This document shows, piece by piece, positions 1 through 64,000 of a DNA stretch of 64,000 nucleotides. Position 1 is the stretch's first letter. Each line of letters starts with the position of its first letter. The translations under genes were made by a program, and so were the position numbers. The notes under the pieces are model-generated. The model searched no databases. It worked only from the letters and a program-made list of their open reading frames with translations, and was not told the DNA's origin. The DNA comes from Squalus acanthias (lineage: Eukaryota): positions 186,001-250,000 of the forward strand of contig JASTWF010000336.1 of NCBI GenBank assembly GCA_030390025.1, written 5' to 3'.

Positions 1-177
1 GTAGTTTCCTTTATTTAAATTCAGGACCCTAGTCTCTGATTCAACTACTTCACTCTCCATCCTAATGAAGAATTCTATCATATTATGATCACTCTGACCC
101 AAGGGGCCTCGTACAACAAGATTGCTAATTAATCCTTTCTCGTTGCATAATACCCAGTCTAAGATGGCCTGATCTCT
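1..177 (-). mobile_element. CR1 LINE ORF2 fragment (runs off the window start)
   Basis: Near-identical to 4952-5128 inside the CR1 ORF2 further downstream. Confidence 0.85.
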
Positions 178-525
178 GGACAGTTGTGTGTAGAATATAA
201 AGATAAAGTTATAATTAACGTATTTGTTTTCAATAAAGTAAAGTATCTAGAGAGAGGAAACCGCGATACAAACAGGGTTATTGTCTGACCTCACTGCAGT
301 ACAGCGGCACTCAGATTCTCCACACCAGGTGTGTAGGACGGTTCTATAGTAAGTTATCAGCTTCCAGACACAACCCAAATCCAGCACTGGACCATGAATG
401 AGACCACCCAATTGGCACAGTCCAGATTTATATCTCCCATTCCCATTGGACTACCTATGAAGTTCTGGATGGCTTCCTGGAATATAACCACAGGTACCTG
501 GGCTGCACAAGCAATTGTTTTCAGT

Positions 526-1196
526 CTAAGGACAGAAAACAGCAAGTTGTGGTAAATGGCTGTTTTTCACACTGGAGGATGGCAGACAGTAGTGTTCCCC
601 AAGGGTCAGTGCTGGGGCCACTGCATTTTTAATAGATATAAATGACCTGGATATTGGACTACAAAGTAGAATTTCTAAATTTGCAGATGACACCAAACCT
701 GGGGGTGTCGCAGACAGTGAGGTTGATACCAAGCGACTGCAACAGGACATAGAAGGGCTAGCAGAATGGGCAGTCAAGTGGCAGATGCAATTTAATACAG
801 AGAAGTGTGAGGTGATGCATTTTGGATGAAGGAACAGGGAGAGGCAATATCCACTTAATGGCACAGTTTTAAACAGTGTGCAGGGACAGAGGGACCTGGG
901 AGTTACTGTGCATAGGTCCCTGAGGATGGCATGACATATTGAGAGAGTGGTTAGCAAAGCATATGGGATCTTGGATTTCATAAATAGAGGTATTGAGTAC
1001 AAAAGTAGAGAAGTTATGCTGAATATTTATAAAGCGCTGGTTAGGCCACAACTGGAGTATTGCGTCCAGTTCTGCTCACCACACTTTAGGAAGGATGTGA
1101 AGACCCTTGAGAGAGTGCAGAGAAGATTTACCAGAATGGTTATGGGGATGGGGGATCTTCGCTACAAGGACAGGTTGGAGAAGCTGGATTTGTTTT
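526..1196 (+). mobile_element. Decayed CR1 LINE fragment, RT C-terminal region
   Basis: Translates to QGSVLGP, INDLD, FADDTK and YKALVRPQLEYCVQF motifs, with stops and frameshifts. Confidence 0.85.
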
Positions 1197-1887
1197 CTGA
1201 TGTATCTGAGGGAGCGACAATGTATCTCCCGATCACCAGGAACACGGCTCTGGAGAACTCAACACACCGAAACAAAATAACCCATTTTTGAGTGTCTTCT
1301 TTCACATTTCTCACCTGGTGCCTGCAATAGATGCACTTTGTGAAACTCCTCACAACCTCAGTGTCAGGCTGTGTTTCCACTGTTCACTGTCCATGAACAA
1401 CAGACACGGTGAGATTGGAACTGAATCAGGAACATTCACTACTGATTCGGGGGAAGAAATCAGCAATGATTTGAAAGAGCGAGGTGATTTACTTTTTCTA
1501 TTACCTTACACTGTCCACACACAGCCCGAGAATGGCCTCTCCCTTCCCCCACTCACTCCATGTCCCGGAACTAGTTCCTGTTCCACTCTGCCTCTAACAA
1601 ACAGCCCCGACTCAAAGCCCATCTGCGGACACAGTCCCAGTGCGATGTGCTGCTGTGAGGACGCTGCTGTTTGCTCCCTTACTCGGGCCCGTGATATCTC
1701 CGCTCCCTGATGTGTTCAACCATCATCAGCCGAGCACAGAGGAAACGGCCCCCGCTGGCAGAGCTGGGGGAGGGGAGTTCGCAGGGGCCCTTCCCGTCGG
1801 TTCAAACACTGTGCGGGGAGAGGGGGAGGAGCAGGCAAGTGTTTATCACGCATGCTCAGACCTCTTCCGGACACCAATTAAATAAAG

Positions 1888-2008
1888 CAACAACAACAAG
1901 AACTTGAATTTATATAGCGCCTTTAAGGGAATCAATCGTCCCAATGAGCTTGACAGGAGCGTTATCAAAGAAACATTGACACCGAGACAGATAAGGAGAT
2001 ATTAGGAG
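1888..2008 (-). mobile_element. Probable L2-type LINE/SINE 3' end fragment
   Basis: (CAA)n followed by TTTATATAGCGCCTTTAA, resembling the reverse complement of L2-type 3' tails; recognised from memory only. Confidence 0.45.
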
Positions 2009-2050
2009 AGGAGAAAGCCACTCTGGACGCACGTCAGTTGCTGCCAGTGA

Positions 2051-2584
2051 AATATTTTTATTCAAATACAATAATACCTGTGCAACTCATCAATTACATA
2101 GTAAATCCATTACATAGTAAATCCATTACAATCATCCATCACAGTAAAAAAATAAAGCCTTAAAAACAACCTTATAATTAATATAAATACAATGATTACT
2201 TTTACAAATAATCAATAATGTTTACAGTACAAATACCCTTAAGCAATTCCACACAACTTTTTAGATTTAAAATAATAAATCTCAAAGTTAACTCCACATA
2301 AAACAAACCATTTCAACACCAGTGTACAAACACATAGCACCATCATAATCCAATTAAATGCTACAGATAACATTTATTCCAATAAACCAAGAAAACCTGT
2401 TTTACGCCAGTCCTACTGGCATTGTTCATTCGATCATTCGATCATTCATTCAATTGTTCGTTCGTTCATTCAAGCGTTCGTTCTTTCGTTCGATCGAGTG
2501 TAAGTTGCAATATGTATGTCTGAATGCGTGCGTGCGTATCAGTTGTCTAAGTGCGCGCCTGCGTGCGTTCGCTCGAATCGTTCG
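2051..2584 (-). mobile_element. 5'-truncated non-LTR retroelement 3' fragment ('family X') with 16-bp TSD
   Basis: Direct repeat CAGTTGCTGCCAGTGA at 2035-2050 and 2585-2600; minus strand ends in TTGAATAAAAATATT; homologous to the array tail 17351-17641. Confidence 0.8.
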
Positions 2585-2846
2585 CAGTTGCTGCCAGTGA
2601 GTGTTAGAACGACGCGAATCCTGTCCCTGAGAGCGATTTGTTTCCCCAATACTGTATGGAAGGATGGAGAGGAACAGGCTTTTTGAATCTCTGACACGGA
2701 AGTGCTGGTGAGTGGAGAGTTTAATCAGTCTCTGCCTCTCCCCGCTGGGTGAAACATAGAAACATAGAAGATAGGAGCAGGAGTAGGCCATTCGGCCCCT
2801 CGAGCCTGCTCCACCATTCAATGAGATCATGACTGATCATCCAAAT

Positions 2847-5707
2847 TCAGTACCCTGTCCCTGCCTTTTCCCCATTTCCCTTGATCCCTTTAGCTTTAAG
2901 AAATATATCTAACTCCTTCTTGAATATATTTAATGAATTGGCCTCCACTGCCTTCTGTGGTGGAGAATTCCACAGGTTCACCACTCTCTGGGTGAAGAAA
3001 TTCCTCCTCATCTCTGTCCTAAATGGCTTACCCCTTATCTTTAGACTGTGACCCCTGGTTCTGGACTCCCCGACCATCAGGAACATCCTTCCTGCATCTA
3101 GTCTGTCTAGTCCTGTTAGAATTTTATAAGTTTTAATGAGATCCCCTCTCATTCTTCTAAACTCCAGCGAGTATAAGCCCAATCGACCCAATCTCTCCTC
3201 ATACGTCATTTCTGCCATCCCAGGTATCAGCCTGGTGAATCTTCGCTGCACTCACTCCATGGCAAGAACATCCTTCCTCAGATAAGGCGACCAAAACTGC
3301 ACACAATACTCAAGGTGTGGTCTCACCAAGGCCCTGTACAACTGCAGCAAGACATCCTTGTTCCTGTATTCGAACCCTCTCGCTACGAAGGCCAACATAC
3401 CATTTGCCTTCTTAACCGCCTGCTGCACCTGCATGCTTACCTTCAGCAACTGGTGCACAAGGACACCCAGGTCTCGTTGCACTTCCCCTTCTCCCAATCT
3501 ATTGCCATTCAGATAATAATCTGCCTTCCCGTTTTTGACACCAAAGTGGATAACCTCGCATCTATCCACATTATAATGCATCTGCCATGATTCTGCCCAA
3601 TCACCCAACCTGTCCAAATCATACTGGAGTTTTTTGGCATCCTCCTCACAGCACACACGCCCACCCAGCTTTGTGTCATCCGCAAACTTGGAGATATTAC
3701 ATCTCGTTCCCTCGTCTAGATCATTAATATATATTGTGAATAGCTGGGGTCCTAGGACCGATCCTGCGGAACCCCACTAGTCACTGCCTGCCACTCGGAA
3801 AAAGACCCGTTTATTCCAACTCTTTGCCTTCTGTCTGCCAACCAGTTCTCTATCCAAGTCAATACCTTGCCCCCAATCCCATGTGCCTTAACTTTACACG
3901 CTAATCTCTTATGCGGGACCTTATCGAAAGCCTTCTGAAAGTCCAAATACACCAGATCCACTGGTTCTCCCTTATCTATTTTACCAGTTACATCTTCAAA
4001 AAATTCCAGTAGATTAGTCAAGCATGATTTACCTTTTGTAAATCCATGTTGACTTTGTCCGATCCTGTCACTGTTTTCCAAGTGCTCTGCTATTACATCT
4101 TTTATAATGTACTCCAGCATTTTCCCCACTACTGATGTCAGGCTTATCGGTCTATAATTCCCCATTTTCTCTCTACCACCTTTTTTGAATAGTGGGATAA
4201 CATTAGCTACCCTCCAATCCATGGGTACTGTTCCAGAATCGATTGAATTTTGGTAGATGACCAGCAATGCATCTATTATTTCTAGGGCCACTTCCTTAAG
4301 TACCCTAGGATGTAGATTATCAGGCCCTGGGGATTTATCAGCCTTCAATCCTGTCAATTTCGCTAACACCATTTCCCTACAAATACTGATTTCGATCAGT
4401 TCCTCCCTCTCATTAGACCCTATGTTCCCCGACATCTCTGGGAGGTTATTTATGTCCTCCTTTGTGAAGACAGAACCAAAGTATGTATTTAATTGGGCTG
4501 CCATTTCTTTGTTCCCCATTATAAATTCACCTGATTCTGACTGCAAGGGACCTACATTTGACTTCACCAATCTTTTTATCTTCACATATCTATAAAAGCT
4601 TTTACAGTCAGTTTTTATGTTCCCTGCAAGTTTACTCTCATACTCTATTTTCCCCCTCTTAATTAATCCCTTTGTCCTCCTTTGCTGAATCCTAAACTGC
4701 TCCCAATCCTCAGGTTTACTGCTTTTTCTGGCCAATTTATATGTCCTCTCCTTGGATCTTATGCTATTCCAAATTTCCCTTGTTAGCCACGGTTGAGTCA
4801 CCTTTTTTGTTTTATTTTTATGCCAAACTGGGATGAACAAATTCTGCAGTTCATCCATGCGATCTTTGAATGTTTGCCATTGCCTATCCACCGTCAGCCC
4901 TTTCAGTAACATTCCCCAATCAATCCTACTCAACTCGCGCCTCATACCATCGTAGTTTCCTTTATTTAAATTCAGGACCCTAGTCTCCGAGTCAACTACT
5001 TCACTCTCCATTTTAATGAAGAATTCTATCATATTATGATTGCTCCGACCCAAGGGGCCTCGCACAACAAGATTGCTAATTAATCCTTTCTCATTACATA
5101 ATACGCAGTCTAAGATGGCCTGATCTCTAGTTGGTTCCTCGACATATTGGTCCAGGAAACCATCCCGTATACACTCCAGGAATTCCTCCTCCACAGTACA
5201 GTTACTAATTTGGTTAGCCCAATCTATATGTAAATTAAAGTCACCCATGATAACTGCTGTGCCATTATTGCACGCTTCTCTAATTTCCCTTTTAATGCCA
5301 TCCCCAACATCCGCATTACTGTTTGGGGGTCTGTATACCACTCCCACTAACGTTTTCTGCCCCATGGTATTTCTCAGTTCTACCCATACAGATTCCACAT
5401 CATCAGAGCTAATAGCCTTCCTTACAATTGTGTGAATCCCCTCTTTAACCAGCAATGCTACCCCACCTCCTTTTCCTTTTTGCCTATCTTTCCTGAATAT
5501 TGAATACCCCTGGATGTTGAGTTTCCAGCCTTGGTCACCCTGCAGCCATGTTTCCGTAATCCCAATCATATCATATTCGTTTACCTCTATTTGCGCAGCT
5601 AATTCATCCACCTTATTACGAATGCTCCTCGCATAAAGACACAAAGCCTTCAGGCTTGTTTTTTTAATGCTCTTAGACCTTTTCGAATTATTATTTACTG
5701 TGGCCAT
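2847..5707 (-). pseudogene. CR1 ORF2 (APE endonuclease + reverse transcriptase), disrupted
   Basis: GITETW, VYRPP, GDFN, YRPISLTS, LDFQKAFDKV motifs; frameshift near 3755 and in-frame stop at 3252-3254. Confidence 0.9.
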
Positions 5708-5829
5708 GTATGATTTAAACCCTTGATTTCTCTGACTGCCACCTTTGTTTTTCTCCTTCCTATCTTTTGCTTCTATCCTTGTTTCCCTTTTCTCTGTCTC
5801 CCTGCTCAGGTTCCCAACCCCCTGCTATT

Positions 5830-6048
5830 TTAATTTAAATCCTCCCCCAGAGCACTAGCAAACACTCCACCTAGGACATCGGTCCCGGTCCTGCTCAGGT
5901 GCAAACTGTCCGGTTTGTACTGGTCCCACCTCCCCCAGAACCGGTTCCAATGTCCCAGGAATTTGAATCCCTCCTCCTTGCACCATTCCTCTAGCCACGT
6001 ATTCATCTGAAATATCCTTGATATGAGTAGGCGACAGATACCAGACAA
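5830..6048 (-). pseudogene. CR1 ORF1 C-terminal SGNH/esterase-like fragment
   Basis: QMNTWLEEWCKEEGFKFLGHW...PDSLHLSRTG resembles the DGLHL block of CR1 ORF1 esterase; lies directly upstream of ORF2. Confidence 0.75.
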
Positions 6049-7199
6049 GTTCCCGGGCCTGTGCGACTGTCACCCCCTGTGTCTGTCTCTGTGCCTTGTG
6101 TACAGGATCAATCCTCAGTCCCTCTATCCCCCAGCCCTGCCTGTTATATCTGGATAGATGCTCAACCTCTCAGTTTTCGGTCTATTGAGACCGAGTTCAG
6201 GGCATGTGTGGTGAACACAATGTCTCACTATTTCTGTGAATAATAGTATAATCTAAAAGCAGGCTAGGATCAACACAGCCAAACTGTGACACATTCCTGC
6301 CCCTAAATCTCGGCAACAGAGAGTGCGTGGACCGCCTGGCTCAGAGTACGAAGTTTAAGACTGATATTCTCTCTCTGTCTGTCTGTCTCTCTCTCAGGTT
6401 GCTGTCTCTGGGTGTTGAGAATGGAATGCACAGGACACCAGTTGCTCTGTTCTGTTCCTCAGTTTCGGAGGAGAGAGAGACAGAGAGAGGCTAGAGGGGC
6501 GGTGAGCTCATCATTTCTATTTTCATATAAATCAAACCTATTTCTGCCTGCGAACAATATAATAACTTGAAAGCAGATATGGGTGAACACAGCCAGAGCT
6601 GTGATTGGCTCCTGTCCCTGAATCTGGGGATCAGACACTGTGAGGAGCGCCGACCTCAGAGTGTTTAACACTGACTGAGCTGGGAAACTCCAACTAACCC
6701 CGAGAATCGGCAGCACAGGCCGAGCGGAGAGGAAAACCTGTCCCGGGAACTGTAAATCTGGGAGCAGATTGTGCTGTGAATGAGCAGAGTGAGCATTGTG
6801 TCAGCGAGAGTGTGTTAAAGGAGCGGGCGGGTTAGACTAATGTCACTGTGTTTGTGTGTCCGCTCTCATCGCCGGATTTCACAGACCCTCTTGTGTAAAA
6901 TTCAAAGATTTCACTGTCATAGGATCGCCCTGCCCCCCTGCTCAGCCCCGAAGTGCGAATTAAACGTGAAGTTTTATTTGATTTCAAAGTTTAGCCGAAA
7001 AACAGCGAATATTTCCGCGATCGGGTGAGAGTGTGCGATCAGTGCAGCAATGAAACGGCTTCAAATCGAAATTGCTGCCTTGAATTCTGATGAAACTTTC
7101 TCGACAGCAAACATCCCGGTCTTCGAGACAGAAAGAGGCCAGTCTGGGAATCTGGAGTGCCCGAGTTTAATTGGAATCGGAGAGTTAATGAGGAGAGAG

Positions 7200-7272
7200 A
7201 AACACAGAGAGGCTGGAGGGGCCGGGAGCTGACAGCAGGATGTCTCCGCCCCGTCCGCTCGCTGCCTTTAAG
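7200..7272 (+). promoter_or_regulatory. Histone H1 promoter
   Basis: H1 box AAACACA 7200-7206, GC box CCGCCC 7246-7251, TATA-like TTTAAG 7267-7272 upstream of ATG 7351. Confidence 0.65.
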
Positions 7273-7772
7273 TTGCTCTGTGTCGCCGCCTCTCGTTTCA
7301 TTTCTGACCCAGCTCTGACTGTCAGAGAGATTTTCTACAGAGTCGCGGACATGACTGAAACTGCAGCCGCCGAAACGGCTCCTCCTGCCGCCGTCGCTCA
7401 AACCAAGTCTCCCAGCAAGAAGAAGAAGGTGGCTCCCCGCTCCAAGGCAGCCGGTCCCACGTTGGGCGAGCAGATCCTCAAGGTTGTGGCGGGTGGCAGC
7501 GGTCGCAAGGGGATGTCGCTGGCCGCAATAAAGAAGGCTCTGGCTGCCAACGGCGTCGATGTGCAGAAGCACCGGTCCCAGGTCAATTTAAGTATCAAGA
7601 GGAAAGTGTTAAACGGCTCCCTGGAGCAGACCAAGGGCACGGGCGCCGCGGGCTCCTTCAGGCTCGCTAAGAAGGAATCCCAATCGAAAGAGGGAAAGAA
7701 GGTGAGGAAATAACAACAGAAAACGCTGGAAAAACTCAGCAGGCCAGGCAGCATCCGTGGAGAGAGAAAGAG

Positions 7773-7809
7773 AGTTAACGTTTCAGGTCGATGACCTTTC
7801 ATCAGAACT
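7773..7809 (-). ncRNA. Minimal type I hammerhead ribozyme of the Penelope 3' region
   Basis: Minus strand AGTT-CTGATGA-A-AGGTC atc GACCT-GAAA-CGTT-AACT: both core boxes, stem II hairpin, palindromic AACGTT stem III, AGTT/AACT stem I. Confidence 0.8.
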
Positions 7810-7935
7810 GGGAAGAGCCGGAAATCAAATAGATTTAAGGCCAGGGTAAAGCTGGGAAAAGGGGGAGGGGATAAAGGAACAAAGGTGGAGATGAAGAGAC
7901 ATGCAAGGCTAGAGGTGGTGTTAATGTGACAGATT

Positions 7936-8365
7936 AACATAGAAACATCGAATCTAGGAGCAGGAGTGGGCCATTCGGCCCATTGAGCCTGCACCACCAT
8001 TCAATACGATCATGGCTGATCATTCAAATCCAGTACCCTGTCCCTGGTTTAATCCTCACAGTACACATATCCCACCCGACCCCCGTAACCCCACGTATTT
8101 AATTCCCCCTAACATATCCCATCCTATCCCCATAACCCCACATATTTAATCCCCCCCTAACACTAAGGGTCAATTTATCATAGCCAAATCAACCTAACCC
8201 GCACATTTTTGGACAGTGGGAGGAAACCGGAGCACCCGGAGAAAACCCACGCAGACACGGGGAGAATGTGCAAACTCCACACAGACAGTCACCCGAGGTC
8301 AGATTCGAACCCGGGTCTCTGGCGCTGTGAGGCACCAGTGCTAACCACTATGCCACCGTGTTGCC
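7936..8365 (-). mobile_element. tRNA-derived V-SINE (HE1-like) nested in the Penelope 3' region
   Basis: A box TGGCATAGTGG and B box GGTTCGAATC on the minus strand, V-domain, tail 7936-8045 matching the CR1 3' end at 2754-2862. Confidence 0.85.
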
Positions 8366-8497
8366 TAAGGCTGAATGAAGTGTGAAATCCACTGGCAGAA
8401 TGAAGGACAGCTGCCAGCTTCTAGGAGGAAAAAAAAGGTGGGGGGGGACAAATAAAAGGGTGGATAAAATAAAATATAAATGTGATTGGAGCTGAGG

Positions 8498-9384
8498 TTA
8501 TGATCTAAAATTGTTGAACTCGATATTGAGTCCAGAGGGCTGTAGCGTGCCTAAACGAAAGATGAGGTGCTGTTCCTCGAGCTTACGCTGAGCTTCCGTG
8601 GAACAGTGTAATAGGCCGAGGACGGTGAGGTCAGAGTGGGAGTGAAGCGGTGAATTAAAGTGACAGGCCACCGGGAGCTTGGGGTCCCCCTTACGGACTG
8701 AACGGAGGTGTTCCGCAAAGCGGTCACCCAATCTGCGTTTGGTCTCCCCAATGTAGAGGAGTCCACATCGTGAGCAGCGAATACAGTATACTAAATTGCA
8801 GGAATTACAAGTAAATCGCTGTTTCACCTGGAAGGGGTGTTTGGGGCCCTGGACAGTGGGAAGAGGGGAGGTATAAGGGCATGTGTTGCATCTCCTGCGC
8901 GTGCACGGGAAGGTGCCGGGCGAAGGGGAAGGGGTGCTGGGGGTGGTAGAGGAGTGGACTAGGGTGTCGCGGAGGGAGCGGTCCCTACGGAATGCTGAAA
9001 GGGGAGGTGAGGGGAAGATGTGTTTGGTGGTGGGATCACGCTGGAGGTGGCGGAAATGGCGGAGGATGATCCATTGAATTTGGAGGCTGGTGGGGTGAAA
9101 GGTGAGGACAAGAGGAACCCTATCGTGGTTCCGGGAGGGAGGGGCAGGGGTGAGGGCAGATGTGCGGGAGATAGAACGGTCAAGGGCCGTGTCGACCACG
9201 GTAGAGGGGAATCCTCGGTTGAGGAAAAAGGAAGACATGTCGGAAGCACTGGTATGGAAGGTGGCATCATCAGAGCAGATGCGGCGGAGACGGAGAAACT
9301 GGGAGAATGGAATAGAGTCCTTACAGGAGGCGGGGTGGGAGGAAGTGTAGTCCAGGTAGCTGTGGGAGTCGGTGGGCTTGTAGT
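8498..9384 (-). CDS. Penelope ORF C-terminal part (RT thumb/linker + GIY-YIG endonuclease), 5'-truncated
   Basis: YKPTDSHSYL, CxxxxCxxC, LVYCIRCSRCGLLYIGETKRRLGDRFAEH, GLNIEF. Confidence 0.88.
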
Positions 9385-9759
9385 GAAAGAAGGTGAGGAA
9401 ACCGGCAGCCAAGAAATCTGCAGTAAAGAAACCGGCAGCCAAGAAATCTGCAGTAAAGAAACCAGCAGCCAAGAAATCTGCAGTAAAGAAACCAGTAGCC
9501 AAGAAATCTCCAGCCAAGAAAACGATCGCCAAGAAAACGATCACCAAGAAGGCACCAACATCAAAAAAGTCAGCGAAAGTGGCGGCTGGGAAGAAGGTTG
9601 CGGCGAAGAAGCCCAAGAGCCCCAAGAAGACCACAGGCGGAATGGTGAAGGTGGCCAAGAAGGTGGAAAAACCGAAGGCCAAGCCCAAATCAGCAAAGTC
9701 TCAGAAAGCAGCGACCAAAAGAAAGTAAAAAGGACAACTTGTAAACATCTGAACCCAAA

Positions 9760-9800
9760 GGCTCTTTTCAGAGCCACCCAAGTCTTTCCAAAAAGAGCTG
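9760..9800 (+). terminator. Histone 3' stem-loop and histone downstream element
   Basis: GGCTCTTTTCAGAGCC 9760-9775 followed by ACCCA, and AAAGAGCTG 9792-9800. Confidence 0.95.
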
Positions 9801-9943
9801 ATCGCGGAATCAAATGATCCATGTCCCGGGTCCGGGCTCAGACTCCCGATTGAAATCATTTCAAATGAACCCAGGCTCACAGACATTCGCTGTGCCCACT
9901 CCACTCCCAGTGTCTGCAATAAAACAAATGTGAGAAGTCGCAC

Positions 9944-10048
9944 AACACCAGGTTATAGTCCAACAGCTTTATTTGAAATCACAAGCTTTCGGAGCGCTGC
10001 TCCTTCGTCAGGATTTCAAATAAAGCTGTTGCACTACAACCTGGTGTT
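9944..10048. repeat. 37-bp inverted repeat enclosing a hammerhead core (Penelope-derived relic)
   Basis: Arms 9944-9980 and 10012-10048 with 2 mismatches; minus strand CTGACGA-A-GGAGC-A-GCGCTCC-GAAA-GCTT between them. Confidence 0.7.
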
Positions 10049-10105
10049 CCTCTTTTTGGTTGAACAGAACCCAAATTTACTGTAAATCAATTAAAACTTT
10101 ATAAA

Positions 10106-13100
10106 TCAAATCAAAATTTGGAAGTCCGGGGTGACGATGCACTCCAGCCCCCGCGGCGCCCACCGGTCGCGGAAAAACTCAAGCGTGCCGGCGGACACCG
10201 CGTGCTCCATCTCCAGGGCCACCCGGGCGCGAACATGGCCGCGGAAGAGAGGCAGGCAATCGGGCCGAACGACCCCCTCGACCGCCCGCTGCCTGGACCA
10301 ATTAATGGCTTTCTTGGCCAGGCCCAGGAGCAGTCCCACGAGGAGGTCCTCCGACCTACCCGCTCCCCTCCGTACCGGGTGACCGTAGATCAGTAGCGTG
10401 GGGCTGAAGTGCAACCAGAAATTGAGGAGCAGCCCCTTCAAATAATGAAAGAGGGGCTGCAACCTCTCACACACAATATAAATGTGAAAGACGGACTCCT
10501 CCAGGCCGCAGAAATGGCAAGCAGCCTGGGAGTCCGTAAACCTATTTAAAAGCCTATTGCACGGGACTGCTCCGTGCAACACCCTCCAGGCCAAGTCCCC
10601 AATAGAACAAGGGAAGACTCCCGCGTAGAGAGCCCTCCAATGGGGACCTTCGCCTCCGCCGGACGGCAGGATGGTGCGCCAAGGCGTGTCCGGACGGCAG
10701 ACGAAGATGGCAAAGTGGAGAGTGTGCAGGAGCAGCCCGTACAGGAAACGCCTCCGTGCGGATTGAAAGGGCACGGAGGGCATTTCTCCGAGAAGGCTCA
10801 AGTGGTGAGGCGGCGGCTCCCGAGGGAGGATTCGGGGCCGGGCGCCGATAAGGAATTCCGTCCGAACGGGGGTCAGATCGGACGGGATCGCCCCACGTGC
10901 TTGAGCCTCCTCGACACACCTAGTGGAGACGGGGCCCAGTGCCACTTTTAGCGACTCGATGGCTTTGACCGCGAGCCGGACGTTGACCCAGGACATGCGC
11001 CTCGCCAACTCCTCCGGCGCCATCCAGCCCGCTCCTCCGCCATCGAGCAGGTCCCCGACTCTGGTCACCTTACCGGGCACAGCCCTGCCCTCCGCCAGCC
11101 AGCCGAACCCGCGGTCGTGGAGGTGCGGATTCCTGAACAGCGGCTCCCGAAGGACGGCCGCCGCTCCTGACGGGGGAGAACTGCGCTCGGAGGCGACGCT
11201 GTTCCAAACCCATAGCAGTTCCTGGTAGAAGACAGGCAGCTCCCGCAGGCTGGCACGCGTGTCACCCACTCTCACAAACAGGAGCTGCGTGTCGTAATTG
11301 AGGCCGTGCAGCTGGCGGAAGAAATACGTCGCCAGCGCACGCCACCTAGGAGGATTCTCCACGTACAGGTATCTCTGCAGCGTCTGAAGACGGAAAGTCG
11401 CCGCCTGGGTGCGAAGGCACACCAGCGCCTGACTGCCCTCCCTAAGCGGGAGACTCAAAACCGCGGCAGAGACCCAGTGCTTCCTTTTGTCCCAGAAGAA
11501 GTCGACGAGCTTCTTCTGCATCTTGGCGACAAACGCAGGGGGAGGGATCAAAGTGACCAACCGGTACCACAACATGGTGGCCACCAGCTGGTTTATGACC
11601 AGCGCTCGACCCCTGTAGGACAACACTCGGAGCAGTCCTGTCCAGCGCCCTAGGCGAGCGGTGACTTTGGCCTCCAGCTCTTGCCAGTTCGCCGGCCAGG
11701 CGTCCTCGGCCGGGCTGAGGTAGACTCCCAGGTAGAGGAGGTGCGTGGTGCTCCAGGCGAAAGGCCCGAACTCCTCCGGCAGGGAGTCCACCTGCCATGG
11801 GCCCACCAGGAGTCCAGAACATTTCTCCCAGTTGATCTTGGCGGAGGATGCGTCCGAGTAAATCTGCTGGCATTCTCGCATCCTCCGCAAGTCGACGGGA
11901 TCCGTGACCGCGAGGAGCACGTCATCGGCGTAAGCCGAGAGGACCACCTCCACGCCCGGCCCTTGCAGAGCCAGTCCCGTCAACCTCTTCCGCAAGAGGC
12001 GCAGGAAAGGCTCCACGCAAACGGCGTATAACTGACCGCACATGGGGCAGCCCTGACGCACCCCCCTCCCGAAGCGAAGGGGCGCCGTCAAAGACCCGTT
12101 AACTTTAATGAGACACTCCGCGGCGGCGTACAGAAGTCGGATCCGGGCGACGAAATGCGTCCCGAACCCGAAAGCGCGCAGAGTCCCGAAAAGATACTCG
12201 TGATCCACCCTGTCGAACGCCTTCTCCTGATCCAGGGAAAGGAAGGCGACCGACAGACCAGCCCTCTGGGAATGGTGGACCAGGTCCCGGAACAGATGGA
12301 TGTTATCGTGGATACTCCGGCCCAGGACCGTGTAGGACTGGTCGGGGTGGATCATGCGGGCCAGCACGGTGCCAAGGCGAGCAGACATAGCCCTGGCGAA
12401 AATTTTGTAGTCCGTGCTGAGGAGGGAGACCGGGCGCCAGTTCTTAAGTAGGCGGAGATCGCCCTTCTTGGGCAGCAGGACGATGACCGCCCTGCGCCAA
12501 GAGAGGGGCATCTCCCCGGTCGCCAGACTTTCCCCCAGGACCCGCGCGTAGTCGTCCCCCAAGACGTCCCAGAACGCCCTGTGGAACTCCACGGTCAGCC
12601 CGTCCAGCCCCGGGGACTTGCCCCTCGAGAGCTGGCGCAGGGCGCCGGTCAGCTCCGCCAGGCTTAGCGGAGCTTCTAAATTCTCGGCCCCCTCCGGGCC
12701 GACCTTCGGCAGGTCCTCCCACAAAACTCTGCGCGCATCCTCGCTGGACGGATCCGAAGAGAACAGAGCCCCGTAATAGGCCCGGGCCTCCGCGCTGATG
12801 CCCTCCGGATCCGAGACCAGAGATCCGTCGTCGGCCAGCAGCCCCAAGAGCTGCTTACGGACCCCCCGTCTTTTTTCCAGCGAGTAGAAGAAGGGGGAGC
12901 CGCGGTCCAGGTCCCGCAGGAACTGGATCCGCGACCTCACGTACGCGCCTCGGGACCCGACCAGCTGCAGGTCCTTCAGCGCGCCCTTCTTCTCTTCGTA
13001 CACCTTCCGCAGGGCCGGGTCCTCGACGACCTGACCGAGACGGGACTCCAGGTCGAGCACTTCTTTCTCCAATTGGCCGACCCGGGCCTCCCGCCTCTTG

Positions 13101-14005
13101 GTCGACCCCTTCGCGTACTCCTGACAGAAGACGCGGACGTGAGCCTTGCCCACGTCCCACCATAGCCTCAAGGAGGGGAAGCCTCCCCGCTTCCTTCTCC
13201 AGTCGGCCCAGAACCGGCGAAACGAATCCCGGAACCGCGCGTCCTCCAGCAGCAGGTTGTTAAAATGCCAGTACGCGGACCCCCCCCGCGCGCGCAGCGG
13301 AGCGAGCTCCGCCCACACCAGGTGGTGGTCCATGCACGGCAGCGGCCGCATGGAAGCCGCCGGAACGCAGGAGACGTACGCCCGGGAAATGTAAAGGCGG
13401 TCGATTCTGGACCTTCCTCCTCCAGACCTCACGCTCGTGAAGGCGCTGGAGTCGGGATGGAGATTTCGCCAGACGTCCACCAAGTTGAAGGACCCGACCA
13501 GGTCCCGCAACTTCTCCATCGCCGCCGGGCTTCGCGGGGGACCCGACCGGTCCCACGCCTCGAGAGTACAATTGAAATACCCCCCGAGGATGACGCACTC
13601 GCCCACGTCGATGGAGCCCAGAAGAGCGGACACTTCTCCGAAGAAGCGCACTTGCTGCGCACCGGTCCGGGGGGCGTACACGTTCACTAAATGGAGCGGC
13701 ACGCCTCCCAGGCGAACAGTGACCTGGAGCAAGCGGCCCGGCACGTGCTCCTTGACCCTCAAGATCTCCGGCTGAAAATGCGGGGCCAGCAAGACAGCCA
13801 CCCCACAGGAATTGTTGGAGAGGTGACTCATGCTGACCCCTCCTTGCCACTCCAGGAGCCACGTGGCCTCGTCTCCCGGAGCGGTGTGGGTTTCTTGCAG
13901 GAAGCACACCGCATATTTCCCGTCCCGAAGGACCGAGAAGTTATTGAATCTACGGCGCGCCTCCCTGCTGCCGTTGATGTTGAGGCTGGCTATGGTTATC
14001 TTCAT
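10106..14005 (-). CDS. Tx1-B ORF2 (APE endonuclease, RT, C-terminal Zn finger); open, but GDFN is mutated to GYFN
   Basis: SLNING, FLQETH, NWRPVSLL, LDQEKAFDRV, GVRQGCP, YADD, CHFCGLEESVFH. Confidence 0.92.
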   Translation of the reverse strand: MKITIASLNINGSREARRRFNNFSVLRDGKYAVCFLQETHTAPGDEATWLLEWQGGVSMSHLSNNSCGVAVLLAPHFQPEILRVKEHVPGRLLQVTVRLGGVPLHLVNVYAPRTGAQQVRFFGEVSALLGSIDVGECVILGGYFNCTLEAWDRSGPPRSPAAMEKLRDLVGSFNLVDVWRNLHPDSSAFTSVRSGGGRSRIDRLYISRAYVSCVPAASMRPLPCMDHHLVWAELAPLRARGGSAYWHFNNLLLEDARFRDSFRRFWADWRRKRGGFPSLRLWWDVGKAHVRVFCQEYAKGSTKRREARVGQLEKEVLDLESRLGQVVEDPALRKVYEEKKGALKDLQLVGSRGAYVRSRIQFLRDLDRGSPFFYSLEKRRGVRKQLLGLLADDGSLVSDPEGISAEARAYYGALFSSDPSSEDARRVLWEDLPKVGPEGAENLEAPLSLAELTGALRQLSRGKSPGLDGLTVEFHRAFWDVLGDDYARVLGESLATGEMPLSWRRAVIVLLPKKGDLRLLKNWRPVSLLSTDYKIFARAMSARLGTVLARMIHPDQSYTVLGRSIHDNIHLFRDLVHHSQRAGLSVAFLSLDQEKAFDRVDHEYLFGTLRAFGFGTHFVARIRLLYAAAECLIKVNGSLTAPLRFGRGVRQGCPMCGQLYAVCVEPFLRLLRKRLTGLALQGPGVEVVLSAYADDVLLAVTDPVDLRRMRECQQIYSDASSAKINWEKCSGLLVGPWQVDSLPEEFGPFAWSTTHLLYLGVYLSPAEDAWPANWQELEAKVTARLGRWTGLLRVLSYRGRALVINQLVATMLWYRLVTLIPPPAFVAKMQKKLVDFFWDKRKHWVSAAVLSLPLREGSQALVCLRTQAATFRLQTLQRYLYVENPPRWRALATYFFRQLHGLNYDTQLLFVRVGDTRASLRELPVFYQELLWVWNSVASERSSPPSGAAAVLREPLFRNPHLHDRGFGWLAEGRAVPGKVTRVGDLLDGGGAGWMAPEELARRMSWVNVRLAVKAIESLKVALGPVSTRCVEEAQARGAIPSDLTPVRTEFLIGARPRILPREPPPHHLSLLGEMPSVPFQSARRRFLYGLLLHTLHFAIFVCRPDTPWRTILPSGGGEGPHWRALYAGVFPCSIGDLAWRVLHGAVPCNRLLNRFTDSQAACHFCGLEESVFHIYIVCERLQPLFHYLKGLLLNFWLHFSPTLLIYGHPVRRGAGRSEDLLVGLLLGLAKKAINWSRQRAVEGVVRPDCLPLFRGHVRARVALEMEHAVSAGTLEFFRDRWAPRGLECIVTPDFQILI

Positions 14006-14030
14006 CTCAGAAGCATAGTGCAACCTCTAC

Positions 14031-16193
14031 CTAACGGAGGGGAGGGAGCGCGGTCACTGACGACCGCCACTCCCTCAGCAGCCCAGTGTGGAAACTCTTG
14101 AGCTGACGCAGCTCGAGCCGGCCAACGTCCTTGTCCGCGCCCATGATTTTAACGGCGGCGCGGACGGACACGACGAGCAGCGCCAGCTCCGACCACTTGT
14201 CGAGGGCCAGCCGGATCTTCTTGTGACGACCCTGGCTCATGGCCATAAAATCCCGGAGTTCCCCTACGGGGATGAGGGGAGAGTCGGTGAAGGGCACGAG
14301 GGCGTCCATCACCTCGCTGCCGATGGACTCCAAATCGTCCTCGATGCCCACCACCGAGTCCCCGTCCTCCTCCGGGAGGTCGTCACCGGCGGCCGACCCG
14401 TCCGTCGCACGGGGTGCAGCGAACGGCTCGGCCGCACCGGCCGGGGCCGCCTCCGTCACGATCCCACCCCCAGGATCGGTGGCAGAGGAGTCCACCCTGG
14501 GCTCCTTCAGGGGCGCCGGGCCGGGAGGCGGCGGCGGCGGTTCGGGGCCCCCCCCCGCCTCAGGCGCCGGAGCGACCGGAGAAACCGGGGAGAAAATAAT
14601 CCCAAATTCCTCCAGCACGTCCGGCGCCAACATCAGAGACGGAGTCAGGAGGCTTTCCGTCTCCCCGCCACCAACCTCCGACCCAGCGGGCCGGGGACTG
14701 CTACACTCCTCCACCAGGTCGAGCAGTCCCTGGGAGATATCTGGGATGTAAAAGGCGGGCTAGGCCTCAGCCTCTTTGGCCTCGCCTGCCCCAGTCCCCA
14801 GGACGCCCGACCCGGCGAGGAGCAACGGTTCAGGTTTTTTACTATTGATAACCGCGGGTTGTTCCGCGCCCCCCCCCACGGGCAGGGTCTCTTCCCCATC
14901 CCCGGGAGGCACAGGTCGGACAGACTCGGCTGTCTCACCCTCCCGAGGGACAGACGACCCCTGCCGATCGCGCGCGATGATGACGGTGGTGGGGTGGGGC
15001 GCAGCACCCGCGGCGGGCGACTCCCCCCCTTCTGCGGAGGGACCTTCCTCCTCGCAGTCCTCCTCCTCCTGGGGGCGGAGCTTTCTTTTTAACATATTGG
15101 GGCCCGGAGAGGGGGAGGCCTCCATGTCTGCTGGGGCCTCCCTCTCTGCCCCCTTCCGACGACTGGGTTTCTTGGGCCCCTCGGGCCCGAGCCCGGCCAC
15201 AGGTCTTGATTCAGCTGCCTTGGCAGTTGCGGTCACGGTCACGGGCCCGGGCACGAGGACCCCCCCAGTCTCAGGCGTCCCGATCAACTCCGCGATGTAC
15301 TCGGGCGTGAGTTCGGTCAACTCGGATGTTTCCTCCACGAGGGGATCCGCCCTTAGGTGTTTATTTTTTCTACGCGCCTTCCTTCCCCCCGGACGCTCTC
15401 CCTCCCCCCCGCCGGAGGCCGTGTTGGTGTTGGCCTCCGATTTCGACCGCGCATCCGTCGCCATCGACGCGCGGACAGTATCAGAGGGAGGGGGGGCGGC
15501 GGCGCCAGCCCTGGCCGCGCCAGGTGTCGTGGCGGCCTTGGAGGCGGGGCAGTTTTTGCGGACGTGCCCCACCTCCTTACAGGCGTAGCACCGCACGCCG
15601 TCCGAGGTCCAGAAGACGCGGTGGGCGGTCCCCCCGTGGAGCACCGTGAACGCGCCGTCCGCGTCCTCCTCCCGCGCCAGCCGGACGAAAAGCTGGCGCC
15701 GGAAGGAGAAGACGTGCCGAAGGCTGGCTTCCCGGAAGCCGAGCGGGATGGGTGTGATCCCCGACCTCACCTCCCCCAGTTGACGTAGGTGGGGGAGGAG
15801 GAGCTCACCCGGAACAAAGGGCGGGACGTTGGAAACCACAATCCTTTGTGCGGTGGCCTCAAGGGGATCCACCGGCAGGAAGGTCCCGCCCACGGTGAGC
15901 CCCTTCTCGATGGCCAGGGACACCGCCCGCTCCGACCCCAGGAAGAACACAGCCTTGCCGTACATTTTAGAGGCGGCGACGATGGCTGAAGGGCCGACAA
16001 CCCCAGCCATGGCTTTTACGCACGCCTCTATTGTCATATTGGGGTGAGTGTAGCTCTTGACCCCATTCTTCCTCGTAAGGAGGGTAAAAGGTGACGGGGT
16101 AACAGGAGGACTCGTGGCTGCGGCCGTGGCCGCGGCTGCCACGCTTGCGTATGTCCTCGCTGCCCCCGCCACCGGCGAAGATGTGGTCGCCAT
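14031..16193 (-). pseudogene. Tx1-B ORF1 with one in-frame TAG at 14760-14762
   Basis: SNVPPF, FSFRRQ, CYACKEVGHVRKNC; frame continues past the stop and aligns with subfamily A ORF1. Confidence 0.85.
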
Positions 16194-16753
16194 GATGGGT
16201 TGGTCTTTAAGGGCTACACTCACCCCAAGTCACAGGCCTGAAGGTGTTAATGGCCTCGGTTTTTTGTTTCTGTTTTCCCCTGAGCAGAGGGAGCTCTTAA
16301 ATTGAAGGCACACCTCTCCCTTTATATGAATTAATTAGGAGAGGGGCCTTCTGCCCTCTGCTCAATGGGTACTTAATAAAAAGTAAATTGAGGTGCCTCT
16401 TAGAGAGAGAGGCAGAGAGAGACAAGAGACAAAGAGAGAGAGAGAGGGGGTGGGAAGGAGGGAAGCCGCAAGGGCAGGGTCGCCACTCAGGATGGTGGGT
16501 GGGTGGGTGTTGGCAGGGGGGTGCACTCTCCGATGTAATAAAAGTCTTTGGTGGTGGTCTTCTGGTGGGGGGAGAAGATGTCTTCACCTGGGATAGCTGG
16601 AGATGCCCAGGCTCAGTCCTGCACCAGGTCTTAACGATGCCCAATAAGATTAAATTAATTGGGGACTTCACCTAGGCAGCTCCAGCTGTCCCAGGCCAGG
16701 CAATGGGAAAGGGGTGTTTAATATGGTGTGTGCGGCCTAGCTTTTACAGAAGC

Positions 16754-16786
16754 CACACACACACACACACACACACCCCGAGTGCG
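16754..16786 (+). repeat. (CA)11 + CCCCGAGTGCG: putative target site and left TSD of the array
   Basis: Same motif recurs at 17642, 25454, 33438, 40958 and 48557. Confidence 0.85.
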
Positions 16787-17354
16787 AGACCCAGAGGAGA
16801 GTGGCCTGGGCGGGAGGCCCAGCACGGAGAACCCCAGGCGGGGGGCCCAGGGCGGGGCGGCTGGTCGGCAGAGGTGGAGTCGGGAGATGCGGTTGCTTCA
16901 CCCCGGGTGCTCGTGGGGAATGCCGGTGCGGAGGGTCCGGTGCAGAAGGCCCAAGGTGGAAGACCCAGAGGAGAGTGGCCTGGGCGGGAGGCCCAGCACG
17001 GAGAACCCCAGGCGGGGGGCCCAGGGCGGGGCGGCTGGTCGGCAGAGGTGGAGTCGGGAGATGCGGTTGCTTCACCCCGGGTGCTCGTGGGGAATGCCGG
17101 TGCGGAGGGTCCGGTGCAGAAGGCCCAAGGTGGAAGACCCAGAGGAGAGTGGCCTGGGCGGGAGGCCCAGCACGGAGAACCCCAGGCGGGGGGCCCAGGG
17201 CGGGGCGGCTGGTCGGCAGAGGTGGAGTCGGGAGATGCGGTTGATTCACCCCGGCTGCTCGCGGGGAATGCCGGTGCGGAGGGTCCGGTGCAGAAGGCCC
17301 AAGGTGGAAGACCCGGAGGAGAGTGGCCTGGGCGGGAGGCCCAGCACGGAGAAC
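16787..17354 (+). repeat. 174-bp GC-rich tandem repeat, about 3.3 copies
   Basis: Repeat starts at 16787, 16961, 17135, 17309. Confidence 0.95.
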
Positions 17355-17641
17355 AATTGAGTGGATGGTCGGGTGGGTGGTGCCAGTGGGACTGGCGCGG
17401 AACAGGTTTCTTGGGTTATTGGAGTGGATGTTATATGTGGCATTTAGTTGGATTGTGATGGTGCTATGTGTTTGTACACTGTGGTGTTGAAATGGGTTGT
17501 TTTATGTGGAGTTAAGTGAGATGTATTATTTTAATATTAAAAAAAAGTGTGGTATTGTTTGGGGGTATTTGTACTGTATTTTGATGGATGAATGTAATGG
17601 TTTTACTATGTAATTTGTATTATTGGTTTGAATAAAAGATT
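16787..17641 (+). mobile_element. Array unit 0: tail-only copy (174-bp repeats + 3' module)
   Basis: Starts mid-repeat, ends AATAAAAGATT, flanked by CACACCCCGAGTGCG at 16772-16786 and 17642-17656. Confidence 0.85.
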
Positions 17642-18710
17642 CACACCCCGAGTGCGGCCCCAGGCCCCATTATTCGGACACCCAGGCGAGGACAGACGGA
17701 GGCAGAGGCTGAGGCTGCGAGGGACTCAGCTCAACACGGTGCTGCGTGAACGGGTGAGCGCCGTTTGCTGAGAAGAGGAGGGGAAAGGAGAGGTCTCTTT
17801 TCTCTGTGCCTAGAAGGAGAAGGAGCCACGAAGGACAGAGTGGAGACCTTTTCCACCTCCACCACGCCTGCAGCTACAGCTACAACCACAACTGCTGCTG
17901 AGGTGAGAGAGGAGAGGAGAGGAGAGAGAGGAGACCAGCAACAGCAACAGAGGGAAGCCTTTCCATCACTGCCTCCCCAACTGGTCTCCATTACGAGAGA
18001 GGGAGAGAGGGGAGAACAAGACCAACATCTGCTTGGAAGGAGGGAGAGCGAGCCTTCGAGAAGGAAAACAACATCGAGAGGTGGGTGTTAAAAAGGGCAC
18101 TCTCCAAAAGACTTTGTATTTGAGGTGGGGGGAGGAAAGAAGAAGGAGAAGACCGGGATAGCAAGGGGTGTGTGTGAGTGTGTGTGGCTCTTGCTAACAA
18201 CTCGGCCACACACACCATCAACAAGCACCCCTTGCCTATTGCTTCACATTTTAGAACATTGTTAAGACCTGGTTGTAGACTGAGCCTGGGCATCTCCAGC
18301 TTTATTTTTTCCCAGGTGAAGACATCTTCTCCCCCCACCAGAAGAACATCAACAAAGACTTTATTTATCATCGAAGAGTGCCCCCCCCCCCAGGAGGCAC
18401 CCACCCACCCACTATCCTGAGTGGCGAATAGGCCCGTGCGGCCTTCCCCCTTTCCTCCTTCCCACCCCCTCTCTCTCTCTCTCTCTCTCTCTGCCTCTCT
18501 CTAATGAGGCACCTCAAACCTTATTTATTACCCAATTGAGCAGAGGGGAGAAGGCCACTCCCAATTCCAATCATAAAAGGGAGAGGTGTGCCTTCTTTTT
18601 CTCAAAACAACCCCCTCTGCTCGGGGGAAAAGACAAAAAAAACCCAAGGCCACTTAAACATCACCCGGCCTGTGACTTGGGGTGGGTGTAGCCCTTTATA
18701 CCACCTCAGT

Positions 18711-20800
18711 ATGGCGAGCACATCTTCGCCGGCGGCGGGGCAAGCAAGGTCGTACGCGGGTGTGGCAGCCACGGCCACAGCTGGTCCCGCTGCTTCTGCT
18801 GCCCCGTCGCCTTTCAGGCTATTGACAAAAAAGCTGGGGGTGAAGAGCTACACTCACCCCAACATGACCATAGAGGCTTGCGTCAAAGCCATGGCTGGGG
18901 TAGTCGGCCCCTCAGCCATCGTTGCGGCCTCTAAAATGTACGGTAAGGCTGTGTTCTTCCTGCGGTCGGAGCGGGCGGTGTCCCTGGCCGTCACCGAGGG
19001 GCTCACCGTGGGCGGGACCTTCCTGCCGGTGGATCCGCTCGAGGCCACCGAGCAGCGACTCATACTATCGAATGTCCCGCCATTTGTTCCGGTTGAGCTC
19101 CTCCTCCCCCACCTACGTCAACTGGGGGAGGTGAGGTCGGGGATTAATCCGATCCCGCTCGGCTGCAGGGAGGCCAGCCTCCGGCACGTCTTCTCCTTCC
19201 GGCGCCAGCTGTTTATCCAGCTGGCGCGGGAGGAAGACACGGAAGGCGCATTTAGCATAACACACGAGGGGACCGCCTACCGCGTCTTCTGGACGTCGGA
19301 CGGTGTGCGGTGCCATGCCTGTAAGGAGGTGGGGCACATAAGAAAGAACTGCCCCGCCTCCAAGGCCGCCAAAGCATCTGAGGCGGCCAAGGCTGGCGCC
19401 GCCGCCGCTCCTCCCCCTGTTTCTGTCCGCACGTCTGCGACACCCGATGCGCGGTCGACGCCGGAGGTCAACGCCGTCGCGGCGTCCGGCGAAGGGGAGG
19501 GGGAGCGTCCGACTGGAAGGAAGGCGCGGAGGAAAAGCAAACACCTTCAGGCGGGTCCCCTTCACATATATGATGACTTACCCGAGCTTACGCCCCTACA
19601 CCTTGCGCGGGTGGCGGCGGAGTTCGAGAATGCGAGGGACCTTGTGCCCGGGCCTGCGGCCGCATCCGCCAAGGCGGCAAAATCGAGACCTGCGGCCGTG
19701 ACCGGGCCCGGGACCCCCGAGCAGACCGATCGACAGGGGGGAGCGGAGGTGGAGGCCTCGGTATGCATGGAGGTCTCCCAACCTTCGTGTCCCTCCTCTT
19801 CGAAAAGGAGGCGCGACATCCTGGATGAGGGGGAGGACCGTGAGGAACGGGGTCCCCCCTCGCAAGGGGAGTCGTTGCCCGCCGCGGGTGCTGCGCCCCC
19901 CCCCCACCGACACCATCACCGAGATCCGGCAGGGGCCGCCTGTCCCCCGGGAGGGCATGACAGATGAGTCTGTCCAGCCTGTGCCTCCCGGGGATGGGGG
20001 AGAGGCCCTGCTCATGGGGGGGGGCCGCGGAACTACCCGCGGTGGGGAGTTACGCTGATCCGTTGTTTCTCGCCAGGTCGGGCATCCTGGGGACCGGGGC
20101 GGGCGAGGCCGATGAGGCAGAGCCCGCCGTGTACGGTCAGGACCACTCCCAGGCACTGCTCGACCTGGTTGAGCAATATAACCAGGGTACCTGGTCCGCT
20201 GGGTCGGAGGATGGTGGCGGTGAAGGGGAAGGCCCCCTGACTCCGTCTGCGACGCTGGCGCCGGGGTTGTTGAGGGAACTGGCACTAATGTGCTCCCCGG
20301 TTTCCCTGTGCACCCCGGTGCCGGGGGCGGAGGGGGGCCCCGAGCCGCCGCCGCTTCCTGACCCGGCGCCTCTGGAGGAGCCCAGGGAGGACTCCTCTGC
20401 TGCCGATCCTGGGGGTGGGATCGGGGCAGAGGTAGGGCTGGCCGATGGCGACCCCCCGGAGGAGGACGGGGACCCGGCGGAGGACACTGAGGATGATATG
20501 GAATCCGTCGCCAGTGAGGCGGCGGATGCCCTCGTGCCCTCCTCCGGGTCCCCCCTCATCCCCGTTGTGGAACTCCGGGACTTTGTGGCCATGGGCCAGG
20601 GTCGCCAGGATATAATCCGGCTGGCCATCGATAAATGGTCGGATCTGGCGCTGCTCGTTTGCTCCGTCCGCGCCGCAGTCAAAACCATGGGCGCGGACGG
20701 GGGCGTGGGCCTGGCCGAGCGGCGTCGGATCCAGAATTTCCTCGCTGGGCTTGGAAGGGAGTGGCGGTCGACTAGCGGCCGCGCTCCCTCCTCCCGTTAG
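18711..20800 (+). pseudogene. Unit 1 ORF1, frameshifted at homopolymer runs
   Basis: C10 near 19900 and G9 near 20020 versus C9/G8 in the intact units 3 and 5; could be sequencing error. Confidence 0.75.
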
Positions 20801-20831
20801 AGTAAGGTAGAGGTTGCACTATGCTCTTGTC

Positions 20832-23800
20832 ATGAAGATAACCATAGCCAGCCTCAACATCAACGGCAGCAGAGAGGCACGCCGTAGATTTAATAACTTC
20901 TCGGTCCTTCGGGAAGGGAGGCATGCGGTGTGCTTCCTGCAGGAAACTCACACCGTTCCGGGAGACGAGGCCACGTGGCTCCTGGAGTGGCGAGGAGGGG
21001 TCAGCATGAGTCACCTCTCCAACGTTTCCGGTGGGGTGGCTATCTTGCTGGCCCCGCATTTTCAGCCGGAGATCTTGGGGGTCAAGGAGCATGTGCCGGG
21101 CCGCTTGCTCCAGGTCACTGTTCGTCTGGGGGGCGTGCCGCTCCATTTAGTGAACGTGTACGCCCCCCAGCCCGGTGCGCAGCAAGTGCGCTTCTTCGAT
21201 GAAGTGTCCGCTCTTCTGGGCACCGTCGACGTCGGCGAGTGCATCATCCTCGGGGGGGATTTTAATTGTACCCTCGAGGCGAGGGACCGTTCGGGCCCTT
21301 CGCGAAGCCTGACGGCGACGGTGAAGTTGAGGGACCTGGTCGGGTCCTTCGACTTGGTGGACGTCTGGCGAAATCTCCATCCCGACTCCAGCGCCTTCAC
21401 TTGGGTGGGGTCTGGAGGAGGAAGGTCCAGAATCGACCGCCTTTATATTTCCCGGGCGTACGTCTCCTGCGTTCCGGCGGCTTCCATGCGGCCGGTGCCG
21501 TGCACGGACCACCACCTGGTGTGGGCGGAGCTCGCTCCGTTGCAGGCGCCGGGGGGGTCCGCGTACTGGCATTTTAACAACCTGCTGCTGGAGGACGTGC
21601 GGTTCCGGGATTCGTTTCGCCGGTTCTGGGCCGACTGGAGAAGGAAGCAGGGGGGCTTCCCCTCCTTGAGGCTATGGTGGGACGTGGGCAAGGCTCACGT
21701 CCGTCTCTTCTGTCAGGAGTACGCGAAGGGGTCGACCAAGAGGCGGGAGGCCCGGGTCGGGCGATTGGAGAAAGAAGTGCTCGACCTGGAGTCCCGTCTC
21801 GGTCAAGTCGTCGAAGACCCGGCCCTGCGGAAGGTGTACGAAGAGAAGAAGGGCGCGCTGAAGGACCTGCAGCTGGTCGGGTCCCGAGGCGCGTACGTGA
21901 GGTCGCGAATCCAGTTCCTGCGGGACCTGGACCGCGGCTCCCCCTTCTTCTACTCGCTGGAAAAAAGACGAGGGGTCCGTAAGCAGCTCTTGGGGCTGCT
22001 GGCCGACGACGGATCTCTGGTCTCGGATCCGGAGGGGATCAGCGCGGGGACCCGGGCCTATTACGGGGCTCTGTTCTCTCCGGATCCGTCCAGCGAGGAT
22101 GCGCGCAGAGTTTTGTGGGAGGACCTGCCGAAGGTCGGCCCGGAGGGCGCCGAAGAATTGGACGCTCCGCTAAGTTTGGCGGAGCTGACCGGCGCCCTGC
22201 GCCAGCTCTCGAGGGGAAAGTCCCCGGGGCTGGACGGGCTGACCGTGGAGTTCCACAGGGCGTTCTGGGACGTCTTGGGGGGCGACTACGCGCGGGTCCT
22301 GGGGGAAAGTCTGGCGACCGGGGAGATGCCCCTCTCTTGGCGCAGGGCGGTTATCGTCCTGCTGCCCAAGAGGGGTGATCTCCGCCTTTTAAAAAACTGG
22401 CGCCCGGTCTCCCTCCTCAGCACGGACTATAAAATTTTTGCCAGGGCCATGTCTGCCCGCCTCGGCACCGTGCTGGCCCACATGATCCACCCCGACCAGT
22501 CCTACACGGTCCCGGGCCGGACAATCCACGACAACATCCATCTGGTCCGGGACCTGGTCCACCTTTCCCAGAGGACTGGTCTGTCGGTCGCCTTCCTTTC
22601 CCTGGATCAGGAGAAGGCGTTCGACAGGGTGGATCACGAGTATCTCTTCGGGACTCTGCGCGCATTCGGGTTCGGGACGCATTTCGTCGCCCGGATCCGA
22701 CTTCTGTACGCCGCCGCGGAGTGTCTGATTAAAGTTAACGGGTCTTTGACGGCGCCCCTTCGCTTCGGGAGGGGGGTGCGTCAGGGATGCCCCATGTCCG
22801 GTCAGTTATATGCCGTTTGCGTGGAGCCTTTCCTGCGCCTCTTGCGGAAGAGGTTGACGGGACTGGCTCTGCAAGGGCCGGGCATGGAGGTCGTCCTCTC
22901 GGCTTACGCCGATGACGTGCTCCTCATGGTCACGGATCCCGTCGACCTGCGGAGGATGCGAGAATGCCAGCAGATTTACTCGGACGCATCCTCCGCCAGG
23001 ATCAACTGGGAGAAATGTTCTGGACTCCTGGTGGGCCAGTGGCAGGTGGACTCCCTGCCGGAGGAGTTCAGGCCCTTCGCCTGGAGCACAACACACCTCC
23101 TCTACTTGGGAGTCTACCTCAGCCCTGCCGAGGACACCTGGCCGGCGAACTGGCAAGAGCTGGAGGCCAAGGTCACCGCTCGCCTAGGACGCTGGACGGG
23201 GTTGCTCCGAGTGTTGTCCTACAGGGGTCGAGCGCTGGTCATAAACCAGCTGGTGGCCGCCATGTTGTGGTACCGGTTGGTCACTTTGATCCCTCCCCCT
23301 GCGTTTGTCGCCAAGATACAGAAGATGCTCATCGACTTCTTCTGGGACAAAAGGAAGCACTGGGTCTCTGCCGCGGTTCTGTGTCTCCCGCTTAGGGAGG
23401 GCGGTCAGGCGCTGGTGTGCCTTCGCACCCAGGCGGCGACTTTCCGTCTTCAGACGCTGCAGAGGTACCTTTACGTCGAGAATCCTCCCAGATGGTGTGC
23501 GCTGGCGACGTATTTCTTCCGCCAGATGCACGGCCTCAACTACGACACGCAGCTCCTGTTTGTGGAATTGGGCCGCACGCGAGCCTACCTGTGGGAGCTG
23601 CCTGTCTTTTACCAGGAACTGCTATGGGTCTGGAACCAGGTCGCCTCCAGGCGGAGTTCTCCCCCGTCAGGAGTGGCGGCTCTCCTTCGGGAGCCGCTGT
23701 TCAGGAATCCGCACCTCCACGTCCGACGGATCGGCTGGCTGGCGGAGGGCAGGGCTGTGCCAGGCAAGGTGACCAGAGTCAGGGACCTGCTCGATGGCGG

Positions 23801-24731
23801 AGGAGCGGGCTGGATGGCGCCAGAGGAGTTGGCGCGGCGCCTCTCCTGGGCAGACGTCTGGCGCGCGGCCAAAGCCATCGAGTTGCTGAAAGTGGCACTG
23901 GGCCCGGACTCCACTAGGTGTATCGAGGAGGCTCAAGTACGTGGGGCGATCCCGTCCGAACTGACCTCCGTTCGGACGGAATTCCTCATCGGCGCACGGC
24001 CCCGAAACCCCTCTCGGGAACCGGCGCCTCACAACTTGAGCCGTCTCGGGGAAATGCCCTCTGTGCCCTTCAGTTCTGCACGGAGGGGTTTCCTGTACGG
24101 GCTGCTCCTGCACACTTTCCACTTTGTCATCTTCGCCTGCCGTCCGGACACGCCTTGGCGTGCCATCTTGCCGTCCGGCGGAGGCGAAGGTCCCCAATGG
24201 AGGGCTCTCTATGCGGGAGTACTCCCCTTTTCTATTGGGGACATGGCCTGGAGGGTGTTGCACGGAGCAGTCCCGTGCAATCGGTTTTTAAGTAGGTTCA
24301 CGGACTCCCAGGCCGCCTGTCTTTTTTGCGGCCTCGAGGAGTCCGTGTTCCACGTTTATGTGGAATGTGAGAGGTTGCAGCCCCTCTTTGAATATTTGAA
24401 GGGGCTGCTCCTCGCTTTTTGGTTGCACTTCAGTCCCACGCTCCTGATCTACGGTCACCCGGTGCGGAGGGGAGAGAGCAAGTCGGAGGACCTCCTCGTA
24501 GGACTGCTCCTGGGCCTGGCCAAAGTGGCCATTAACAGGTCCAGGCAGCGGGCGGTCGAGGGGGTCGTTCGGCCCAATTGCCTGCCTCTCTTCCGCGGCT
24601 ATGTTCGCGCCCGGGTGGCCCTGGAGATGGAGCATGCGGTGTCCGCCGGCACACTTGAAGCCTTCCGAGACCGGTGGGCGCCGCAGGGACTGGAGTGCAT
24701 CGTTTCCCCGGGAAATGTTATTTTAATTTAA
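20832..24731 (+). CDS. Unit 1 ORF2 (APE-RT-Zn finger), intact
   Basis: GDFN, TDHH, YADD, CLFCGLEESVFHVYVEC. Confidence 0.95.
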   Translation: MKITIASLNINGSREARRRFNNFSVLREGRHAVCFLQETHTVPGDEATWLLEWRGGVSMSHLSNVSGGVAILLAPHFQPEILGVKEHVPGRLLQVTVRLGGVPLHLVNVYAPQPGAQQVRFFDEVSALLGTVDVGECIILGGDFNCTLEARDRSGPSRSLTATVKLRDLVGSFDLVDVWRNLHPDSSAFTWVGSGGGRSRIDRLYISRAYVSCVPAASMRPVPCTDHHLVWAELAPLQAPGGSAYWHFNNLLLEDVRFRDSFRRFWADWRRKQGGFPSLRLWWDVGKAHVRLFCQEYAKGSTKRREARVGRLEKEVLDLESRLGQVVEDPALRKVYEEKKGALKDLQLVGSRGAYVRSRIQFLRDLDRGSPFFYSLEKRRGVRKQLLGLLADDGSLVSDPEGISAGTRAYYGALFSPDPSSEDARRVLWEDLPKVGPEGAEELDAPLSLAELTGALRQLSRGKSPGLDGLTVEFHRAFWDVLGGDYARVLGESLATGEMPLSWRRAVIVLLPKRGDLRLLKNWRPVSLLSTDYKIFARAMSARLGTVLAHMIHPDQSYTVPGRTIHDNIHLVRDLVHLSQRTGLSVAFLSLDQEKAFDRVDHEYLFGTLRAFGFGTHFVARIRLLYAAAECLIKVNGSLTAPLRFGRGVRQGCPMSGQLYAVCVEPFLRLLRKRLTGLALQGPGMEVVLSAYADDVLLMVTDPVDLRRMRECQQIYSDASSARINWEKCSGLLVGQWQVDSLPEEFRPFAWSTTHLLYLGVYLSPAEDTWPANWQELEAKVTARLGRWTGLLRVLSYRGRALVINQLVAAMLWYRLVTLIPPPAFVAKIQKMLIDFFWDKRKHWVSAAVLCLPLREGGQALVCLRTQAATFRLQTLQRYLYVENPPRWCALATYFFRQMHGLNYDTQLLFVELGRTRAYLWELPVFYQELLWVWNQVASRRSSPPSGVAALLREPLFRNPHLHVRRIGWLAEGRAVPGKVTRVRDLLDGGGAGWMAPEELARRLSWADVWRAAKAIELLKVALGPDSTRCIEEAQVRGAIPSELTSVRTEFLIGARPRNPSREPAPHNLSRLGEMPSVPFSSARRGFLYGLLLHTFHFVIFACRPDTPWRAILPSGGGEGPQWRALYAGVLPFSIGDMAWRVLHGAVPCNRFLSRFTDSQAACLFCGLEESVFHVYVECERLQPLFEYLKGLLLAFWLHFSPTLLIYGHPVRRGESKSEDLLVGLLLGLAKVAINRSRQRAVEGVVRPNCLPLFRGYVRARVALEMEHAVSAGTLEAFRDRWAPQGLECIVSPGNVILI

Positions 24732-24753
24732 TGCACTCCAAGTTGTCCGCTTC

Positions 24754-25165
24754 GCAGAAGGCCCAAGGTGGAAGACCCGGAGGAGAGTGGCCTGGGCGGG
24801 AGGCCCAGCACGGAGAACCCCAGGCGGGGGGCCCAGGGCGGGGCGGCTGGTCGGCAGAGGTGGAGTCGGGAGATGCGGTTGCTTCACCCCGGGTGCTCGT
24901 GGGGAATGCCGGTGCGGAGGGTCCGGTGCAGAAGGCCCAAGGTGGAAGACCCAGAGGAGAGTGGCCTGGGCGGGAGGCCCAGCACGGAGAACCCCAGGCG
25001 GGGGGCCCAGGGCGGGGCGGCTGGTCGGCAGAGGTGGAGTCGGGAGATGCGGTTGCTTCACCCCGGTGCTCGTGGGGAATGCCGGTGCGGAGGGTCCGGT
25101 GCAGAAGGCCCAAGGTGGAAGACCCAGAGGAGAGTGGCCTGGGCGGGAGGCCCAGCACGGAGAAC
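24754..25165 (+). repeat. 174-bp tandem repeat, about 2.4 copies
   Basis: Same unit as 16787-17354. Confidence 0.9.
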
Positions 25166-26519
25166 AATTGAGTGGATGGTCGGGTGGGCTGGTGCCAGTG
25201 GGACTGGCGCGGAACAGGTTTCTTGGGTTATTGGAGTGGATGTTATATGTGGCATTTAGTTGGATTGTGATGGTGCTATGTGTTTGTACACTGTGGTGTT
25301 GAAATGGGTTGTTTTATGTGGAGTTAAGTGAGATGTATTATTTTAATATAAAAAAAAAGTGTGGTATTGTTTGGGGGTATTTGTACTGTATTTTGATGGA
25401 TGAATGTAATGGTTTTACTATGTAATTTGTATTATTGGTTTGAATAAAAGATTCACACCCCGAGTGCGGCCCCAGGCCCCATTATTCGGACACCCAGGCG
25501 AGGACAGACGGAGGCAGAGGCTGAGGCTGCGAGGGACTCAGCTCAACACGGTGCTGCGTGAACGGGTGAGCGCCGTTTGCTGAGAAGAGGAGGGGAAAGG
25601 AGAGGTCTCTTTTCTCTGTGCCTAGAAGGAGAAGGAGCCACGAAGGACAGAGTGGAGACCTTTTCCACCTCCACCACGCCTGCAGCTACAGCTACAACCA
25701 CAACTGCTGCTGAGGTGAGAGAGGAGAGGAGAGGAGAGAGAGGAGACCAGCAACAGCAACAGAGGGAAGCCTTTCCATCACTGCCTCCCCAACTGGTCTC
25801 CATTACGAGAGAGGGAGAGAGGGGAGAACAAGACCAACATCTGCTTGGAAGGAGGGAGAGCGAGCCTTCGAGAAGGAAAACAACATCGAGAGGTGGGTGT
25901 TAAAAAGGGCACTCTCCAAAAGACTTTGTATTTGAGGTGGGGGGAGGAAAGAAGAAGGAGAAGACCGGGATAGCAAGGGGTGTGTGTGAGTGTGTGTGGC
26001 TCTTGCTAACAACTTGGCCACACACACCATCAACAAGCACCCCTTGCCTATTGCTTCACATTTTAGAACATTGTTAAGACCTGGTTGTAGACTGAGCCTG
26101 GGCATCTCCAGCTTTATTTTTTCCCAGGTGAAGACATCTTCTCCCCCCACCAGAAGAACATCAACAAAGACTTTATTTATCATCGAAGAGTGCCCCCCCC
26201 CCCAGGAGGCACCCACCCACCCACTATCCTGAGTGGCGAATAGGCCCATGCGGCCTTCCCCCTTTCCTCCTTCCCACCCCCTCTCTCTCTCTCTCTCTCT
26301 CTGCCTCTCTCTAATGAGGCACCTCAAACCTTATTTATTACCCAATTGAGCAGAGGGGAGAAGGCCACTCCCAATTCCAATCATAAAAGGGAGAGGTGTG
26401 CCTTCTTTTTCTCAAAACAACCCCCTCTGCTCGGGGGAAAAGACAAAAAAACCCAAGGCCACTTAAACATCACCCGGCCTGTGACTTGGGGTGGGTGTAG
26501 CCCTTTATACCACCTCAGT

Positions 26520-28611
26520 ATGGCGAGCACATCTTCGCCGGCGGCGGGGCAAGCAAGGTCGTACGCGGGTGTGGCAGCCACGGCCACAGCTGGTCCCGCT
26601 GCTTCTGCTGCCCCGTCGCCTTTCAGGCTATTGACAAAAAAGCTGGGGGTGAAGAGCTACACTCACCCCAACATGACCATAGAGGCTTGCGTCAAAGCCA
26701 TGGCTGGGGTAGTCGGCCCCTCAGCCATCGTTGCGGCCTCTAAAATGTACGGTAAGGCTGTGTTCTTCCTGCGGTCGGAGCGGGCGGTGTCCCTGGCCGT
26801 CACCGAGGGGCTCACCGTGGGCGGGACCTTCCTGCCGGTGGATCCGCTCGAGGCCACCGAGCAGCGACTCATACTATCGAATGTCCCGCCATTTGTTCCG
26901 GTTGAGCTCCTCCTCCCCCACCTACGTCAACTGGGGGAGGTGAGGTCGGGGATTAATCCGATCCCGCTCGGCTGCAGGGAGGCCAGCCTCCGGCACGTCT
27001 TCTCCTTCCGGCGCCAGCTGTTTATCCAGCTGGCGCGGGAGGAAGACACGGAAGGCGCATTTAGCATAACACACGAGGGGACCGCCTACCGCGTCTTCTG
27101 GACGTCGGACGGTGTGCGGTGCCATGCCTGTAAGGAGGTGGGGCACATAAGAAAGAACTGCCCCGCCTCCAAGGCCGCCAAAGCATCTGAGGCGGCCAAG
27201 GCTGGCGCCGCCGCCGCTCCTCCCCCTGTTTCTGTCCGCACGTCTGCGACACCCGATGCGCGGTCGACGCCGGAGGTCAACGCCGTCGCGGCGTCCGGCG
27301 AAGGGGAGGGGGAGCGTCCGACTGGAAGGAAGGCGCGGAGGAAAAGCAAACACCTTCAGGCGGGTCCCCTTCACATATATGATGACTTACCCGAGCTTAC
27401 GCCCCTACACCTTGCGCGGGTGGCGGCGGAGTTCGAGAATGCGAGGGACCTTGTGCCCGGGCCTGCGGCCGCATCCGCCAAGGCGGCAAAATCGAGACCT
27501 GCGGCCGTGACCGGGCCCGGGACCCCCGAGCAGACCGATCGACAGGGGGGAGCGGAGGTGGAGGCCTCGGTGTGCATGGAGGTCTCCCAACCTTCGTGTC
27601 CCTCCTCTTCGAAAAGGAGGCGCGACATCCTGGATGAGGGGGAGGACCGTGAGGAACGGGATCCCCCCTCGCAAGGGGAGTCGTTGCCCGCCGCGGGTGC
27701 TGCGCCCCCCCCCCACCGACACCATCACCGAGATCCGGCAGGGGCCGCCTGTCCCCCGGGAGGGCATGACAGATGAGTCTGTCCAGCCTGTGCCTCCCGG
27801 GGATGGGGGAGAGGCCCTGCTCATGGGGGGGGGGGCCGCGGAACTACCCGCGGTGGGGAGTTACGCTGATCCGTTGTTTCTCGCCAGGTCGGGCATCCTG
27901 GGGACCGGGGCGGGCGAGGCCGATGAGGCAGAGCCCGCCGTGTACGGTCAGGACCACTCCCAGGCACTGCTCGACCTGGTTGAGCAATATAACCAGGGTA
28001 CCTGGTCCGCTGGGTCGGAGGATGGTGGCGGTGAAGGGGAAGGCCCCCTGACTCCGTCTGCGACGCTGGCGCCGGGGTTGTTGAGGGAACTGGCACTAAT
28101 GTGCTCCCCGGTTTCCCTGTGCACCCCGGTGCCGGGGGCGGAGGGGGGCCCCGAGCCGCCGCCGCTTCCTGACCCGGCGCCTCTGGAGGAGCCCAGGGAG
28201 GACTCCTCTGCTGCCGATCCTGGGGGTGGGATCGGGGCAGAGGTAGGGCTGGCCGATGGCGACCCCCCGGAGGAGGACGGGGACCCGGCGGAGGACACTG
28301 AGGATGATATGGAATCCGTCGCCAGTGAGGCGGCGGATGCCCTCGTGCCCTCCTCCGGGTCCCCCCTCATCCCCGTTGTGGAACTCCGGGACTTTGTGGC
28401 CATGGGCCAGGGTCGCCAGGATATAATCCGGCTGGCCATCGATAAATGGTCGGATCTGGCGCTGCTCGTTTGCTCCGTCCGCGCCGCAGTCAAAACCATG
28501 GGCGCGGACGGGGGCGTGGGCCTGGCCGAGCGGCGTCGGATCCAGAATTTCCTCGCTGGGCTTGGAAGGGAGTGGCGGTCGACTAGCGGCCGCGCTCCCT
28601 CCTCCCGTTAG
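26520..28611 (+). pseudogene. Unit 2 ORF1, frameshifted at a C run near 27710
   Basis: Split into ORFs 26346-27776 and 27634-28611. Confidence 0.75.
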
Positions 28612-28642
28612 AGTAAGGTAGAGGTTGCACTATGCTCTTGTC

Positions 28643-31600
28643 ATGAAGATAACCATAGCCAGCCTCAACATCAACGGCAGCAGAGAGGCACGCCGTAGAT
28701 TTAATAACTTCTCGGTCCTTCGGGAAGGGAGGCATGCGGTGTGCTTCCTGCAGGAAACTCACACCGTTCCGGGAGACGAGGCCACGTGGCTCCTGGAGTG
28801 GCGAGGAGGGGTCAGCATGAGTCACCTCTCCAACGTTTCCGGTGGGGTGGCTATCTTGCTGGCCCCGCATTTTCAGCCGGAGATCTTGGGGGTCAAGGAG
28901 CATGTGCCGGGCCGCTTGCTCCAGGTCACTGTTCGTCTGGGGGGCGTGCCGCTCCATTTAGTGAACGTGTACGCCCCCCAGCCCGGTGCGCAGCAAGTGC
29001 GCTTCTTCGATGAAGTGTCCGCTCTTCTGGGCACCGTCGACGTCGGCGAGTGCGTCATCCTCGGGGGGGATTTTAATTGTACCCTCGAGGCGAGGGACCG
29101 TTCGGGCCCTCCGCGAAGCCTGACGGCGACGGTGAAGTTGAGGGACCTGGTCGGGTCCTTCGACTTGGTGGACGTCTGGCGAAATCTCCATCCCGACTCC
29201 AGCGCCTTCACTTGGGCGGGGTCTGGAGGAGGAAGGTCCAGAATCGACCGCCTTTATATTTCCCGGGCGTACGTCTCCTGCGTTCCGGCGGCTTCCATGC
29301 GGCCGGTGCCGTGCACGGACCACCACCTGGTGTGGGCGGAGCTCGCTCCGTTGCAGGCGCCGGGGGGGTCCGCGTACTGGCATTTTAACAACCTGCTGCT
29401 GGAGGACGTGCGGTTCCGGGATTCGTTTCGCCGGTTCTGGGCCGACTGGAGAAGGAAGCAGGGGGGCTTCCCCTCCTTGAGGCTATGGTGGGACGTGGGC
29501 AAGGCTCACGTCCGTCTCTTCTGTCAGGAGTACGCGAAGGGGTCGACCAAGAGGCGGGAGGCCCGGGTCGGGCGATTGGAGAAAGAAGTGCTCGACCTGG
29601 AGTCCCGTCTCGGTCAAGTCGTCGAAGACCCGGCCCTGCGGAAGGTGTACGAAGAGAAGAAGGGCGCGCTGAAGGACCTGCAGCTGGTCGGGTCCCGAGG
29701 CGCGTACGTGAGGTCGCGGATCCAGTTCCTGCGGGACCTGGACCGCGGCTCCCCCTTCTTCTACTCGCTGGAAAAAAGACGAGGGGTCCGTAAGCAGCTC
29801 TTGGGGCTGCTGGCCGACGACGGATCTCTGGTCTCGGATCCGGAGGGGATCAGCGCGGGGACCCGGGCCTATTACGGGGCTCTGTTCTCTCCGGATCCGT
29901 CCAGCGAGGATGCGCGCAGAGTTTTGTGGGAGGACCTGCCGAAGGTCGGCCCGGAGGGCGCCGAAGAATTGGACGCTCCGCTAAGTTTGGCGGAGCTGAC
30001 CGGCGCCCTGCGCCAGCTCTCGAGGGGAAAGTCCCCGGGGCTGGACGGGCTGACCGTGGAGTTCCACAGGGCATTCTGGGACGTCTTGGGGGGCGACTAC
30101 GCGCGGGTCCTGGGGGAAAGTCTGGCGACCGGGAAGATGCCCCTCTCTTGGCGCAGGGCGGTTATCGTCCTGCTGCCCAAGAGGGGTGATCTCCGCCTTT
30201 TAAAAAACTGGCGCCCGGTCTCCCTCCTCAGCACGGACTATAAAATTTTTGCCAGGGCCATGTCTGCCCGCCTCGGCACCGTGCTGGCCCACATGATCCA
30301 CCCCGACCAGTCCTACACGGTCCCGGGCCGGACAATCCACGACAACATCCATCTGGTCCGGGACCTGGTCCACCTTTCCCAGAGGACTGGTCTGTCGGTC
30401 GCCTTCCTTTCCCTGGATCAGGAGAAGGCGTTCGACAGGGTGGATCACGAGTATCTCTTCGGGACTCTGCGCGCATTCGGGTTCGGGACGCATTTCGTCG
30501 CCCGGATCCGACTTCTGTACGCCGCCGCGGAGTGTCTGATTAAAGTTAACGGGTCTTTGACGGCGCCCCTTCGCTTCGGGAGGGGGGTGCGTCAGGGATG
30601 CCCCATGTCCGGTCAGTTATATGCCGTTTGCGTGGAGCCTTTCCTGCGCCTCTTGCGGAAGAGGTTGACGGGACTGGCTCTGCAAGGGCCGGGCGTGGAG
30701 GTCGTCCTCTCGGCTTACGCCGATGACGTGCTCCTCATGGTCACGGATCCCGTCGACCTGCGGAGGATGCGAGAATGCCAGCAGATTTACTCGGACGCAT
30801 CCTCCGCCAGGATCAACTGGGAGAAATGTTCTGGACTCCTGGTGGGCCAGTGGCAGGTGGACTCCCTGCCGGAGGAGTTCAGGCCCTTCGCCTGGAGCAC
30901 AACACACCTCCTCTACTTGGGAGTCTACCTCAGCCCTGCCGAGGACACCTGGCCGGCGAACTGGCAAGAGCTGGAGGCCAAGGTCACCGCTCGCCTAGGA
31001 CGCTGGACGGGGTTGCTCCGAGTGTTGTCCTACAGGGGTCGAGCGCTGGTCATAAACCAGCTGGTGGCCGCCATGTTGTGGTACCGGTTGGTCACTTTGA
31101 TCCCTCCGCCTGCGTTTGTCGCCAAGATACAGAAGATGCTCATCGACTTCTTCTGGGACAAAAGGAAGCACTGGGTCTCTGCCGCGGTTCTGTGTCCCCC
31201 GCTTAGGGAGGGCGGTCAGGCGCTGGTGTGCCTTCGCACCCAGGCGGCGACTTTCCGTCTTCAGACGCTGCAGAGGTACCTTTACGTCGAGAATCCTCCC
31301 AGATGGTGTGCGCTGGCGACGTATTTCTTCCGCCAGATGCACGGCCTCAACTACGACACGCAGCTCCTGTTTGTGGAATTGGGCCGCACGCGAGCCTACC
31401 TGTGGGAGCTGCCTGTCTTTTACCAGGAACTGCTATGGGTCTGGAACCAGGTCGCCTCCAGGCGGAGTTCTCCCCCGTCAGGAGTGGCGGCTCTCCTTCG
31501 GGAGCCGCTGTTCAGGAATCCGCACCTCCACATCCGACGGATCGGCTGGCTGGCGGAGGGCAGGGCTGTGCCAGGCAAGGTGACCAGAGTCAGGGACCTG

Positions 31601-32542
31601 CTCGATGGCGGAGGAGCGGGCTGGATGGCGCCAGAGGAGTTGGCGCGGCGCCTCTCCTGGGCAGACGTCTGGCGCGCGGCCAAAGCCATCGAGTTGCTGA
31701 AAGTGGCACTGGGCCCGGACTCCACTAGGTGTATCGAGGAGGCTCAAGTACGTGGGGCGATCCCGTCCGAACTGACCTCCGTTCGGACGGAATTCCTCAT
31801 CGGCGCACGGCCCCGAAACCCCTCTCGGGAACCGGCGCCTCACAACTTGAGCCGTCTCGGGGAAATGCCCTCCGTGCCCTTCAGTTCTGCACGGAGGGGT
31901 TTCCTGTACGGGCTGCTCCTGCACACTTTCCACTTTGTCATCTTCGCCTGCCGTCCGGACACGCCTTGGCGTGCCATCTTGCCGTCCGGCGGAGGCGAAG
32001 GTCCCCAATGGAGGGCTCTCTATGCGGGAGTACTCCCCTTTTCTATTGGGGACATGGCCTGGAGGGTGTTGCACGGAGCAGTCCCGTGCAATCGGTTTTT
32101 AAGTAGGTTCACGGACTCCCAGGCCGCCTGTCTTTTTTGCGGCCTCGAGGAGTCCGTGTTCCATGTTTATGTGGAATGTGAGAGGTTGCAGCCCCTCTTT
32201 GAATATTTGAAGGGGCTGCTCCTCGCTTTTTGGTTGCACTTCAGTCCCACGCTCCTGATCTACGGTCACCCGGTGCGGAGGGGAGAGAGCAAGTCGGAGG
32301 ACCTCCTCGTAGGACTGCTCCTGGGCCTGGCCAAATTGGCCATTAACAGGTCCAGGCAGCGGGCGGTCGAGGGGGTCGTTCGGCCCAATTGCCTGCCTCT
32401 CTTCCGCGGCTATGTTCGCGCCCGGGTGGCCCTGGAGATGGAGCATGCGGTGTCCGCCGGCACACTTGAAGCCTTCCGAGACCGGTGGGCGCCGCAGGGA
32501 CTGGAGTGCATCGTTTCCCCGGGAAATGTTATTTTAATTTAA
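28643..32542 (+). CDS. Unit 2 ORF2, intact
   Basis: Same motifs as unit 1. Confidence 0.95.
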   Translation: MKITIASLNINGSREARRRFNNFSVLREGRHAVCFLQETHTVPGDEATWLLEWRGGVSMSHLSNVSGGVAILLAPHFQPEILGVKEHVPGRLLQVTVRLGGVPLHLVNVYAPQPGAQQVRFFDEVSALLGTVDVGECVILGGDFNCTLEARDRSGPPRSLTATVKLRDLVGSFDLVDVWRNLHPDSSAFTWAGSGGGRSRIDRLYISRAYVSCVPAASMRPVPCTDHHLVWAELAPLQAPGGSAYWHFNNLLLEDVRFRDSFRRFWADWRRKQGGFPSLRLWWDVGKAHVRLFCQEYAKGSTKRREARVGRLEKEVLDLESRLGQVVEDPALRKVYEEKKGALKDLQLVGSRGAYVRSRIQFLRDLDRGSPFFYSLEKRRGVRKQLLGLLADDGSLVSDPEGISAGTRAYYGALFSPDPSSEDARRVLWEDLPKVGPEGAEELDAPLSLAELTGALRQLSRGKSPGLDGLTVEFHRAFWDVLGGDYARVLGESLATGKMPLSWRRAVIVLLPKRGDLRLLKNWRPVSLLSTDYKIFARAMSARLGTVLAHMIHPDQSYTVPGRTIHDNIHLVRDLVHLSQRTGLSVAFLSLDQEKAFDRVDHEYLFGTLRAFGFGTHFVARIRLLYAAAECLIKVNGSLTAPLRFGRGVRQGCPMSGQLYAVCVEPFLRLLRKRLTGLALQGPGVEVVLSAYADDVLLMVTDPVDLRRMRECQQIYSDASSARINWEKCSGLLVGQWQVDSLPEEFRPFAWSTTHLLYLGVYLSPAEDTWPANWQELEAKVTARLGRWTGLLRVLSYRGRALVINQLVAAMLWYRLVTLIPPPAFVAKIQKMLIDFFWDKRKHWVSAAVLCPPLREGGQALVCLRTQAATFRLQTLQRYLYVENPPRWCALATYFFRQMHGLNYDTQLLFVELGRTRAYLWELPVFYQELLWVWNQVASRRSSPPSGVAALLREPLFRNPHLHIRRIGWLAEGRAVPGKVTRVRDLLDGGGAGWMAPEELARRLSWADVWRAAKAIELLKVALGPDSTRCIEEAQVRGAIPSELTSVRTEFLIGARPRNPSREPAPHNLSRLGEMPSVPFSSARRGFLYGLLLHTFHFVIFACRPDTPWRAILPSGGGEGPQWRALYAGVLPFSIGDMAWRVLHGAVPCNRFLSRFTDSQAACLFCGLEESVFHVYVECERLQPLFEYLKGLLLAFWLHFSPTLLIYGHPVRRGESKSEDLLVGLLLGLAKLAINRSRQRAVEGVVRPNCLPLFRGYVRARVALEMEHAVSAGTLEAFRDRWAPQGLECIVSPGNVILI

Positions 32543-32564
32543 TGCACTCCAAGTTGTCCGCTTC

Positions 32565-33151
32565 GCAGAAGGCCCAAGGTGGAAGACCCGGAGGAGAGTG
32601 GCCTGGGCGGGAGGCCCAGCACGGAGAACCCCAGGCGGGGGGCCCAGGGCGGGGCGGCTGGTCGGCAGAGGTGGAGTCGGGAGATGCGGTTGCTTCACCC
32701 CGGGTGCTCGTGGGGAATGCCGGTGCGGAGGGTCCGGTGCAGAAGGCCCAAGGTGGAAGACCCAGAGGAGAGTGGCCTGGGCGGGAGGCCCAGCACGGAG
32801 AACCCCAGGCGGGGGGCCCAGGGCGGGGCGGCTGGTCGGCAGAGGTGGAGTCGGGAGATGCGGTTGCTTCACCCCGGGTGCTCGTGGGGAATGCCGGTGC
32901 GGAGGGTCCGGTGCAGAAGGCCCAAGGTGGAAGACCCAGAGGAGAGTGGCCTGGGCGGGAGGCCCAGCACGGAGAACCCCAGGCGGGGGGCCCAGGGCGG
33001 GGCGGCTGGTCGGCAGAGGTGGAGTCGGGAGATGCGGTTGATTCACCCCGGCTGCTCGCGGGGAATGCCGGTGCGGAGGGTCCGGTGCAGAAGGCCCAAG
33101 GTCGAAGACCCGGAGGAGAGTGGCCTGGGCGGGAGGCCCAGCACGGAGAAC
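32565..33151 (+). repeat. 174-bp tandem repeat, about 3.4 copies
   Basis: Same unit. Confidence 0.9.
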
Positions 33152-34504
33152 AATTGAGTGGATGGTCGGGTGGGTGGTGCCAGTGGGACTGGCGCGGAAC
33201 AGGTTTCTTGGGTTATTGGAGTGGATGTTATATGTGGCATTTAGTTGGATTGTGATGGTGCTATGTGTTTGTACACTGTGGTGTTGAAATGGGTTGTTTT
33301 ATGTGGAGTTAAGTGAGATGTATTATTTTAATATAAAAAAAAGTGTGGTATTGTTTGGGGGTATTTGTACTGTATTTTGATGGATGAATGTAATGGTTTT
33401 ACTATGTAATTTGTATTATTGGTTTGAATAAAAGATTCACACACCCCGAGTGCGGCCCCAGGCCCCATTATTCGGACACCCAGGCGAGGACAGACGGAGG
33501 CAGAGGCTGAGGCTGCGAGGGACTCAGCTCAACACGGTGCTGCGTGAACGGGTGAGCGCCGTTTGCTGAGAAGAGGAGGGGAAAGGAGAGGTCTCTTTTC
33601 TCTGTGCCTAGAAGGAGAAGGAGCCACGAAGGACAGAGTGGAGACCTTTTCCACCTCCACCACGCCTGCAGCTACAGCTACAACCACAACTGCTGCTGAG
33701 GTGAGAGAGGAGAGGAGAGGAGAGAGAGGAGACCAGCAACAGCAACAGAGGGAAGCCTTTCCATCACTGCCTCCCCAACTGGTCTCCATTACGAGAGAGG
33801 GAGAGAGGGGAGAACAAGACCAACATCTGCTTGGAAGGAGGGAGAGCGAGCCATCGAGAAGGAAAACAACATCGAGAGGTGGGTGTTAAAAAGGGCACTC
33901 TCCAAAAGACTTTGTATTTGAGGTGGGGGGAGGAAAGAAGAAGGAGAAGACCGGGATAGCAAGGGGTGTGTGTGTGAGTGTGTGTGGCTCTTGCTAACAA
34001 CTTGGCCACACACACCATCAACAAGCACCCCTTGCCTATTGCTTCACATTTTAGAACATTGTTAAGACCTGGTTGTAGACTGAGCCTGGGCATCTCCAGC
34101 TTTATTTTTTCCCAGGTGAAGACATCTTCTCCCCCCACCAGAAGAACATCAACAAAGACTTTATTTATCATCGAAGAGTGCCCCCCCCCCAGGAGGCACC
34201 CACCCACCCACTATCCTGAGTGGCGAATAGGCCCATGCGGCCTTCCCCCTTTCCTCCTTCCCACCCCCTCTCTCTCTCTCTCTCTCTGCCTCTCTCTAAT
34301 GAGGCACCTCAAACCTTATTTATTACCCAATTGAGCAGAGGGGAGAAGGCCACTCCCAATTCCAATCATAAAAGGGAGAGGTGTGCCTTCTTTTTCTCAA
34401 AACAACCCCCTCTGCTCGGGGGAAAAGACAAAAAAACCCAAGGCCACTTAAACATCACCCGGCCTGTGACTTGGGGTGGGTGTAGCCCTTTATACCACCT
34501 CAGT

Positions 34505-36592
34505 ATGGCGAGCACATCTTCGCCGGCGGCGGGGCAAGCAAGGTCGTACGCGGGTGTGGCAGCCACGGCCACAGCTGGTCCCGCTGCTTCTGCTGCCCCG
34601 TCGCCTTTCAGGCTATTGACAAAAAAGCTGGGGGTGAAGAGCTACACTCACCCCAACATGACCATAGAGGCTTGCGTCAAAGCCATGGCTGGGGTAGTCG
34701 GCCCCTCAGCCATCGTTGCGGCCTCTAAAATGTACGGTAAGGCTGTGTTCTTCCTGCGGTCGGAGCGGGCGGTGTCCCTGGCCGTCACCGAGGGGCTCAC
34801 CGTGGGCGGGACCTTCCTGCCGGTGGATCCGCTCGAGGCCACCGAGCAGCGACTCATACTATCGAATGTCCCGCCATTTGTTCCGGTTGAGCTCCTCCTC
34901 CCCCACCTACGTCAACTGGGGGAGGTGAGGTCGGGGATTAATCCGATCCCGCTCGGCTGCAGGGAGGCCAGCCTCCGGCACGTCTTCTCCTTCCGGCGCC
35001 AGCTGTTTATCCAGCTGGCGCGGGAGGAAGACACGGAAGGCGCATTTAGCATAACACACGAGGGGACCGCCTACCGCGTCTTCTGGACGTCGGACGGTGT
35101 GCGGTGCCATGCCTGTAAGGAGGTGGGGCACATAAGAAAGAACTGCCCCGCCTCCAAGGCCGCCAAAGCATCTGAGGCGGCCAAGGCTGGCGCCGCCGCC
35201 GCTCCTCCCCCTGTTTCTGTCCGCACGTCTGCGACACCCGATGCGCGGTCGACGCCGGAGGTCAACGCCGTCGCGGCGTCCGGCGAAGGGGAGGGGGAGC
35301 GTCCGACTGGAAGGAAGGCGCGGAGGAAAAGCAAACACCTTCAGGCGGGTCCCCTTCACATATATGATGACTTACCCGAGCTTACGCCCCTACACCTTGC
35401 GCGGGTGGCGGCGGAGTTCGAGAATGCGAGGGACCTTGTGCCCGGGCCTGCGGCCGCATCCGCCAAGGCGGCAAAATCGAGACCTGCGGCCGTGACCGGG
35501 CCCGGGACCCCCGAGCAGACCGATCGACAGGGGGGAGCGGAGGTGGAGGCCTCGGTGTGCATGGAGGTCTCCCAACCTTCGTGTCCCTCCTCTTCGAAAA
35601 GGAGCCACGACATCCTGGATGAGGGGGAGGACCGTGAGGAACGGGGTCCCCCCTCGCAAGGGGAGTCGTTGCCCGCCGCGGGTGCTGCGCCCCCCCCCAC
35701 CGACACCATCACCGAGATCCGGCAGGGGCCGCCTGTCCCCCGGGAGGGCATGACAGATGAGTCTGTCCAGCTTGTGCCTCCCGGGGATGGGGGAGAGGCC
35801 CTGCTCATGGGGGGGGCCGCGGAACTACCCGCGGTGGGGAGTTACGCTGATCCGTTGTTTCTCGCCAGGTCGGGCATCCTGGGGACCGGGGCGGGCGAGG
35901 CCGATGAGGCAGAGCCCGCCGTGTACGGTCAGGACCACTCCCAGGCACTGCTCGACCTGGTTGAGCAATATAACCAGGGTACCTGGTCCGCTGGGTCGGA
36001 GGATGGTGGCGGTGAAGGGGAAGGCCCCCTGACTCCGTCTGCGACGCTGGCGCCGGGGTTGTTGAGGGAACTGGCACTAATGTGCTCCCCGGTTTCCCTG
36101 TGCACCCCGGTGCCGGGGGCGGAGGGGGGCCCCGAGCCGCCGCCGCTTCCTGACCAAGCGCCTCTGGAGGAGCCCAGGGAGGACTCCTCTGCTGCCGATC
36201 CTGGGGGTGGGATCGGGGCAGAGGTAGGGCTGGCCGATGGCGACCCCCCGGAGGAGGACGGGGACCCGGCGGAGGACACTGAGGATGATATGGAATCCGT
36301 CGCCAGTGAGGCGGCGGATGCCCTCGTGCCCTCCTCCGGGTCCCCCCTCATCCCCGTTGTGGAACTCCGGGACTTTGTGGCCATGGGCCAGGGTCGCCAG
36401 GATATAATCCGGCTGGCCATCGATAAATGGTCGGATCTGGCGCTGCTCGTTTGCTCCGTCCGCGCCGCAGTCAAAACCATGGGCGCGGACGGGGGCGTGG
36501 GCCTGGCCGAGCGGCGTCGGATCCAGAATTTCCTCGCTGGGCTTGGAAGGGAGTGGCGGTCGACTAGCGGCCGCGCTCCCTCCTCCCGTTAG
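34505..36592 (+). CDS. Unit 3 ORF1, intact (695 aa; RNA-binding region, CCHC knuckle, acidic Pro-rich tail)
   Basis: Open from MASTSS to RAPSSR; CHACKEVGHIRKNC. Confidence 0.9.
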   Translation: MASTSSPAAGQARSYAGVAATATAGPAASAAPSPFRLLTKKLGVKSYTHPNMTIEACVKAMAGVVGPSAIVAASKMYGKAVFFLRSERAVSLAVTEGLTVGGTFLPVDPLEATEQRLILSNVPPFVPVELLLPHLRQLGEVRSGINPIPLGCREASLRHVFSFRRQLFIQLAREEDTEGAFSITHEGTAYRVFWTSDGVRCHACKEVGHIRKNCPASKAAKASEAAKAGAAAAPPPVSVRTSATPDARSTPEVNAVAASGEGEGERPTGRKARRKSKHLQAGPLHIYDDLPELTPLHLARVAAEFENARDLVPGPAAASAKAAKSRPAAVTGPGTPEQTDRQGGAEVEASVCMEVSQPSCPSSSKRSHDILDEGEDREERGPPSQGESLPAAGAAPPPTDTITEIRQGPPVPREGMTDESVQLVPPGDGGEALLMGGAAELPAVGSYADPLFLARSGILGTGAGEADEAEPAVYGQDHSQALLDLVEQYNQGTWSAGSEDGGGEGEGPLTPSATLAPGLLRELALMCSPVSLCTPVPGAEGGPEPPPLPDQAPLEEPREDSSAADPGGGIGAEVGLADGDPPEEDGDPAEDTEDDMESVASEAADALVPSSGSPLIPVVELRDFVAMGQGRQDIIRLAIDKWSDLALLVCSVRAAVKTMGADGGVGLAERRRIQNFLAGLGREWRSTSGRAPSSR

Positions 36593-36623
36593 AGTAAGGT
36601 AGAGGTTGCACTATGCTCTTGTC

Positions 36624-39600
36624 ATGAAGATAACCATAGCCAGCCTCAACATCAACGGCAGCAGAGAGGCACGCCGTAGATTTAATAACTTCTCGGTCCT
36701 TCGGGAAGGGAGGCATGCGGTGTGCTTCCTGCAGGAAACTCACACCGTTCCGGGAGACGAGGCCACGTGGCTCCTGGAGTGGCGAGGAGGGGTCAGCATG
36801 AGTCACCTCTCCAACGTTTCCGGTGGGGTGGCTATCTTGCTGGCCCCGCATTTTCAGCCGGAGATCTTGGGGGTCAAGGAGCATGTGCCGGGCCGCTTGC
36901 TCCAGGTCACTGTTCGTCTGGGGGGCGTGCCGCTCCATTTAGTGAACGTGTACGCCCCCCAGCCCGGTGCGCAGCAAGTGCGCTTCTTCGATGAAGTGTC
37001 CGCTCTTCTGGGCACCGTCGACGTCGGCGAGTGCATCATCCTCGGGGGGGATTTTAATTGTACCCTCGAGGCGAGGGACCGTTCGGGCCCTCCGCGAAGC
37101 CTGACGGCGACGGTGAAGTTGAGGGACCTGGTCGGGTCCTTCGACTTGGTGGACGTCTGGCGAAATCTCCATCCCGACTCCAGCGCCTTCACTTGGGCGG
37201 GGTCTGGAGGAGGAAGGTCCAGAATCGACCGCCTTTATATTTCCCGGGCGTACGTCTCCTGCGTTCCTGCGGCTTCCATGCGGCCGGTGCCGTGCACGGA
37301 CCACCACCTGGTGTGGGCGGAGCTCGCTCCGTTGCAGGCGCCGGGGGGGTCCGCGTACTGGCATTTTAACAACCTGCTGCTGGAGGACGTGCGGTTCCGG
37401 GATTCGTTTCGCCGGTTCTGGGCCGACTGGAGAAGGAAGCAGGGGGGCTTCCCCTCCTTGAGGCTATGGTGGGACGTGGGCAAGGCTCACGTCCGTCTCT
37501 TCTGTCAGGAGTACGCGAAGGGGTCGACCAAGAGGCGGGAGGCCCGGGTCGGGCGATTGGAGAAAGAAGTGCTCGACCTGGAGTCCCGTCTCGGTCAAGT
37601 CGTCGAAGACCCGGCCCTGCGGAAGGTGTACGAAGAGAAGAAGGGCGCGCTGAAGGACCTGCAGCTGGTCGGGTCCCGAGGCGCCTACGTGAGGTCGCGG
37701 ATCCAGTTCCTGCGGGACCTGGACCGCGGCTCCCCCTTCTTCTACTCGCTGGAAAAAAGACGAGGGGTCCGTAAGCAGCTCTTGGGGCTGCTGGCCGACG
37801 ACGGATCTCTGGTCTCGGATCCGGAGGGGATCAGCGCGGGGACCCGGGCCTATTACGGGGCTCTGTTCTCTCCGGATCCGTCCAGCGAGGATGCGCGCAG
37901 AGTTTTGTGGGAGGACCTGCCGAAGGTCGGCCCGGAGGGCGCCGAGGAATTGGACGCTCCGCTAAGTTTGGCGGAGCTGACCGGCACCCTGCGCCAGCTC
38001 TCGAGGGGAAAGTCCCCGGGGCTGGACGGGCTGACCGTGGAGTTCCACAGGGCGTTCTGGGACGTCTTGGGGGGCGACTACGCGCGGGTCCTGGGGGAAA
38101 GTCTGCCGACCGGGGAGATGCCCCTCTCTTGGCGCAGGGCGGTTATCGTCCTGCTGCCCAAGAGGGGTGATCTCCGCCTTTTGAAAAACTGGCGCCCGGT
38201 CTCCCTCCTCAGTACGGACTATAAAATTTTTGCCAGGGCCATGTCTGCCCGCCTCGGCACCGTGCTGGCCCACATGATCCACCCCGATCAGTCCTACACG
38301 GTCCCGGGCCGGACAATCCATGACAACATCCATCTGGTCCGGGACCTGGTCCACCTTTCCCAGAGGACTGGTCTGTCGGTCGCCTTCCTTTCCCTGGATC
38401 AGGAGAAGGCGTTCGACAGGGTGGATCACGAGTATCTCTTCGGGACTCTGCGCGCATTCGGGTTCGGGACGCATTTCGTCGCCCGGATCCGACTTCTGTA
38501 CGCCGCCGCGGAGTGTCTGATTAAAGTTAACGGGTCTTTGACGGCGCCCCTTCGCTTCGGGAGGGGGGTGCGTCAGGGATGCCCCATGTCCGGTCAGTTA
38601 TATGCCGTTTGCGTGGAGCCTTTCCTGCGCCTCTTGCGGAAGAGGTTGACGGGACTGGCTCTGCAAGGGCCGGGCGTGGAGGTCGTCCTCTCGGCTTACG
38701 CCGATGACGTGCTCCTCATGGTCACGGATCCCGTCGACCTGCGGAGGATGCGAGAATGCCAGCAGATTTACTCGGACGCATCATCCGCCAGGATCAACTG
38801 GGAGAAATGTTCTGGACTCCTGGTGGGCCAGTGGCGGGTGGACTCCCTGCCGGAGGAGTTCAGGCCCTTCGCCTGGAGCACAACACACCTCCTCTACTTG
38901 GGAGTCTACCTCGGCCCTGCCGAGGACACCTGGCCGGCAAACTGGCAAGAGCTGGAGGCCAAGGTCACCGCTCGCCTAGGACGCTGGACGGGGTTGCTCC
39001 GAGTGTTGTCCTACAGGGGTCGAGCGCTGGTCAGGAATCTGCACCTCCACGTCCGACGGATCGGCTGGCTGGCGGAGGGCAGGGCTGTGCCAGGCAAGGT
39101 GACCAGAGTCAGGGACCTGCTCGATGGCGGAGGAGCGGGCTGGATGGCGCCAGAGGAGTTGGCGCGGCGCCTCTCCTGGGCAGACGTCTGGCGCGCGGCC
39201 AAAGCCATCGAGTTGCTGAAAGTGGCACTGGGCCCGGACTCCACTAGGTGTATCGAGGAGGCTCAAGTACGTGGGGCGATCCCGTCCGAACTGACCTCCG
39301 TTCGGACGGAATTCCTCATCGGCGCACGGCCCCGAAACCCCTCTCGGGAACCGGCGCCTCACAACTTGAGCCGTCTCGGGGAAATGCCCTCCGTGCCCTT
39401 CAGTTCTGCACGGAGGGGTTTCCTGTACGGGCTGCTCCTGCACACTTTCCACTTTGTCATCTTCGCCTGCCGTCCGGACACGCCTTGGCGTGCCATCTTG
39501 CCGTCCGGCGGAGGCGAAGGTCCCCAATGGAGGGCTCTCTATGCGGGAGTACTCCCCTTTTCTATTGGGGACATGGCCTGGAGGGTGTTGCACGGAGCAG

Positions 39601-40061
39601 TCCCGTGCAATCGGTTTTTAAGTAGGTTCACGGACTCCCAGGCCGCCTGTCTTTTTTGCGGCCTCGAGGAGTCCGTGTTCCACGTTTATGTGGAATGTGA
39701 GAGGTTGCAGCCCCTCTTTGAATATTTGAAGGGGCTGCTCCTCGCTTTTTGGTTGCACTTCAGTCCCACGCTCCTGATCTACGGTCACCCGGTGCGGAGG
39801 GGAGAGAGCAAGTCGGAGGACCTCCTCGTAGGACTGCTCCTGGGCCTGGCCAAAGTGGCCATTAACAGGTCCAGGCAGCGGGCGGTCGAGGGGGTCGTTC
39901 GGCCCAATTGCCTGCCTCTCTTCCGCGGCTATGTTCGCGCCCGGGTGGCCCTGGAGATGGAGCATGCGGTGTCCGCCGGCACACTTGAAGCCTTCCGAGA
40001 CCGGTGGGCGCCGCAGGGACTGGAGTGCATCGTTTCCCCGGGAAATGTTATTTTAATTTAA
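36624..40061 (+). CDS. Unit 3 ORF2 with a 154-aa in-frame deletion after the RT domain
   Basis: GRALV joined to RNLHLH at about 39031. Confidence 0.9.
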   Translation: MKITIASLNINGSREARRRFNNFSVLREGRHAVCFLQETHTVPGDEATWLLEWRGGVSMSHLSNVSGGVAILLAPHFQPEILGVKEHVPGRLLQVTVRLGGVPLHLVNVYAPQPGAQQVRFFDEVSALLGTVDVGECIILGGDFNCTLEARDRSGPPRSLTATVKLRDLVGSFDLVDVWRNLHPDSSAFTWAGSGGGRSRIDRLYISRAYVSCVPAASMRPVPCTDHHLVWAELAPLQAPGGSAYWHFNNLLLEDVRFRDSFRRFWADWRRKQGGFPSLRLWWDVGKAHVRLFCQEYAKGSTKRREARVGRLEKEVLDLESRLGQVVEDPALRKVYEEKKGALKDLQLVGSRGAYVRSRIQFLRDLDRGSPFFYSLEKRRGVRKQLLGLLADDGSLVSDPEGISAGTRAYYGALFSPDPSSEDARRVLWEDLPKVGPEGAEELDAPLSLAELTGTLRQLSRGKSPGLDGLTVEFHRAFWDVLGGDYARVLGESLPTGEMPLSWRRAVIVLLPKRGDLRLLKNWRPVSLLSTDYKIFARAMSARLGTVLAHMIHPDQSYTVPGRTIHDNIHLVRDLVHLSQRTGLSVAFLSLDQEKAFDRVDHEYLFGTLRAFGFGTHFVARIRLLYAAAECLIKVNGSLTAPLRFGRGVRQGCPMSGQLYAVCVEPFLRLLRKRLTGLALQGPGVEVVLSAYADDVLLMVTDPVDLRRMRECQQIYSDASSARINWEKCSGLLVGQWRVDSLPEEFRPFAWSTTHLLYLGVYLGPAEDTWPANWQELEAKVTARLGRWTGLLRVLSYRGRALVRNLHLHVRRIGWLAEGRAVPGKVTRVRDLLDGGGAGWMAPEELARRLSWADVWRAAKAIELLKVALGPDSTRCIEEAQVRGAIPSELTSVRTEFLIGARPRNPSREPAPHNLSRLGEMPSVPFSSARRGFLYGLLLHTFHFVIFACRPDTPWRAILPSGGGEGPQWRALYAGVLPFSIGDMAWRVLHGAVPCNRFLSRFTDSQAACLFCGLEESVFHVYVECERLQPLFEYLKGLLLAFWLHFSPTLLIYGHPVRRGESKSEDLLVGLLLGLAKVAINRSRQRAVEGVVRPNCLPLFRGYVRARVALEMEHAVSAGTLEAFRDRWAPQGLECIVSPGNVILI

Positions 40062-40083
40062 TGCACTCCAAGTTGTCCGCTTC

Positions 40084-40670
40084 GCAGAAGGCCCAAGGTG
40101 GAAGACCCGGAGGAGAGTGGCCTGGGCGGGAGGCCCAGCACGGAGAACCCCAGGCGGGGGGCCCAGGGCGGGGCGGCTGGTCGGCAGAGGTGGAGTCGGG
40201 AGATGCGGTTGCTTCACCCCGGGTGCTCGTGGGGAATGCCGGTGCGGAGGGTCCGGTGCAGAAGGCCCAAGGTGGAAGACCCAGAGGAGAGTGGCCTGGG
40301 CGGGAGGCCCAGCACGGAGAACCCCAGGCGGGGGGCCCAGGGCGGGGCGGCTGGTCGGCAGAGGTGGAGTCGGGAGATGCGGTTGCTTCACCCCGGGTGC
40401 TCGTGGGGAATGCCGGTGCGGAGGGTCCGGTGCAGAAGGCCCAAGGTGGAAGACCCAGAGGAGAGTGGCCTGGGCGGGAGGCCCAGCACGGAGAACCCCA
40501 GGCGGGGGGCCCAGGGCGGGGCGGCTGGTCGGCAGAGGTGGAGTCGGGAGATGCGGTTGATTCACCCCGGCTGCTCGCGGAGAATGCCGGTGCGGAGGGT
40601 CCGGTGCAGAAGGCCCAAGGTGGAAGACCCGGAGGAGAGTGGCCTGGGCGGGAGGCCCAGCACGGAGAAC
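40084..40670 (+). repeat. 174-bp tandem repeat, about 3.4 copies
   Basis: Same unit. Confidence 0.9.
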
Positions 40671-41997
40671 AATTGAGTGGATGGTCGGGTGGGTGGTGCC
40701 AGTGGGACTGGCGCGGAACAGGTTTCTTGGGTTATTGGAGTGGATGTTATATGTGGCATTTAGTTGGATTGTGATGGTGCTATGTGTTTGTACACTGTGG
40801 TGTTGAAATGGGTTGTTTTATGTGGAGTTAAGTGAGATGTATTATTTTAATATTAAAAAAAAGTGTGGTATTGTTTGGGGGTATTTGTACTGTATTTTGA
40901 TGGATGAATGTAATGGTTTTACTATGTAATTTGTATTATTGGTTTGAATAAAAGATTCACACCCTGAGTGCGGCTCCAGGCGAGGACAGACGGAGGCAGA
41001 GGCTGAGGCTGAGGCTGCGAGGGACTCAGCTCAACACGGTGCTGCGTGAACGGGTGAGCGCCGTTTGCTGAGAAGAGGAGGGGAAAGGAGAGGTCTCTTT
41101 TCTCTGTGCCTAGAAGGAGAAGGAGCCACGAAGGACAGAGTGGAGACCTTTCCACCTCCACCACGCCTGCAGCTACAGCTACAACCACGACTGCTGCTGA
41201 GGTGAGAGAGGAGAGGAGAGGAGAGGAGAGAGAGGAGACCAGCAACAACAGAGGGAAGCCTTTCCATCACTGCCTCCCCAACTGGTCTCCATTTCGAGAG
41301 AGGGAGAGAGGGGAGAACAAGACCAACATCTGCTTGGAAGGAGGGAGAGCGAGCCATCGAGAAGGAAAACAACATCGAGAGGTGGGTGTTAAAAAAAGGG
41401 CACTCTCCAAAAGACTTTGTATTCGAGGTGGGGGGAGGAAAGAAGAAGGAGAAGACCGGGATAGCAAGGGGAGTGTGTGTGGCTCTTGCTAACAACTCGG
41501 CCACACACACCATCAACAAGCACCCCTTGCCTATTGCTTCACATTTTAGAACATTGTTAAGACCTGGTTGTGGACTGAGCCTGGGCATCTCCAGCTTTAT
41601 TTTTTCCCAGGTGAAGACATCTTCTCCCCCCACCAGAAGAACATCAACAAAGACTTTATTTATCATCGAAGAGTGCCCCCCCCCCAGGAGGCACCCACCC
41701 ACCCACTATCCTGAGTGGCGAATAGGCCCGTGCGGCTTTCCCCCTTCCTCCTTCCCACCCCCTCTCTCTCTCTCTCTCTGCCTCTCTCTAACGAGGCACC
41801 TCAAACCTTATTTATTACCCAATTGAGCAGAGGGGAGAAGGCCACTCCCAATTCCAATCATAAAAGGGAGAGGTGTGCCTTCTTTTTCTCAAAACAACCC
41901 CCTCTGCTCGGGGGAAAAGACAAAAAAAGCCCAAGGCCACTTAAACATCACCCGGCCTGTGACTTGGGGTGGGTGTAGCCCTTTATACCACCTCAGT

Positions 41998-44078
41998 ATG
42001 GCGAGCACATCTTCGCGGCGGCGGGGCAAGCAAGGTCGTACGCGGGTGTGGCAGCCACGGCCGCAGCTGGTCCCGCTGCTTCTGCTGCCCCGTCGCCTTT
42101 CAGGCTATTGACAAAAAAGCTGGGGGTGAAGAGCTACACTCACCCCAACATGACCATAGAGGCTTGCGTCAAAGCCATGGCTGGGGTAGTCGGCCCCTCA
42201 GCCATCGTTGCGGCCTCTAAAATGTACGGTAAGGCTGTGTTCTTCCTGCGGTCGGAGCGGGCGGTGTCCCTGGCCGTCACCGAGGGGCTCACCGTGGGCG
42301 GGACCTTCCTGCCGGTGGATCCGCTCGAGGCCACCGAGCAGCGACTCATACTATCGAATGTCCCGCCCTTTGTTCCGGTTGAGCTCCTCCTCCCCCACCT
42401 ACGTCAACTGGGGGAGGTGAGGTCGGGGATTAATCCGATCCCGCTCGGCTGCAGGGAGGCCAGCCTCCGGCACGTCTTCTCCTTCCGGCGCCAGCTGTTT
42501 ATCCAGCTGGCGCGGGAGGAAGACACGGAAGGCGCATTTAGCATAACACACGAGGGGACCGCCTACCGCGTCTTCTGGACGTCGGACGGTGTGCGGTGCC
42601 ACGCCTGTAAGGAGGTGGGGCACATAAGAAAGAACTGCCCCGCCTCCAAGGCCGCCAAAGCATCTGAGGCGGCCAAGGCTGGCGCCGCCGCCGCTCCTCC
42701 CCCTGTCCGCGCGTCTGCGACACCCGATGAGCGGTCGACGCCGGAGGTCAACGCCGTCGCGGCCTCCGGCGAAGGGGAGGGGGAGCGTCCGAGTGGAAGG
42801 AAGGCGCGGAGGAAAAGCAAACACCTTCAGGCGGGTCCCCTTCACATATATGATGACTTACCCGAGCTTACGCCCCTACACCTTGCGCGGGTGGCGGCGG
42901 AGTTCGAGAATGCGAGGGACCTTGTGCCCGGGCCTGCGGCCGCATCCGCCAAGGCGGCAAAATCGAGACCTGCGGCCGTGACCGGGCCCGGGACCCCCGA
43001 GCAGACCGATCGACAGGGGGGAGCGGAGGTGGAGGCCTCGGTATGCATGGAGGTCTCCCAACCTTCGTGTCCCTCCTCTTCGAAAAGGAGGCGCGACATC
43101 CTGGATGAGGGGGAGGACCGCGAGGAACGGGGTCCCCCCTCGCAAGGGGAGTCGTTGCCCGCCGCGGGTGCTGCGCCCCCCCCCACCGACACCATCACCG
43201 ACATCCGGCAGGGGTCGCCTGTCCCCCGGGAGGGCATGACAGATGAGTCTGTCCAGCCTGTGCCTCCCGGGGATGGGGGAGAGGCCCTGCTCATGGGGGG
43301 GGCCGCGGAACTACCCGCTGTGGGGGGTTACGCTGATCCGTTGTTTCTCGCCAGGTCGGGCATCCTGGGGACCGGGGCGGGCGAGGCCGATGAGGCAGAG
43401 CCCGCCGTGTACGGTCAGGACCACTCCCAGGCACTGCTCGACCTGGTTGAGCAATATAACCAGGGTACCTGGTCCGCTGGGTCGGAGGATGGTGGCGGTG
43501 AAGGGGAAGGCCCCCTGACTCCGTCTGCGACGCTGGCGCCGGGGTTGTTGAGGGAACTGGCACTAATGTGCTCCCCGGTTTCCCTGTGCACCCCGGTGCC
43601 GGGGGCGGAGGGGGGCCCCGAGCCGCCGCCGCTTCCTGACCCGGCGCCTCTGGAGGAGCCCAGGGAGGACTCCTCTGCTGCCGATCCTGGGGGTGGGATC
43701 GGGGCAGAGGTAGGGCTGGCCGATGGCGACCCCCCGGAGGAGGACGGGGACCCGGCGGAGGACACTGAGGATGATATGGAATCCGTCGCCAGTGAGGCGG
43801 CGGATGCCCTCGTGCCCTCCTCCGGGTCCCCCCTCATCCCCGTTGTGGAACTCCGGGACTTTGTGGCCATGGGCCAGGGTCGCCAGGATATAATCCGGCT
43901 GGCCATCGATAAATGGTCGGATCTGGCGCTGCTCGTTTGCTCCGTCCGCGCCGCAGTCAAAACCATGGGCGCGGACGGGGGCGTGGGCCTGGCCGAGCGG
44001 CGTCGGATCCAGAATTTCCTCGCTGGGCTTGGAAGGGAGTGGCGGTCGACTAGCGGCCGCGCTCCCTCCTCCCGTTAG
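41998..44078 (+). pseudogene. Unit 4 ORF1 with a 1-bp deletion near 42016
   Basis: CTTCGCGGCG versus CTTCGCCGGCG in the other units; remainder open. Confidence 0.75.
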
Positions 44079-44109
44079 AGTAAGGTAGAGGTTGCACTAT
44101 GCTCTTGTC

Positions 44110-47100
44110 ATGAAGATAACCATAGCCAGCCTCAACATCAACGGCAGCAGAGAGGCACGCCGTAGATTTAATAACTTCTCGTCCCTTCGGGAAGGGAGGC
44201 ATGCGGTGTGCTTCCTGCAGGAAACTCACACCGTTCCGGGAGACGAGGCCACGTGGCTCCTGGAGTGGCGAGGAGGGGTCAGCATGAGTCACCTCTCCAA
44301 CGTTTCCGGTGGGGTGGCTATCTTGCTGGCCCCGCATTTTCAGCCGGAGATCTTGGGGGTCAAGGAGCATGTGCCGGGCCGCTTGCTCCAGGTCACTGTT
44401 CGTCTGGGGGGCGTGCCGCTCCATTTAGTGAACGTGTACGCCCCCCAGCCCGGTGCGCAGCAAGTGCGCTTCTTCGATGAAGTGTCCGCTCTTCTGGGCA
44501 CCGTCGACGTCGGCGAGTGCATCATCCTCGGGGGGGATTTTAATTGTACCCTCGAGGCGAGGGACCGTTCGGGCCCTCCGCGAAGCCTGACGGCGACGGT
44601 GAAGTTGAGGGACCTGGTCGGGTCCTTCGACTTGGTGGACGTCTGGCGAAATCTCCATCCCGACTCCAGCGCCTTCACTTGGGTGGGGTCTGGAGGAGGA
44701 AGGTCCAGAATCGACCGCCTTTATATTTCCCGGGCGTACGTCTCCTGCGTTCCGGCGGCTTCCATGCGGCCGGTGCCGTGCACGGACCACCACCTGGTGT
44801 GGGCGGAGCTCGCTCCGTTGCAGGCGCCGGGGGGGTCCGCGTACTGGCATTTTAACAACCTGCTGCTGGAGGACGTGCGGTTCCGGGATTCGTTTCGCCG
44901 GTTCTGGGCCGACTGGAGAAGGAAGCAGGGGGGCTTCCCCTCCTTGAGGCTATGGTGGGACGTGGGCAAGGCTCACGTCCGTCTCTTCTGTCAGGAGTAC
45001 GCGAAGGGGTCGACCAAGAGGCGGGAGGCCCGGGTCGGGCGATTGGAGAAAGAAGTGCTCGACCTGGAGTCCCGTCTCGGTCAAGTCGTCGAAGACCCGG
45101 CCCTGCGGAAGGTGTACGAAGAGAAGAAGGGCGCGCTGAAGGACCTGCAGCTGGTCGGGTCCCGAGGCGCGTACGTGAGGTCGCGGATCCAGTTCCTGCG
45201 GGACCTGGACCGCGGCTCCCCCTTCTTCTACTCGCTGGAAAAAAGACGAGGGGTCCGTAAGCAGCTCTTGGGGCTGCTGGCCGACGACGGATCTCTGGTC
45301 TCGGATCCGGAGGGGATCAGCGCGGGGACCCGGGCCTATTACGGGGCTCTGTTCTCTCCGGATCCGTCCAGCGAGGATGCGCGCAGAGTTTTGTGGGAGG
45401 ACCTGCCGAAGGTCGGCCCGGAGGGCGCCGAAGAATTGGACGCTCCGCTAAGTTTGGCGGAGCTGACCGGCGCCCTGCGCCAGCTCTCGAGGGGAAAGTC
45501 CCCGGGGCTGGACGGGCTGACCGTGGAGTTCCACAGGGCGTTCTGGGACGTCTTGGGGGGCGACTACGCGCGGGTCCTGGGGGAAAGTCTGGCGACCGGG
45601 GAGATGCCCCTCTCTTGGCGCAGGGCGGTTATCGTCCTGCTGTCCAAGAGGGGTGATCTCCGCCTTTTAAAAAACTGGCGCCCGGTCTCCCTCCTCAGCA
45701 CGGACTATAAAATTTTTGCCAGGGCCATGTCTGCCCGCCTCGGCACCGTGCTGGCCCACATGATCCACCCCGACCAGTCCTACACGGTCCCGGGCCGGAC
45801 AATCCACGACAACATCCATCTGGTCCGGGACCTGGTCCACCTTTCCCAGAGGGCTGGTCTGTCGGTCGCCTTCCTTTCCCTGGATCAGGAGAAGGCGTTC
45901 GACAGGGTGGATCACGAGTATCTCTTCGGGACTCTGCGCGCATTCGGGTTCGGGACGCATTTCGTCACCCGGATCCGACTTCTGTACGCCGCCGCGGAGT
46001 GTCTCATTAAAGTTAACGGGTCTTTGACGGCGCCCCTTCGCTTCGGGAGGGGGGTGCGTCAGGGATGCCCCATGTCCGGTCAGTTATATGCCGTTTGCGT
46101 GGAGCCTTTCCTGCGCCTCTTGCGGAAGAGGTTGACGGGACTGGCTCTGCAAGGGCCGGGCGTGGAGGTCGTCCTCTCGGCTTACGCCGATGACGTGCTC
46201 CTCATGGTCACGGATCCCGTCGACCTGCGGAGGATGCGAGAATGCCAGCAGATTTACTCGGACGCATCCTCCGCCAGGATCAACTGGGAGAAATGTTCTG
46301 GACTCCTGGTGGGCCAGTGGCGGGTGGACTCCCTGCCGGAGGAGTTCAGGCCCTTTGCCTGGAGCACAACACACCTCCTCTACTTGGGAGTCTACCTCAG
46401 CCCTGCCGAGGACACCTGGCCGGCGAACTGGCAAGAGCTGGAGGCCAAGGTCACCGCTCGCCTAGGACGCTGGACGGGGTTGCTCCGAGTGTTGTCCTAC
46501 AGGGGTCGAGCGCTGGTCATAAACCAGCTGGTGGCCGCCATGTTGTGGTACCGGTTGGTCACTTTGATCCCTCCCCCTGCGTTTGTCGCCAAGATACAGA
46601 AGATGCTCATCGACTTCTTCTGGGACAAAAGGAAGCACTGGGTCTCTGCCGCGGTTCTGTGTCTCCCGCTTAGGGAGGGCGGTCAGGCGCTGGTGTGCCT
46701 TCGCACCCAGGCGGCGACTTTCCGTCTTCAGACGCTGCAGAGGTACCTTTACGTCGAGAATCCTCCCAGATGGTGTGCGCTGGCGACATATTTCTTCCGC
46801 CAGATGCACGGCCTCAACTACGACACGCAGCTCCTGTTTGTGGAATTGGGCCGCACGCGAGCCTACCTGTGGGAGCTGCCTGTCTTTTACCAGGAACTGC
46901 TATGGGTCTGGAACCAGGTCGCCTCCAGGCGGAGTTCTCCCCCGTCAGGAGTGGCGGCTCTCCTTCGGGAGCCGCTGTTCAGGAATCCGCACCTCCACGT
47001 CCGACGGATCGGCTGGCTGGCGGAGGGCAGGGCTGTGCCAGGCAAGGTGACCAGAGTCAGGGACCTGCTCGATGGCGGAGGAGCGGGCTGGATGGCGCCA

Positions 47101-48009
47101 GAGGAGTTGGCGCGGCGCCTCTCCTGGACAGACGTCTGGCGCGCGGCCAAAGCCATCGAGTTGCTGAAAGTGGCACTGGGCCCGGACTCCACTAGGTGTA
47201 TCGAGGAGGCTCAAGCACGTGGGGCGATCCCGTCCGAACTGACCTCCGTTCGGACGGAATTCCTCATCGGCGCACGGCCCCGAAACCCCTCTCGGGAACC
47301 GGCGCCTCACAACTTGAGCCGTCTCGGGGAAATGCCCTCCGTGCCCTTCAGTTCTGCACGGAGGGGTTTCCTGTACGGGCTGCTCCTGCACACTTTCCAC
47401 TTTGTCATCTTCGCCTGCCGTCCGGACACGCCTTGGCGTGCCATCTTGCCGTCCGGCGGAGGCGAAGGTCCCCAATGGAGGGCTCTCTATGCGGGAGTAC
47501 TCCCCTTTTCTATTGGGGACATGGCCTGGAGGGTGTTGCACGGAGCAGTCCCGTGCAATCGGTTTTTAAGTAGGTTCACGGACTCCCAGGCCGCCTGTCT
47601 TTTTTGCGGCCTCGAGGAGTCCGTGTTCCACGTTTATGTGGAATGCGAGAGGTTGCAGCCCCTCTTTGAATATTTGAAGGGGCTGCTCCTCGCTTTTTGG
47701 TTGCACTTCAGTCCCACGCTCCTGATCTACGGTCACCCGGTGCGGAGGGGAGAGAGCAGGTCGGAGGACCTCCTCGTAGGACTGCTCCTGGGCCTGGCCA
47801 AAGTGGCCATTAACAGGTCCAGGCAGCGGGCGGTCGAGGGGGTCGTTCGGCCCAATTGCCTGCCTCTCTTCCGCGGCTATGTTCGCGCCCGGGTGGCCCT
47901 GGAGATGGAGCATGCGGTGTCCGCCGGCACACTTGAAGCCTTCCGAGACCGGTGGGCGCCGCAGGGACTGGAGTGCATCGTTTCCCCGGGAAATGCTATT
48001 TTAATTTAA
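44110..48009 (+). CDS. Unit 4 ORF2, intact
   Basis: Same motifs as unit 1. Confidence 0.95.
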   Translation: MKITIASLNINGSREARRRFNNFSSLREGRHAVCFLQETHTVPGDEATWLLEWRGGVSMSHLSNVSGGVAILLAPHFQPEILGVKEHVPGRLLQVTVRLGGVPLHLVNVYAPQPGAQQVRFFDEVSALLGTVDVGECIILGGDFNCTLEARDRSGPPRSLTATVKLRDLVGSFDLVDVWRNLHPDSSAFTWVGSGGGRSRIDRLYISRAYVSCVPAASMRPVPCTDHHLVWAELAPLQAPGGSAYWHFNNLLLEDVRFRDSFRRFWADWRRKQGGFPSLRLWWDVGKAHVRLFCQEYAKGSTKRREARVGRLEKEVLDLESRLGQVVEDPALRKVYEEKKGALKDLQLVGSRGAYVRSRIQFLRDLDRGSPFFYSLEKRRGVRKQLLGLLADDGSLVSDPEGISAGTRAYYGALFSPDPSSEDARRVLWEDLPKVGPEGAEELDAPLSLAELTGALRQLSRGKSPGLDGLTVEFHRAFWDVLGGDYARVLGESLATGEMPLSWRRAVIVLLSKRGDLRLLKNWRPVSLLSTDYKIFARAMSARLGTVLAHMIHPDQSYTVPGRTIHDNIHLVRDLVHLSQRAGLSVAFLSLDQEKAFDRVDHEYLFGTLRAFGFGTHFVTRIRLLYAAAECLIKVNGSLTAPLRFGRGVRQGCPMSGQLYAVCVEPFLRLLRKRLTGLALQGPGVEVVLSAYADDVLLMVTDPVDLRRMRECQQIYSDASSARINWEKCSGLLVGQWRVDSLPEEFRPFAWSTTHLLYLGVYLSPAEDTWPANWQELEAKVTARLGRWTGLLRVLSYRGRALVINQLVAAMLWYRLVTLIPPPAFVAKIQKMLIDFFWDKRKHWVSAAVLCLPLREGGQALVCLRTQAATFRLQTLQRYLYVENPPRWCALATYFFRQMHGLNYDTQLLFVELGRTRAYLWELPVFYQELLWVWNQVASRRSSPPSGVAALLREPLFRNPHLHVRRIGWLAEGRAVPGKVTRVRDLLDGGGAGWMAPEELARRLSWTDVWRAAKAIELLKVALGPDSTRCIEEAQARGAIPSELTSVRTEFLIGARPRNPSREPAPHNLSRLGEMPSVPFSSARRGFLYGLLLHTFHFVIFACRPDTPWRAILPSGGGEGPQWRALYAGVLPFSIGDMAWRVLHGAVPCNRFLSRFTDSQAACLFCGLEESVFHVYVECERLQPLFEYLKGLLLAFWLHFSPTLLIYGHPVRRGESRSEDLLVGLLLGLAKVAINRSRQRAVEGVVRPNCLPLFRGYVRARVALEMEHAVSAGTLEAFRDRWAPQGLECIVSPGNAILI

Positions 48010-48031
48010 TGCACTCCAAGTTGTCCGCTTC

Positions 48032-48270
48032 GCAGAAGGCTCAAGGTGGAAGACCCGGAGGAGAGTGGCCTGGGTGGGAGGCCCAGCACGGAGAACCCCA
48101 GGCGGGGGGCCCAGGGCGGGGCGGCTGGTCGGCAGAGGTGGAGTCAGGAGATGCGGTTGCTTCACCCCGGGTGCTCGTGGGGAATGCCGGTGCGGAGGGT
48201 CCGGTGCAGAAGGCCCAAGGTGGAAGACCCAGAGGAGAGTGGCCTGGGCGGGAGGCCCAGCACGGAGAAC
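48032..48270 (+). repeat. 174-bp tandem repeat, about 1.4 copies
   Basis: Same unit. Confidence 0.9.
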
Positions 48271-49600
48271 AATTGAGTGGATGGTCGGGTGGGTGGTGCC
48301 AGTGGGACTGGCGCGGAACAGGTTTCTTGGGTTATTGGAGTGGATGTTATATGTGGCATTTAGTTGGATTGTGATGGTGCTATGTGTTTGTACACTGTGG
48401 TGTTGAAATGGGTTGTTTTATGTGGAGTTAAGTGAGATGTATTATTTTAATATAAAAAAAAGTGTGGTATTGTTTGGGGGTATTTGTACTGTATTTTGAT
48501 GGATGAATGTAATGGTTTTACTATGTAATTTGTATTATTGGTTTGAATAAAAGATTCACCCCGAGTGCGGCCCCAGGCCCCATTATTCGGACACCCAGGC
48601 GAGGACAGACGGAGGCAGAGGCTGAGGCTGCGAGGGACTCAGCTCAACTTGGTGCTACGTGAACGGGTGAGCGCCGTTTGCTGAGAAGAGGAGGGGAAAG
48701 GAGAGGTCTCTTTTCTCTGTGCCTAGAAGGAGAAGGAGCCACGAAGGACAGAGTGGAGACCTTTCCACCTCCACCACGCCTGCAGCTACAGCTACAACCA
48801 CGACTGCTGCTGAGGTGAGAGAGGAGAGGAGAGGAGAGGAGAGAGAGGAGACCAGCAACAACAGAGGGAAGCCTTTCCATCACTGCCTCCCCAACTGGTC
48901 TCCATTTCGAGAGAGGGAGAGAGGGGAGAACAAGACCAACATCTGCTTGGAAGGAGGGAGAGCGAGCCATCGAGAAGGAAAACAACATCGAGAGGTGGGT
49001 GTTAAAAAGGGCACTCTCCAAAAGACTTTGTATTTGAGGTGGGGGGAGGAAAGAAGAAGGAGAAGACCGGGATAGCAAGGGGAGTGTGTGTGGCTCTTGC
49101 TAACAACTCGGCCACACACACCATCAACAAGCACCCCTTGCCTATTGCTTCACATTTTAGAACATTGTTAAGACCTGGTTGTAGACTGAGCCTGGGCATC
49201 TCCAGCTTTATTTTTTCCCAGGTGAAGACATCTTCTCCCCCCACCAGAAGAACATCAACAAAGACTTGTATTACATCGGAGAGTGCACCCCCCCCCAGGA
49301 GGCACCCACCCACCCACTATCCTGAGTGGCGAATAGGCCCGTGCGGCTTTCCTCCTTCCCACCCCCTCTCTCTCTCTCTCTCTGCCTCTCTCTAACGAGG
49401 CACCTCAAACCTTATTTATTACCCAATTGAGCAGAGGGGAGAAGGCCACTCCCAATTCCAATCATAAAAGGGAGAGGTGTGCCTTCTTTTTCTCAAAACA
49501 ACCCCCTCTGCTCGGGGGAAAAGACAAAAAAACCCAAGGCCACTTAAACATCACCCGGCCTGTGACTTGGGGTGGGTGTAGCCCTTTATACCACCTCAGT

Positions 49601-51688
49601 ATGGCGAGCACATCTTCGCCGGCGGCGGGGCAAGCAAGGTCGTACGCGGGTGTGGCAGCCACGGCCACAGCTGGTCCCGCTGCTTCTGCTGCCCCGTCAC
49701 CTTTCAGGCTATTGACAAAAAAGCTGGGGGTGAAGAGCTACACTCACCCCAACATGACCATAGAGGCTTGCGTCAAAGCCATGGCTGGGGTAGTCGGCCC
49801 CTCAGCCATCGTTGCGGCCTCTAAAATGTACGGTAAGGCTGTGTTCTTCCTGCGGTCGGAGCGGGCGGTGTCCCTGGCCGTCACCGAGGGGCTCACCGTG
49901 GGCGGGACCTTCCTGCCGGTGGATCCGCTCGAGGCCACCGAGCAGCGACTCATACTATCGAATGTCCCGCCCTTTGTTCCGGTTGAGCTCCTCCTCCCCC
50001 ACCTACGTCAACTGGGGGAGGTGAGGTCGGGGATTAATCCGATCCCGCTCGGCTGCAGGGAGGCCAGCCTCCGGCACGTCTTCTCCTTCCGGCGCCAGCT
50101 GTTTATCCAGCTGGCACGGGAGGAAGACACGGAAGGCGCATTTAGCATAACACACGAGGGGACCGCCTACCGCGTCTTCTGGACGTCGGACGGTGTGCGG
50201 TGCCACGCCTGTAAGGAGGTGGGGCACATAAGAAAGAACTGCCCCGCCTCCAAGGCCGCCAAAGCATCTGAGGCGGCCAAGGCTGGTGCCGCCGCCGCTC
50301 CTCCCCCTGTTTCTGTCCGCGCGTCTGCGACACCCGATGCGCGGTCGACGCCGGAGGTCAACGCCGTCGCGGCCTCCGGCGAAGGGGAGGGGGAGCGTCC
50401 GAGTGGAAGGAAGGCGCGGAGGAAAAGCAAACACCTTCAGGCGGGTCCCCTTCACATATATGATGACTTACCCGAGCTTACGCCCCTACACCTTGCGCGG
50501 GTGGCGGCGGAGTTCGAGAATGCGAGGGACCTTGTGCCCGGGCCTGCGGCCGCATCCGCCAAGGCGGCAAAATCGAGACCTGCGGCCGTGACCGGGCCTG
50601 GGACCCCCGAGCAGACCGATCGACAGGGGGGAGCGGAGGTGGAGGCCTCGGTATGCATGGAGGTCTCCCAACCTTCGTGTCCCTCCTCTTCGAAAAGGAG
50701 GCGCGACATCCTGGATGAGGGGGAGGACCACGAGGAACGGGGTCCCCCCTCGCAAGGGGAGTCGTGGCCCGCCGCGGGGGCTGCGCCCCCCCCCACCGAC
50801 ACCATCACCGACATCCGGCAGGGGCCGCCTGTCCCCCGGGAGGGCATGACAGATGAGTCTGTCCAGCCTGTGCCTCCCGGGGATGGGGGAGAGGCCCTGC
50901 TCATGGGGGGGGCCGCGGAACTACCCGCGGTGGGGAGTTACGCTGATCCGTTGTTTCTCGCCAGGTCGGGCATCCTGGGGACCGGGGCGGGCGAGGCCGA
51001 TGAGGCAGAGCCCGCCGTGTACGGTCAGGACCACTCCCAGGCACTGCTCGACCTGGTTGAGCAATATAACCAGGGTACCTGGTCCGCTGGGTCGGAGGAT
51101 GGTGGCGGTGAAGGGGAAGGCCCCCTGACTCCGTCTGCGACGCTGGCGCCGGGGTTGTTGAGGGAACTGGCACTAATGTGCTCCCCGGTTTCCCTGTGCA
51201 CCCCGGAGCCGGGGGCGGAGGGGGGCCCCGAGCCGCCGCCGCTTCCTGACCTGGCGCCTCTGGAGGAGCCCAGGGAGGACTCCTCTGCTGCCGATCCTGG
51301 GGGTGGGATCGGGGCAGAGGTAGGGCTGGCCGATGGCGACCCCCCGGAGGAGGACGGGGACCCGGCGGAGGACACTGAGGATGATATGGAATCCGTCGCC
51401 AGTGAGGCGGCGGATGCCCTCGTGCCCTCCTCCGGGTCCCCCCTCATCCCCGTTGTGGAACTCCGGGACTTTGTGGCCATGGGCCAGGGTCGCCAGGATA
51501 TAATCCGGCTGGCCATCGATAAATGGTCGGATCTGGCGCTGCTCGTTTGCTCCGTCCGCGCCGCAGTCAAAACCATGGGCGCGGACGGGGGCGTGGGCCT
51601 GGCCGAGCGGCGTCGGATCCAGAATTTCCTCGCTGGGCTTGGAAGGGAGTGGCGGTCGACTAGCGGCCGCGCTCCCTCCTCCCGTTAG
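49601..51688 (+). CDS. Unit 5 ORF1, intact (695 aa)
   Basis: Open reading frame with CCHC knuckle. Confidence 0.9.
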   Translation: MASTSSPAAGQARSYAGVAATATAGPAASAAPSPFRLLTKKLGVKSYTHPNMTIEACVKAMAGVVGPSAIVAASKMYGKAVFFLRSERAVSLAVTEGLTVGGTFLPVDPLEATEQRLILSNVPPFVPVELLLPHLRQLGEVRSGINPIPLGCREASLRHVFSFRRQLFIQLAREEDTEGAFSITHEGTAYRVFWTSDGVRCHACKEVGHIRKNCPASKAAKASEAAKAGAAAAPPPVSVRASATPDARSTPEVNAVAASGEGEGERPSGRKARRKSKHLQAGPLHIYDDLPELTPLHLARVAAEFENARDLVPGPAAASAKAAKSRPAAVTGPGTPEQTDRQGGAEVEASVCMEVSQPSCPSSSKRRRDILDEGEDHEERGPPSQGESWPAAGAAPPPTDTITDIRQGPPVPREGMTDESVQPVPPGDGGEALLMGGAAELPAVGSYADPLFLARSGILGTGAGEADEAEPAVYGQDHSQALLDLVEQYNQGTWSAGSEDGGGEGEGPLTPSATLAPGLLRELALMCSPVSLCTPEPGAEGGPEPPPLPDLAPLEEPREDSSAADPGGGIGAEVGLADGDPPEEDGDPAEDTEDDMESVASEAADALVPSSGSPLIPVVELRDFVAMGQGRQDIIRLAIDKWSDLALLVCSVRAAVKTMGADGGVGLAERRRIQNFLAGLGREWRSTSGRAPSSR

Positions 51689-52883
51689 AGTAAGGTAGAG
51701 GTTGCACTATGCTCTTGTCATGAAGATAACCATAGCCAGCCTCAACATCAACGGCAGCAGAGAGGCACGCCGTAGATTTAATAACTTCTCGTCCCTTCGG
51801 GAAGGGAGGCATGCGGTGTGCTTCCTGCAGGAAACTCACACCGTTCCGGGAGACGAGGCCACGTGGCTCCTGGAGTGGCGAGGAGGGGTCAGCATGAGTC
51901 ACCTCTCCAACGTTTCCGGTGGGGTGGCTATCTTGCTGGCCCCGCATTTTCAGCCGGAGATCTTGGGGGTCAAGGAGCATGTGCTGGGCCGCTTGCTCCA
52001 GGTCACTGTTCGTCTGGGGGGCGTGCCGCTCCATTTAGTGAACGTGTACGCCCCCCAGCCCGGTGCGCAGCAAGTGCGCTTCTTCGATGAAGTGTCCGCT
52101 CTTCTGGGCACCGTCGACGTCGGCGAGTGCATCATCCTCGGGGGGGATTTTAATTGTACCCTCGAGGCGAGGGACCGTTCGGGCCCTCCGCGAAGCCTGA
52201 CGGCGACGGTGAAGTTGAGGGACCTGGTCGGGTCCTTCGACTTGGTGGACGTCTGGCGAAATCTCCATCCCGACTCCAGCGCCTTCACTTGGGTGGGGTC
52301 TGGAGGAGGAAGGTCTAGAATCGACCGCCTTTATATTTCCCGGGCGTACGTCTCCTGCGTTCCGGCGGCTTCCATGCGGCCAGTGCCGTGCACGGACCAC
52401 CACCTGGTGTGGGCGGAGCTCGCTCCGTTGCAGGCGCCGGGGGGGTCCGCGTACTGGCATTTTAACAACCTGCTGCTGGAGGACGTGCGGTTCCGGGATT
52501 CGTTTCGCCGGTTCTGGGCCGACTGGAGAAGGAAGCAGGGGGGCTTCCCCTCCTTGAGGCTATGGTGGGACGTGGGCAAGGCTCACGTCCGTCTTTCTGT
52601 CAGGAGTACGCGAAGGGGTCGACCAAGAGGCGGGAGGCCCGGGTCGGGCGATTGGAGAAAGAAGTGCTCGACCTGGAGTCCCGTCTCGGTCAAGTCGTCG
52701 AAGACCCGGCCCTGCGGAAGGTGTACGAAGAGAAGAAGGGCGCGCTGAAGGACCTGCAGCTGGTCGGGTCCCGAGGCGCGTACGTGAGGTCGCGGATCCA
52801 GTTCCTGCGGGACCTGGACCGCGGCTCCCCCTTCTTCTACTCGCTGGAAAAAAGACGAGGGGTCCGTAAGCAGCTCTTGGGGC

Positions 52884-54507
52884 TGTAGAATTCGCAATTA
52901 TCGCGATTTCATTTTAATAAGGAGAGAACACAAGTTTCGTTCAAAAACAGCTTTTATTTCAGCGGAATGCTGTCAGGTTTAAATTGGACACAAGCAGCCT
53001 GTAAAATGGCCGCCGCACCGCGTGACAGAACATTCGAGACTTTTCAGCAGGCAGACAAGATGGCGTTCCAATAAACATTTTTTTGCAGGATCGATAACGA
53101 TTCAGCACAGTGAAGACAATACACAGGACATTATGGGTTTACAGTATAAACATCGATACTGGAATCGGTCTCCCAGGTACAAAGGAAAGCCATCAAGGGC
53201 CCATCCAAAGGACATTAATATGTAAACTCCCAACGGCTCTACGATGAGAGAGCCGTTAGCAGGTAGTTATACAGGACACTTGGAAGCCCCAAACCCCTCC
53301 AGGGGGAACACCGACCGATTTAACAATGGGAGAAATATTAGCAGGTACTCAAACATTCAGGAGTAGCCCCGAAACCCATTAAGGACAGAGATCACCCATA
53401 CAGGACATTTTGGGCGCCAAACCTTAAACAAAAGAATGGACATTGTAGTTGGGCGGGAAACGGAAGAACTGTGCACTATAATTGCAGGCCCAAACCGTCC
53501 ATTCGCTCTCTTGCGCTTGCTCTTTTGCTCTTGACTCTTGCCGCTTGCTGCTGTTATCATCGTGGCTGCTCCTGTGTTTTATCCGGTCGATTCGTAACCT
53601 CGTGGCTGCTCCTGGGTAAAAGACTGTTGCAAAGACCTATGTTGGTAGCTGGCAGCGGAACCGAAGGCCCGGGATGAGATGAGATGAGATGAGAGGAGAA
53701 GAGAAGAAGACCTTATCCATCGCCACGGTCAGTAAATCCCGACCGCGCCTGTAGGTCGATCAGCCAAGTCTTCTCGACAGGAAGTTTTCTTCTTTAACAA
53801 GACATATTGCATCGACGATAACTGGACTGTGCAAACACATCGTATCAGTGATATTGACAACGGTGCTCCTCGACTAAACTGTAAAGTCCACCAACAGAGG
53901 TCTTCACTACAGCGGACGGTCCAGCCGACTGACCGAGCAGCAGAAGCAGTAAACAAGTGGGACCAGGAGATCTCCTGACCAACACGTGGGTGCTGCGGTG
54001 AAAAACATCCGATCAGCTATTCGGGATTTCTCCGAGTTATTACGAGTGGTGAGCATGAGTCTCGGGATCCTACGAAGCTAGTTTTAGGATAGTTATTGAT
54101 AGGGGAGGGTTTAAAGTTTAAGGATATTTGTAATGTGTGCCCTATTTACGTTGTGCTGGTCGTTCCTCGTTTCCCTAAGAGTGATTATAACTGTTTGTAA
54201 GATTGTACTGTCATTAATCTGTGCATATGACATGTATTTCATAATTTTAAGTATCATGCAATAAAGATTTTCCATTTCGTACCGTTCAAACCAAGTCTAC
54301 ATGAGTTTTATCTCCATTACTGCTCTCGCATCTAAGTCCAGTGTCTAGAACCGTAAGGGAGAGTGATTCGAACCACTCACAGGGGTGTCTAGTGTTCCCA
54401 GACTGGCTGGAGACCAGGCCTAGACCCGCACTGACATACAGGCTGCACAGAGCCGCGTGAACCTCACAGGCTACGAGACACGCAGGGTCAGGAGAGGATC
54501 CCTTACA
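52884..54507 (+). repeat. 5' LTR (1624 bp)
   Basis: TGTAGAA...CTTACA; TATAA 53477-53481; AATAAA 54260-54265. Confidence 0.97.
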
Positions 54508-54511
54508 GAAA

Positions 54512-56323
54512 ATGGCGACCGCGGCAGGACACTGGCAGCGAGAGGGTAGTGTGTTAGATTTTGGAATGACTGTACGAAATGTGATGCAGGAAAAGATAGC
54601 GGATTACGTATTTGGAAAGGTTAATCTAACGAAAAAGTGGATAAGCGAACTGTTAGCGGATAAGAGCCCACTAGAGGCAGCTGAAAGGTGGACGGATAGT
54701 AAGGAGCATAAAAAGGCAGTTGAGAAAGCAGTCTGGCTTATGTGCTACAAAAGGCAGGTTCAGATTTCAAACCAGACCAATACAGCGCTAACAGCTCGAA
54801 TCAAGCATTTAGAGGAGGAAATGGAGGAGAAGGTTTCTGGAGGGGAGGTGCTCATTAAGAATTTAAATGAGTTACGCCAGGAAAGCCAGGAAGTCTCCAG
54901 TTACCTTAAAACAAGGGTAGAGTATCTCGAGTGCCAGATCACTGAAGCAAAATTGAACGAGAGTAGGATGAAGGAAAGATGTAACCGCCAAGCTGCCCAG
55001 ATAAGAACTCAAGAAGAGAGCTTAATGGGGGTTAGGTCGGCGTATAAGTTGGCCCTTGAGGATAAGTTTCAGGGAGCCGACCATAGCGCCTGCCAAAAAG
55101 AGATAGAGAGCCTCAAAAAGGCCGTGAATAATGCGAACGGCATGGTGTGCCTTATTAATCCGTTGGCACGCCAGCCGCTAGTAAATGAGAGATTTAGAAA
55201 TTCCCCACCAAGTAAAGCAGAAGAAGTAGTAGCCACTGCGCCCTCCGCGCCACCCAGCTATTCAGAAACCTGGGTTAGGGGGGAAGCAACGGAAGAAACA
55301 AAAGAGCCCGTTGAAAAGGAAGTAGAAAAGGGATCGTTGTATCCAGTAACGGGGATTAAAAGGGGCCCAAGCAGAAACGGTGGGGAAGAACCGGGGGATC
55401 TCCTCGGACAGCTGGTGTTGCCTCACAGTTCACATCAGCTGAGAGCCATGATAAACCACGTAAGGAAGCTGACCGAGATAGACGACCCTTCCGTACATTT
55501 TAGGGAAGTTGAGCAAGCCGCAGCCATCAACGGCTGCGATGATGGGGAGACAGCAAAAATGCTGCTGTTCTCTTTAGATAGCTCGGTCCTTCAGTGTCTC
55601 TCAGGCAATAGCAAGAGGGGTAATAAAAGTTATGAGGAATTGAAAAATGAGGTCCTAGAAGTAGTGGGAGCGAACGACGGAGGTCCGTTTGCTAGAGTGG
55701 GACAGACAGTGCAGATGGAGGGAGAACCCCCGAAGGTTTTTGCCGACAGGCTGTGGCCAGTATATGAGCGCAGCTGTCTAGGTGCGCCCGAGCGCGAAGA
55801 TGTGGAAGGCGCCGCTTTAATTCATTGGCTTAGGTGCATAATAGCCAACAGTTTACCAGCCGTTAGAGAGCAGGCAAAAGCCTGGTTCGATCCCAATGAC
55901 CTCAACCTTACGGAAGAGTCGGTCTTGAATCGACTCACGTTAGGTTACCGTAACATAAGGGGTATGACGACACGTCCCTTTAAGGGAAGAGTACATGAGG
56001 TACGACCCGCAGCCCCGGCTCAAAGAGAGTGGCATCAGGAGGGTAATCGCGCCCCACAGGCAAGTAATGCCTGTTACGGGTGTGGGAAGACAGGGCACTG
56101 GCGCAAGCACTGCAGGAACCCTTGGAAGGATTCCAAGGATAAAAATCCCGTGGTCCGAGCCCAGGCGCCTGTCCCGCCTAAGGAAGCAAAGGCACCCACC
56201 TCTCCCGACGACCTCGAAGCAGTGTTAGGAGCCATGCGCAAGATGGTTTTGAATGCGCGTGGACAGGTGGCGGTCGCAACCGGCCCCGTAGGTGCCGCAG
56301 GACCGTCTAATAGTGCCCCATGA
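54512..56323 (+). CDS. gag: Gag-like polyprotein, 603 aa
   Basis: Position after PBS, coiled-coil N-terminal half, PSAPPSY (55241-55261), CYGCGKTGHWRKHC knuckle (56072-56113). Confidence 0.9.
   Translation: MATAAGHWQREGSVLDFGMTVRNVMQEKIADYVFGKVNLTKKWISELLADKSPLEAAERWTDSKEHKKAVEKAVWLMCYKRQVQISNQTNTALTARIKHLEEEMEEKVSGGEVLIKNLNELRQESQEVSSYLKTRVEYLECQITEAKLNESRMKERCNRQAAQIRTQEESLMGVRSAYKLALEDKFQGADHSACQKEIESLKKAVNNANGMVCLINPLARQPLVNERFRNSPPSKAEEVVATAPSAPPSYSETWVRGEATEETKEPVEKEVEKGSLYPVTGIKRGPSRNGGEEPGDLLGQLVLPHSSHQLRAMINHVRKLTEIDDPSVHFREVEQAAAINGCDDGETAKMLLFSLDSSVLQCLSGNSKRGNKSYEELKNEVLEVVGANDGGPFARVGQTVQMEGEPPKVFADRLWPVYERSCLGAPEREDVEGAALIHWLRCIIANSLPAVREQAKAWFDPNDLNLTEESVLNRLTLGYRNIRGMTTRPFKGRVHEVRPAAPAQREWHQEGNRAPQASNACYGCGKTGHWRKHCRNPWKDSKDKNPVVRAQAPVPPKEAKAPTSPDDLEAVLGAMRKMVLNARGQVAVATGPVGAAGPSNSAP
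54513..54530 (+). promoter_or_regulatory. Primer-binding site, tRNA-Arg(UCG)
   Basis: TGGCGACCGCGGCAGGAC is complementary to GTCCTGCCGCGGTCGCCA, the 3' end of a vertebrate tRNA-Arg-TCG as I recall it. Confidence 0.85.
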
Positions 56324-57484
56324 CTAGAGCCCACGCAGCCTGCCTACCTGTGTCCTTTTAAAAGACACGCACAGGAGGGGGTCTGCGGTGAGGAGGCCAG
56401 GTTAAAAGAGCAGGCCTTGCGGGAGGAGAACGCCCGCTTAATAGGGAAAATAGATGGGCTGGAAGGGCAGCTTAGAGAGCAGGCCCTGCGGGAGGAGAAT
56501 GCCCGAGAAATGGGAAAGTTAGACGTGCTCAGGCTAGAAGGGCAGCTTAGAGAGATAAAAGCAGCCTACAGGGTAGCCAAAAGCCGGGAGCATGAGGTTT
56601 TAAAACAGGATAGAAATCTGCAGCCTCCAGCAGGTGAGATTTCACAGAAACAAGCAGGGGCGGTGGCCTGTCTTAAGGGAGGGGCCAGACCTGCGAGTGG
56701 GGAAGCACAGCCCCAGGTAGGACCACAAGGCACACAGGCAGGCATAGCAGCTTGCATCAGGGGAAGGGACATCCCGGACGATCATGCAGCGTTTTTCTGG
56801 AGTTGGGGGTTAGATGACGAAGAACCCAGGGTACCCTGGTCAGATGAGGATAGTGCAGATGAGCATAGTGATGATGACGGGTGGTTTCAGAGGAACGGTC
56901 TGGAAGGATTGGGGCCGCTAGGTAGAGATCCATACGGGGTGGACACACAAGCTGCAGGTCCCGACAGCAGGAGGAAGGAGCTAGAGGAGGCCGGGCCAGC
57001 CGCTATGTGGTTCCCAGAGGTGTGGCCGCCCGCTTTGAACGTCCAGTCCTCAGGGGAGGCAGAGTTCGCGAGTGAAGGGCCGCCTGCTGGGCCGAGCAGG
57101 GCGGGGCCCCGAACTGCCAGCCCCGAGGTTAGGGAGGCGGAGTCAGCGGAGGCGGGGCTGGCGCCTGTGATGGAACCCCAGGTCATCCCGTTGAAGGTCT
57201 CGGGACCCGGTCCGTCCGTCACGGAGCCCCCGCCCATAGCAATTCCCCGTAGGTCAAGCAGAGAACCCCAGCCCAGGAAGATGTGGTCAGGTCCCCAGGC
57301 TGCCCCAGGACGTAAGTTTCAGGTTAAGATAACCCGGGTAGAGACAGGCCACATCGAAGCAGTAACAGGCTGCGGCAGATCAGAGGAAAGGGTCAGCGCA
57401 GCAACAGGCTGCGGCAGATCAGAGGGAAGGGTCAGTGCCCTCCCACCGTCGGGAAGAGCTCGCAGCAGCCTTCTCAGGATTTAA
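56324..57484 (+). CDS. ORF X: unknown protein in frame with gag, probable readthrough extension
   Basis: 386 sense codons directly after the gag TGA; coiled-coil, acidic and Pro-rich segments; no PR/RT/RH/IN motifs seen. Confidence 0.6.
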   Translation, partial: LEPTQPAYLCPFKRHAQEGVCGEEARLKEQALREENARLIGKIDGLEGQLREQALREENAREMGKLDVLRLEGQLREIKAAYRVAKSREHEVLKQDRNLQPPAGEISQKQAGAVACLKGGARPASGEAQPQVGPQGTQAGIAACIRGRDIPDDHAAFFWSWGLDDEEPRVPWSDEDSADEHSDDDGWFQRNGLEGLGPLGRDPYGVDTQAAGPDSRRKELEEAGPAAMWFPEVWPPALNVQSSGEAEFASEGPPAGPSRAGPRTASPEVREAESAEAGLAPVMEPQVIPLKVSGPGPSVTEPPPIAIPRRSSREPQPRKMWSGPQAAPGRKFQVKITRVETGHIEAVTGCGRSEERVSAATGCGRSEGRVSALPPSGRARSSLLRI

Positions 57485-57768
57485 AGGGGCCGCCCTGAGA
57501 ACGGGCGGCATTGTAAAGTTATTAGTTTAAGGTTTTAAGTTTTAGTTTAAAGTTTTAAGTGGTTTTAATAAGGTTAAGTTTGTAGTGTTTGTAACAGAAA
57601 ACGATAAAATGATGGGAGTTTTAAGGCTAGGTTTAGAGGAAGTCTATTTAGCAAACGTTGAAGTTTACGTGAGGCGAGGTCAGGGGACCCGCTCACCCTT
57701 CACAAAAGCCAGAGACTTTTTGCGAGGCTGGCTACCTCATTCTATCTGATCACAGGAACCAAGGAAGG

Positions 57769-60106
57769 ATGGAACGACTCATAGTATTGCTCGCGGCAAT
57801 CGGATGTGGATTGGCCTATCGGGGCCTCACCAAGGATGTCGTGGTGTTTGGATGTTCCGGGGACACGGCCCCCATCGCGGTGGATGGGACCGGGAGACGG
57901 AAGGCAGAAGGGACCAGCACCTATTTCCACAAGGGAAGGTGGCCAGGATGGCTGGGAACGAACTCAACGGAGTATTCCAGCACATCGGGGTTCGCCTACA
58001 AAGAGACTTCTTTAATGTGCCCCAAAGTACGGATCATCGCACCCAGGATCAGCGTCACCGTCGGCAAACGGATTTGTCTGACCTGCAGTGGGAATGTCCC
58101 ATTGAGCCGATGGTGGTGGCTGCGAAAGCTGAGCAAAACTATGAGGAACTCTTCGGTTGAGTGGGAGCGACTGGGTAATAATACCCATCGGACAATTACG
58201 GGGACAGATGGACAAGTGAAAGTCTGTTGGGACAAATGGTGGGAACCAGATGAGGGGATTTATGTTTGTATGTGGGGGTCAAAGTACGTTTGCCCCAAAG
58301 GCATCTCCATATTCTTTATTAACCAGTGGCAGGATAACGGACAGGGGATGAGGTGGGATGCGAGCACCAGGGGGTGCGGAGCCCCATACTCTCCGATCCC
58401 AGTAAATGCCACTGAGCTCATTACGCGCCCACGCAAAGCCCCGCCCACGATTCCGGTAGTTCTAACTGAGGAAGAAGGGTGCCCTAAAACTAGTAAGGGA
58501 CCCGGGAACGGTTTGGTACTGGTCCCCACAGACCAGATACTATTTCAGGGGGTACATTACGCGGTGGCCTCGGTGATTTTAAATCTCACTGAGGTACGGT
58601 TACCAGAGTGGTGCCCCAAAAAGACGGAACAGTTGTACCAGATCCTGTTGACCAAGATGTTCAGGCAATTTTACGAGTTTGATTTTGCAGAAATCGATAA
58701 GACAAGTTTATACACCGCACCGCAGGAAGTTTTGGACCAAGTAGGGAGGCAAAGAAGGGGTTTGGTGAACGATGCGTTCACTGCTTTTAACACAGGGACA
58801 TCTGTGGTCAACGCTCTAGACAGTGTGGAGCTGCAGACCCAGATTAATGGTTTAAAAACACAGTTAAAGGATATTCTTACAGATGAGAATAAAGTGGTAG
58901 GGTCGGGTCTGCACGAGGACCAAGCCATGACACTACACTTAAAAGAGATTATAGCAGAGCTGGAGAAACAGGCGCGTACGGTAAATGCCCTGATTAGGGA
59001 AGATCGGAATGCATCCGATCAAGCTGCGCAGAACGAGGTGTGCGTGCTTTACGGGGCGTGGTTACTGGGCGAGGGCCGCAGTAAAACAAGGTTTGGTCCC
59101 GTCCTGGATAAGTAACAAACACCTGCGGGCGCTCCACCCTTTTCAGAATGCATTAAGTCCGTGCCAGCTCAGGCTAGCTTCAGAAGCTTACCCAGTCCCC
59201 GTGGACTGCGGACGTTCAAACCATACTATTATGGGAATAGTATTACGCATGCCGGTTTTGGGCAACACAGCAAAGCCCGCCCCGGTATATCGGGTAGAGA
59301 ACATTGGTGTCATTCAGGGGGGAGCCCACATTCGTTATGCAGCGGTTCCACCTTACGTCATCCGCTGGGAGCAAACGATGACAGGTACAGATCTCTCTGG
59401 TTGTCGTGGCAGGGGAGCACACATAATACTGTGCCCCCAGCACTTGAATGCCTTTTTAACACCACAGTGCGGGTTCAGAACGGCTGGCGCCAAGTCCATG
59501 AATTGCACCATGGAGGCAATGGCACAAGATCATGTGCCTCCGCAGGTAGCATACATCGGGGGTGGAACATATTGTGTTACCACTGCAGCGCAACACTACC
59601 AGCATGGAAACCGTAGCCGGTGTCCGGTGAGTGACAGCAGTTTCTGTTTTAAACCCAGGGCTGAAGTTCAAGTAGCACAACAGCGAATTATCCCAATCCC
59701 TGAACCATCCACTGTTCATCTCACAGTAAAAGAGAGTTTTACCGACTTGCAGCGATTTGTCGCACATTTTGGGTACCTCATTCCCCCTCTCCCCGAGCAT
59801 TTAACCAAACTTCTAAAAGCCGTCGCGGTGTCACAAAAGCATTTCTATACATTAGAACAGAAAACCGTCGAGATAGGTACAGACATTTTGGACATAGTGG
59901 TTCCACCGTGGTGGAATCTGTTCACGAATATTGAAGTGCCCTCATGGGTCAGAATAGCCTCCCACATTTTAGTCGTCTGTCAAGTGTTTATTGTAGTATA
60001 CCTTTTGTTCATACATTGTAAAAGAGACAAGCGCCTCACCAAGCATGAGAACACGGGAGAGTGGCGAGAACGTTACGTGCGCGTGCACGATGAGAGCGCA
60101 GTGTAA
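57769..60106 (+). pseudogene. env: Env glycoprotein (signal peptide, Ig-like domain, class I fusion protein, TM), frameshifted near 59080
   Basis: MERLIVLLAAIGCGLA, CLTC..W...DEGIYVC, furin site RQRR 58747-58758, heptad repeat, Cys-rich region, TM ILVVCQVFIVVYLLFI. Confidence 0.85.
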
Positions 60107-60521
60107 TGGGAAGATGGCGTCACTCCCGCTCGCCACGTGCGCCGCGGAAGTTTGTACTCAGTGTAAATACGTTGGAAACTCGACATGTTTAAGAGTCGGG
60201 ATTTGTTTATTTTGGTGATGGTGTTGATTGTTTGGTTTTTGGGTTTTGTTTTTCCTTCCCTTGAATAAAAGACAAATATACAGGTGATGCGTGAGGTATC
60301 GGCCTGGTTACGCCGGGAAGGAAAACAAGTGGTGTAAGTTTAAGGGCAAATGATGCCTACGGTGATATAAAGTGTGATTTTTTTCTTGGGAAATGAGGAC
60401 GACACAGAGACCCTAGTGAAGTTAAAATTTTATGGGATTAATTTACTGGATTCGGAGTGAAATCGAGATAAGATTGCTCACCACTGAGATTTTTGATACG
60501 ATAAGCGGAGTTATTCGCATC

Positions 60522-60533
60522 AACAGGAGGGAC
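60522..60533 (+). promoter_or_regulatory. Polypurine tract
   Basis: AACAGGAGGGAC immediately before the 3' LTR. Confidence 0.75.
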
Positions 60534-62157
60534 TGTAGAATTCGCAATTATCGCGATTTCATTTTAATAAGGAGAGAACACAAGTTTCGTTCAAAAACAG
60601 CTTTTATTTCAGCGGAATGCTGTCAGGTTTAAATTGGACACAAGCAGCCTGTAAAATGGCCGCCGCACCGCGTGACAGAACATTCGAGACTTTTCAGCAG
60701 GCAGACAAGATGGCGTTCCAATAAACATTTTTTTGCAGGATCGATAACGATTCAGCACAGTGAAGACAATACACAGGACATTATGGGTTTACAGTATAAA
60801 CATCGATACTGGAATCGGTCTCCCAGGTACAAAGGAAAGCCATCAAGGGCCCATCCAAAGGACATTAATATGTAAACTCCCAACGGCTCTACGATGAGAG
60901 AGCCGTTAGCAGGTAGTTATACAGGACACTTGGAAGCCCCAAACCCCTCCAGGGGGAACACCGACCGATTTAACAATGGGAGAAATATTAGCAGGTACTC
61001 AAACATTCAGGAGTAGCCCCGAAACCCATTAAGGACAGAGATCACCCATACAGGACATTTTGGGCGCCAAACCTTAAACAAAAGAATGGACATTGTAGTT
61101 GGGCGGGAAACGGAAGAACTGTGCACTATAATTGCAGGCCCAAACCGTCCATTCGCTCTCTTGCGCTTGCTCTTTTGCTCTTGACTCTTGCCGCTTGCTG
61201 CTGTTATCATCGTGGCTGCTCCTGTGTTTTATCCGGTCGATTCGTAACCTCGTGGCTGCTCCTGGGTAAAAGACTGTTGCAAAGACCTATGTTGGTAGCT
61301 GGCAGCGGAACCGAAGGCCCGGGATGAGATGAGATGAGATGAGAGGAGAAGAGAAGAAGACCTTATCCATCGCCACGGTCAGTAAATCCCGACCGCGCCT
61401 GTAGGTCGATCAGCCAAGTCTTCTCGACAGGAAGTTTTCTTCTTTAACAAGACATATTGCATCGACGATAACTGGACTGTGCAAACACATCGTATCAGTG
61501 ATATTGACAACGGTGCTCCTCGACTAAACTGTAAAGTCCACCAACAGAGGTCTTCACTACAGCGGACGGTCCAGCCGACTGACCGAGCAGCAGAAGCAGT
61601 AAACAAGTGGGACCAGGAGATCTCCTGACCAACACGTGGGTGCTGCGGTGAAAAACATCCGATCAGCTATTCGGGATTTCTCCGAGTTATTACGAGTGGT
61701 GAGCATGAGTCTCGGGATCCTACGAAGCTAGTTTTAGGATAGTTATTGATAGGGGAGGGTTTAAAGTTTAAGGATATTTGTAATGTGTGCCCTATTTACG
61801 TTGTGCTGGTCGTTCCTCGTTTCCCTAAGAGTGATTATAACTGTTTGTAAGATTGTACTGTCATTAATCTGTGCATATGACATGTATTTCATAATTTTAA
61901 GTATCATGCAATAAAGATTTTCCATTTCGTACCGTTCAAACCAAGTCTACATGAGTTTTATCTCCATTACTGCTCTCGCATCTAAGTCCAGTGTCTAGAA
62001 CCGTAAGGGAGAGTGATTCGAACCACTCACAGGGGTGTCTAGTGTTCCCAGACTGGCTGGAGACCAGGCCTAGACCCGCACTGACATACAGGCTGCACAG
62101 AGCCGCGTGAACCTCACAGGCTACGAGACACGCAGGGTCAGGAGAGGATCCCTTACA
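60534..62157 (+). repeat. 3' LTR (1624 bp)
   Basis: Copy of 52884-54507 at offset 7650; no differences noticed by eye. Confidence 0.97.
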
Positions 62158-64000
62158 GGGCTGCTGGCCGACGACGGATCTCTGGTCTCGGATCCGGAGG
62201 GGATCAGCGCGGGGACCCGGGCCTATTACGGGGCTCTGTTCTCTCCGGATCCGTCCAGCGAGGATGCGCGCAGAGTTTTGTGGGAGGACCTGCCGAAGGT
62301 CGGCCCGGAGGGCGCCGAAGAATTGGACGCTCCGCTAAGTTTGGCGGAGCTGACCGGCGCCCTGCGCCAGCTCTCGAGGGGAAAGTCCCCGGGGCTGGAC
62401 GGGCTGACCGTGGAGTTCCACAGGGCGTTCTGGGACGTCTTGGGGGGCGACTACGCGCGGGTCCTGGGGGAAAGTCTGGCGACCGGGGAGATGCCCCTCT
62501 CTTGGCGCAGGGCGGTTATCGTCCTGCTGTCCAAGAGGGGTGATCTCCGCCTTTTAAAAAACTGGCGCCCGGTCTCCCTCCTCAGCACGGACTATAAAAT
62601 TTTTGCCAGGGCCATGTCTGCCCGCCTCGGCACCGTGCTGGCCCACATGATCCACCCCGACCAGTCCTACACGGTCCCGGGCCGGACAATCCACGACAAC
62701 ATCCATCTGGTCCGGGACCTGGTCCACCTTTCCCAGAGGGCTGGTCTGTCGGTCGCCTTCCTTTCCCTGGATCAGGAGAAGGCGTTCGACAGGGTGGATC
62801 ACGAGTATCTCTTCGGGACTCTGCGCGCATTCGGGTTCGGGACGCATTTCGTCGCCCGGATCCGACTTCTGTACACCGCCGCGGAGTGTCTCATTAAAGT
62901 TAACGGGTCTTTGACGGCGCCCCTTCGCTTCGGGAGGGGGGTGCGTCAGGGATGCCCCATGTCCGGTCAGTTATATGCCGTTTGCGTGGAGCCTTTCCTG
63001 CGCCTCTTGCGGAAGAGGTTGACGGGACTGGCTCTGCAAGGGCCGGGCGTGGAGGTCGTCCTCTCGGCTTACGCCGATGACGTGCTCCTCATGGTCACGG
63101 ATCCCGTCGACCTGCGGAGGATGCGAGAATGCCAGCAGATTTACTCGGACGCATCCTCCGCCAGGATCAACTGGGAGAAATGTTCTGGACTCCTGGTGGG
63201 CCAGTGGCGGGTGGACTCCCTGCCGGAGGAGTTCAGGCCCTTTGCCTGGAGCACAACACACCTCCTCTACTTGGGAGTCTACCTCAGCCCTGCCGAGGAC
63301 ACCTGGCCGGCGAACTGGCAAGAGCTGGAGGCCAAGGTCACCGCTCGCCTAGGACGCTGGACGGGGTTGCTCCGAGTGTTGTCCTACAGGGGTCGAGCGC
63401 TGGTCATAAACCAGCTGGTGGCCGCCATGTTGTGGTACCGGTTGGTCACTTTGATCCCTCCCCCTGCGTTTGTCGCCAAGATACAGAAGATGCTCATCGA
63501 CTTCTTCTGGGACAAAAGGAAGCACTGGGTCTCTGCCGCGGTTCTGTGTCTCCCGCTTAGGGAGGGCGGTCAGGCGCTGGTGTGCCTTCGCACCCAGGCG
63601 GCGACTTTCCGTCTTCAGACGCTGCAGAGGTACCTTTACGTCGAGAATCCTCCCAGATGGTGTGCGCTGGCGACGTATTTCTTCCGCCAGATGCACGGCC
63701 TCAACTACGACACGCAGCTCCTGTTTGTGGAATTGGGCCGCACGCGAGCCTACCTGTGGGAGCTGCCTGTCTTTTACCAGGAACTGCTATGGGTCTGGAA
63801 CCAGGTCGCCTCCAGGCGGAGTTCTCCCCCGTCAGGAGTGGCGGCTCTCCTTCGGGAGCCGCTGTTCAGGAATCCGCACCTCCACGTCCGACGGATCGGC
63901 TGGCTGGCGGAGGGCAGGGCTGTGCCAGGCAAGGTGACCAGAGTCAGGGACCTGCTCGATGGCGGAGGAGCGGGCTGGATGGCGCCAGAGGAGTTGGCGC

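Follow-up and report, generated by a model that had tools for sequence, protein, structure and literature searches.

Six units of a Tx1 LINE family stand head to tail beside a copy of a close sister family in Squalus acanthias, and the question that this locus raises is what they were inserted into: the head of the sister element, or a site whose home is elsewhere. The window is the whole 64-kb stretch of DNA that was analyzed; the stacked family is here called A, and its neighbor B. The reading favored, with a probability of about 0.5, is that A is a LINE of the Tx1L lineage that targets, by target-primed reverse transcription, a 15-bp site in a very abundant third repeat, Z, and that A has a copy of this site at its own 5′ end, which would let copies stack.

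The array, its junctions and the neighboring element

The features of the locus, in order along the window, are these.

9944..10048, no strand: palindromic mini-element adjoining the 3′ end of B, its inverted arms seen in the sequence
10049..16779, minus: family B, one copy, with ORF1, ORF2 and a short 3′ UTR; its 5′ UTR ends abruptly at GGGG(TG)11
14005-10106, minus: B ORF2, open
14760-14762, minus: in-frame stop in the sequence of B ORF1
16754..16786, plus: left end of the array, (CA)11CCCC from B joined to GAGTGCG, giving the full 15-bp site at 16772-16786
16787..17641, plus: unit 0, 5′-truncated A with 3.3 copies of a 174-bp repeat and an AT-rich tail, within a 15-bp TSD
17657..25453, plus: unit 1, full-length A with a structured 5′ UTR, 2.4 of the 174-bp repeats and an AT-rich tail
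ATG at 18711, plus: unit 1 ORF1, with frame shifts in two homopolymer runs
20832-24731, plus: unit 1 ORF2, open
25469..33437, plus: unit 2, full-length A with an open ORF2, 3.4 of the repeats and a (CA)3 tail junction
33455..40957, plus: unit 3, A with ORF1 open, ORF2 shortened in frame by a 462-bp deletion, and 3.4 of the repeats
40973..48556, plus: unit 4, A with an open ORF2, its leader altered by a 22-bp loss, about 1.4 of the repeats and a (CA)1 tail junction
48570..64000, plus: unit 5, A with a 1-bp deletion in ORF2, split by an LTR element and extending past the end of the window
52884..62157, plus: LTR element within unit 5, with two identical 1624-bp LTRs and a 4-bp TSD

The array runs on past 64000, so that its left end alone is visible. 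Five of the six units are near full length, a high proportion for independent insertions, and the 9.3-kb LTR element in unit 5 is a passenger outside the targeting system.

All six same-sense units reported in the first-pass annotation were seen, with junctions at 16772 (inside the (CA)11 at 16754-16775), 17642, 25454, 33438, 40958 and 48557. The numbers of CA that it gave behind five unit tails, 2, 2, 3, 2 and 1, were reproduced and make three junction lengths, and unit 0 is, as described there, a 3′ fragment of A (855 bp) with the motif on either side. The 15-bp motif is present at all six junctions and exact at five of them; the degenerate copy, at 40958, has a C to T change, and behind it 22 bp have been lost between a pair of short direct repeats. 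All five A tails in the window, at this one locus, end at the motif. Its 8-bp core, CACACCCC, is confined in the window to four junctions and, on the minus strand, the heads of units 1 to 3, so the junction pattern is not a matter of chance. A had been said to have a different sequence, and so no site, at the homologous position of its own 5′ UTR; this is so in units 1 to 3, which read GATAGCAAGGGGTGTG, while units 4 and 5 have an 8-bp deletion there. The antisense (CA)nCCCC of A itself in units 1 to 3 has never been hit by an insertion, and a bare mimic of this kind is thus a poor target.

A and B differ at 273 of 3900 ORF2 nucleotides (93% identical DNA), and their endonucleases are 88% identical. 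Nothing in Rfam matches 9944..10048 at gathering score; we take this mini-element to resemble a Penelope-type tail with a hammerhead-like core. Duplex energies point to B having retained the 3′ arm of its 5′-UTR hairpin, with the 5′ arm missing at this locus: the downstream UTR arm of B with the upstream arm of A gives -51.4 kcal/mol, against -48.7 for A's own pairing, and the sequence that at present lies 5′ of the GGGG in B gives -13.7 kcal/mol with the inner arm of B, against -23.4 for the counterpart in A. With that arm missing, a real B head would continue with other sequence. Contigs of a sister family match A 18093-18144 at a depth above A's own, which suggests that B-like heads may continue with a homologue of that segment. 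The GAGTGCG half of the motif does not fit the B hairpin, and the initial assignment of the first motif copy to the B 5′ region holds for its left 10 bp and fails for the remainder.

Repeat Z and the home of the target site

Public contigs from three organisms, among them runs X1 and X2 (organism A), X10, and X14 (organism C), bear on where the motif is native. Positions 17642..17674 (plus strand) are a 33-bp block common to the high-depth repeat Z and consist of the 15-bp TSD motif and a further 18 bp; the block recurs at 25454, 33438 and 48557 and is altered at 40958. Among the best 24 of 188 loose-end rows, one fixed GC-rich flank other than B lies left of the motif (at least 12 contigs in X1, at least nine in X2, at least one in X14), and one common flank other than A lies behind 17674 (at least six in X1, at least one each in X10 and X14). 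Contigs of X1, X10 and X14 leave the window sequence 18 bp past the motif and not at its end, and no loose end starting at the motif end, 17656, is found in those best 24 of 188 rows. As the flanks outside 17642-17674 differ from B and from A, the first 18 bp of the apparent A head, like the motif, belong to Z. These comparisons show the 5′ end of A to bear 18 bp or more of Z, and the (CA)11CCCC of B, which has only the left 10 bp of the motif in common with Z, just mimics it.

The depth spike is limited to bins 17620-17705 and fits a 33-bp block at about 25 to 175 times the depth of the A head in four runs, a rough figure, since depth summed over contigs does not count copies. The estimated depth of Z relative to that of the AT-rich tail family is 1.54, 0.94, 1.10 and 1.18 in four runs, close in three of the four, and these ratios may reflect run depth alone. 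X2 has a head-to-3′UTR joint, and X10 has A-type head and tail at similar depth; these answer indirectly the question raised in the first-pass annotation of whether the fusion of ORF2 and tail is confined to this locus. An A-type tail contig of organism B (depth 74.5) enters a different, second site, to which a joint is also present in X1, so the specificity of A is not single. Among the contig pieces listed, none joins the unique head of A to the left flank of Z with 31 letters on each side.

Searches for an identity of Z gave nothing in Rfam at gathering score except a histone stem-loop; 16400-18800 gave chance-level matches only and a negative tRNA search. No published text with the 16-nt motif on either strand was found, exact-pattern scans did not find the A tail or the left flank of Z in metagenome contigs or the 33-bp block in viral contigs, and no RNA holding the sequence was among the matches listed. 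A plain (CA)n microsatellite was dropped as a candidate target, as the Z site has only three CA and the (CA)nCCCC of A is unhit. The right flank of Z was considered as a homologue of the start of the A 3′ UTR, with which it agrees at 17 of 23 letters (24734-24756), and was rejected, as 132 of 300 shuffles reach that score.

In the favored reading, A would be reverse transcribed from a target-primed start at the 15-bp site native to Z, the endonuclease nicking in the CA run and making a second nick 13-17 bp on, which could give the variable CA counts. The leader of the A RNA would extend back into the motif, and, by the route proposed for R2, the end of its cDNA would anneal to the target; the evidence for a leader covers the 18 bp after the motif, and the motif itself would presumably be part of it. 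Each full-length insertion would thereby rebuild the target and further copies could stack. One off-target founder, in antisense, would have struck the (CA)11CCCC of B, which mimics 10 bp of Z, and installed the full site once. Later copies would have entered mostly at the left end beside B, units 1 and 0 being the youngest, and later exchange between some units is likely. The initial proposal of a LINE that repeatedly targets a sister LINE antisense survives in part: the motif acts as an insertion site and repeated insertion is the better fit, but with the motif flanks in the best 24 of 188 rows being those of Z, neither a site native to the B head nor the sister as the regular target is upheld.

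A rather unlikely alternative is that the array grew within a true copy of Z and that the B head became joined to it through the common 10-bp CACACACCCC, either as a 5′-truncated B insertion with target deletion or by a later deletion, so that B was never a target. It would take the motif as native to Z, would require neither an element-borne motif nor an off-target hit, and would sit well with the mimic sites in A's own heads being unhit. Against it, a copy of Z would have to have lain near the landing site of B in the right orientation, and a search of the 64 kb that allowed 3 mismatches gave 0 matches to either flank of Z.

A more far-reaching form of the favored reading is possible, though on balance doubtful. 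A would export its own target: a stray hit, antisense, at the 10-bp mimic in the 5′-UTR hairpin of B would make a perfect site and start a one-sided, self-feeding array, and sister subfamilies with 93% DNA identity in ORF2 would use at least three sites, namely Z, the second site, which starts with CAC, and a Penelope-type tail.

Insertion, duplication and exchange among the units

Units 1 to 5 differ pairwise by 0.26-1.06% and no pair is identical; the closest, units 1 and 2 (0.26%), differ in junction CA count and in repeat count, and the number of 174-bp repeats varies between units. Differences in ORF2 among the units are 22 nonsynonymous to 18 synonymous, where 66-75% nonsynonymous would be expected (P 0.005-0.095); unit 3 alone, chosen after seeing the data, has 4 to 9 (P 0.001-0.010). 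Repeated insertion fits better than pure duplication, on account of the varying CA counts, the truncated unit 0 in its TSD, the non-identity of the units and the mostly synonymous changes of unit 3. One insertion followed by tandem amplification, the other model of the first-pass annotation, fits less well in its pure form, as junction lengths vary and units are non-identical. A target duplicate in each junction and distinct 5′ ends (the truncation of unit 0, the 22-bp loss of unit 4) are what double insertion of the R1 type predicts; the identical junctions and near-identical units expected of exchange alone are not seen, and partial exchange may still have occurred. The (CA)3 junction of unit 2 could have been copied only from a site with at least three CA, which is the left end of the array.

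Private SNPs in units 1 to 5, counted in the region common to all with 8 sites lacking in unit 5 dropped, number 3, 5, 17, 11 and 21; the age gradient is weak and unpolarised, 5 of 120 orders being as good. SNPs common to neighbors number 17 for units 4 and 5, four for 2 and 3, and two (18055 and 23044) for 1 and 2, and units 1 and 2 also have two ORF1 homopolymer shifts in common. The conflicting groupings of 1 with 2 and 2 with 3 indicate recombination or conversion.

It is accordingly worth weighing, improbable as it appears, that two or three insertions gave a dimer or trimer and that unequal crossing-over or gene conversion made the rest. The variants and frame shifts shared by neighbors would be explained, and there is precedent in the Drosophila R1 array, which the available part of one account (PMC5932611) gives as double insertion and then unequal exchange. 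However, there is no identical pair, even units 1 and 2 differing as above; three junction lengths among five, a truncated unit 0 inside a TSD of its own and the excess of synonymous changes need separate reverse-transcription events; and adjacency of both main pairs is expected by chance in 24 of 120 orders (a hand count), is not significant and thus uninformative.

That A regularly targets the heads of its sister B antisense, with the full 15-bp site native there, is highly improbable: at this locus the array begins within the (CA)11CCCC of B, targeting of other mobile elements is an established habit of Tx1 families (PMC4494074, available part) and the loose-end evidence is drawn from the best 24 of 188 rows, but in those rows the left flank of the motif is Z and not B in three runs and the predicted loose end at 17656 is absent, the GAGTGCG half misfits the B hairpin, and sister-family contigs instead match A 18093-18144 above A's own depth.

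Relation to known site-specific LINEs

The ORF2 of A is 51% identical to Xenopus laevis Tx1L over 1303 aligned residues. Pfam gives Exo_endo_phos (2e-12), RVT_1 (1.4e-36) and, below cut-off, zf-RVT (2.1e-05) in unit 1 ORF2, and zf-CCHC in ORF1, where A falls just short of the cut-off (E 8.7e-4) and B passes it (1.5e-4); the open ORF1 frame of unit 3 has 790 aa. A quick tree of 21 proteins (A, B and 19 picked from 120 matches listed, with no named L1 outgroup) places A and B in one group with a turtle protein and Tx1L (SH-aLRT 95). An AP-type endonuclease, a reverse transcriptase, a C-terminal zinc-binding region, a separate CCHC ORF1, a TSD and 5′ truncation are the marks of the Tx1L lineage seen here. 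By Kojima's criterion a family is target-specific when more than 20% of its flanks are of a single sequence type; the contigs give the target contexts of A, Z and the second site, as kinds of site and not as copy counts.

According to the parts of the sources available, Tx1L inserts into the piggyBac-type Tx1D (PMC4494074, PMC1950540), so that both it and A use a fixed site in another repeat, with different targets, Tx1D and Z. A differs in having an endonuclease β-hairpin loop three residues shorter than the RDGH loop of Tx1L, 174-bp tandem repeats in its 3′ UTR and a stack of six units. The crocodilian Tx1-Mar, Tx1-9_AMi, Tx1-8_Crp and SINEU favor fixed positions within other mobile elements and insert there in either orientation; SINEU copies are often tandem, and the 5′ extension of SINEU-2B weakly resembles the Mariner that it targets (Kojima 2015, PMC4494074). 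These families use DNA transposons and LTR elements as targets, and an array seeded in a sister LINE is not described in the available part of that text.

Drosophila melanogaster R1, a site-specific APE LINE with an rDNA target, also has head-to-tail units, ascribed in the part available to unequal exchange after double insertion (McGurk and Barbash 2018, PMC5932611). R1 units are separated by a 33-nt target duplication and A units by 33 bp of Z; 5′-truncated members mark independent insertion in both, while A has non-identical units and varying junction lengths. The 5′ end of R2Bm holds 27 nt of target sequence thought, in the accessible portion of PMC6895275, to pair with the target when the 5′ junction forms. 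In contrast, R2 belongs to the RLE elements, is transcribed together with rRNA and has a ribozyme that trims it, and the 18-bp leader of A lies downstream of the TSD; a ribozyme was searched for in A and not found.

Targeting of transposons, tandem stacking and target-derived leaders by such elements are thus already published, and what is new here is the target Z; with it comes a pair that can be tested, but no novel type of system. Site-specific LINEs are of interest as natural tools for targeted insertion, and both the joining of their 5′ ends and change of target are open questions. If the favored reading is true, two very closely related elements, A and B, use different landing sites, and one locus shows a target-derived leader seeding an array at an ectopic site. 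If A does export its target, the lineage would be a natural series for mapping the joint switch of target by a LINE endonuclease and leader.

Array layout and neighbouring elements

The array of Tx1 family A consists of six units in one orientation, from 16787 to the window end, and self-comparison with a motif search gave junctions at 16772, 17642, 25454, 33438, 40958 and 48557, bearing out the six-unit, same-sense array of the first-pass annotation. The motif, a 15-bp site with a CA run and CCCC on its left and GAGTGCG as its right half, does stand at all six as had been claimed, though the copy at 40958 is altered by a single C>T change and by a 22-bp loss immediately 3′ of it. All five visible unit tails read GAATAAAAGATT, then CA repeated 2, 2, 3, 2 and 1 times, then the motif, and unit 0 retains 855 bp of 3′ sequence, with the motif on both sides; the variable junctions and the truncated copy within a 15-bp TSD described before are therefore both confirmed. 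Unit 5 has a 1-bp deletion in ORF2, is interrupted by an LTR element and extends beyond the window end. The other elements in the window are:

2052-2585, minus strand, short element with an A-like tail and its own 15-16-bp TSD, unlike the others
3752-5824, minus strand, LINE ORF encoding endonuclease and part of an RT, unconnected with the array
7351-9800, plus strand, histone H1 gene (Pfam Linker_histone; 3′ stem-loop by Rfam)
9944-10048, palindromic mini-element, adjoined by the 3′ end of B
~16779 to 10049, minus strand, the single copy of family B, a sister Tx1 family
52884-62157, plus strand, LTR element inside unit 5, two identical 1624-bp LTRs (TG...CA), 4-bp TSD

The LTR element, apparently very recent and non-autonomous, has a gag-like ORF containing a single CCHC knuckle, another ORF, and two overlapping frames that we read as env-like from a leader and a hydrophobic end; RT was not found in it, there was no Pfam or atlas assignment, and PDB hits of the gag-like ORF were at chance level. 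A minus-strand element carrying a GIY-YIG domain and flanked by a 14-bp TSD splits the histone gene at about 7710-9385, and the LINE at 3752-5824 is, judged from its tail, presumably CR1-like.

Both A and B have an ORF1 with a zinc knuckle and an ORF2 with AP-endonuclease and RT. ORF2 of A is 51% identical across its length to that of Xenopus Tx1L, and a quick 21-protein tree places A and B with Tx1L and a turtle protein (SH-aLRT 95). Matches to shark and ray proteins are partial at 70-74% and point to a cartilaginous fish. Between A and B 273 of 3900 ORF2 nucleotides differ and the endonuclease region has 88% protein identity, and the 3′ UTR of A, 174-bp repeats with an AT-rich tail, is without counterpart in B.

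Repeat Z and the head of B

Public contigs from four sequencing runs (X1 and X2 from one organism, X10 and X14 from one each of two others; 4 of the 22 runs listed) were aligned to window 17190-18460. Among the loose-end rows listed (24 of 188), left of 17642 there is a single constant GC-rich flank ending GCTGCA (12 contigs in X1, nine in X2, one in X14), matching neither the A tail nor the B head, and right of 17674 a single constant flank beginning AAAACACTC (six in X1, one each in X10 and X14). Since the flanks on both sides are constant, the 33 bp at 17642-17674, the motif plus 18 bp, are on contig sequence an internal part of a third repeat, Z. Read depth in the two bins with this block greatly exceeds A head depth in the four runs; modelled as the 33-bp block the excess is about 94, 176, 30 and 26 times A head depth, and the model forecasts the adjacent bin to within about 15% in each run. 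As summed depth does not equal copy number, what these ratios convey is that Z greatly exceeds the A head in abundance. No further copy of Z was found within the 64-kb window. Its flanks and block could form an imperfect hairpin, judged by eye, with the site close to the loop. A second head variant, with three neighbouring changes at 17722-17724, predominates in X2, and the 17736 allele of units 1-4 is absent from the alleles listed for all four runs.

Neither B's (CA)n flank left of the motif nor a sequence break at the motif's end is among the 24 of 188 rows listed. The proposal that the site is native to the B head, with a LINE targeting its sister LINE, is thus left unsupported, the motif flanks in the contigs listed being those of Z. 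The A 5′ UTR forms a long hairpin (z -5.2) with its 5′ arm upstream of GGGG(TG)n. B retains the 3′ arm, which in duplex with the upstream arm of A gives -51.4 kcal/mol against A's own -48.7, whereas the sequence now 5′ of B's GGGG gives with the B inner arm -13.7 against -23.4 kcal/mol in A. Sister-family contigs match A 18093-18144 at a depth above A's own, and we infer that the genuine B 5′ UTR continues as a homologue of this region, absent here; a caution is that B head plus motif is also a good fold (z -7.7), GCACTC pairing 6 bp with the far arm. Sequence common to B and Z is limited to CACACACCCC, and the same 10 bp lie on the minus strand in the A heads of units 1-3, without insertion; as these copies were never hit, the right half of the motif appears to matter.

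Growth of the array

Most likely, A would nick the Z site inside its CA run and prime reverse transcription there, with the opposite strand cut 3′ of GAGTGCG to yield duplications of 13-17 bp. The 5′ end of A opens with the 18 bp of Z next to the motif, so that the 5′ junction of a full-length insertion would again hold the entire 33-bp site. Should A RNA also contain the motif, its cDNA might anneal to a partial site, and a single event of this kind at B's (CA)11CCCC would create a full site on which further copies then stack. The main rival is that the array grew inside a genuine Z copy, with the 10 bp common to B and Z as the point at which B became linked to it.

Repeated site-directed insertion accounts better for the stack than one insertion followed by tandem amplification, the alternative raised in the first-pass annotation. 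Units 1-5 differ pairwise by 0.26-1.06% with no pair at zero; the 174-bp repeat number in units 0-4 is at least 3.3, 2.4, 3.4, 3.4 and about 1.4, the opening repeat copy of unit 0 being of a type never in first place in units 1-4; and copying of a (CA)2 run would not readily yield three junction lengths in five. Of the ORF2 differences, 22 are nonsynonymous and 18 synonymous, against a nonsynonymous share of 66-75% expected from 12 mutation models (P 0.005-0.095), and unit 3 alone, picked post hoc with the data already seen, has 4:9 (P 0.001-0.010); these counts point to distinct active source elements. Units 4 and 5 have 17 SNPs in common, units 2 and 3 four, and units 1 and 2 two, along with two ORF1 homopolymer shifts that are possibly assembly errors. 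These sets mutually conflict, so some recombination or conversion among units is likely alongside insertion. The (CA)3 junction of unit 2 requires a site with at least three CA, that is the left end, so unit 2 would have inserted before units 1 and 0. Private SNPs in the common region number 3, 5, 17, 11 and 21 in units 1-5, increasing with distance from B, a gradient that is weak and unpolarised, with 5 of 120 orders equally good.

Further sites and related systems

An A-type tail contig in X10 (depth 74.5, one differing letter) passes from CAC into CCCAATCG, a second site (compare window 17644), and in X1 the extra letters of a tail-to-tail joint (depth 62.7) start in the same way. This joint returns to 17324, which suggests that tail-only copies, each about 330 bp, lie in tandem at the second site. 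The element at 2052-2585 has an AT-rich tail about 85% like A's with different simple repeats upstream, and the family of such tails is far commoner than A in all four runs. The core of the mini-element resembles what we take to be a hammerhead, with no Rfam hit at gathering score. Together, the second-site tails, the TSD of 2052-2585 and the B end at the mini-element indicate that the lineage seems to use multiple sites, with CAC at or close to the nick. Two X2 contigs (depth 48) join 17759 to 17247, A's first 100 bp running directly into the 174-bp repeat, possibly an internally deleted, non-autonomous A derivative.

A literature search found no paper on the A family or its site, which Repbase, subscription journals or the supplements of PMC4494074 could contain. 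Xenopus Tx1L targets Tx1D (PMC4494074, PMC1950540), crocodilian Tx1 families favour Mariner, Harbinger or LTR elements in both orientations and SINEU copies are frequently tandem (PMC4494074), Utopia elements form tandems (PMC4640811), R2Bm has a 27-nt target leader (PMC6895275), and double insertion yields tandems, among them an R1 array whose target duplications are 33 nt long (PMC5932611), to be compared with the 33-bp Z block at the A junctions. Targeting of other repeats, tandem insertion and target-derived leaders are thus already known from related elements.

Follow-up and report, generated by a model that had tools for sequence, protein, structure and literature searches.

The 3' end of a young LINE in the genome of Squalus acanthias carries two dense blocks of A-to-G changes on its RNA strand, and we consider it probable, at roughly 80%, that one RNA hyper-edited by ADAR was reverse-transcribed and founded the LINE subfamily that bears them (the G form). 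Comparison of genomic copies shows that the G subfamily derives from an unedited pair of a LINE and a non-coding element, that it differs from this pair by the two blocks and by almost nothing else inside them, and that it then spread to at least 137 places. That the changes run from A to G, and that they arose on the RNA strand in a single burst, is well supported. A-to-I editing is usually treated as a transient change of RNA; here an apparent edit has entered the germ line, and an apparently edited RNA has founded an autonomous LINE subfamily of 137 copies or more. Because the unedited precursor, older apparently edited forms, and an outgroup all occur in one genome, inheritance of RNA edits via LINEs becomes datable and testable. 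The case also suggests that repeat subfamily markers may arise in one burst, so that ages based on divergence would be inflated.

The LINE array and the origin of its 3' UTR

The window, by which we mean the whole 64-kb stretch of DNA analysed, contains an array that is a run of 7.8-kb non-LTR retrotransposon units. ORF2 combines an APE endonuclease, a reverse transcriptase, and a C-terminal zinc domain, with human L1 ORF2p as its nearest solved relative; an ORF1 is also present and LTRs are absent. By its sequence, the array is a young L1/Tx1-type LINE, the Tx1 likeness coming from a target-sequence preference: LINE-5'-UTR-like or target-like sequence lies 3' of the G-form tail at 33 of 39 loci, and a target motif also separates consecutive array units. 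Since ORF2 lies on the + strand, this is the RNA strand. The main features are the following.

2051 to 2584, - strand: the "free copy", a 5'-truncated A-form member of the non-autonomous family
10106 to 16772, - strand: sister LINE, 86% identical, which holds the array in its 5' end in the opposite orientation
16774 to 16786, + strand: target motif, repeated after each array unit (17644, 25456, 33442, 48557)
16787 to 17354, + strand: 174-bp repeats, unedited copies of element positions 146-316 plus 3 nt
17351 to 17644, + strand: 3' tail of the LINE in the G form, derived from the non-autonomous element's 3' end and shortened by deletions
17644 to 25456, + strand: full LINE unit of 7.8 kb (5' UTR, ORF1 region, ORF2, captured 3' UTR)
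20811 to 24731, + strand: ORF2, an open frame of 1306 aa (APE endonuclease, reverse transcriptase, zf-RVT)
34220 to 36592, + strand: open ORF1 frame in a later array unit, with one CCHC zinc knuckle
25162-25456, 33148-33440, 40667-40960, and 48267-48559, + strand: further G-form array tails

The G form is seen in all five array tails of the window. In the LINE 5' UTR at window positions 17642-17760, the young subfamily has four more A>G changes in its first 141 nt relative to older relatives; these are accompanied by other changes and are too few for a third edited block.

The non-coding, non-autonomous element is 1.4-2 kb long, and at least 719 tails in the genome match a degenerate pattern of it. 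The free copy, flanked by 16-bp target-site duplications (2035-2050 and 2585-2600), carries an 8-nt duplication that hides further A>G sites in its alignment with the array; 143 element copies lacking the duplication are colinear with the array. It was rejected as the parent of the array tail, being a member of a related subfamily instead. A search for a closer A-form relative with a marker of the young family gave two chance matches only; one of these led to the subfamily that lacks the duplication.

The LINE and a downstream non-coding element once formed an unedited tandem pair, and the genomic copies show that this pair survives at several loci. At one of these, L068, the end of the LINE is directly followed by a full A-form element, and junctions of this kind were found in 11 of 40 scored candidates. 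L068 is 98% identical to the array in the end of ORF2, with a balanced spectrum, 96-98% in the 174-bp part, and 85% identical in the tail, where there are 20 A>G, 0 G>A, and 1 T>C. Based on this likeness of the ORF2 end, the 174-bp part, and the tail, the array 3' UTR appears to have been captured from the element. Nine older G-form LINEs (9/9 matches) retain more of the element, including an A>G-shifted 5' end. These alignments show that today's 3' UTR was shaped by several deletions and repeat expansions and that the A>G blocks are older; copies keeping sequence that was later deleted carry two more A>G changes there, so the A>G change preceded those deletions.

The 174-bp repeat, which the earlier note had proposed to search for an unedited source, hides none: it matches the 5' part of the element itself at 96-99% identity and, with no A>G excess relative to that part, is ruled out as an edited sequence. 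Its unit joins exactly at a GT donor-like site (window position 17245 and every 174-bp junction; element position 316 in L068), where it meets the final bases that follow the terminal AG of the element, resembling a spliced transcript of tandem elements. The junction looks as if a transcript had been spliced before retrotransposition; an unspliced precursor was not found in the fetched loci or in the genome.

Other copies show further arrangements of element and target. The target motif occurs twice, head to head and about 300 bp apart, at L161:5030-5300 and in the upstream flanks of L114-L125, where the two motifs surround a CCAAT-containing, promoter-like stretch and elements can occupy both sites. 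Locus L131 (G000:C4:43927800-43937700) is a local array of at least eight short G-form tails with differing deletions and repeated target sequence between them. By its motifs, the 5' end of the element resembles a captured host first exon, near zinc-finger-like genes.

Spectrum, direction, and timing of the A-to-G changes

The earlier note had counted about 18 A-to-G differences, about four other substitutions, and no G-to-A between the array tail and the free copy. A local alignment to position 17460 bears this out: 17 substitutions are A>G, none is G>A, and 6 are of other types (17:0 for A>G against G>A, P=1.5e-5; 17 A>G against 1 T>C, P=1.4e-4). Against the colinear A-form L068, positions 17351-17461 show 19 A>G changes, four other substitutions, and a 1-nt deletion; one of the 19, at 17397, is ambiguous, as G is found there in most of the family and in the outgroup. 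The changed sites are distributed as follows.

17361 to 17455, + strand: main A>G tract, 18 firm sites and one ambiguous site (17397)
17561 to 17562, + strand: two more A>G sites, common to old and young G-form copies
24733 to 24757, + strand: remnant of the second, putatively edited block (5' end of the captured element), directly behind the ORF2 stop

Remnants of the second block also occur at 32544, 40063, and 48011, and the block is present at full length in nine older copies elsewhere. Three later changes lie on top of the main tract: C>T at 17378, T>C at 17398, and C>A at 17435. The first falls in a CpG made by an A>G change and is polymorphic (12 C and 18 T among 30 copies), which fits decay of the CpG so created.

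For the full spectrum, the majority of the nine older G-form LINEs was compared with the majority of the precursors, 11 for the 5' part and ORF2 and 6 for the tail. The captured part has 37 A>G changes at 167 A (12 at 50 A in the 5' segment and 25 at 117 A in the tail); a symmetric T>C excess, which the earlier note had named as an outcome that would refute its view, is absent, with 0 T>C at 180 T. The adjacent ORF2, as a control, has 11 changes in 1203 nt, with 1 A>G at 184 A, and tests of the A>G spectrum gave P=2.5e-12 and 1.7e-13. The changes form dense clusters, in that 30 of 58 A are changed in the two blocks, 0 of 25 in the GC-rich stretch between the blocks, and 6 of 77 in the distal tail. 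There is no A>C change, and both A>T changes lie inside a poly(A) run.

A general tendency of the LINE, or of individual insertions, toward A>G is ruled out. The LINE body, over about 7.1-7.2 kb, is symmetric (A>G 59, T>C 54, C>T 42, G>A 41), as is the inverted sister LINE in the window (A>G/T>C/C>T/G>A of 118/99/110/115), and the private changes of 144 segments outside the G form (non-G1 segments) comprise 36 A>G and 52 T>C, with no excess of the former. Sequencing or assembly artefact is likewise ruled out: all 40 scored matches of the G-form 3' module in the genome are 99-100% identical, across many contigs. The module is not confined to this array; an exact 27-nt G-form pattern has 137 occurrences.

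The direction of change was read from an old element copy in L161, 78-85% identical, in an alignment blind to A versus G. This outgroup has A at 29 of the 37 sites, G at 4, T at 1, and gaps at 3, so A is ancestral; about 3-4 of the 37 sites are doubtful, the outgroup having G. The L161 copy is not itself hyper-edited, its spectrum being symmetric (A>G 37, T>C 35, G>A 50, C>T 37). An internal tail paralogue was discarded as an outgroup, its alignment being out of register. The family majority is A-rich like the outgroup, and the A form is also seen in the host-like sequences and LINE 5' UTRs related to the 5' block. A tree of 85 of the 107 tails, with 22 young, near-identical G copies omitted, was built by a quick method with all A/G columns removed and midpoint rooting; it places the 23 G rows on one branch (SH-aLRT 94), nested beside the A-form loci L093, L100, and L143 (SH-aLRT 93).

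These results uphold the earlier note's view of A as the ancestral state. They bear equally on the alternative that it had named, in which G is ancestral and the free family was hit by APOBEC-type G-to-A hypermutation. Such editing of retroelements is well documented, chiefly for LTR elements (PMC4866542); unless the outgroup itself stems from that event, we find it hardly credible here: outgroup, family majority, and the host-like and LINE 5'-UTR relatives all have A, G1 is nested among A forms in the tree, and the G1 UTR is a deletion derivative of the intact A-form pair.

The change also appears to have been made in one step. A census of nine sites in the 5' part of the tract, in which the pattern was left free at all A/G sites and matches were counted by eye (copies with other mutations escape it), found 40 all-G copies, 59 all-A copies, and one copy with a single G among the 100 of 284 matches listed; none of these 100 had G at 2-8 of the nine sites. 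Apart from the A>G set, only one T>G and a 1-nt deletion separate the oldest G copies from L068 over the first 130 nt of the tail; the T>C and C>A in the tract arose later than the A>G set.

ADAR and other possible sources of the burst

The preferred reading would proceed as follows. A read-through transcript of the LINE-element pair would fold back on an inverted relative, and in the paired parts about half the adenosines would be deaminated by ADAR. During target-primed insertion in the germ line, the LINE reverse transcriptase would then read inosine as G, and the edited insertion would become the founder of a subfamily and multiply. ADAR-type editing, fixed by reverse transcription and then amplified, was the proposal of the earlier note; spectrum and polarity support it, while ADAR itself we infer. 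Exons with the ADAR/ADAT-family deaminase domain PF02137 are found on six contigs of the host genome.

The 5'-neighbour bias of the changed adenosines is modest. In the two blocks, 11 of 15 A were changed after A, 6 of 9 after U, 7 of 16 after C, and 6 of 18 after G, or 17 of 24 after U/A versus 13 of 34 after C/G (P=0.018, or 0.016 without the ambiguous site, A runs not being independent); 5'-G depletion alone is not significant (P=0.09). The direction matches the ADAR1/2 neighbour preference described in PMC3113232. The earlier note had cautioned that several changed As follow G, a context not favoured by ADAR: a third of such As are indeed changed, but those after U or A are changed at a higher rate, which answers the caution in part. 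No preference for a 3' G was seen (5 of 14 with a 3' G versus 25 of 44 others).

As to a double-stranded substrate, the tail folds no better than shuffled sequences (z -1.0 and -1.3), edited adenosines are no more often paired than unedited ones, and pairing of the two blocks with each other has no support, 36 of 100 shuffles being as good. No duplex partner was found in the precursor RNA, at 13 tested loci, in the LINE body, or in a nearby inverted copy. Since the A between the blocks are untouched and few in the distal tail are changed, a full-length duplex does not fit. Possible arms do exist: at L161 two copies of the element lie inverted to each other with about 260 bp between them, and at 16 of 39 G-form loci the insertion is antisense to the LINE-5'-UTR-like sequence that receives it. 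The 5' block stops close to the limit of the likeness between element and LINE 5' UTR, a position that would fit an antisense LINE-5'-UTR-like partner as the duplex arm. Sense-antisense duplexes are seldom edited according to PMC13445718, and an inverted neighbour in the same transcript would thus be the likelier partner. For human L1, PMC5224506 describes RNA left unedited by overexpressed ADAR1, and restriction of L1 by ADAR1 in culture without editing.

Another adenosine deaminase, such as a germ-line ADAD/ADAT-type enzyme, could have acted on single-stranded or loosely folded RNA. This would suit the lack of a long duplex, the 33% of A changed after G, and the deaminase domains on six contigs; it seems very unlikely to us, as the order of neighbours matches ADAR. 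To our knowledge, no such hyper-editing by a non-ADAR deaminase is known in vertebrates.

An A-specific error burst of the LINE reverse transcriptase, placing C opposite template A during one insertion, would dispense with ADAR altogether; skewed dNTP pools or modified adenosines are possible causes. Such a burst would also be one-step and strand-specific, would need no duplex, none having been found, and would agree with the weak neighbour bias. We nevertheless judge it improbable. ORF2 from the same copying event is clean at all but one A, two separate blocks lie on either side of an untouched stretch, and the private mutations of the non-G1 segments have no A>G excess. Moreover, A>C is missing, unlike in the adenine-random reverse transcriptases of diversity-generating retroelements, which convert adenine to any base as the template repeat is copied to the variable repeat.

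Among known systems, the closest to an ADAR-edited LINE founder are A-to-G hyper-edited retroviruses, namely the avian RAV-1 (Felder 1994) and avian leukosis virus (Hajjar and Linial 1995) and, in culture, HTLV-2/STLV-3 (all as cited in PMC8586724). There, as in the G-form LINE, clustered sense-strand A>G changes are ascribed to ADAR and fixed by reverse transcription; the LINE differs in being a non-LTR retrotransposon with a germ-line change, intact ORF2 frames, and a dispersed subfamily of which the edited copy would be the founder. APOBEC-edited LTR retrotransposons resemble it in that host deaminase marks are fixed in genomic copies and detected by strand bias and comparison with an unedited source, whereas the change is sense-strand G>A and the substrate is DNA; in that screen of LTR elements, mismatch types other than G>A were very rare (PMC4866542). 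ADAR editing of inverted repeats such as Alu shares the dense A>G, the repeat-derived non-coding RNA, and the depletion of upstream G, but is RNA-only, with an identifiable inverted neighbour and 3'-G enrichment, neither of which was seen for the G-form LINE (PMC4365171). Tx1-clade LINEs and partners such as SINEU have a comparable target preference, a partner with the same 3' end, and tandem insertions separated by target duplication; unlike in those pairs, the shared tail here apparently moved from partner to LINE, in edited form (PMC4494074). A literature search that took in few subscription papers found no report of an ADAR-edited founder of a LINE subfamily.

Recurrence, the poly(A) hexamer, and other sequences in the window

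Other lineages of the element carry different A>G subsets in the same stretch. Across the 144 non-G1 segments, shared A>G variants occur at 8 of 14 A in positions 1129-1172 versus 17 of 334 elsewhere; over the whole element, shared A>G and T>C stand at 25:16 (P=0.08). The recurrent sets are not nested in that of G1, and those represented in the tree fall outside the G1 branch. At five of the eight recurrent sites, however, G1 is changed too, which could be due to gene conversion.

A(A/T)TAAA occurs at four internal places in the A form, whereas the G-form UTR retains the terminal hexamer only; three A>G changes at 17424-17427 destroyed the last internal one, AATAAA. The internal hexamer is altered in 30 of 96 non-G1 copies, three of them to ATTAAA, and of the fetched copies only one ends nearby, lacking a poly(A) tail. 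It is conceivable, though we doubt it, that ADAR has been a recurrent germ-line mutagen here and that the founder succeeded as edits erased this last internal putative poly(A) hexamer. Loss of the hexamer from the captured 3' UTR would then let transcripts reach the 3' end needed for insertion, and, if this is true, an RNA edit would have turned into an inherited and selected novelty of an autonomous LINE.

The same observations could be taken to favour stepwise, ordinary mutations in master copies, with G kept by selection for G-U pairs that keep hairpins, for loss of internal poly(A) signals, or for G-richness. Local hairpins tolerate A>G, the internal AATAAA has also changed outside G1, and other lineages bear partial sets of the same sites. 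This history is nonetheless most improbable in our estimation: about half of all A are changed, against 11 of 1203 nt in the neighbouring ORF2, and purifying selection cannot raise the rate; intermediates are absent from the 5' part of the tract among the matches listed, and the partial forms L126, L141, and L159 sit on other branches of the tree. A single ADAR-edited RNA remains the preferred account of the G form.

The last LINE unit contains a 9.3-kb insertion (window 52880-62158) bounded by 1630-bp direct repeats that are 99.9% identical, start with TG, and end with CA. None of its four long frames (620, 386, 480, and 370 aa) matches Pfam at E 0.001; we take it for a very young LTR-type element whose coding content resembles no Pfam family.

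To the left of the LINE nest are a linker-histone H1 domain and a lysine/alanine-rich repeat frame (window 7192-7713 and 9011-9817), the latter with a composition typical of an H1 tail. A 105-bp imperfect palindrome (window 9944-10048) lies beside the end of the sister LINE, and a frame at 8498-9700 has a weak GIY-YIG match; together, we presume, these may be a Penelope-like remnant.

Follow-up and report, generated by a model that had tools for sequence, protein, structure and literature searches.

Introduction

The element described here resembles several known retroelements, whose features are cited as given in the available parts of the accounts named. Mouse IAP 1-delta-1 (PMC6466679) is likewise a non-autonomous internal deletion form, whose gag-pol fusion frame stays open and which spreads with its helper or further than it. 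In recKoRV/KoRV, the ERVK[2-1-LTR] types D and C of cattle and ETn/MusD, a central segment of the helper has been swapped for a piece of an older retroelement, the flanks are common to both forms and the defective one relies on complementation in trans (PMC6112702, PMC10924933). The zebrafish BHIKHARI elements Bik-1 and Bik-2 are LTR elements that are likewise young and lack pol, and their Gag, of about 600 aa, has a coiled coil (bioRxiv 10.1101/2024.03.25.586437). Lokiretroviruses share an F-like Env with a furin site, a dual RNase H and a coiled coil at the start of Gag, and the available text of their description reports none found in any of the three cartilaginous-fish genomes covered there (PMC7947760). 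ERVs related to snakehead retrovirus (SnRV), clade Huo, have an in-frame gag-pol with stop readthrough (PMC6001957), and pol-less Athila elements are non-autonomous, with intact ORFs under purifying selection and recombination between distant families (PMC2410132).

Results

Element, genes and pol slot

A first-pass annotation of the 64-kb stretch analysed here (the window) had called a young, Pol-less, lokiretrovirus-like LTR element at 52884-62157. The element is real (Table 1): it has TG...CA ends, and the predicted LTR identity, 4-bp target-site duplication (TSD) and 18-nt primer-binding site (PBS) all hold, the last as the exact complement of a genomic tRNA-Arg(TCG) over its final 15 nt and the CCA. 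The unoccupied site, with one GGGC, is present in the sister LINE units of the window. The predicted polypurine tract (PPT) does precede the 3′ LTR, but it is short and interrupted. Within this shark-type genome the endogenous retrovirus is abundant, and the present copy of it is very young.

Table 1. Coordinates of the element and its integration site in the window
Feature	Position	Strand	Remarks
Host LINE ORF2, 5′ part, interrupted by element	51699..52883	+	Continues 62158-64000
TSD, left, 4 bp	52880..52883	.	Empty site in 4/4 sister LINE units
5′ LTR, 1624 bp	52884..54507	+	Identical to 3′ LTR
gag, 603 aa: N-terminal coiled coil, capsid-like region, one CCHC knuckle	54512..56323	+	zf-CCHC weak in Pfam
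PBS, tRNA-Arg(TCG)	54513..54530	+	Overlaps gag start codon; 5 nt from LTR end
TGA-CTAG, readthrough-type stop context	56321..56327	+	Same as helper gag-pol junction; readthrough putative
pol stub, first 11 (pro) codons	56324..56355	+	By eye, closer to second helper family's than co-resident helper's
Cassette, 342 bp, replaces ~3.7 kb of pol	56356..56697	+	Absent from helper
Post-integrase pol tail	56698..57484	+	98-99% identical to helper's
env, F-type-like, frameshifted near 59065-59101	57769..60106	+	Signal peptide, Ig-like stretch, RQRR cleavage site, TM near C end
PPT, short	60521..60533	+	Directly before 3′ LTR
3′ LTR, 1624 bp	60534..62157	+	0 differences vs 5′ LTR
TSD, right, 4 bp	62158..62161	.	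GGGC

As annotated, protease (PR), reverse transcriptase (RT), RNase H and integrase (IN) are missing: none of these families was matched by any of the four internal ORFs (Pfam, E≤1), and in a six-frame scan neither YxDD nor an integrase zinc finger appeared, the matches being scattered, of chance type and only three or four residues long. Gag matches feature clusters of Retrotrans_gag/Ty3_capsid type (0.94-0.95), and a skate homolog has 51% identity. Pfam found neither a capsid family in Gag nor an F family in Env, and single-sequence structure predictions were poor (pLDDT 39.3 for Gag, 33.5 for Env).

The F-like character proposed for Env is supported by language-model features, the best atlas cluster being PF00523, the F family of Mononegavirales that lokiretrovirus Env resembles (0.93, 205 of 256 features); Env had no Pfam match at E≤1, and F was absent among PDB sequence matches at E≤10. 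The PDB sequence search with Env gave matches at E about 1 only. In this copy env consists of two overlapping frames, 57769-59115 and 58994-60106, instead of one ORF. The break is absent from all 68 sibling loci, and env is open in nine of ten young pol-less copies. The 23-mer at the break has one further genomic occurrence, in an older, 87%-identical copy, which was ruled out as a duplicate of the window locus. The frameshift is private to the window copy and may be a base-calling slip.

ORF X does not stand as a gene by itself but occupies the pol slot. It is made up of 11 codons of pro, a cassette of 342 bp derived from gag and the post-integrase tail, and follows the TGA-CTAG stop in frame. 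Its outer parts, 56324-56355 and 56698-57484, are remnants of a pol frame common to the helper. The view that 56324-57768 is free of Pol thus holds for catalytic domains, none of which is left, but strictly taken not for remnants.

By alignment, the cassette derives from the coiled coil of a diverged gag, of which it is a shortened piece, and it contains a 69-nt repeat. Long-form cassettes align to Gag residues 144-217 with scores of 113-130 against shuffle maxima of 61-72. BLASTP comparison of ORF X directly with Gag gave no match and the short cassette of the window copy scores only 53-63 against three Gags, so it takes the long form to make the homology plain. Most young copies lack the 3′ half of the cassette. 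All 14 long-form loci are cassettes that follow a complete or broken gag, and among them there is no genuine gag with the cassette sequence inside it. Contigs of four out of four independent sequencing runs cover the cassette, one of them from the gag stop to the cassette end; that these contigs derive from RNA would be a guess.

Helper and copy numbers

The helper that had been proposed as a source of Pol is present in the same genome. Eight of the 20 gag matches fetched carry pol, six of them as a single 1500-aa ORF, with PR, RT, tether, RNase H and IN domains, and the parts common to helper and window copy are about 98% identical. Exact junction 21-mers occur genome-wide 1296 times for the pol-less form, 972 times for the helper and not at all for controls; a 4-bp TSD flanks eight of nine pol-less and five of six helper copies with both ends resolved. 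Amplification was therefore by integrase-mediated insertion at many sites, and the element has the traits of a helper-dependent ERV, with enzyme genes missing and LTR, PBS and PPT common to the competent form. The young, non-autonomous reading is borne out, with a helper in the same genome that can supply Pol. The term satellite is wrong if it means an unrelated passenger; what is seen is the helper itself in a deletion/replacement form that recombines, with pol remnants in ORF X.

Reading frame and stop context

TGA-CT(A/G)G stands at the gag stop in 40/40 pol-less and 30/30 helper copies (in-frame gag/pol junction), and UGA-CUA belongs to the type II class of stop readthrough motifs (PMC13517186). 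The tail anchor is in frame in 18 of the 19 copies where it was located (21/40 not located), while cassette copies have six anchor spacings, from 300 to 510 nt, and four junction types. ORF X is open in all ten copies with LTR identity of at least 99.7%, and has at least 298 aa in 31/40. The N/S ratio of shared variants in the cassette is 0.58 (p 0.09, 41 codons) and 0.71 (p 0.12, 102 codons), against 0.27-0.29 for gag and env of the same copies. The frame is thus maintained in the cassette, yet protein-level selection is not significant; the purifying selection seen on gag and env in the pol-less form may be a legacy of the helper backbones. A predicted hairpin after the stop has two-sided changes in 0/21 pairs (pol-less) and 1/26 (helper).

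Probable exchange between helper lineages

Pol-less and helper copies are interleaved in quick DNA trees with SH-aLRT support only: the Gag-CA tree (37 pol-less and 29 helper rows) has 15 changes of state, at least 10 of them forced by starred branches, and the env tree (36 and 29 rows) has 14, at least nine forced. The smallest starred set holding the window copy (Gag-CA tree) contains 11 helpers and three pol-less copies.

The cassette also occurs in a second family, which has both forms (cassette 16/20, pol 4/20) and whose Pol differs from that of the first helper by a pS of about 0.6 in PR, RT and IN. Between loci L104 and L113 the cassette is 98% identical in amino acids (pS 0.03, 2/63) and the gag CA 53% (pS 0.72). 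All 12 between-family pairs (seven copies) have cassette pS of 0.03-0.12 against gag pS of 0.71-0.82, although the copies had been selected with exact junction or cassette words of 21 or 24 nt, a choice that inflates cassette similarity. In the young family, divergence over the initial 95 nt of the cassette rises together with that of gag and about half as fast, as it also does where the helper's protease begins, so part of the cassette conservation is constraint rather than transfer. Because the trees are interleaved and a near-identical cassette sits in backbones with 53%-identical Gag, passage of the cassette between helper lineages by recombination is most likely.

Discussion

We favor with fair confidence a pol-less, high-copy ERV form that has an in-frame gag-derived cassette in place of the enzymes, is probably copied by helper Pol and is probably refreshed by recombination. 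Observed are the structure of the element, a helper in the same genome, the numbers of both forms, the tree interleaving and the one cassette in very different backbones. The RNA would be packaged together with RNA or Gag-Pol of the helper, tRNA-Arg would serve as its primer and the helper's integrase would insert the copy. Template switching at both flanks of the pol slot would pass the cassette to each new helper subfamily, and could have transferred it once between the two helper families. The UGA-CUAG signal would yield a little Gag-X in place of Gag-Pol. Persistence of the cassette is most likely through a cis advantage (shorter genome, readthrough signal, open frame) and not through protein function.

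A functional Gag-X, whose extra Gag-type coiled coil and Pol tail would favor packaging or copying of its own RNA in cis, is possible but on the unlikely side. The frame survives the four junction types and six spacings, the readthrough context is invariably kept, the cassette is homologous to the Gag coiled coil, N/S ratios are below 1 and the available account of IAP 1-delta-1 gives a fusion-protein precedent (PMC6466679); against this, the ratios are not significantly below 1, the 3′ half is gone from most young copies, and avoidance of RNA decay could also keep the frame open. We consider it improbable that there was no move between families, with one pol-less lineage running alongside the helper and strong RNA-level constraint holding the cassette while gag and env changed fast. 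The gag tree is indeed ladder-like with a continuous gradient, distances of cassette and gag scale together, and the 110 nt from the stop have a mean folding z of -2.15 in 43 unique copies (mononucleotide shuffles; helper mean 0.12). Such constraint would, however, have to exceed that on RT, since pS is 0.03 over 90 codons while gag is saturated and Pol is at 0.6, and the forced state changes on two trees demand recombination regardless. The chance of an assembly artefact or one-off deletion is practically nil: the private env frameshift could point that way, but the junction counts, distinct TSDs and the cassette contigs of the independent runs refute it for the pol-less structure.

A non-autonomous lokiretrovirus, which would bring cartilaginous fish within the range of that group, is a very improbable identity for the element. 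What remains of the annotated likeness is the F-like Env; the N-terminal coiled coil of Gag, as in zebrafish Bik, the dual RNase H and the helper IN (192-214 bits against two full-length Loki-motif proteins, 130 against an SnRV-like one) would also fit. But the tether plus second RNase H of helper Pol (PF17917/PF17919, then PF00075) is common to all retroviruses and so not diagnostic, and F-like fusogens are also found in foamy viruses, in the available part of the source, and in Ty3/gypsy elements. Lokiretroviruses form an RT clade that is sister to all other retroviruses. The RT tree (121 rows in a quick version, 37 hand-chosen rows in the careful one) splits the helper, on the Retroviridae side, from three Loki-motif RTs (100/98 and 100/99), and a joint clade is rejected (AU p=0.009); these proxies are database proteins, two from an eel record set, picked by motifs in the published supplement, and not the published set itself. 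Helper RT identity is 35-38% to Loki-motif RTs, 42% to the SnRV-like protein and 51% to frog/coelacanth ERVs, and Gag has no similarity at E≤1 to the long Loki-motif polyprotein P0024. Lokiretrovirus membership is thus unsupported and that identity largely refuted. A lokiretrovirus would have an integrase close to CGIN1/NYNRIN. The nearest named matches of helper IN are 'NYNRIN-like', and the IN tree (two short rows dropped) has the helper outside the Loki-motif pair, without resolution at its base. The helper has gag-pol-env between LTRs and an RT that goes with ortho-/ERV-L-type retroviruses, grouping with frog and coelacanth ERVs at weak support (85/91; no foamy-virus row identified in the tree). 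Judged from its sequence, it is a true retrovirus, to be placed with a basal clade of lower-vertebrate ERVs, in which only the F-like Env is Loki-like.

Beyond the preferred reading of a helper-copied pol-less form, the cassette could be a long-lived selfish pol-slot allele that hops helper backbones across families, with Gag-X readthrough favoring its own genome, and that has outlived several helper turnovers on an enveloped, non-Loki retrovirus with F-type Env; we offer this as a conjecture, rather unlikely as a whole. Defective ERV forms have been proposed, in the available text of PMC10924933, to drive helpers to extinction. Here each form has about a thousand copies and the two take turns from end to end of the gag and env trees, so they have lived side by side while their sequences changed greatly, and helper-parasite dynamics become testable within one genome. 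An F-like Env is no diagnostic of a lokiretrovirus, and a search for ERVs by their RT would overlook over half of this family. No account of this retrovirus family or of a pol-replacing gag cassette was found in the literature searched (most subscription journals and Repbase lay outside the search); the available part of PMC9040795 has nothing on sharks, PBS or stop codons.

Comparison with known systems

The kind of element is already known (IAP 1-delta-1, recKoRV, ETn, Bik), and its form is unusual. The differences below are again taken from the available parts of the sources. IAP 1-delta-1 has lost part of gag and has no env (PMC6466679), whereas the present form has a complete gag, keeps env and carries a gag fragment of foreign origin behind a readthrough stop. 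The defective forms of recKoRV, ERVK[2-1-LTR] and ETn/MusD are without intact genes (PMC6112702, PMC10924933); here the swap is in frame and confined to the pol slot, and one and the same piece turns up again in different subfamilies and in both helper families. Bik has gag only and is Loki-related (bioRxiv 10.1101/2024.03.25.586437), unlike the RT of the shark helper, and lokiretroviruses differ from the helper in RT clade and RT motifs (PMC7947760). The helper's RT motifs resemble the SnRV row of the lokiretrovirus alignment (PMC7947760), but the helper groups with the frog/coelacanth ERVs and not directly with the SnRV-like protein, and its stop context is UGA-CUAG against UAG-GGC in SnRV (PMC13517186). 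Athila is a plant Ty3/gypsy element and no vertebrate retrovirus (PMC2410132).

Element and insertion site

The two LTRs align with 0 differences and GGGC stands at both ends of the element, bearing out the identical 1624-bp LTRs and 4-bp target-site duplication of the first-pass annotation. The claimed 18-nt PBS is complementary over 18 nt to genomic tRNA-Arg(TCG), and the claimed lack of enzyme genes agrees with a Pfam search of the interior that returned no enzyme domain. The tRNA-Arg(TCG) genes lie in long tandem arrays with a period of about 1.62 kb (loci L081-L083; G000:C26, about 39-42 Mb), accompanied by tRNA-Ser(GCT) in the two array loci scanned; the 3′ motif gave 435 matches.

The insertion interrupts ORF2 of one unit in an array of endonuclease-reverse transcriptase (EN-RT) LINEs, presumably Tx1-like, and the empty site is present in four of four sister units. 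Several units keep open 1306-aa EN-RT frames, and short 174-bp repeats separate them. Shark substitution rates are slower than mammalian ones and would lengthen the LTR-based age of this copy. At the mammalian rate used in PMC7947760, zero LTR differences suggest an insertion age below about 0.4 million years.

Features of the window
Feature	Coordinates	Remarks
Truncated EN-RT frame	3752-5824 (−)	
GIY-YIG frame	8498-9700 (−)	taken to be Penelope-like
Inverted LINE unit	10106-14026 (−)	92% identical to array
LINE array	16787-64000	head-to-tail, units about 7.8 kb, 98-99.6% identical
Pol-less ERV element	52884-62157	LTRs 1624 bp each
PBS and gag start	54508-54530	start codon overlaps PBS; no leader between PBS and gag
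Cassette	56356-56697	gag-derived
Tail	56698-57484	260 aa, low-complexity, after integrase; 7348-8134 in helper copy L004
Ig-like stretch of Env	about 58030-58270	surface part; Pfam Ig_3 E 0.28
Env frame break	near 59065-59101	

Named homologs of Gag and Env come from a skate and a sawshark, which points to a cartilaginous fish as the most likely host. Both Gag homologs also start MAT, so the overlap of PBS and gag start may be conserved. Given the absent leader, a packaging signal would have to sit in gag or in the long LTR. Env had been annotated as one gene, but in this copy it is split over two frames by a break that all 68 sibling loci lack. Its Ig-like stretch matched JAM and antibody chains at E about 1.

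Helper and independent sequence data

The proposed search for sibling copies and a pol-containing helper found both. Eight of the 20 gag matches examined, out of 40 listed, hold about 3.7 kb extra past the gag stop, encoding PR, RT, tether, RNase H and IN; outside this pol slot the helper is about 98% identical to the window element. Exact junction words gave at least 1296 pol-less and at least 972 helper matches, both lower bounds. One locus (L006) has two tandem pol-less copies with a common LTR, env being deleted in the first. An assembly artefact as source of the pol-less form is ruled out by contigs from four runs of four studies, which cover the cassette, one of them bridging 56233-56696; loose contig ends also display helper-type junctions.

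ORF X and cassette

ORF X, first taken for a separate gene, instead continues in the frame of gag directly past its TGA, and comprises 11 pro codons, the 342-bp cassette and 262 codons of post-integrase tail. All 40 pol-less and all 30 helper copies examined have the stop context TGA-CT(A/G)G, which is of the type II readthrough class as described in PMC13517186. A longer version of the cassette, with 173 exact matches, occurs in older copies; its alignment to Gag residues 144-217 scores 113-130 against shuffle maxima of 61-72, and none of 1000 shuffles scored as high in any of six comparisons. Cassette-to-tail junctions are of four types; of the 19 copies in which the tail anchor was located, 18 have it in frame. 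The tail is the fastest-changing coding part (69-99% nucleotide identity), varies in length through in-frame indels in both forms, and had no match among eight related Pol proteins.

The nonsynonymous/synonymous ratio of shared variants is 0.27-0.29 for gag and env of pol-less copies; the cassette gives 0.58-0.71 (p 0.09-0.16, not significant) and the start of the tail 0.62 (p 0.049). ORF X is open in all of the ten youngest pol-less copies, env in nine of them and gag in eight. Since backbones appear renewed from the helper, constraint on gag and env is no proof that pol-less copies need their own.

Probable cassette transfer

Pol-less and helper copies are intermixed from the oldest through the youngest subfamilies in trees of gag-CA (at least 10 forced state changes) and env (at least nine), the label being clustered relative to shuffles (15 versus 21.8 changes and 14 versus 21.5, respectively). 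A second, older helper family (L120, L127, L129, L131) has Pol 77-85% and Gag 45-50% identical to the first, and the same junction class, TGA-CTGG, in the two copies inspected; it too holds both forms (16/20 cassette, 4/20 pol).

Among copies selected because they contain exact junction or cassette words, cassette identity across the two families is 91-98% (synonymous divergence, pS, 0.03-0.12), whereas gag synonymous sites are saturated and Pol pS is about 0.6 (PR, RT, IN) and 0.4 (RNase H). The simplest reading is that recombination moved the cassette across families. Nucleotide constraint contributes to its conservation, since, within the young family, gag diverges twice as fast as the cassette start and likewise twice as fast as the helper's protease start.

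Family placement

The element had been called lokiretrovirus-like. The F-like character of its Env shows in atlas features only, and fusogens of this type have also been reported in foamy viruses (PMC11468914) and Ty3/gypsy elements (bioRxiv 10.1101/2023.10.26.564294). The RT motifs of the helper are like the snakehead retrovirus row and unlike the Loki rows in the PMC7947760 supplement alignment. A 37-row RT tree groups the helper with frog and coelacanth ERVs (85/91), on the retrovirus side (100/98) and separate from three Loki-motif RTs; joining it with these three was rejected (p=0.009). An IN comparison gave no resolved placement of the helper. This ERV family is not described in the available portions of PMC12440569 or PMC10435555, and a term search of PMC9040795 gave no matches.

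The element is genuine and very young, and belongs to a large helper-dependent ERV form; we infer the mechanism past helper dependence. There is good evidence that its filler, the cassette, has moved between helper lineages. It functions in the style of a Loki enveloped element, yet is not classed as a lokiretrovirus. The kind is already known; the build is unusual, with gag and env retained and a readthrough stop followed by an in-frame filler of gag origin.

Follow-up and report, generated by a model that had tools for sequence, protein, structure and literature searches.

The 386-codon frame that lies open behind the gag stop of a young endogenous retrovirus (ERV) of Squalus acanthias, here termed X, is very probably an in-frame remnant of the virus's own pro-pol frame, combined with a diverged piece of Gag and carried along behind an ordinary UGA-CUAG gag/pro junction. 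Judged by its sequence, the element is an ordinary defective provirus in which no novel gene is carried. It lies in the stretch of 64,000 nucleotides that we analysed (contig JASTWF010000336.1, positions 186,001 to 250,000; the window), where it is inserted inside a LINE ORF2; the endonuclease ORF of this LINE (51720-52748) gives a match to Pfam Exo_endo_phos. The provirus retains its two LTRs together with gag and env (Table 1), and many near-identical copies of it are present in the genome. In siblings, env is a single ORF of 783 codons; in the Env translated from the window, a heptad-like stretch comes after an RQRR site.

Table 1. Features of the provirus in the window, listed from 5' to 3'
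Feature	Position	Strand	Remarks
Target-site duplication GGGC, left copy	52880..52883	+	Right copy at 62158-62161
5' LTR, 1624 bp, TG...CA	52884..54507	+	1624/1624 positions same as in 3' LTR
gag, 603 codons and TGA, CCHC knuckle	54512..56323	+	ATG 4 nt past the LTR end
UGA-CUAG, gag/pro junction stop and 3' context of the ERV family	56321..56327	+	
X residues 1-11, protease codons 1-11	56324..56356	+	DNA homology to pol-bearing siblings stops at 56355
X residues 12-23, filler	56357..56392	+	Predicted to pair with the pro codons before it, as the 3' arm of a hairpin
X residues 24-92, diverged copy of Gag coiled-coil segment (Gag ~145-190)	56393..56599	+	Contains 69-bp internal duplication; predicted single long helix
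X residues 93-119, 3' junction zone	56600..56680	+	'LKQDRN...ACLKG' variant in window copy
X residues 120-386 and TAA, Pol C-terminal tail (L102 Pol 1234-1500)	56681..57484	+	Downstream of the integrase SH3-like domain; predicted disordered
Tandem 39-bp repeat (TGCGRSE twice) in Pol tail	57359..57436	+	1-3 copies among siblings; also in pol-bearing L102
Non-coding spacer ahead of env	57485..57768	+	Possible env splice acceptor near 57755
env, two overlapping frames in window copy	57769..60106	+	Split by a gap of 14 bases near 59081 when compared with siblings
3' LTR	60534..62157	+	Same sequence as 5' LTR

Composition and origin of X

An earlier description made from the letters of the window (the sequence-only reading) was accurate as far as the outline of X is concerned. 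The 603 codons of gag (54512-56320) end in TGA (56321-56323) followed by CTAG, and the same frame continues for 386 codons to TAA at 57482-57484, so that a decoded stop would yield 990 residues. The duplicated coiled-coil (56407-56460 and 56476-56529; 54 nt, 80% identity, spacing 69), the 39-mer tandem duplication (57359-57397 and 57398-57436; 92% identity) and the stretches rich in acidic residues, Trp and Pro are likewise present. The other two plus-strand frames of 56200-57760 contain 28 and 36 stops, so that the open frame of X is not due to chance. AlphaFold2, run on 12 sequences, predicted one helix at X 22-97 (pLDDT 74-88), and almost all of residues 98-386 had pLDDT values below 50.

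The claim that X is a non-Pol frame did not survive comparison with pol-bearing siblings in the same genome. Three of these (L102, L098 and L110) have gag, a single TGA and then a pro-pol ORF of 1496-1500 codons in the same frame, which begins LEPAQPVYLCP...DTGAS and has the same C-terminus as X. In the L102 ORF, Pfam identified RVP (17-111), RVT_1 (245-407), RNase_H (650-793), Integrase_H2C2 (875-933) and rve (951-1047), and an SH3-like domain lies at 1182-1224. We looked for the tail of X in the same frame of the pol-bearing ORFs and found it there: by BLASTP, X 120-386 aligns with L102 Pol 1234-1500 in its native frame (250/267 identical, 94%, E 1e-175), and X 1-11 aligns with Pol 1-11. Protease and polymerase sequence in its native frame therefore makes up 278 of the 386 residues, 267 of them Pol's own C-terminal tail and 11 the start of the protease. 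DNA homology to the pol-bearing copies breaks at 56355 and restarts at 56680, with a pro-pol segment of about 3.66 kb between the two points; both breaks hold in 11/20 copies of set A, and the 5' break in 30/40 copies of set B. The deletion, whose end-points are common to the pol-less copies, takes out protease, reverse transcriptase, RNase H and integrase including its SH3-like domain, and a Pfam search of gag, X and env in the window returned none of these enzyme domains. Genome searches with Pfam rve and MLVIN_C recovered other ERV families only, not that of the window, and X had no match in those 60 loci by blastn or tblastn; the only matches were distant ones to env.

Of the 108 residues that bridge the deletion, most are a diverged copy of the coiled-coil segment of Gag. 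The sequence-only reading had noted that IKAAYRVA in X echoes VRSAYKLA in Gag; within the window copy this resemblance could not be substantiated (BLASTP of X against Gag, best E 0.64), whereas a sibling with a longer insert, L096, revealed true homology, its X residues 24-96 matching Gag 145-217 of five Gags over 73 residues (32-40% identity, E 5e-13 to 8e-10). Against the helper genome (blastn and tblastx), the insert gave marginal matches only, in the coiled-coil region of gag (E 0.022 and 0.48-0.78). At the 3' junction zone, other pol-less copies carry the Pol-derived 'NQCKLY.PGAQG.TT' where the window copy has its own variant.

The same data bear on the proposal that a novel protein, whether accessory or captured, took the place of pol. 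Pfam assigns X to no family above cut-off, its composition is unusual, and no homologue outside the ERV family was found among 1.84 billion representative proteins; a word-index search for longer Gag-Pol proteins with Gag as the query also found none. However, with the pro/pol residues in their native frame and the coiled-coil derived from Gag, all that is left outside pro, pol and Gag is about 12 filler residues and the 27-residue junction variant, and the 39-bp duplication is found in the tail of pol-bearing L102 as well. X thus showed neither the sequence foreign to gag, pro, pol and env nor the outside homologue that would mark a captured gene, and we consider a novel gene extremely unlikely.

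The UGA-CUAG junction

The suggestion that a recoding signal was kept in an element without pol holds. TGA CTAG stands at the gag/pro junction in 37 of the 41 pol-bearing siblings examined (L091 has CTAA; L108, L137 and L147 gave no match) and in 40/40 young pol-less copies (30/30 and 10/10 in two samples), and at the helper junction, which the sequence-only reading had proposed for comparison, pro-pol follows in the same frame. The motif is degraded in an older pol-less lineage, where three copies read CTGG and one reads TTGG (4/6 older copies in total). From this distribution, UGA-CUAG is taken to be the ordinary gag-pro readthrough junction of the family, inherited by the deletion derivative.

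UGA-CUAG drives readthrough in vertebrate genes and alphaviruses, and 12 nt 3' of the stop were enough for maximum readthrough in four genes (PMC4132726). The heptanucleotide is identical here. The cases of that study, however, lie in cellular genes or at the nsP3/nsP4 junctions of alphaviruses, whereas ours is a putative readthrough site at a retroviral gag/pro junction. Among gamma- and epsilon-type retroviruses, the contexts described are UAG-GGA with a pseudoknot (MoMLV), UGAAGA (SSSV), UGACGA (zebrafish ERV), UGAAGU (frog ERV) and UAGGGC (SnRV) (PMC13517186). The present junction resembles these in that one in-frame stop separates the zinc knuckle at the end of Gag from the DTGA motif of the protease and pro-pol continues in the frame of gag, yet UGA-CUAG is not among the contexts given in section 27 of that 2026 review. 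The junction folds lend no support to a downstream structure: the consensus fold of 20 helper junctions contained 39 pairs with 0 compensatory changes, and the L102 junction folded with a z value of +0.75. Pol-less and pol-bearing forms have the first 32 nt past the stop in common. In the pol-less form, a hairpin is predicted from 9 nt past the stop (z -2.25; 3/200 shuffles fold as well), and its core stem is invariant across the distinct junction variants seen, with no covariation. Because this stem never varies, it carries no information for or against a conserved structure.

The C-terminal 324 codons of X begin with an ATG at 56510 and form an ATG-started ORF (56510-57484), so X or this part of it might instead be made from a spliced subgenomic mRNA. 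We regard this as highly improbable. The ATG lies within the duplicated unit, which is missing from older pol-less copies. In the contigs, which cannot prove absence or show transcript ends and levels, no joint had an acceptor ahead of X, and the sole GT..AG joint lands at 57755, before env. This joint (54047 to 57755), found in one contig with a shorter side of 25 letters, is a candidate env splice.

Copies, helpers and recombination

Genome-wide counts, which rest on exact junction patterns, gave 1179 pol-less and 1952 pol-bearing matches. Among 28 further pol-bearing copies, 21 were open over all 1283-1284 pro-pol codons fetched. The gag tree mixes pol-less with pol-bearing copies at nearly all levels; the pol-less label requires 15 changes for 17 rows (shuffled mean 15.1), and the starred branches force at least 11. 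Across 16 pol-less copies, divergence is lowest in the gag-like insert (mean p-distance 0.051), compared with 0.154 for the flanking gag and 0.221 for the adjacent tail.

We propose the following scenario, in which (i) the element would be non-autonomous, with pol-bearing siblings supplying the enzymes in trans; (ii) both forms would be co-packaged and recombine often, such that they draw on one common pool of gag, Pol-tail and env sequences and the junction-plus-insert module alone is private to the pol-less form; (iii) this module would have arisen once, after the subfamily splits, and then spread onto several backbones; and (iv) a minor fraction of ribosomes would probably still pass UGA-CUAG and produce a Gag-deltaPol fusion. 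Mobilisation in trans by full-length relatives is suggested, indirectly, by the identical LTRs, the near-identical copies and the interleaved gag tree. Co-packaging of the two forms and readthrough are likewise inferred from the sequences.

Selection on X and comparison with known defective elements

The sequence-only reading had proposed checking that X stays open across sibling copies with a dN/dS below 1. A first sample of 30 loci was ranked by similarity to X, and is therefore biased and understates the diversity of X; it was replaced by an unbiased sample, drawn from a scan for a CCHC pattern in the order of position along the genome. X was open in 30/30 copies of the former and in 9/10 pol-less copies of the latter, the tenth having an insertion of about 750 bp. 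Its length in the unbiased pol-less sample was 373-397 codons, all in frame, and it was uninterrupted as well in L093 (372 codons), L096 (405) and L100 (347), pol-less copies that are older and diverged. The frame itself is preserved. The ratio piN/piS, which among young repeat copies mixes pre- and post-integration changes, was 1.09 for X in the 30 biased copies, against 0.15 for the 3' part of gag and 0.09 for the 5' part of env. In the unbiased pol-less copies, it was 0.85 for X 1-92, 0.69 for X 93-119 and 0.91 for the tail, compared with 0.25 for gag (n=9) and 0.08 for env (n=8). The lowest sliding values of X, 0.30-0.41, fell in the coiled-coil core (X 31-75), where there are few sites. 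Shared variants at the first, second and third codon positions numbered 6, 6 and 27 in gag, 4, 2 and 27 in env, and 13, 7 and 5 in X. Amino-acid-level purifying selection on X comparable to that on gag and env is not supported.

The excess of shared variants at the first codon position of X raised the question of an alternative frame, which was rejected since no other frame is open on either strand; the skew itself is not significant (chi-square by hand about 4.2, 2 d.f., p about 0.12).

Within the tail, 10/11 distinct gap blocks are multiples of three, compared with 12/56 in the adjacent non-coding spacer. This in-frame bias points to translation and, together with the rapid divergence of the tail, weighs against a cis-acting nucleic-acid role (packaging, export or splicing signals) for which the X region would be kept with its open frame incidental. 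As the fastest-diverging DNA segment (mean p-distance 0.17-0.22), the tail is a poor fit to a conserved element. The deletion end-points common to all pol-less copies, the predicted hairpin past the stop and its unchanged core stem would suit such a role, although the stem, being invariant and without covariation, is neutral either way. A cis element is, in our view, very unlikely.

The Gag-deltaPol product may have a function. The stronger proposal is that the readthrough product is a selected protein, for instance one with a cis or assembly role that favours the pol-less genome, its Gag-like helix co-assembling with Gag. The retained frame, the in-frame gap blocks, the intact UGA-CUAG of the young pol-less copies and the low piN/piS over X 31-75 are all in its favour. 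So are the number of pol-less junctions in the genome and the youth of the module relative to its flanks on several backbones, a spread that could mean an advantage, and there is a precedent in the mouse IAP 1-delta-1 fusion, which acts in cis (PMC6466679). However, piN/piS over the whole of X far exceeds that of gag and env in the same copies, and the motif has decayed in most of the older pol-less copies. Moreover, frame retention and dN/dS of the tail (0.56-1.12 against the window copy) are the same in pol-bearing copies, with which tails are exchanged, so the signal need not stem from the pol-less form; with a private insert of such short length and low divergence, an open frame carries little weight. 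We therefore judge a selected protein to be rather unlikely. A further idea, which we hold to be improbable, is that the pol-less module is a selfish add-on, whose readthrough Gag-deltaPol biases assembly or packaging towards its own RNA through the Gag-like helix and the Pol tail; if true, it would explain the recombinational spread of one young module over many gag/env backbones, in more than 1000 copies beside helpers. Under the preferred reading of X as a remnant, it would be carried along, its frame staying open mainly because its tail is Pol sequence kept in frame in the helpers.

IAPs reach pol by frameshifting. The window element has the hallmarks of the mouse IAP 1-delta-1 type, namely a deletion with shared end-points, no enzyme domains and a remnant ORF in the polyprotein frame. 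According to PMC6466679, IAP 1-delta-1 is likewise an internally deleted provirus left with an in-frame gag-pol remnant, non-autonomous, reliant on full-length relatives and very successful in copy number. In contrast to the window element, its deletion takes part of gag and the fusion is its main translation product, whereas here gag is intact and the remnant is found only past the UGA; IAPs lack env (PMC6466679), which is kept here; and in the window element a Gag-derived filler bridges the deletion. A cis function of the fusion has been demonstrated for IAP 1-delta-1 (PMC6466679), while one for X would be hypothetical. The ETn/MusD pair, according to the same paper, is comparable in that a non-autonomous derivative exists beside coding-competent relatives, mobilisation by which we infer for the window element; ETn has no coding capacity, in contrast to the gag and env retained here, both under strong purifying selection (PMC6466679).

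In summary, our analysis removes a false lead, in that the 'novel ORF X' is resolved into the virus's own protease start, a Gag piece and the Pol tail. In this ERV family, UGA-CUAG, a motif familiar from alphaviruses and vertebrate genes, marks the gag/pro junction of a retrovirus. Together, the pol-less and pol-bearing forms would constitute a helper/defective pair of env-bearing ERVs, very young and present in thousand-copy numbers, that share a gene pool by recombination, and this pair may offer a natural setting in which to study the persistence of defective genomes alongside helpers in the germ line.

Composition of the element and of X

The window holds a complete LTR element (see table), bordered by a 4-bp duplication (GGGC) and inserted into a LINE ORF2, which it splits. 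This LINE (51720-52883 and 62158-64000; endonuclease and RT part) has the same orientation as the element, and taking out the element and one GGGC restores a frame that continues from one flank into the other. The 5' LTR and the gag ATG are 4 nt apart, so that the gag start overlaps the expected primer-binding site (54505-54535, TGGCGACC...). Compared with sibling L132, the window copy has a 14-base gap near 59081 that splits its env frame; env is a single 783-codon ORF in 8 of 9 pol-less siblings from the unbiased sample described below (piN/piS 0.08). No Pfam match to protease, RT, RNase H or integrase was found anywhere in the window element.

Features of the window element (window positions)
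Feature	Positions	Strand	Remarks
5' LTR	52884-54507	+	1624 bp, TG...CA; identical to 3' LTR
gag	54512-56323	+	603 codons; CCHC knuckle
X	56324-57484	+	open frame after gag TGA
env-like gene	57769-60106	+	two overlapping frames in window copy
3' LTR	60534-62157	+	1624 bp, TG...CA

Translation bears out the sequence-only reading that gag ends in TGA CTAG and that the same frame stays open (386 codons); the remaining frames across the region are closed. Sibling copies were collected with a degenerate zinc-knuckle pattern, run over the 3.7-Gb genome to which the window belongs; the 2796 matches came in genomic order, which allowed sampling without ranking by similarity to X. Among 20 copies with variant knuckle motifs, 11 align to the window until 56355 and resume at 56680, with approximately 3.66 kb between, six are pol-less like the window, and three (L104, L106 and L107) have other internal deletions. 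The deletions of these three share the 5' break (window-equivalent 56355) and differ in their 3' ends; the protease start may be a recurrent breakpoint. The pol-bearing siblings L102, L098 and L110 carry gag, a single TGA and then 1496-1500 codons in the gag frame, in a pro-pol ORF that begins LEPAQPVYLCP...DTGAS and has exactly the C-terminus of X. According to Pfam, the ORF of L102, whose gag is 97% identical to that of the window, contains protease, RT, RNase H, the zinc and core domains of integrase and, at 1182-1224, an SH3-like domain. By BLASTP, X 1-11 matches Pol 1-11, and X 120-386 corresponds to Pol 1234-1500, where 250/267 residues are identical (E 1e-175). The element is thus a deletion derivative, the deletion being directly visible.

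The 108 codons between the protease start and the Pol tail have no clear DNA-level match in the helper, as we call the pol-bearing form. Their Gag origin became apparent because L096, an older pol-less copy (oriented 1926-3140; X open over 405 codons), carries a form that is 46 residues longer; in five Gags, the segment 145-217 matches residues 24-96 of the L096 X along 73 residues (32-40% identity, E 5e-13 to 8e-10). The proposed echo of Gag's VRSAYKLA in IKAAYRVA is, through this match, a true trace of homology. As judged from these alignments, X is made of four parts: the protease start, a filler of about 12 codons, a diverged Gag coiled-coil piece and the Pol tail. Both duplications described earlier were found again: the coiled-coil piece is partly duplicated in the window subfamily, and the 39-bp TGCGRSE duplication also occurs in a pol-bearing sibling, with one to three copies among siblings. 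The earlier view of X as a novel non-Pol protein has to be abandoned, since 267 residues are Pol tail, the start is protease and the coiled coil comes from Gag. No homologue of X was found among 1.84 billion representative proteins. AlphaFold2 (12 sequences) places a single long helix at 22-97 (pLDDT 74-88); confidence is low for the sequence after it, which is presumably disordered.

The UGA-CUAG junction

Vertebrate genes and alphaviruses are known to use UGA-CUAG as a readthrough context, and for four genes tested 12 nt 3' of the stop sufficed (PMC4132726). Gamma- and epsilon-type retroviruses express pol by readthrough; the stop contexts given for fish and frog retroviruses are UGAAGA, UGACGA, UGAAGU and UAGGGC (PMC13517186). 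Of the 41 pol-bearing copies examined, 37 have TGA CTAG (CTAA in L091; no match in L108, L137 and L147), as do 40/40 young pol-less copies. The recoding signal has therefore been retained, as had been suggested, and by this comparison TGA CTAG is the family's ordinary gag/pro junction and nothing peculiar to X. Because the first 32 nt after the stop are common to helpers and the pol-less form, we infer that the latter retains low-rate readthrough.

In helpers, no downstream RNA structure was supported (0 compensatory pairs among 39; z +0.75). For the pol-less junction, a hairpin starting 9 nt past the stop is predicted (MFE -48.7 kcal/mol over 120 nt; z -2.25; 3/200 shuffles as good), the core stem of which is invariant across the distinct junction variants seen and so neither supports nor opposes the structure. 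Its 3' arm (hairpin at 56330-56392) is the pol-less-specific filler and is similar to the protease codons just before it in inverted orientation, a likeness that may be a trace of deletion formation. One older pol-less lineage has CTGG (three copies) or TTGG (one copy) in place of CTAG, a decay that fits a relaxed need for readthrough there.

Probable recombination and patterns of selection within the family

A further sample of 40, drawn in genomic order from copies carrying the commonest knuckle motif, comprised 10 pol-less copies and 30 that break at 56355 like the pol-bearing form; in 21 of the 28 pol-bearing copies with a recognisable junction, all 1283-1284 pro-pol codons fetched form one open frame. 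Exact junction patterns occur genome-wide at 1179 pol-less versus 1952 pol-bearing sites. On the gag tree (58 copies), the pol-less label (17 rows) needs 15 changes, at least 11 of them forced by starred branches, and shuffled labels need 15.1 on average. The tree has the shape of a ladder, in which short branches leave a single long backbone, as would be expected of a continuously evolving active lineage shedding copies over time. The junctions and the insert (X 12-119) are identical in kind across all pol-less copies, and among 16 of these the insert is least diverged (mean p-distance 0.051, versus 0.154 in flanking gag and 0.221 in the adjacent tail). In the tail (X 120-386), individual pol-less copies cluster with specific helpers: the window with L102, L095 with L110, and L093/L099 with L105. 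The simplest reading of these patterns is that the deletion module arose once and then recombined frequently with pol-bearing genomes, in which case gag, tail and env would form a shared pool. In another many-copy ERV family (L067, L075, L076, L081-L090), short ORFs (87, 250 or 253 codons) have an MLV-type integrase C-terminal domain at their end, and an env-TM-like piece lies upstream of this domain; the family seems to be a separate pol-deleted or permuted one.

In the first 30 copies, a biased sample ranked by similarity to X, piN/piS was 0.15 for the gag 3' part, 0.09 for the env 5' part and 1.09 for X, and third codon positions held 27/39, 27/33 and 5/25 of the shared variants, respectively. 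Unbiased pol-less copies gave 0.25 for gag (n=9), 0.08 for env (n=8), and 0.85, 0.69 and 0.91 for X 1-92, X 93-119 and the tail. Against more distant relatives, dN/dS was 0.19-0.26 for gag, 0.07-0.11 for intact env and 0.56-1.12 for the tail in both pol-bearing and pol-less copies; values for the insert (0.43-0.81) come from a short, little diverged stretch and are compatible with passive and selected readings alike. Several results tell against a purely passive reading. The frame of X is clearly kept: of the 11 distinct gap blocks in the tail, 10 have a length divisible by three, versus 12/56 in the adjacent spacer, the length of X varies between 373 and 397 codons without loss of frame, and X is still open in three of six old pol-less copies. 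The lowest sliding ratio in X lies in the coil core (0.30-0.41, few sites). Most of this signal can stem from helpers, because the tail is Pol sequence exchanged with them.

Expression and proposed propagation

Fourteen public runs contain the stretch, none recorded as RNA. The element is covered by contigs from four runs, which carry three coded organism labels. The pol-less junction is spanned by two of these contigs, X9 (56233-56696) and X5 (56285-56491). In one contig, whose run is guessed to be RNA, 54047 is linked to 57755 with GT..AG ends (shorter side 25 letters); this candidate env splice would run from a donor within the LTR to an acceptor 14 nt ahead of the env ATG.

We propose that a minor fraction of ribosomes would read past UGA-CUAG to yield a 990-residue Gag-deltaPol without an enzyme domain. 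It is unlikely that this product has a function of its own; such a function is reported for the IAP 1-delta-1 fusion (PMC6466679). The window element, probably non-autonomous, would depend for its copying on protease, RT and integrase from co-expressed pol-bearing siblings, and its own Gag and Env would be part of the family's shared, selected pool.
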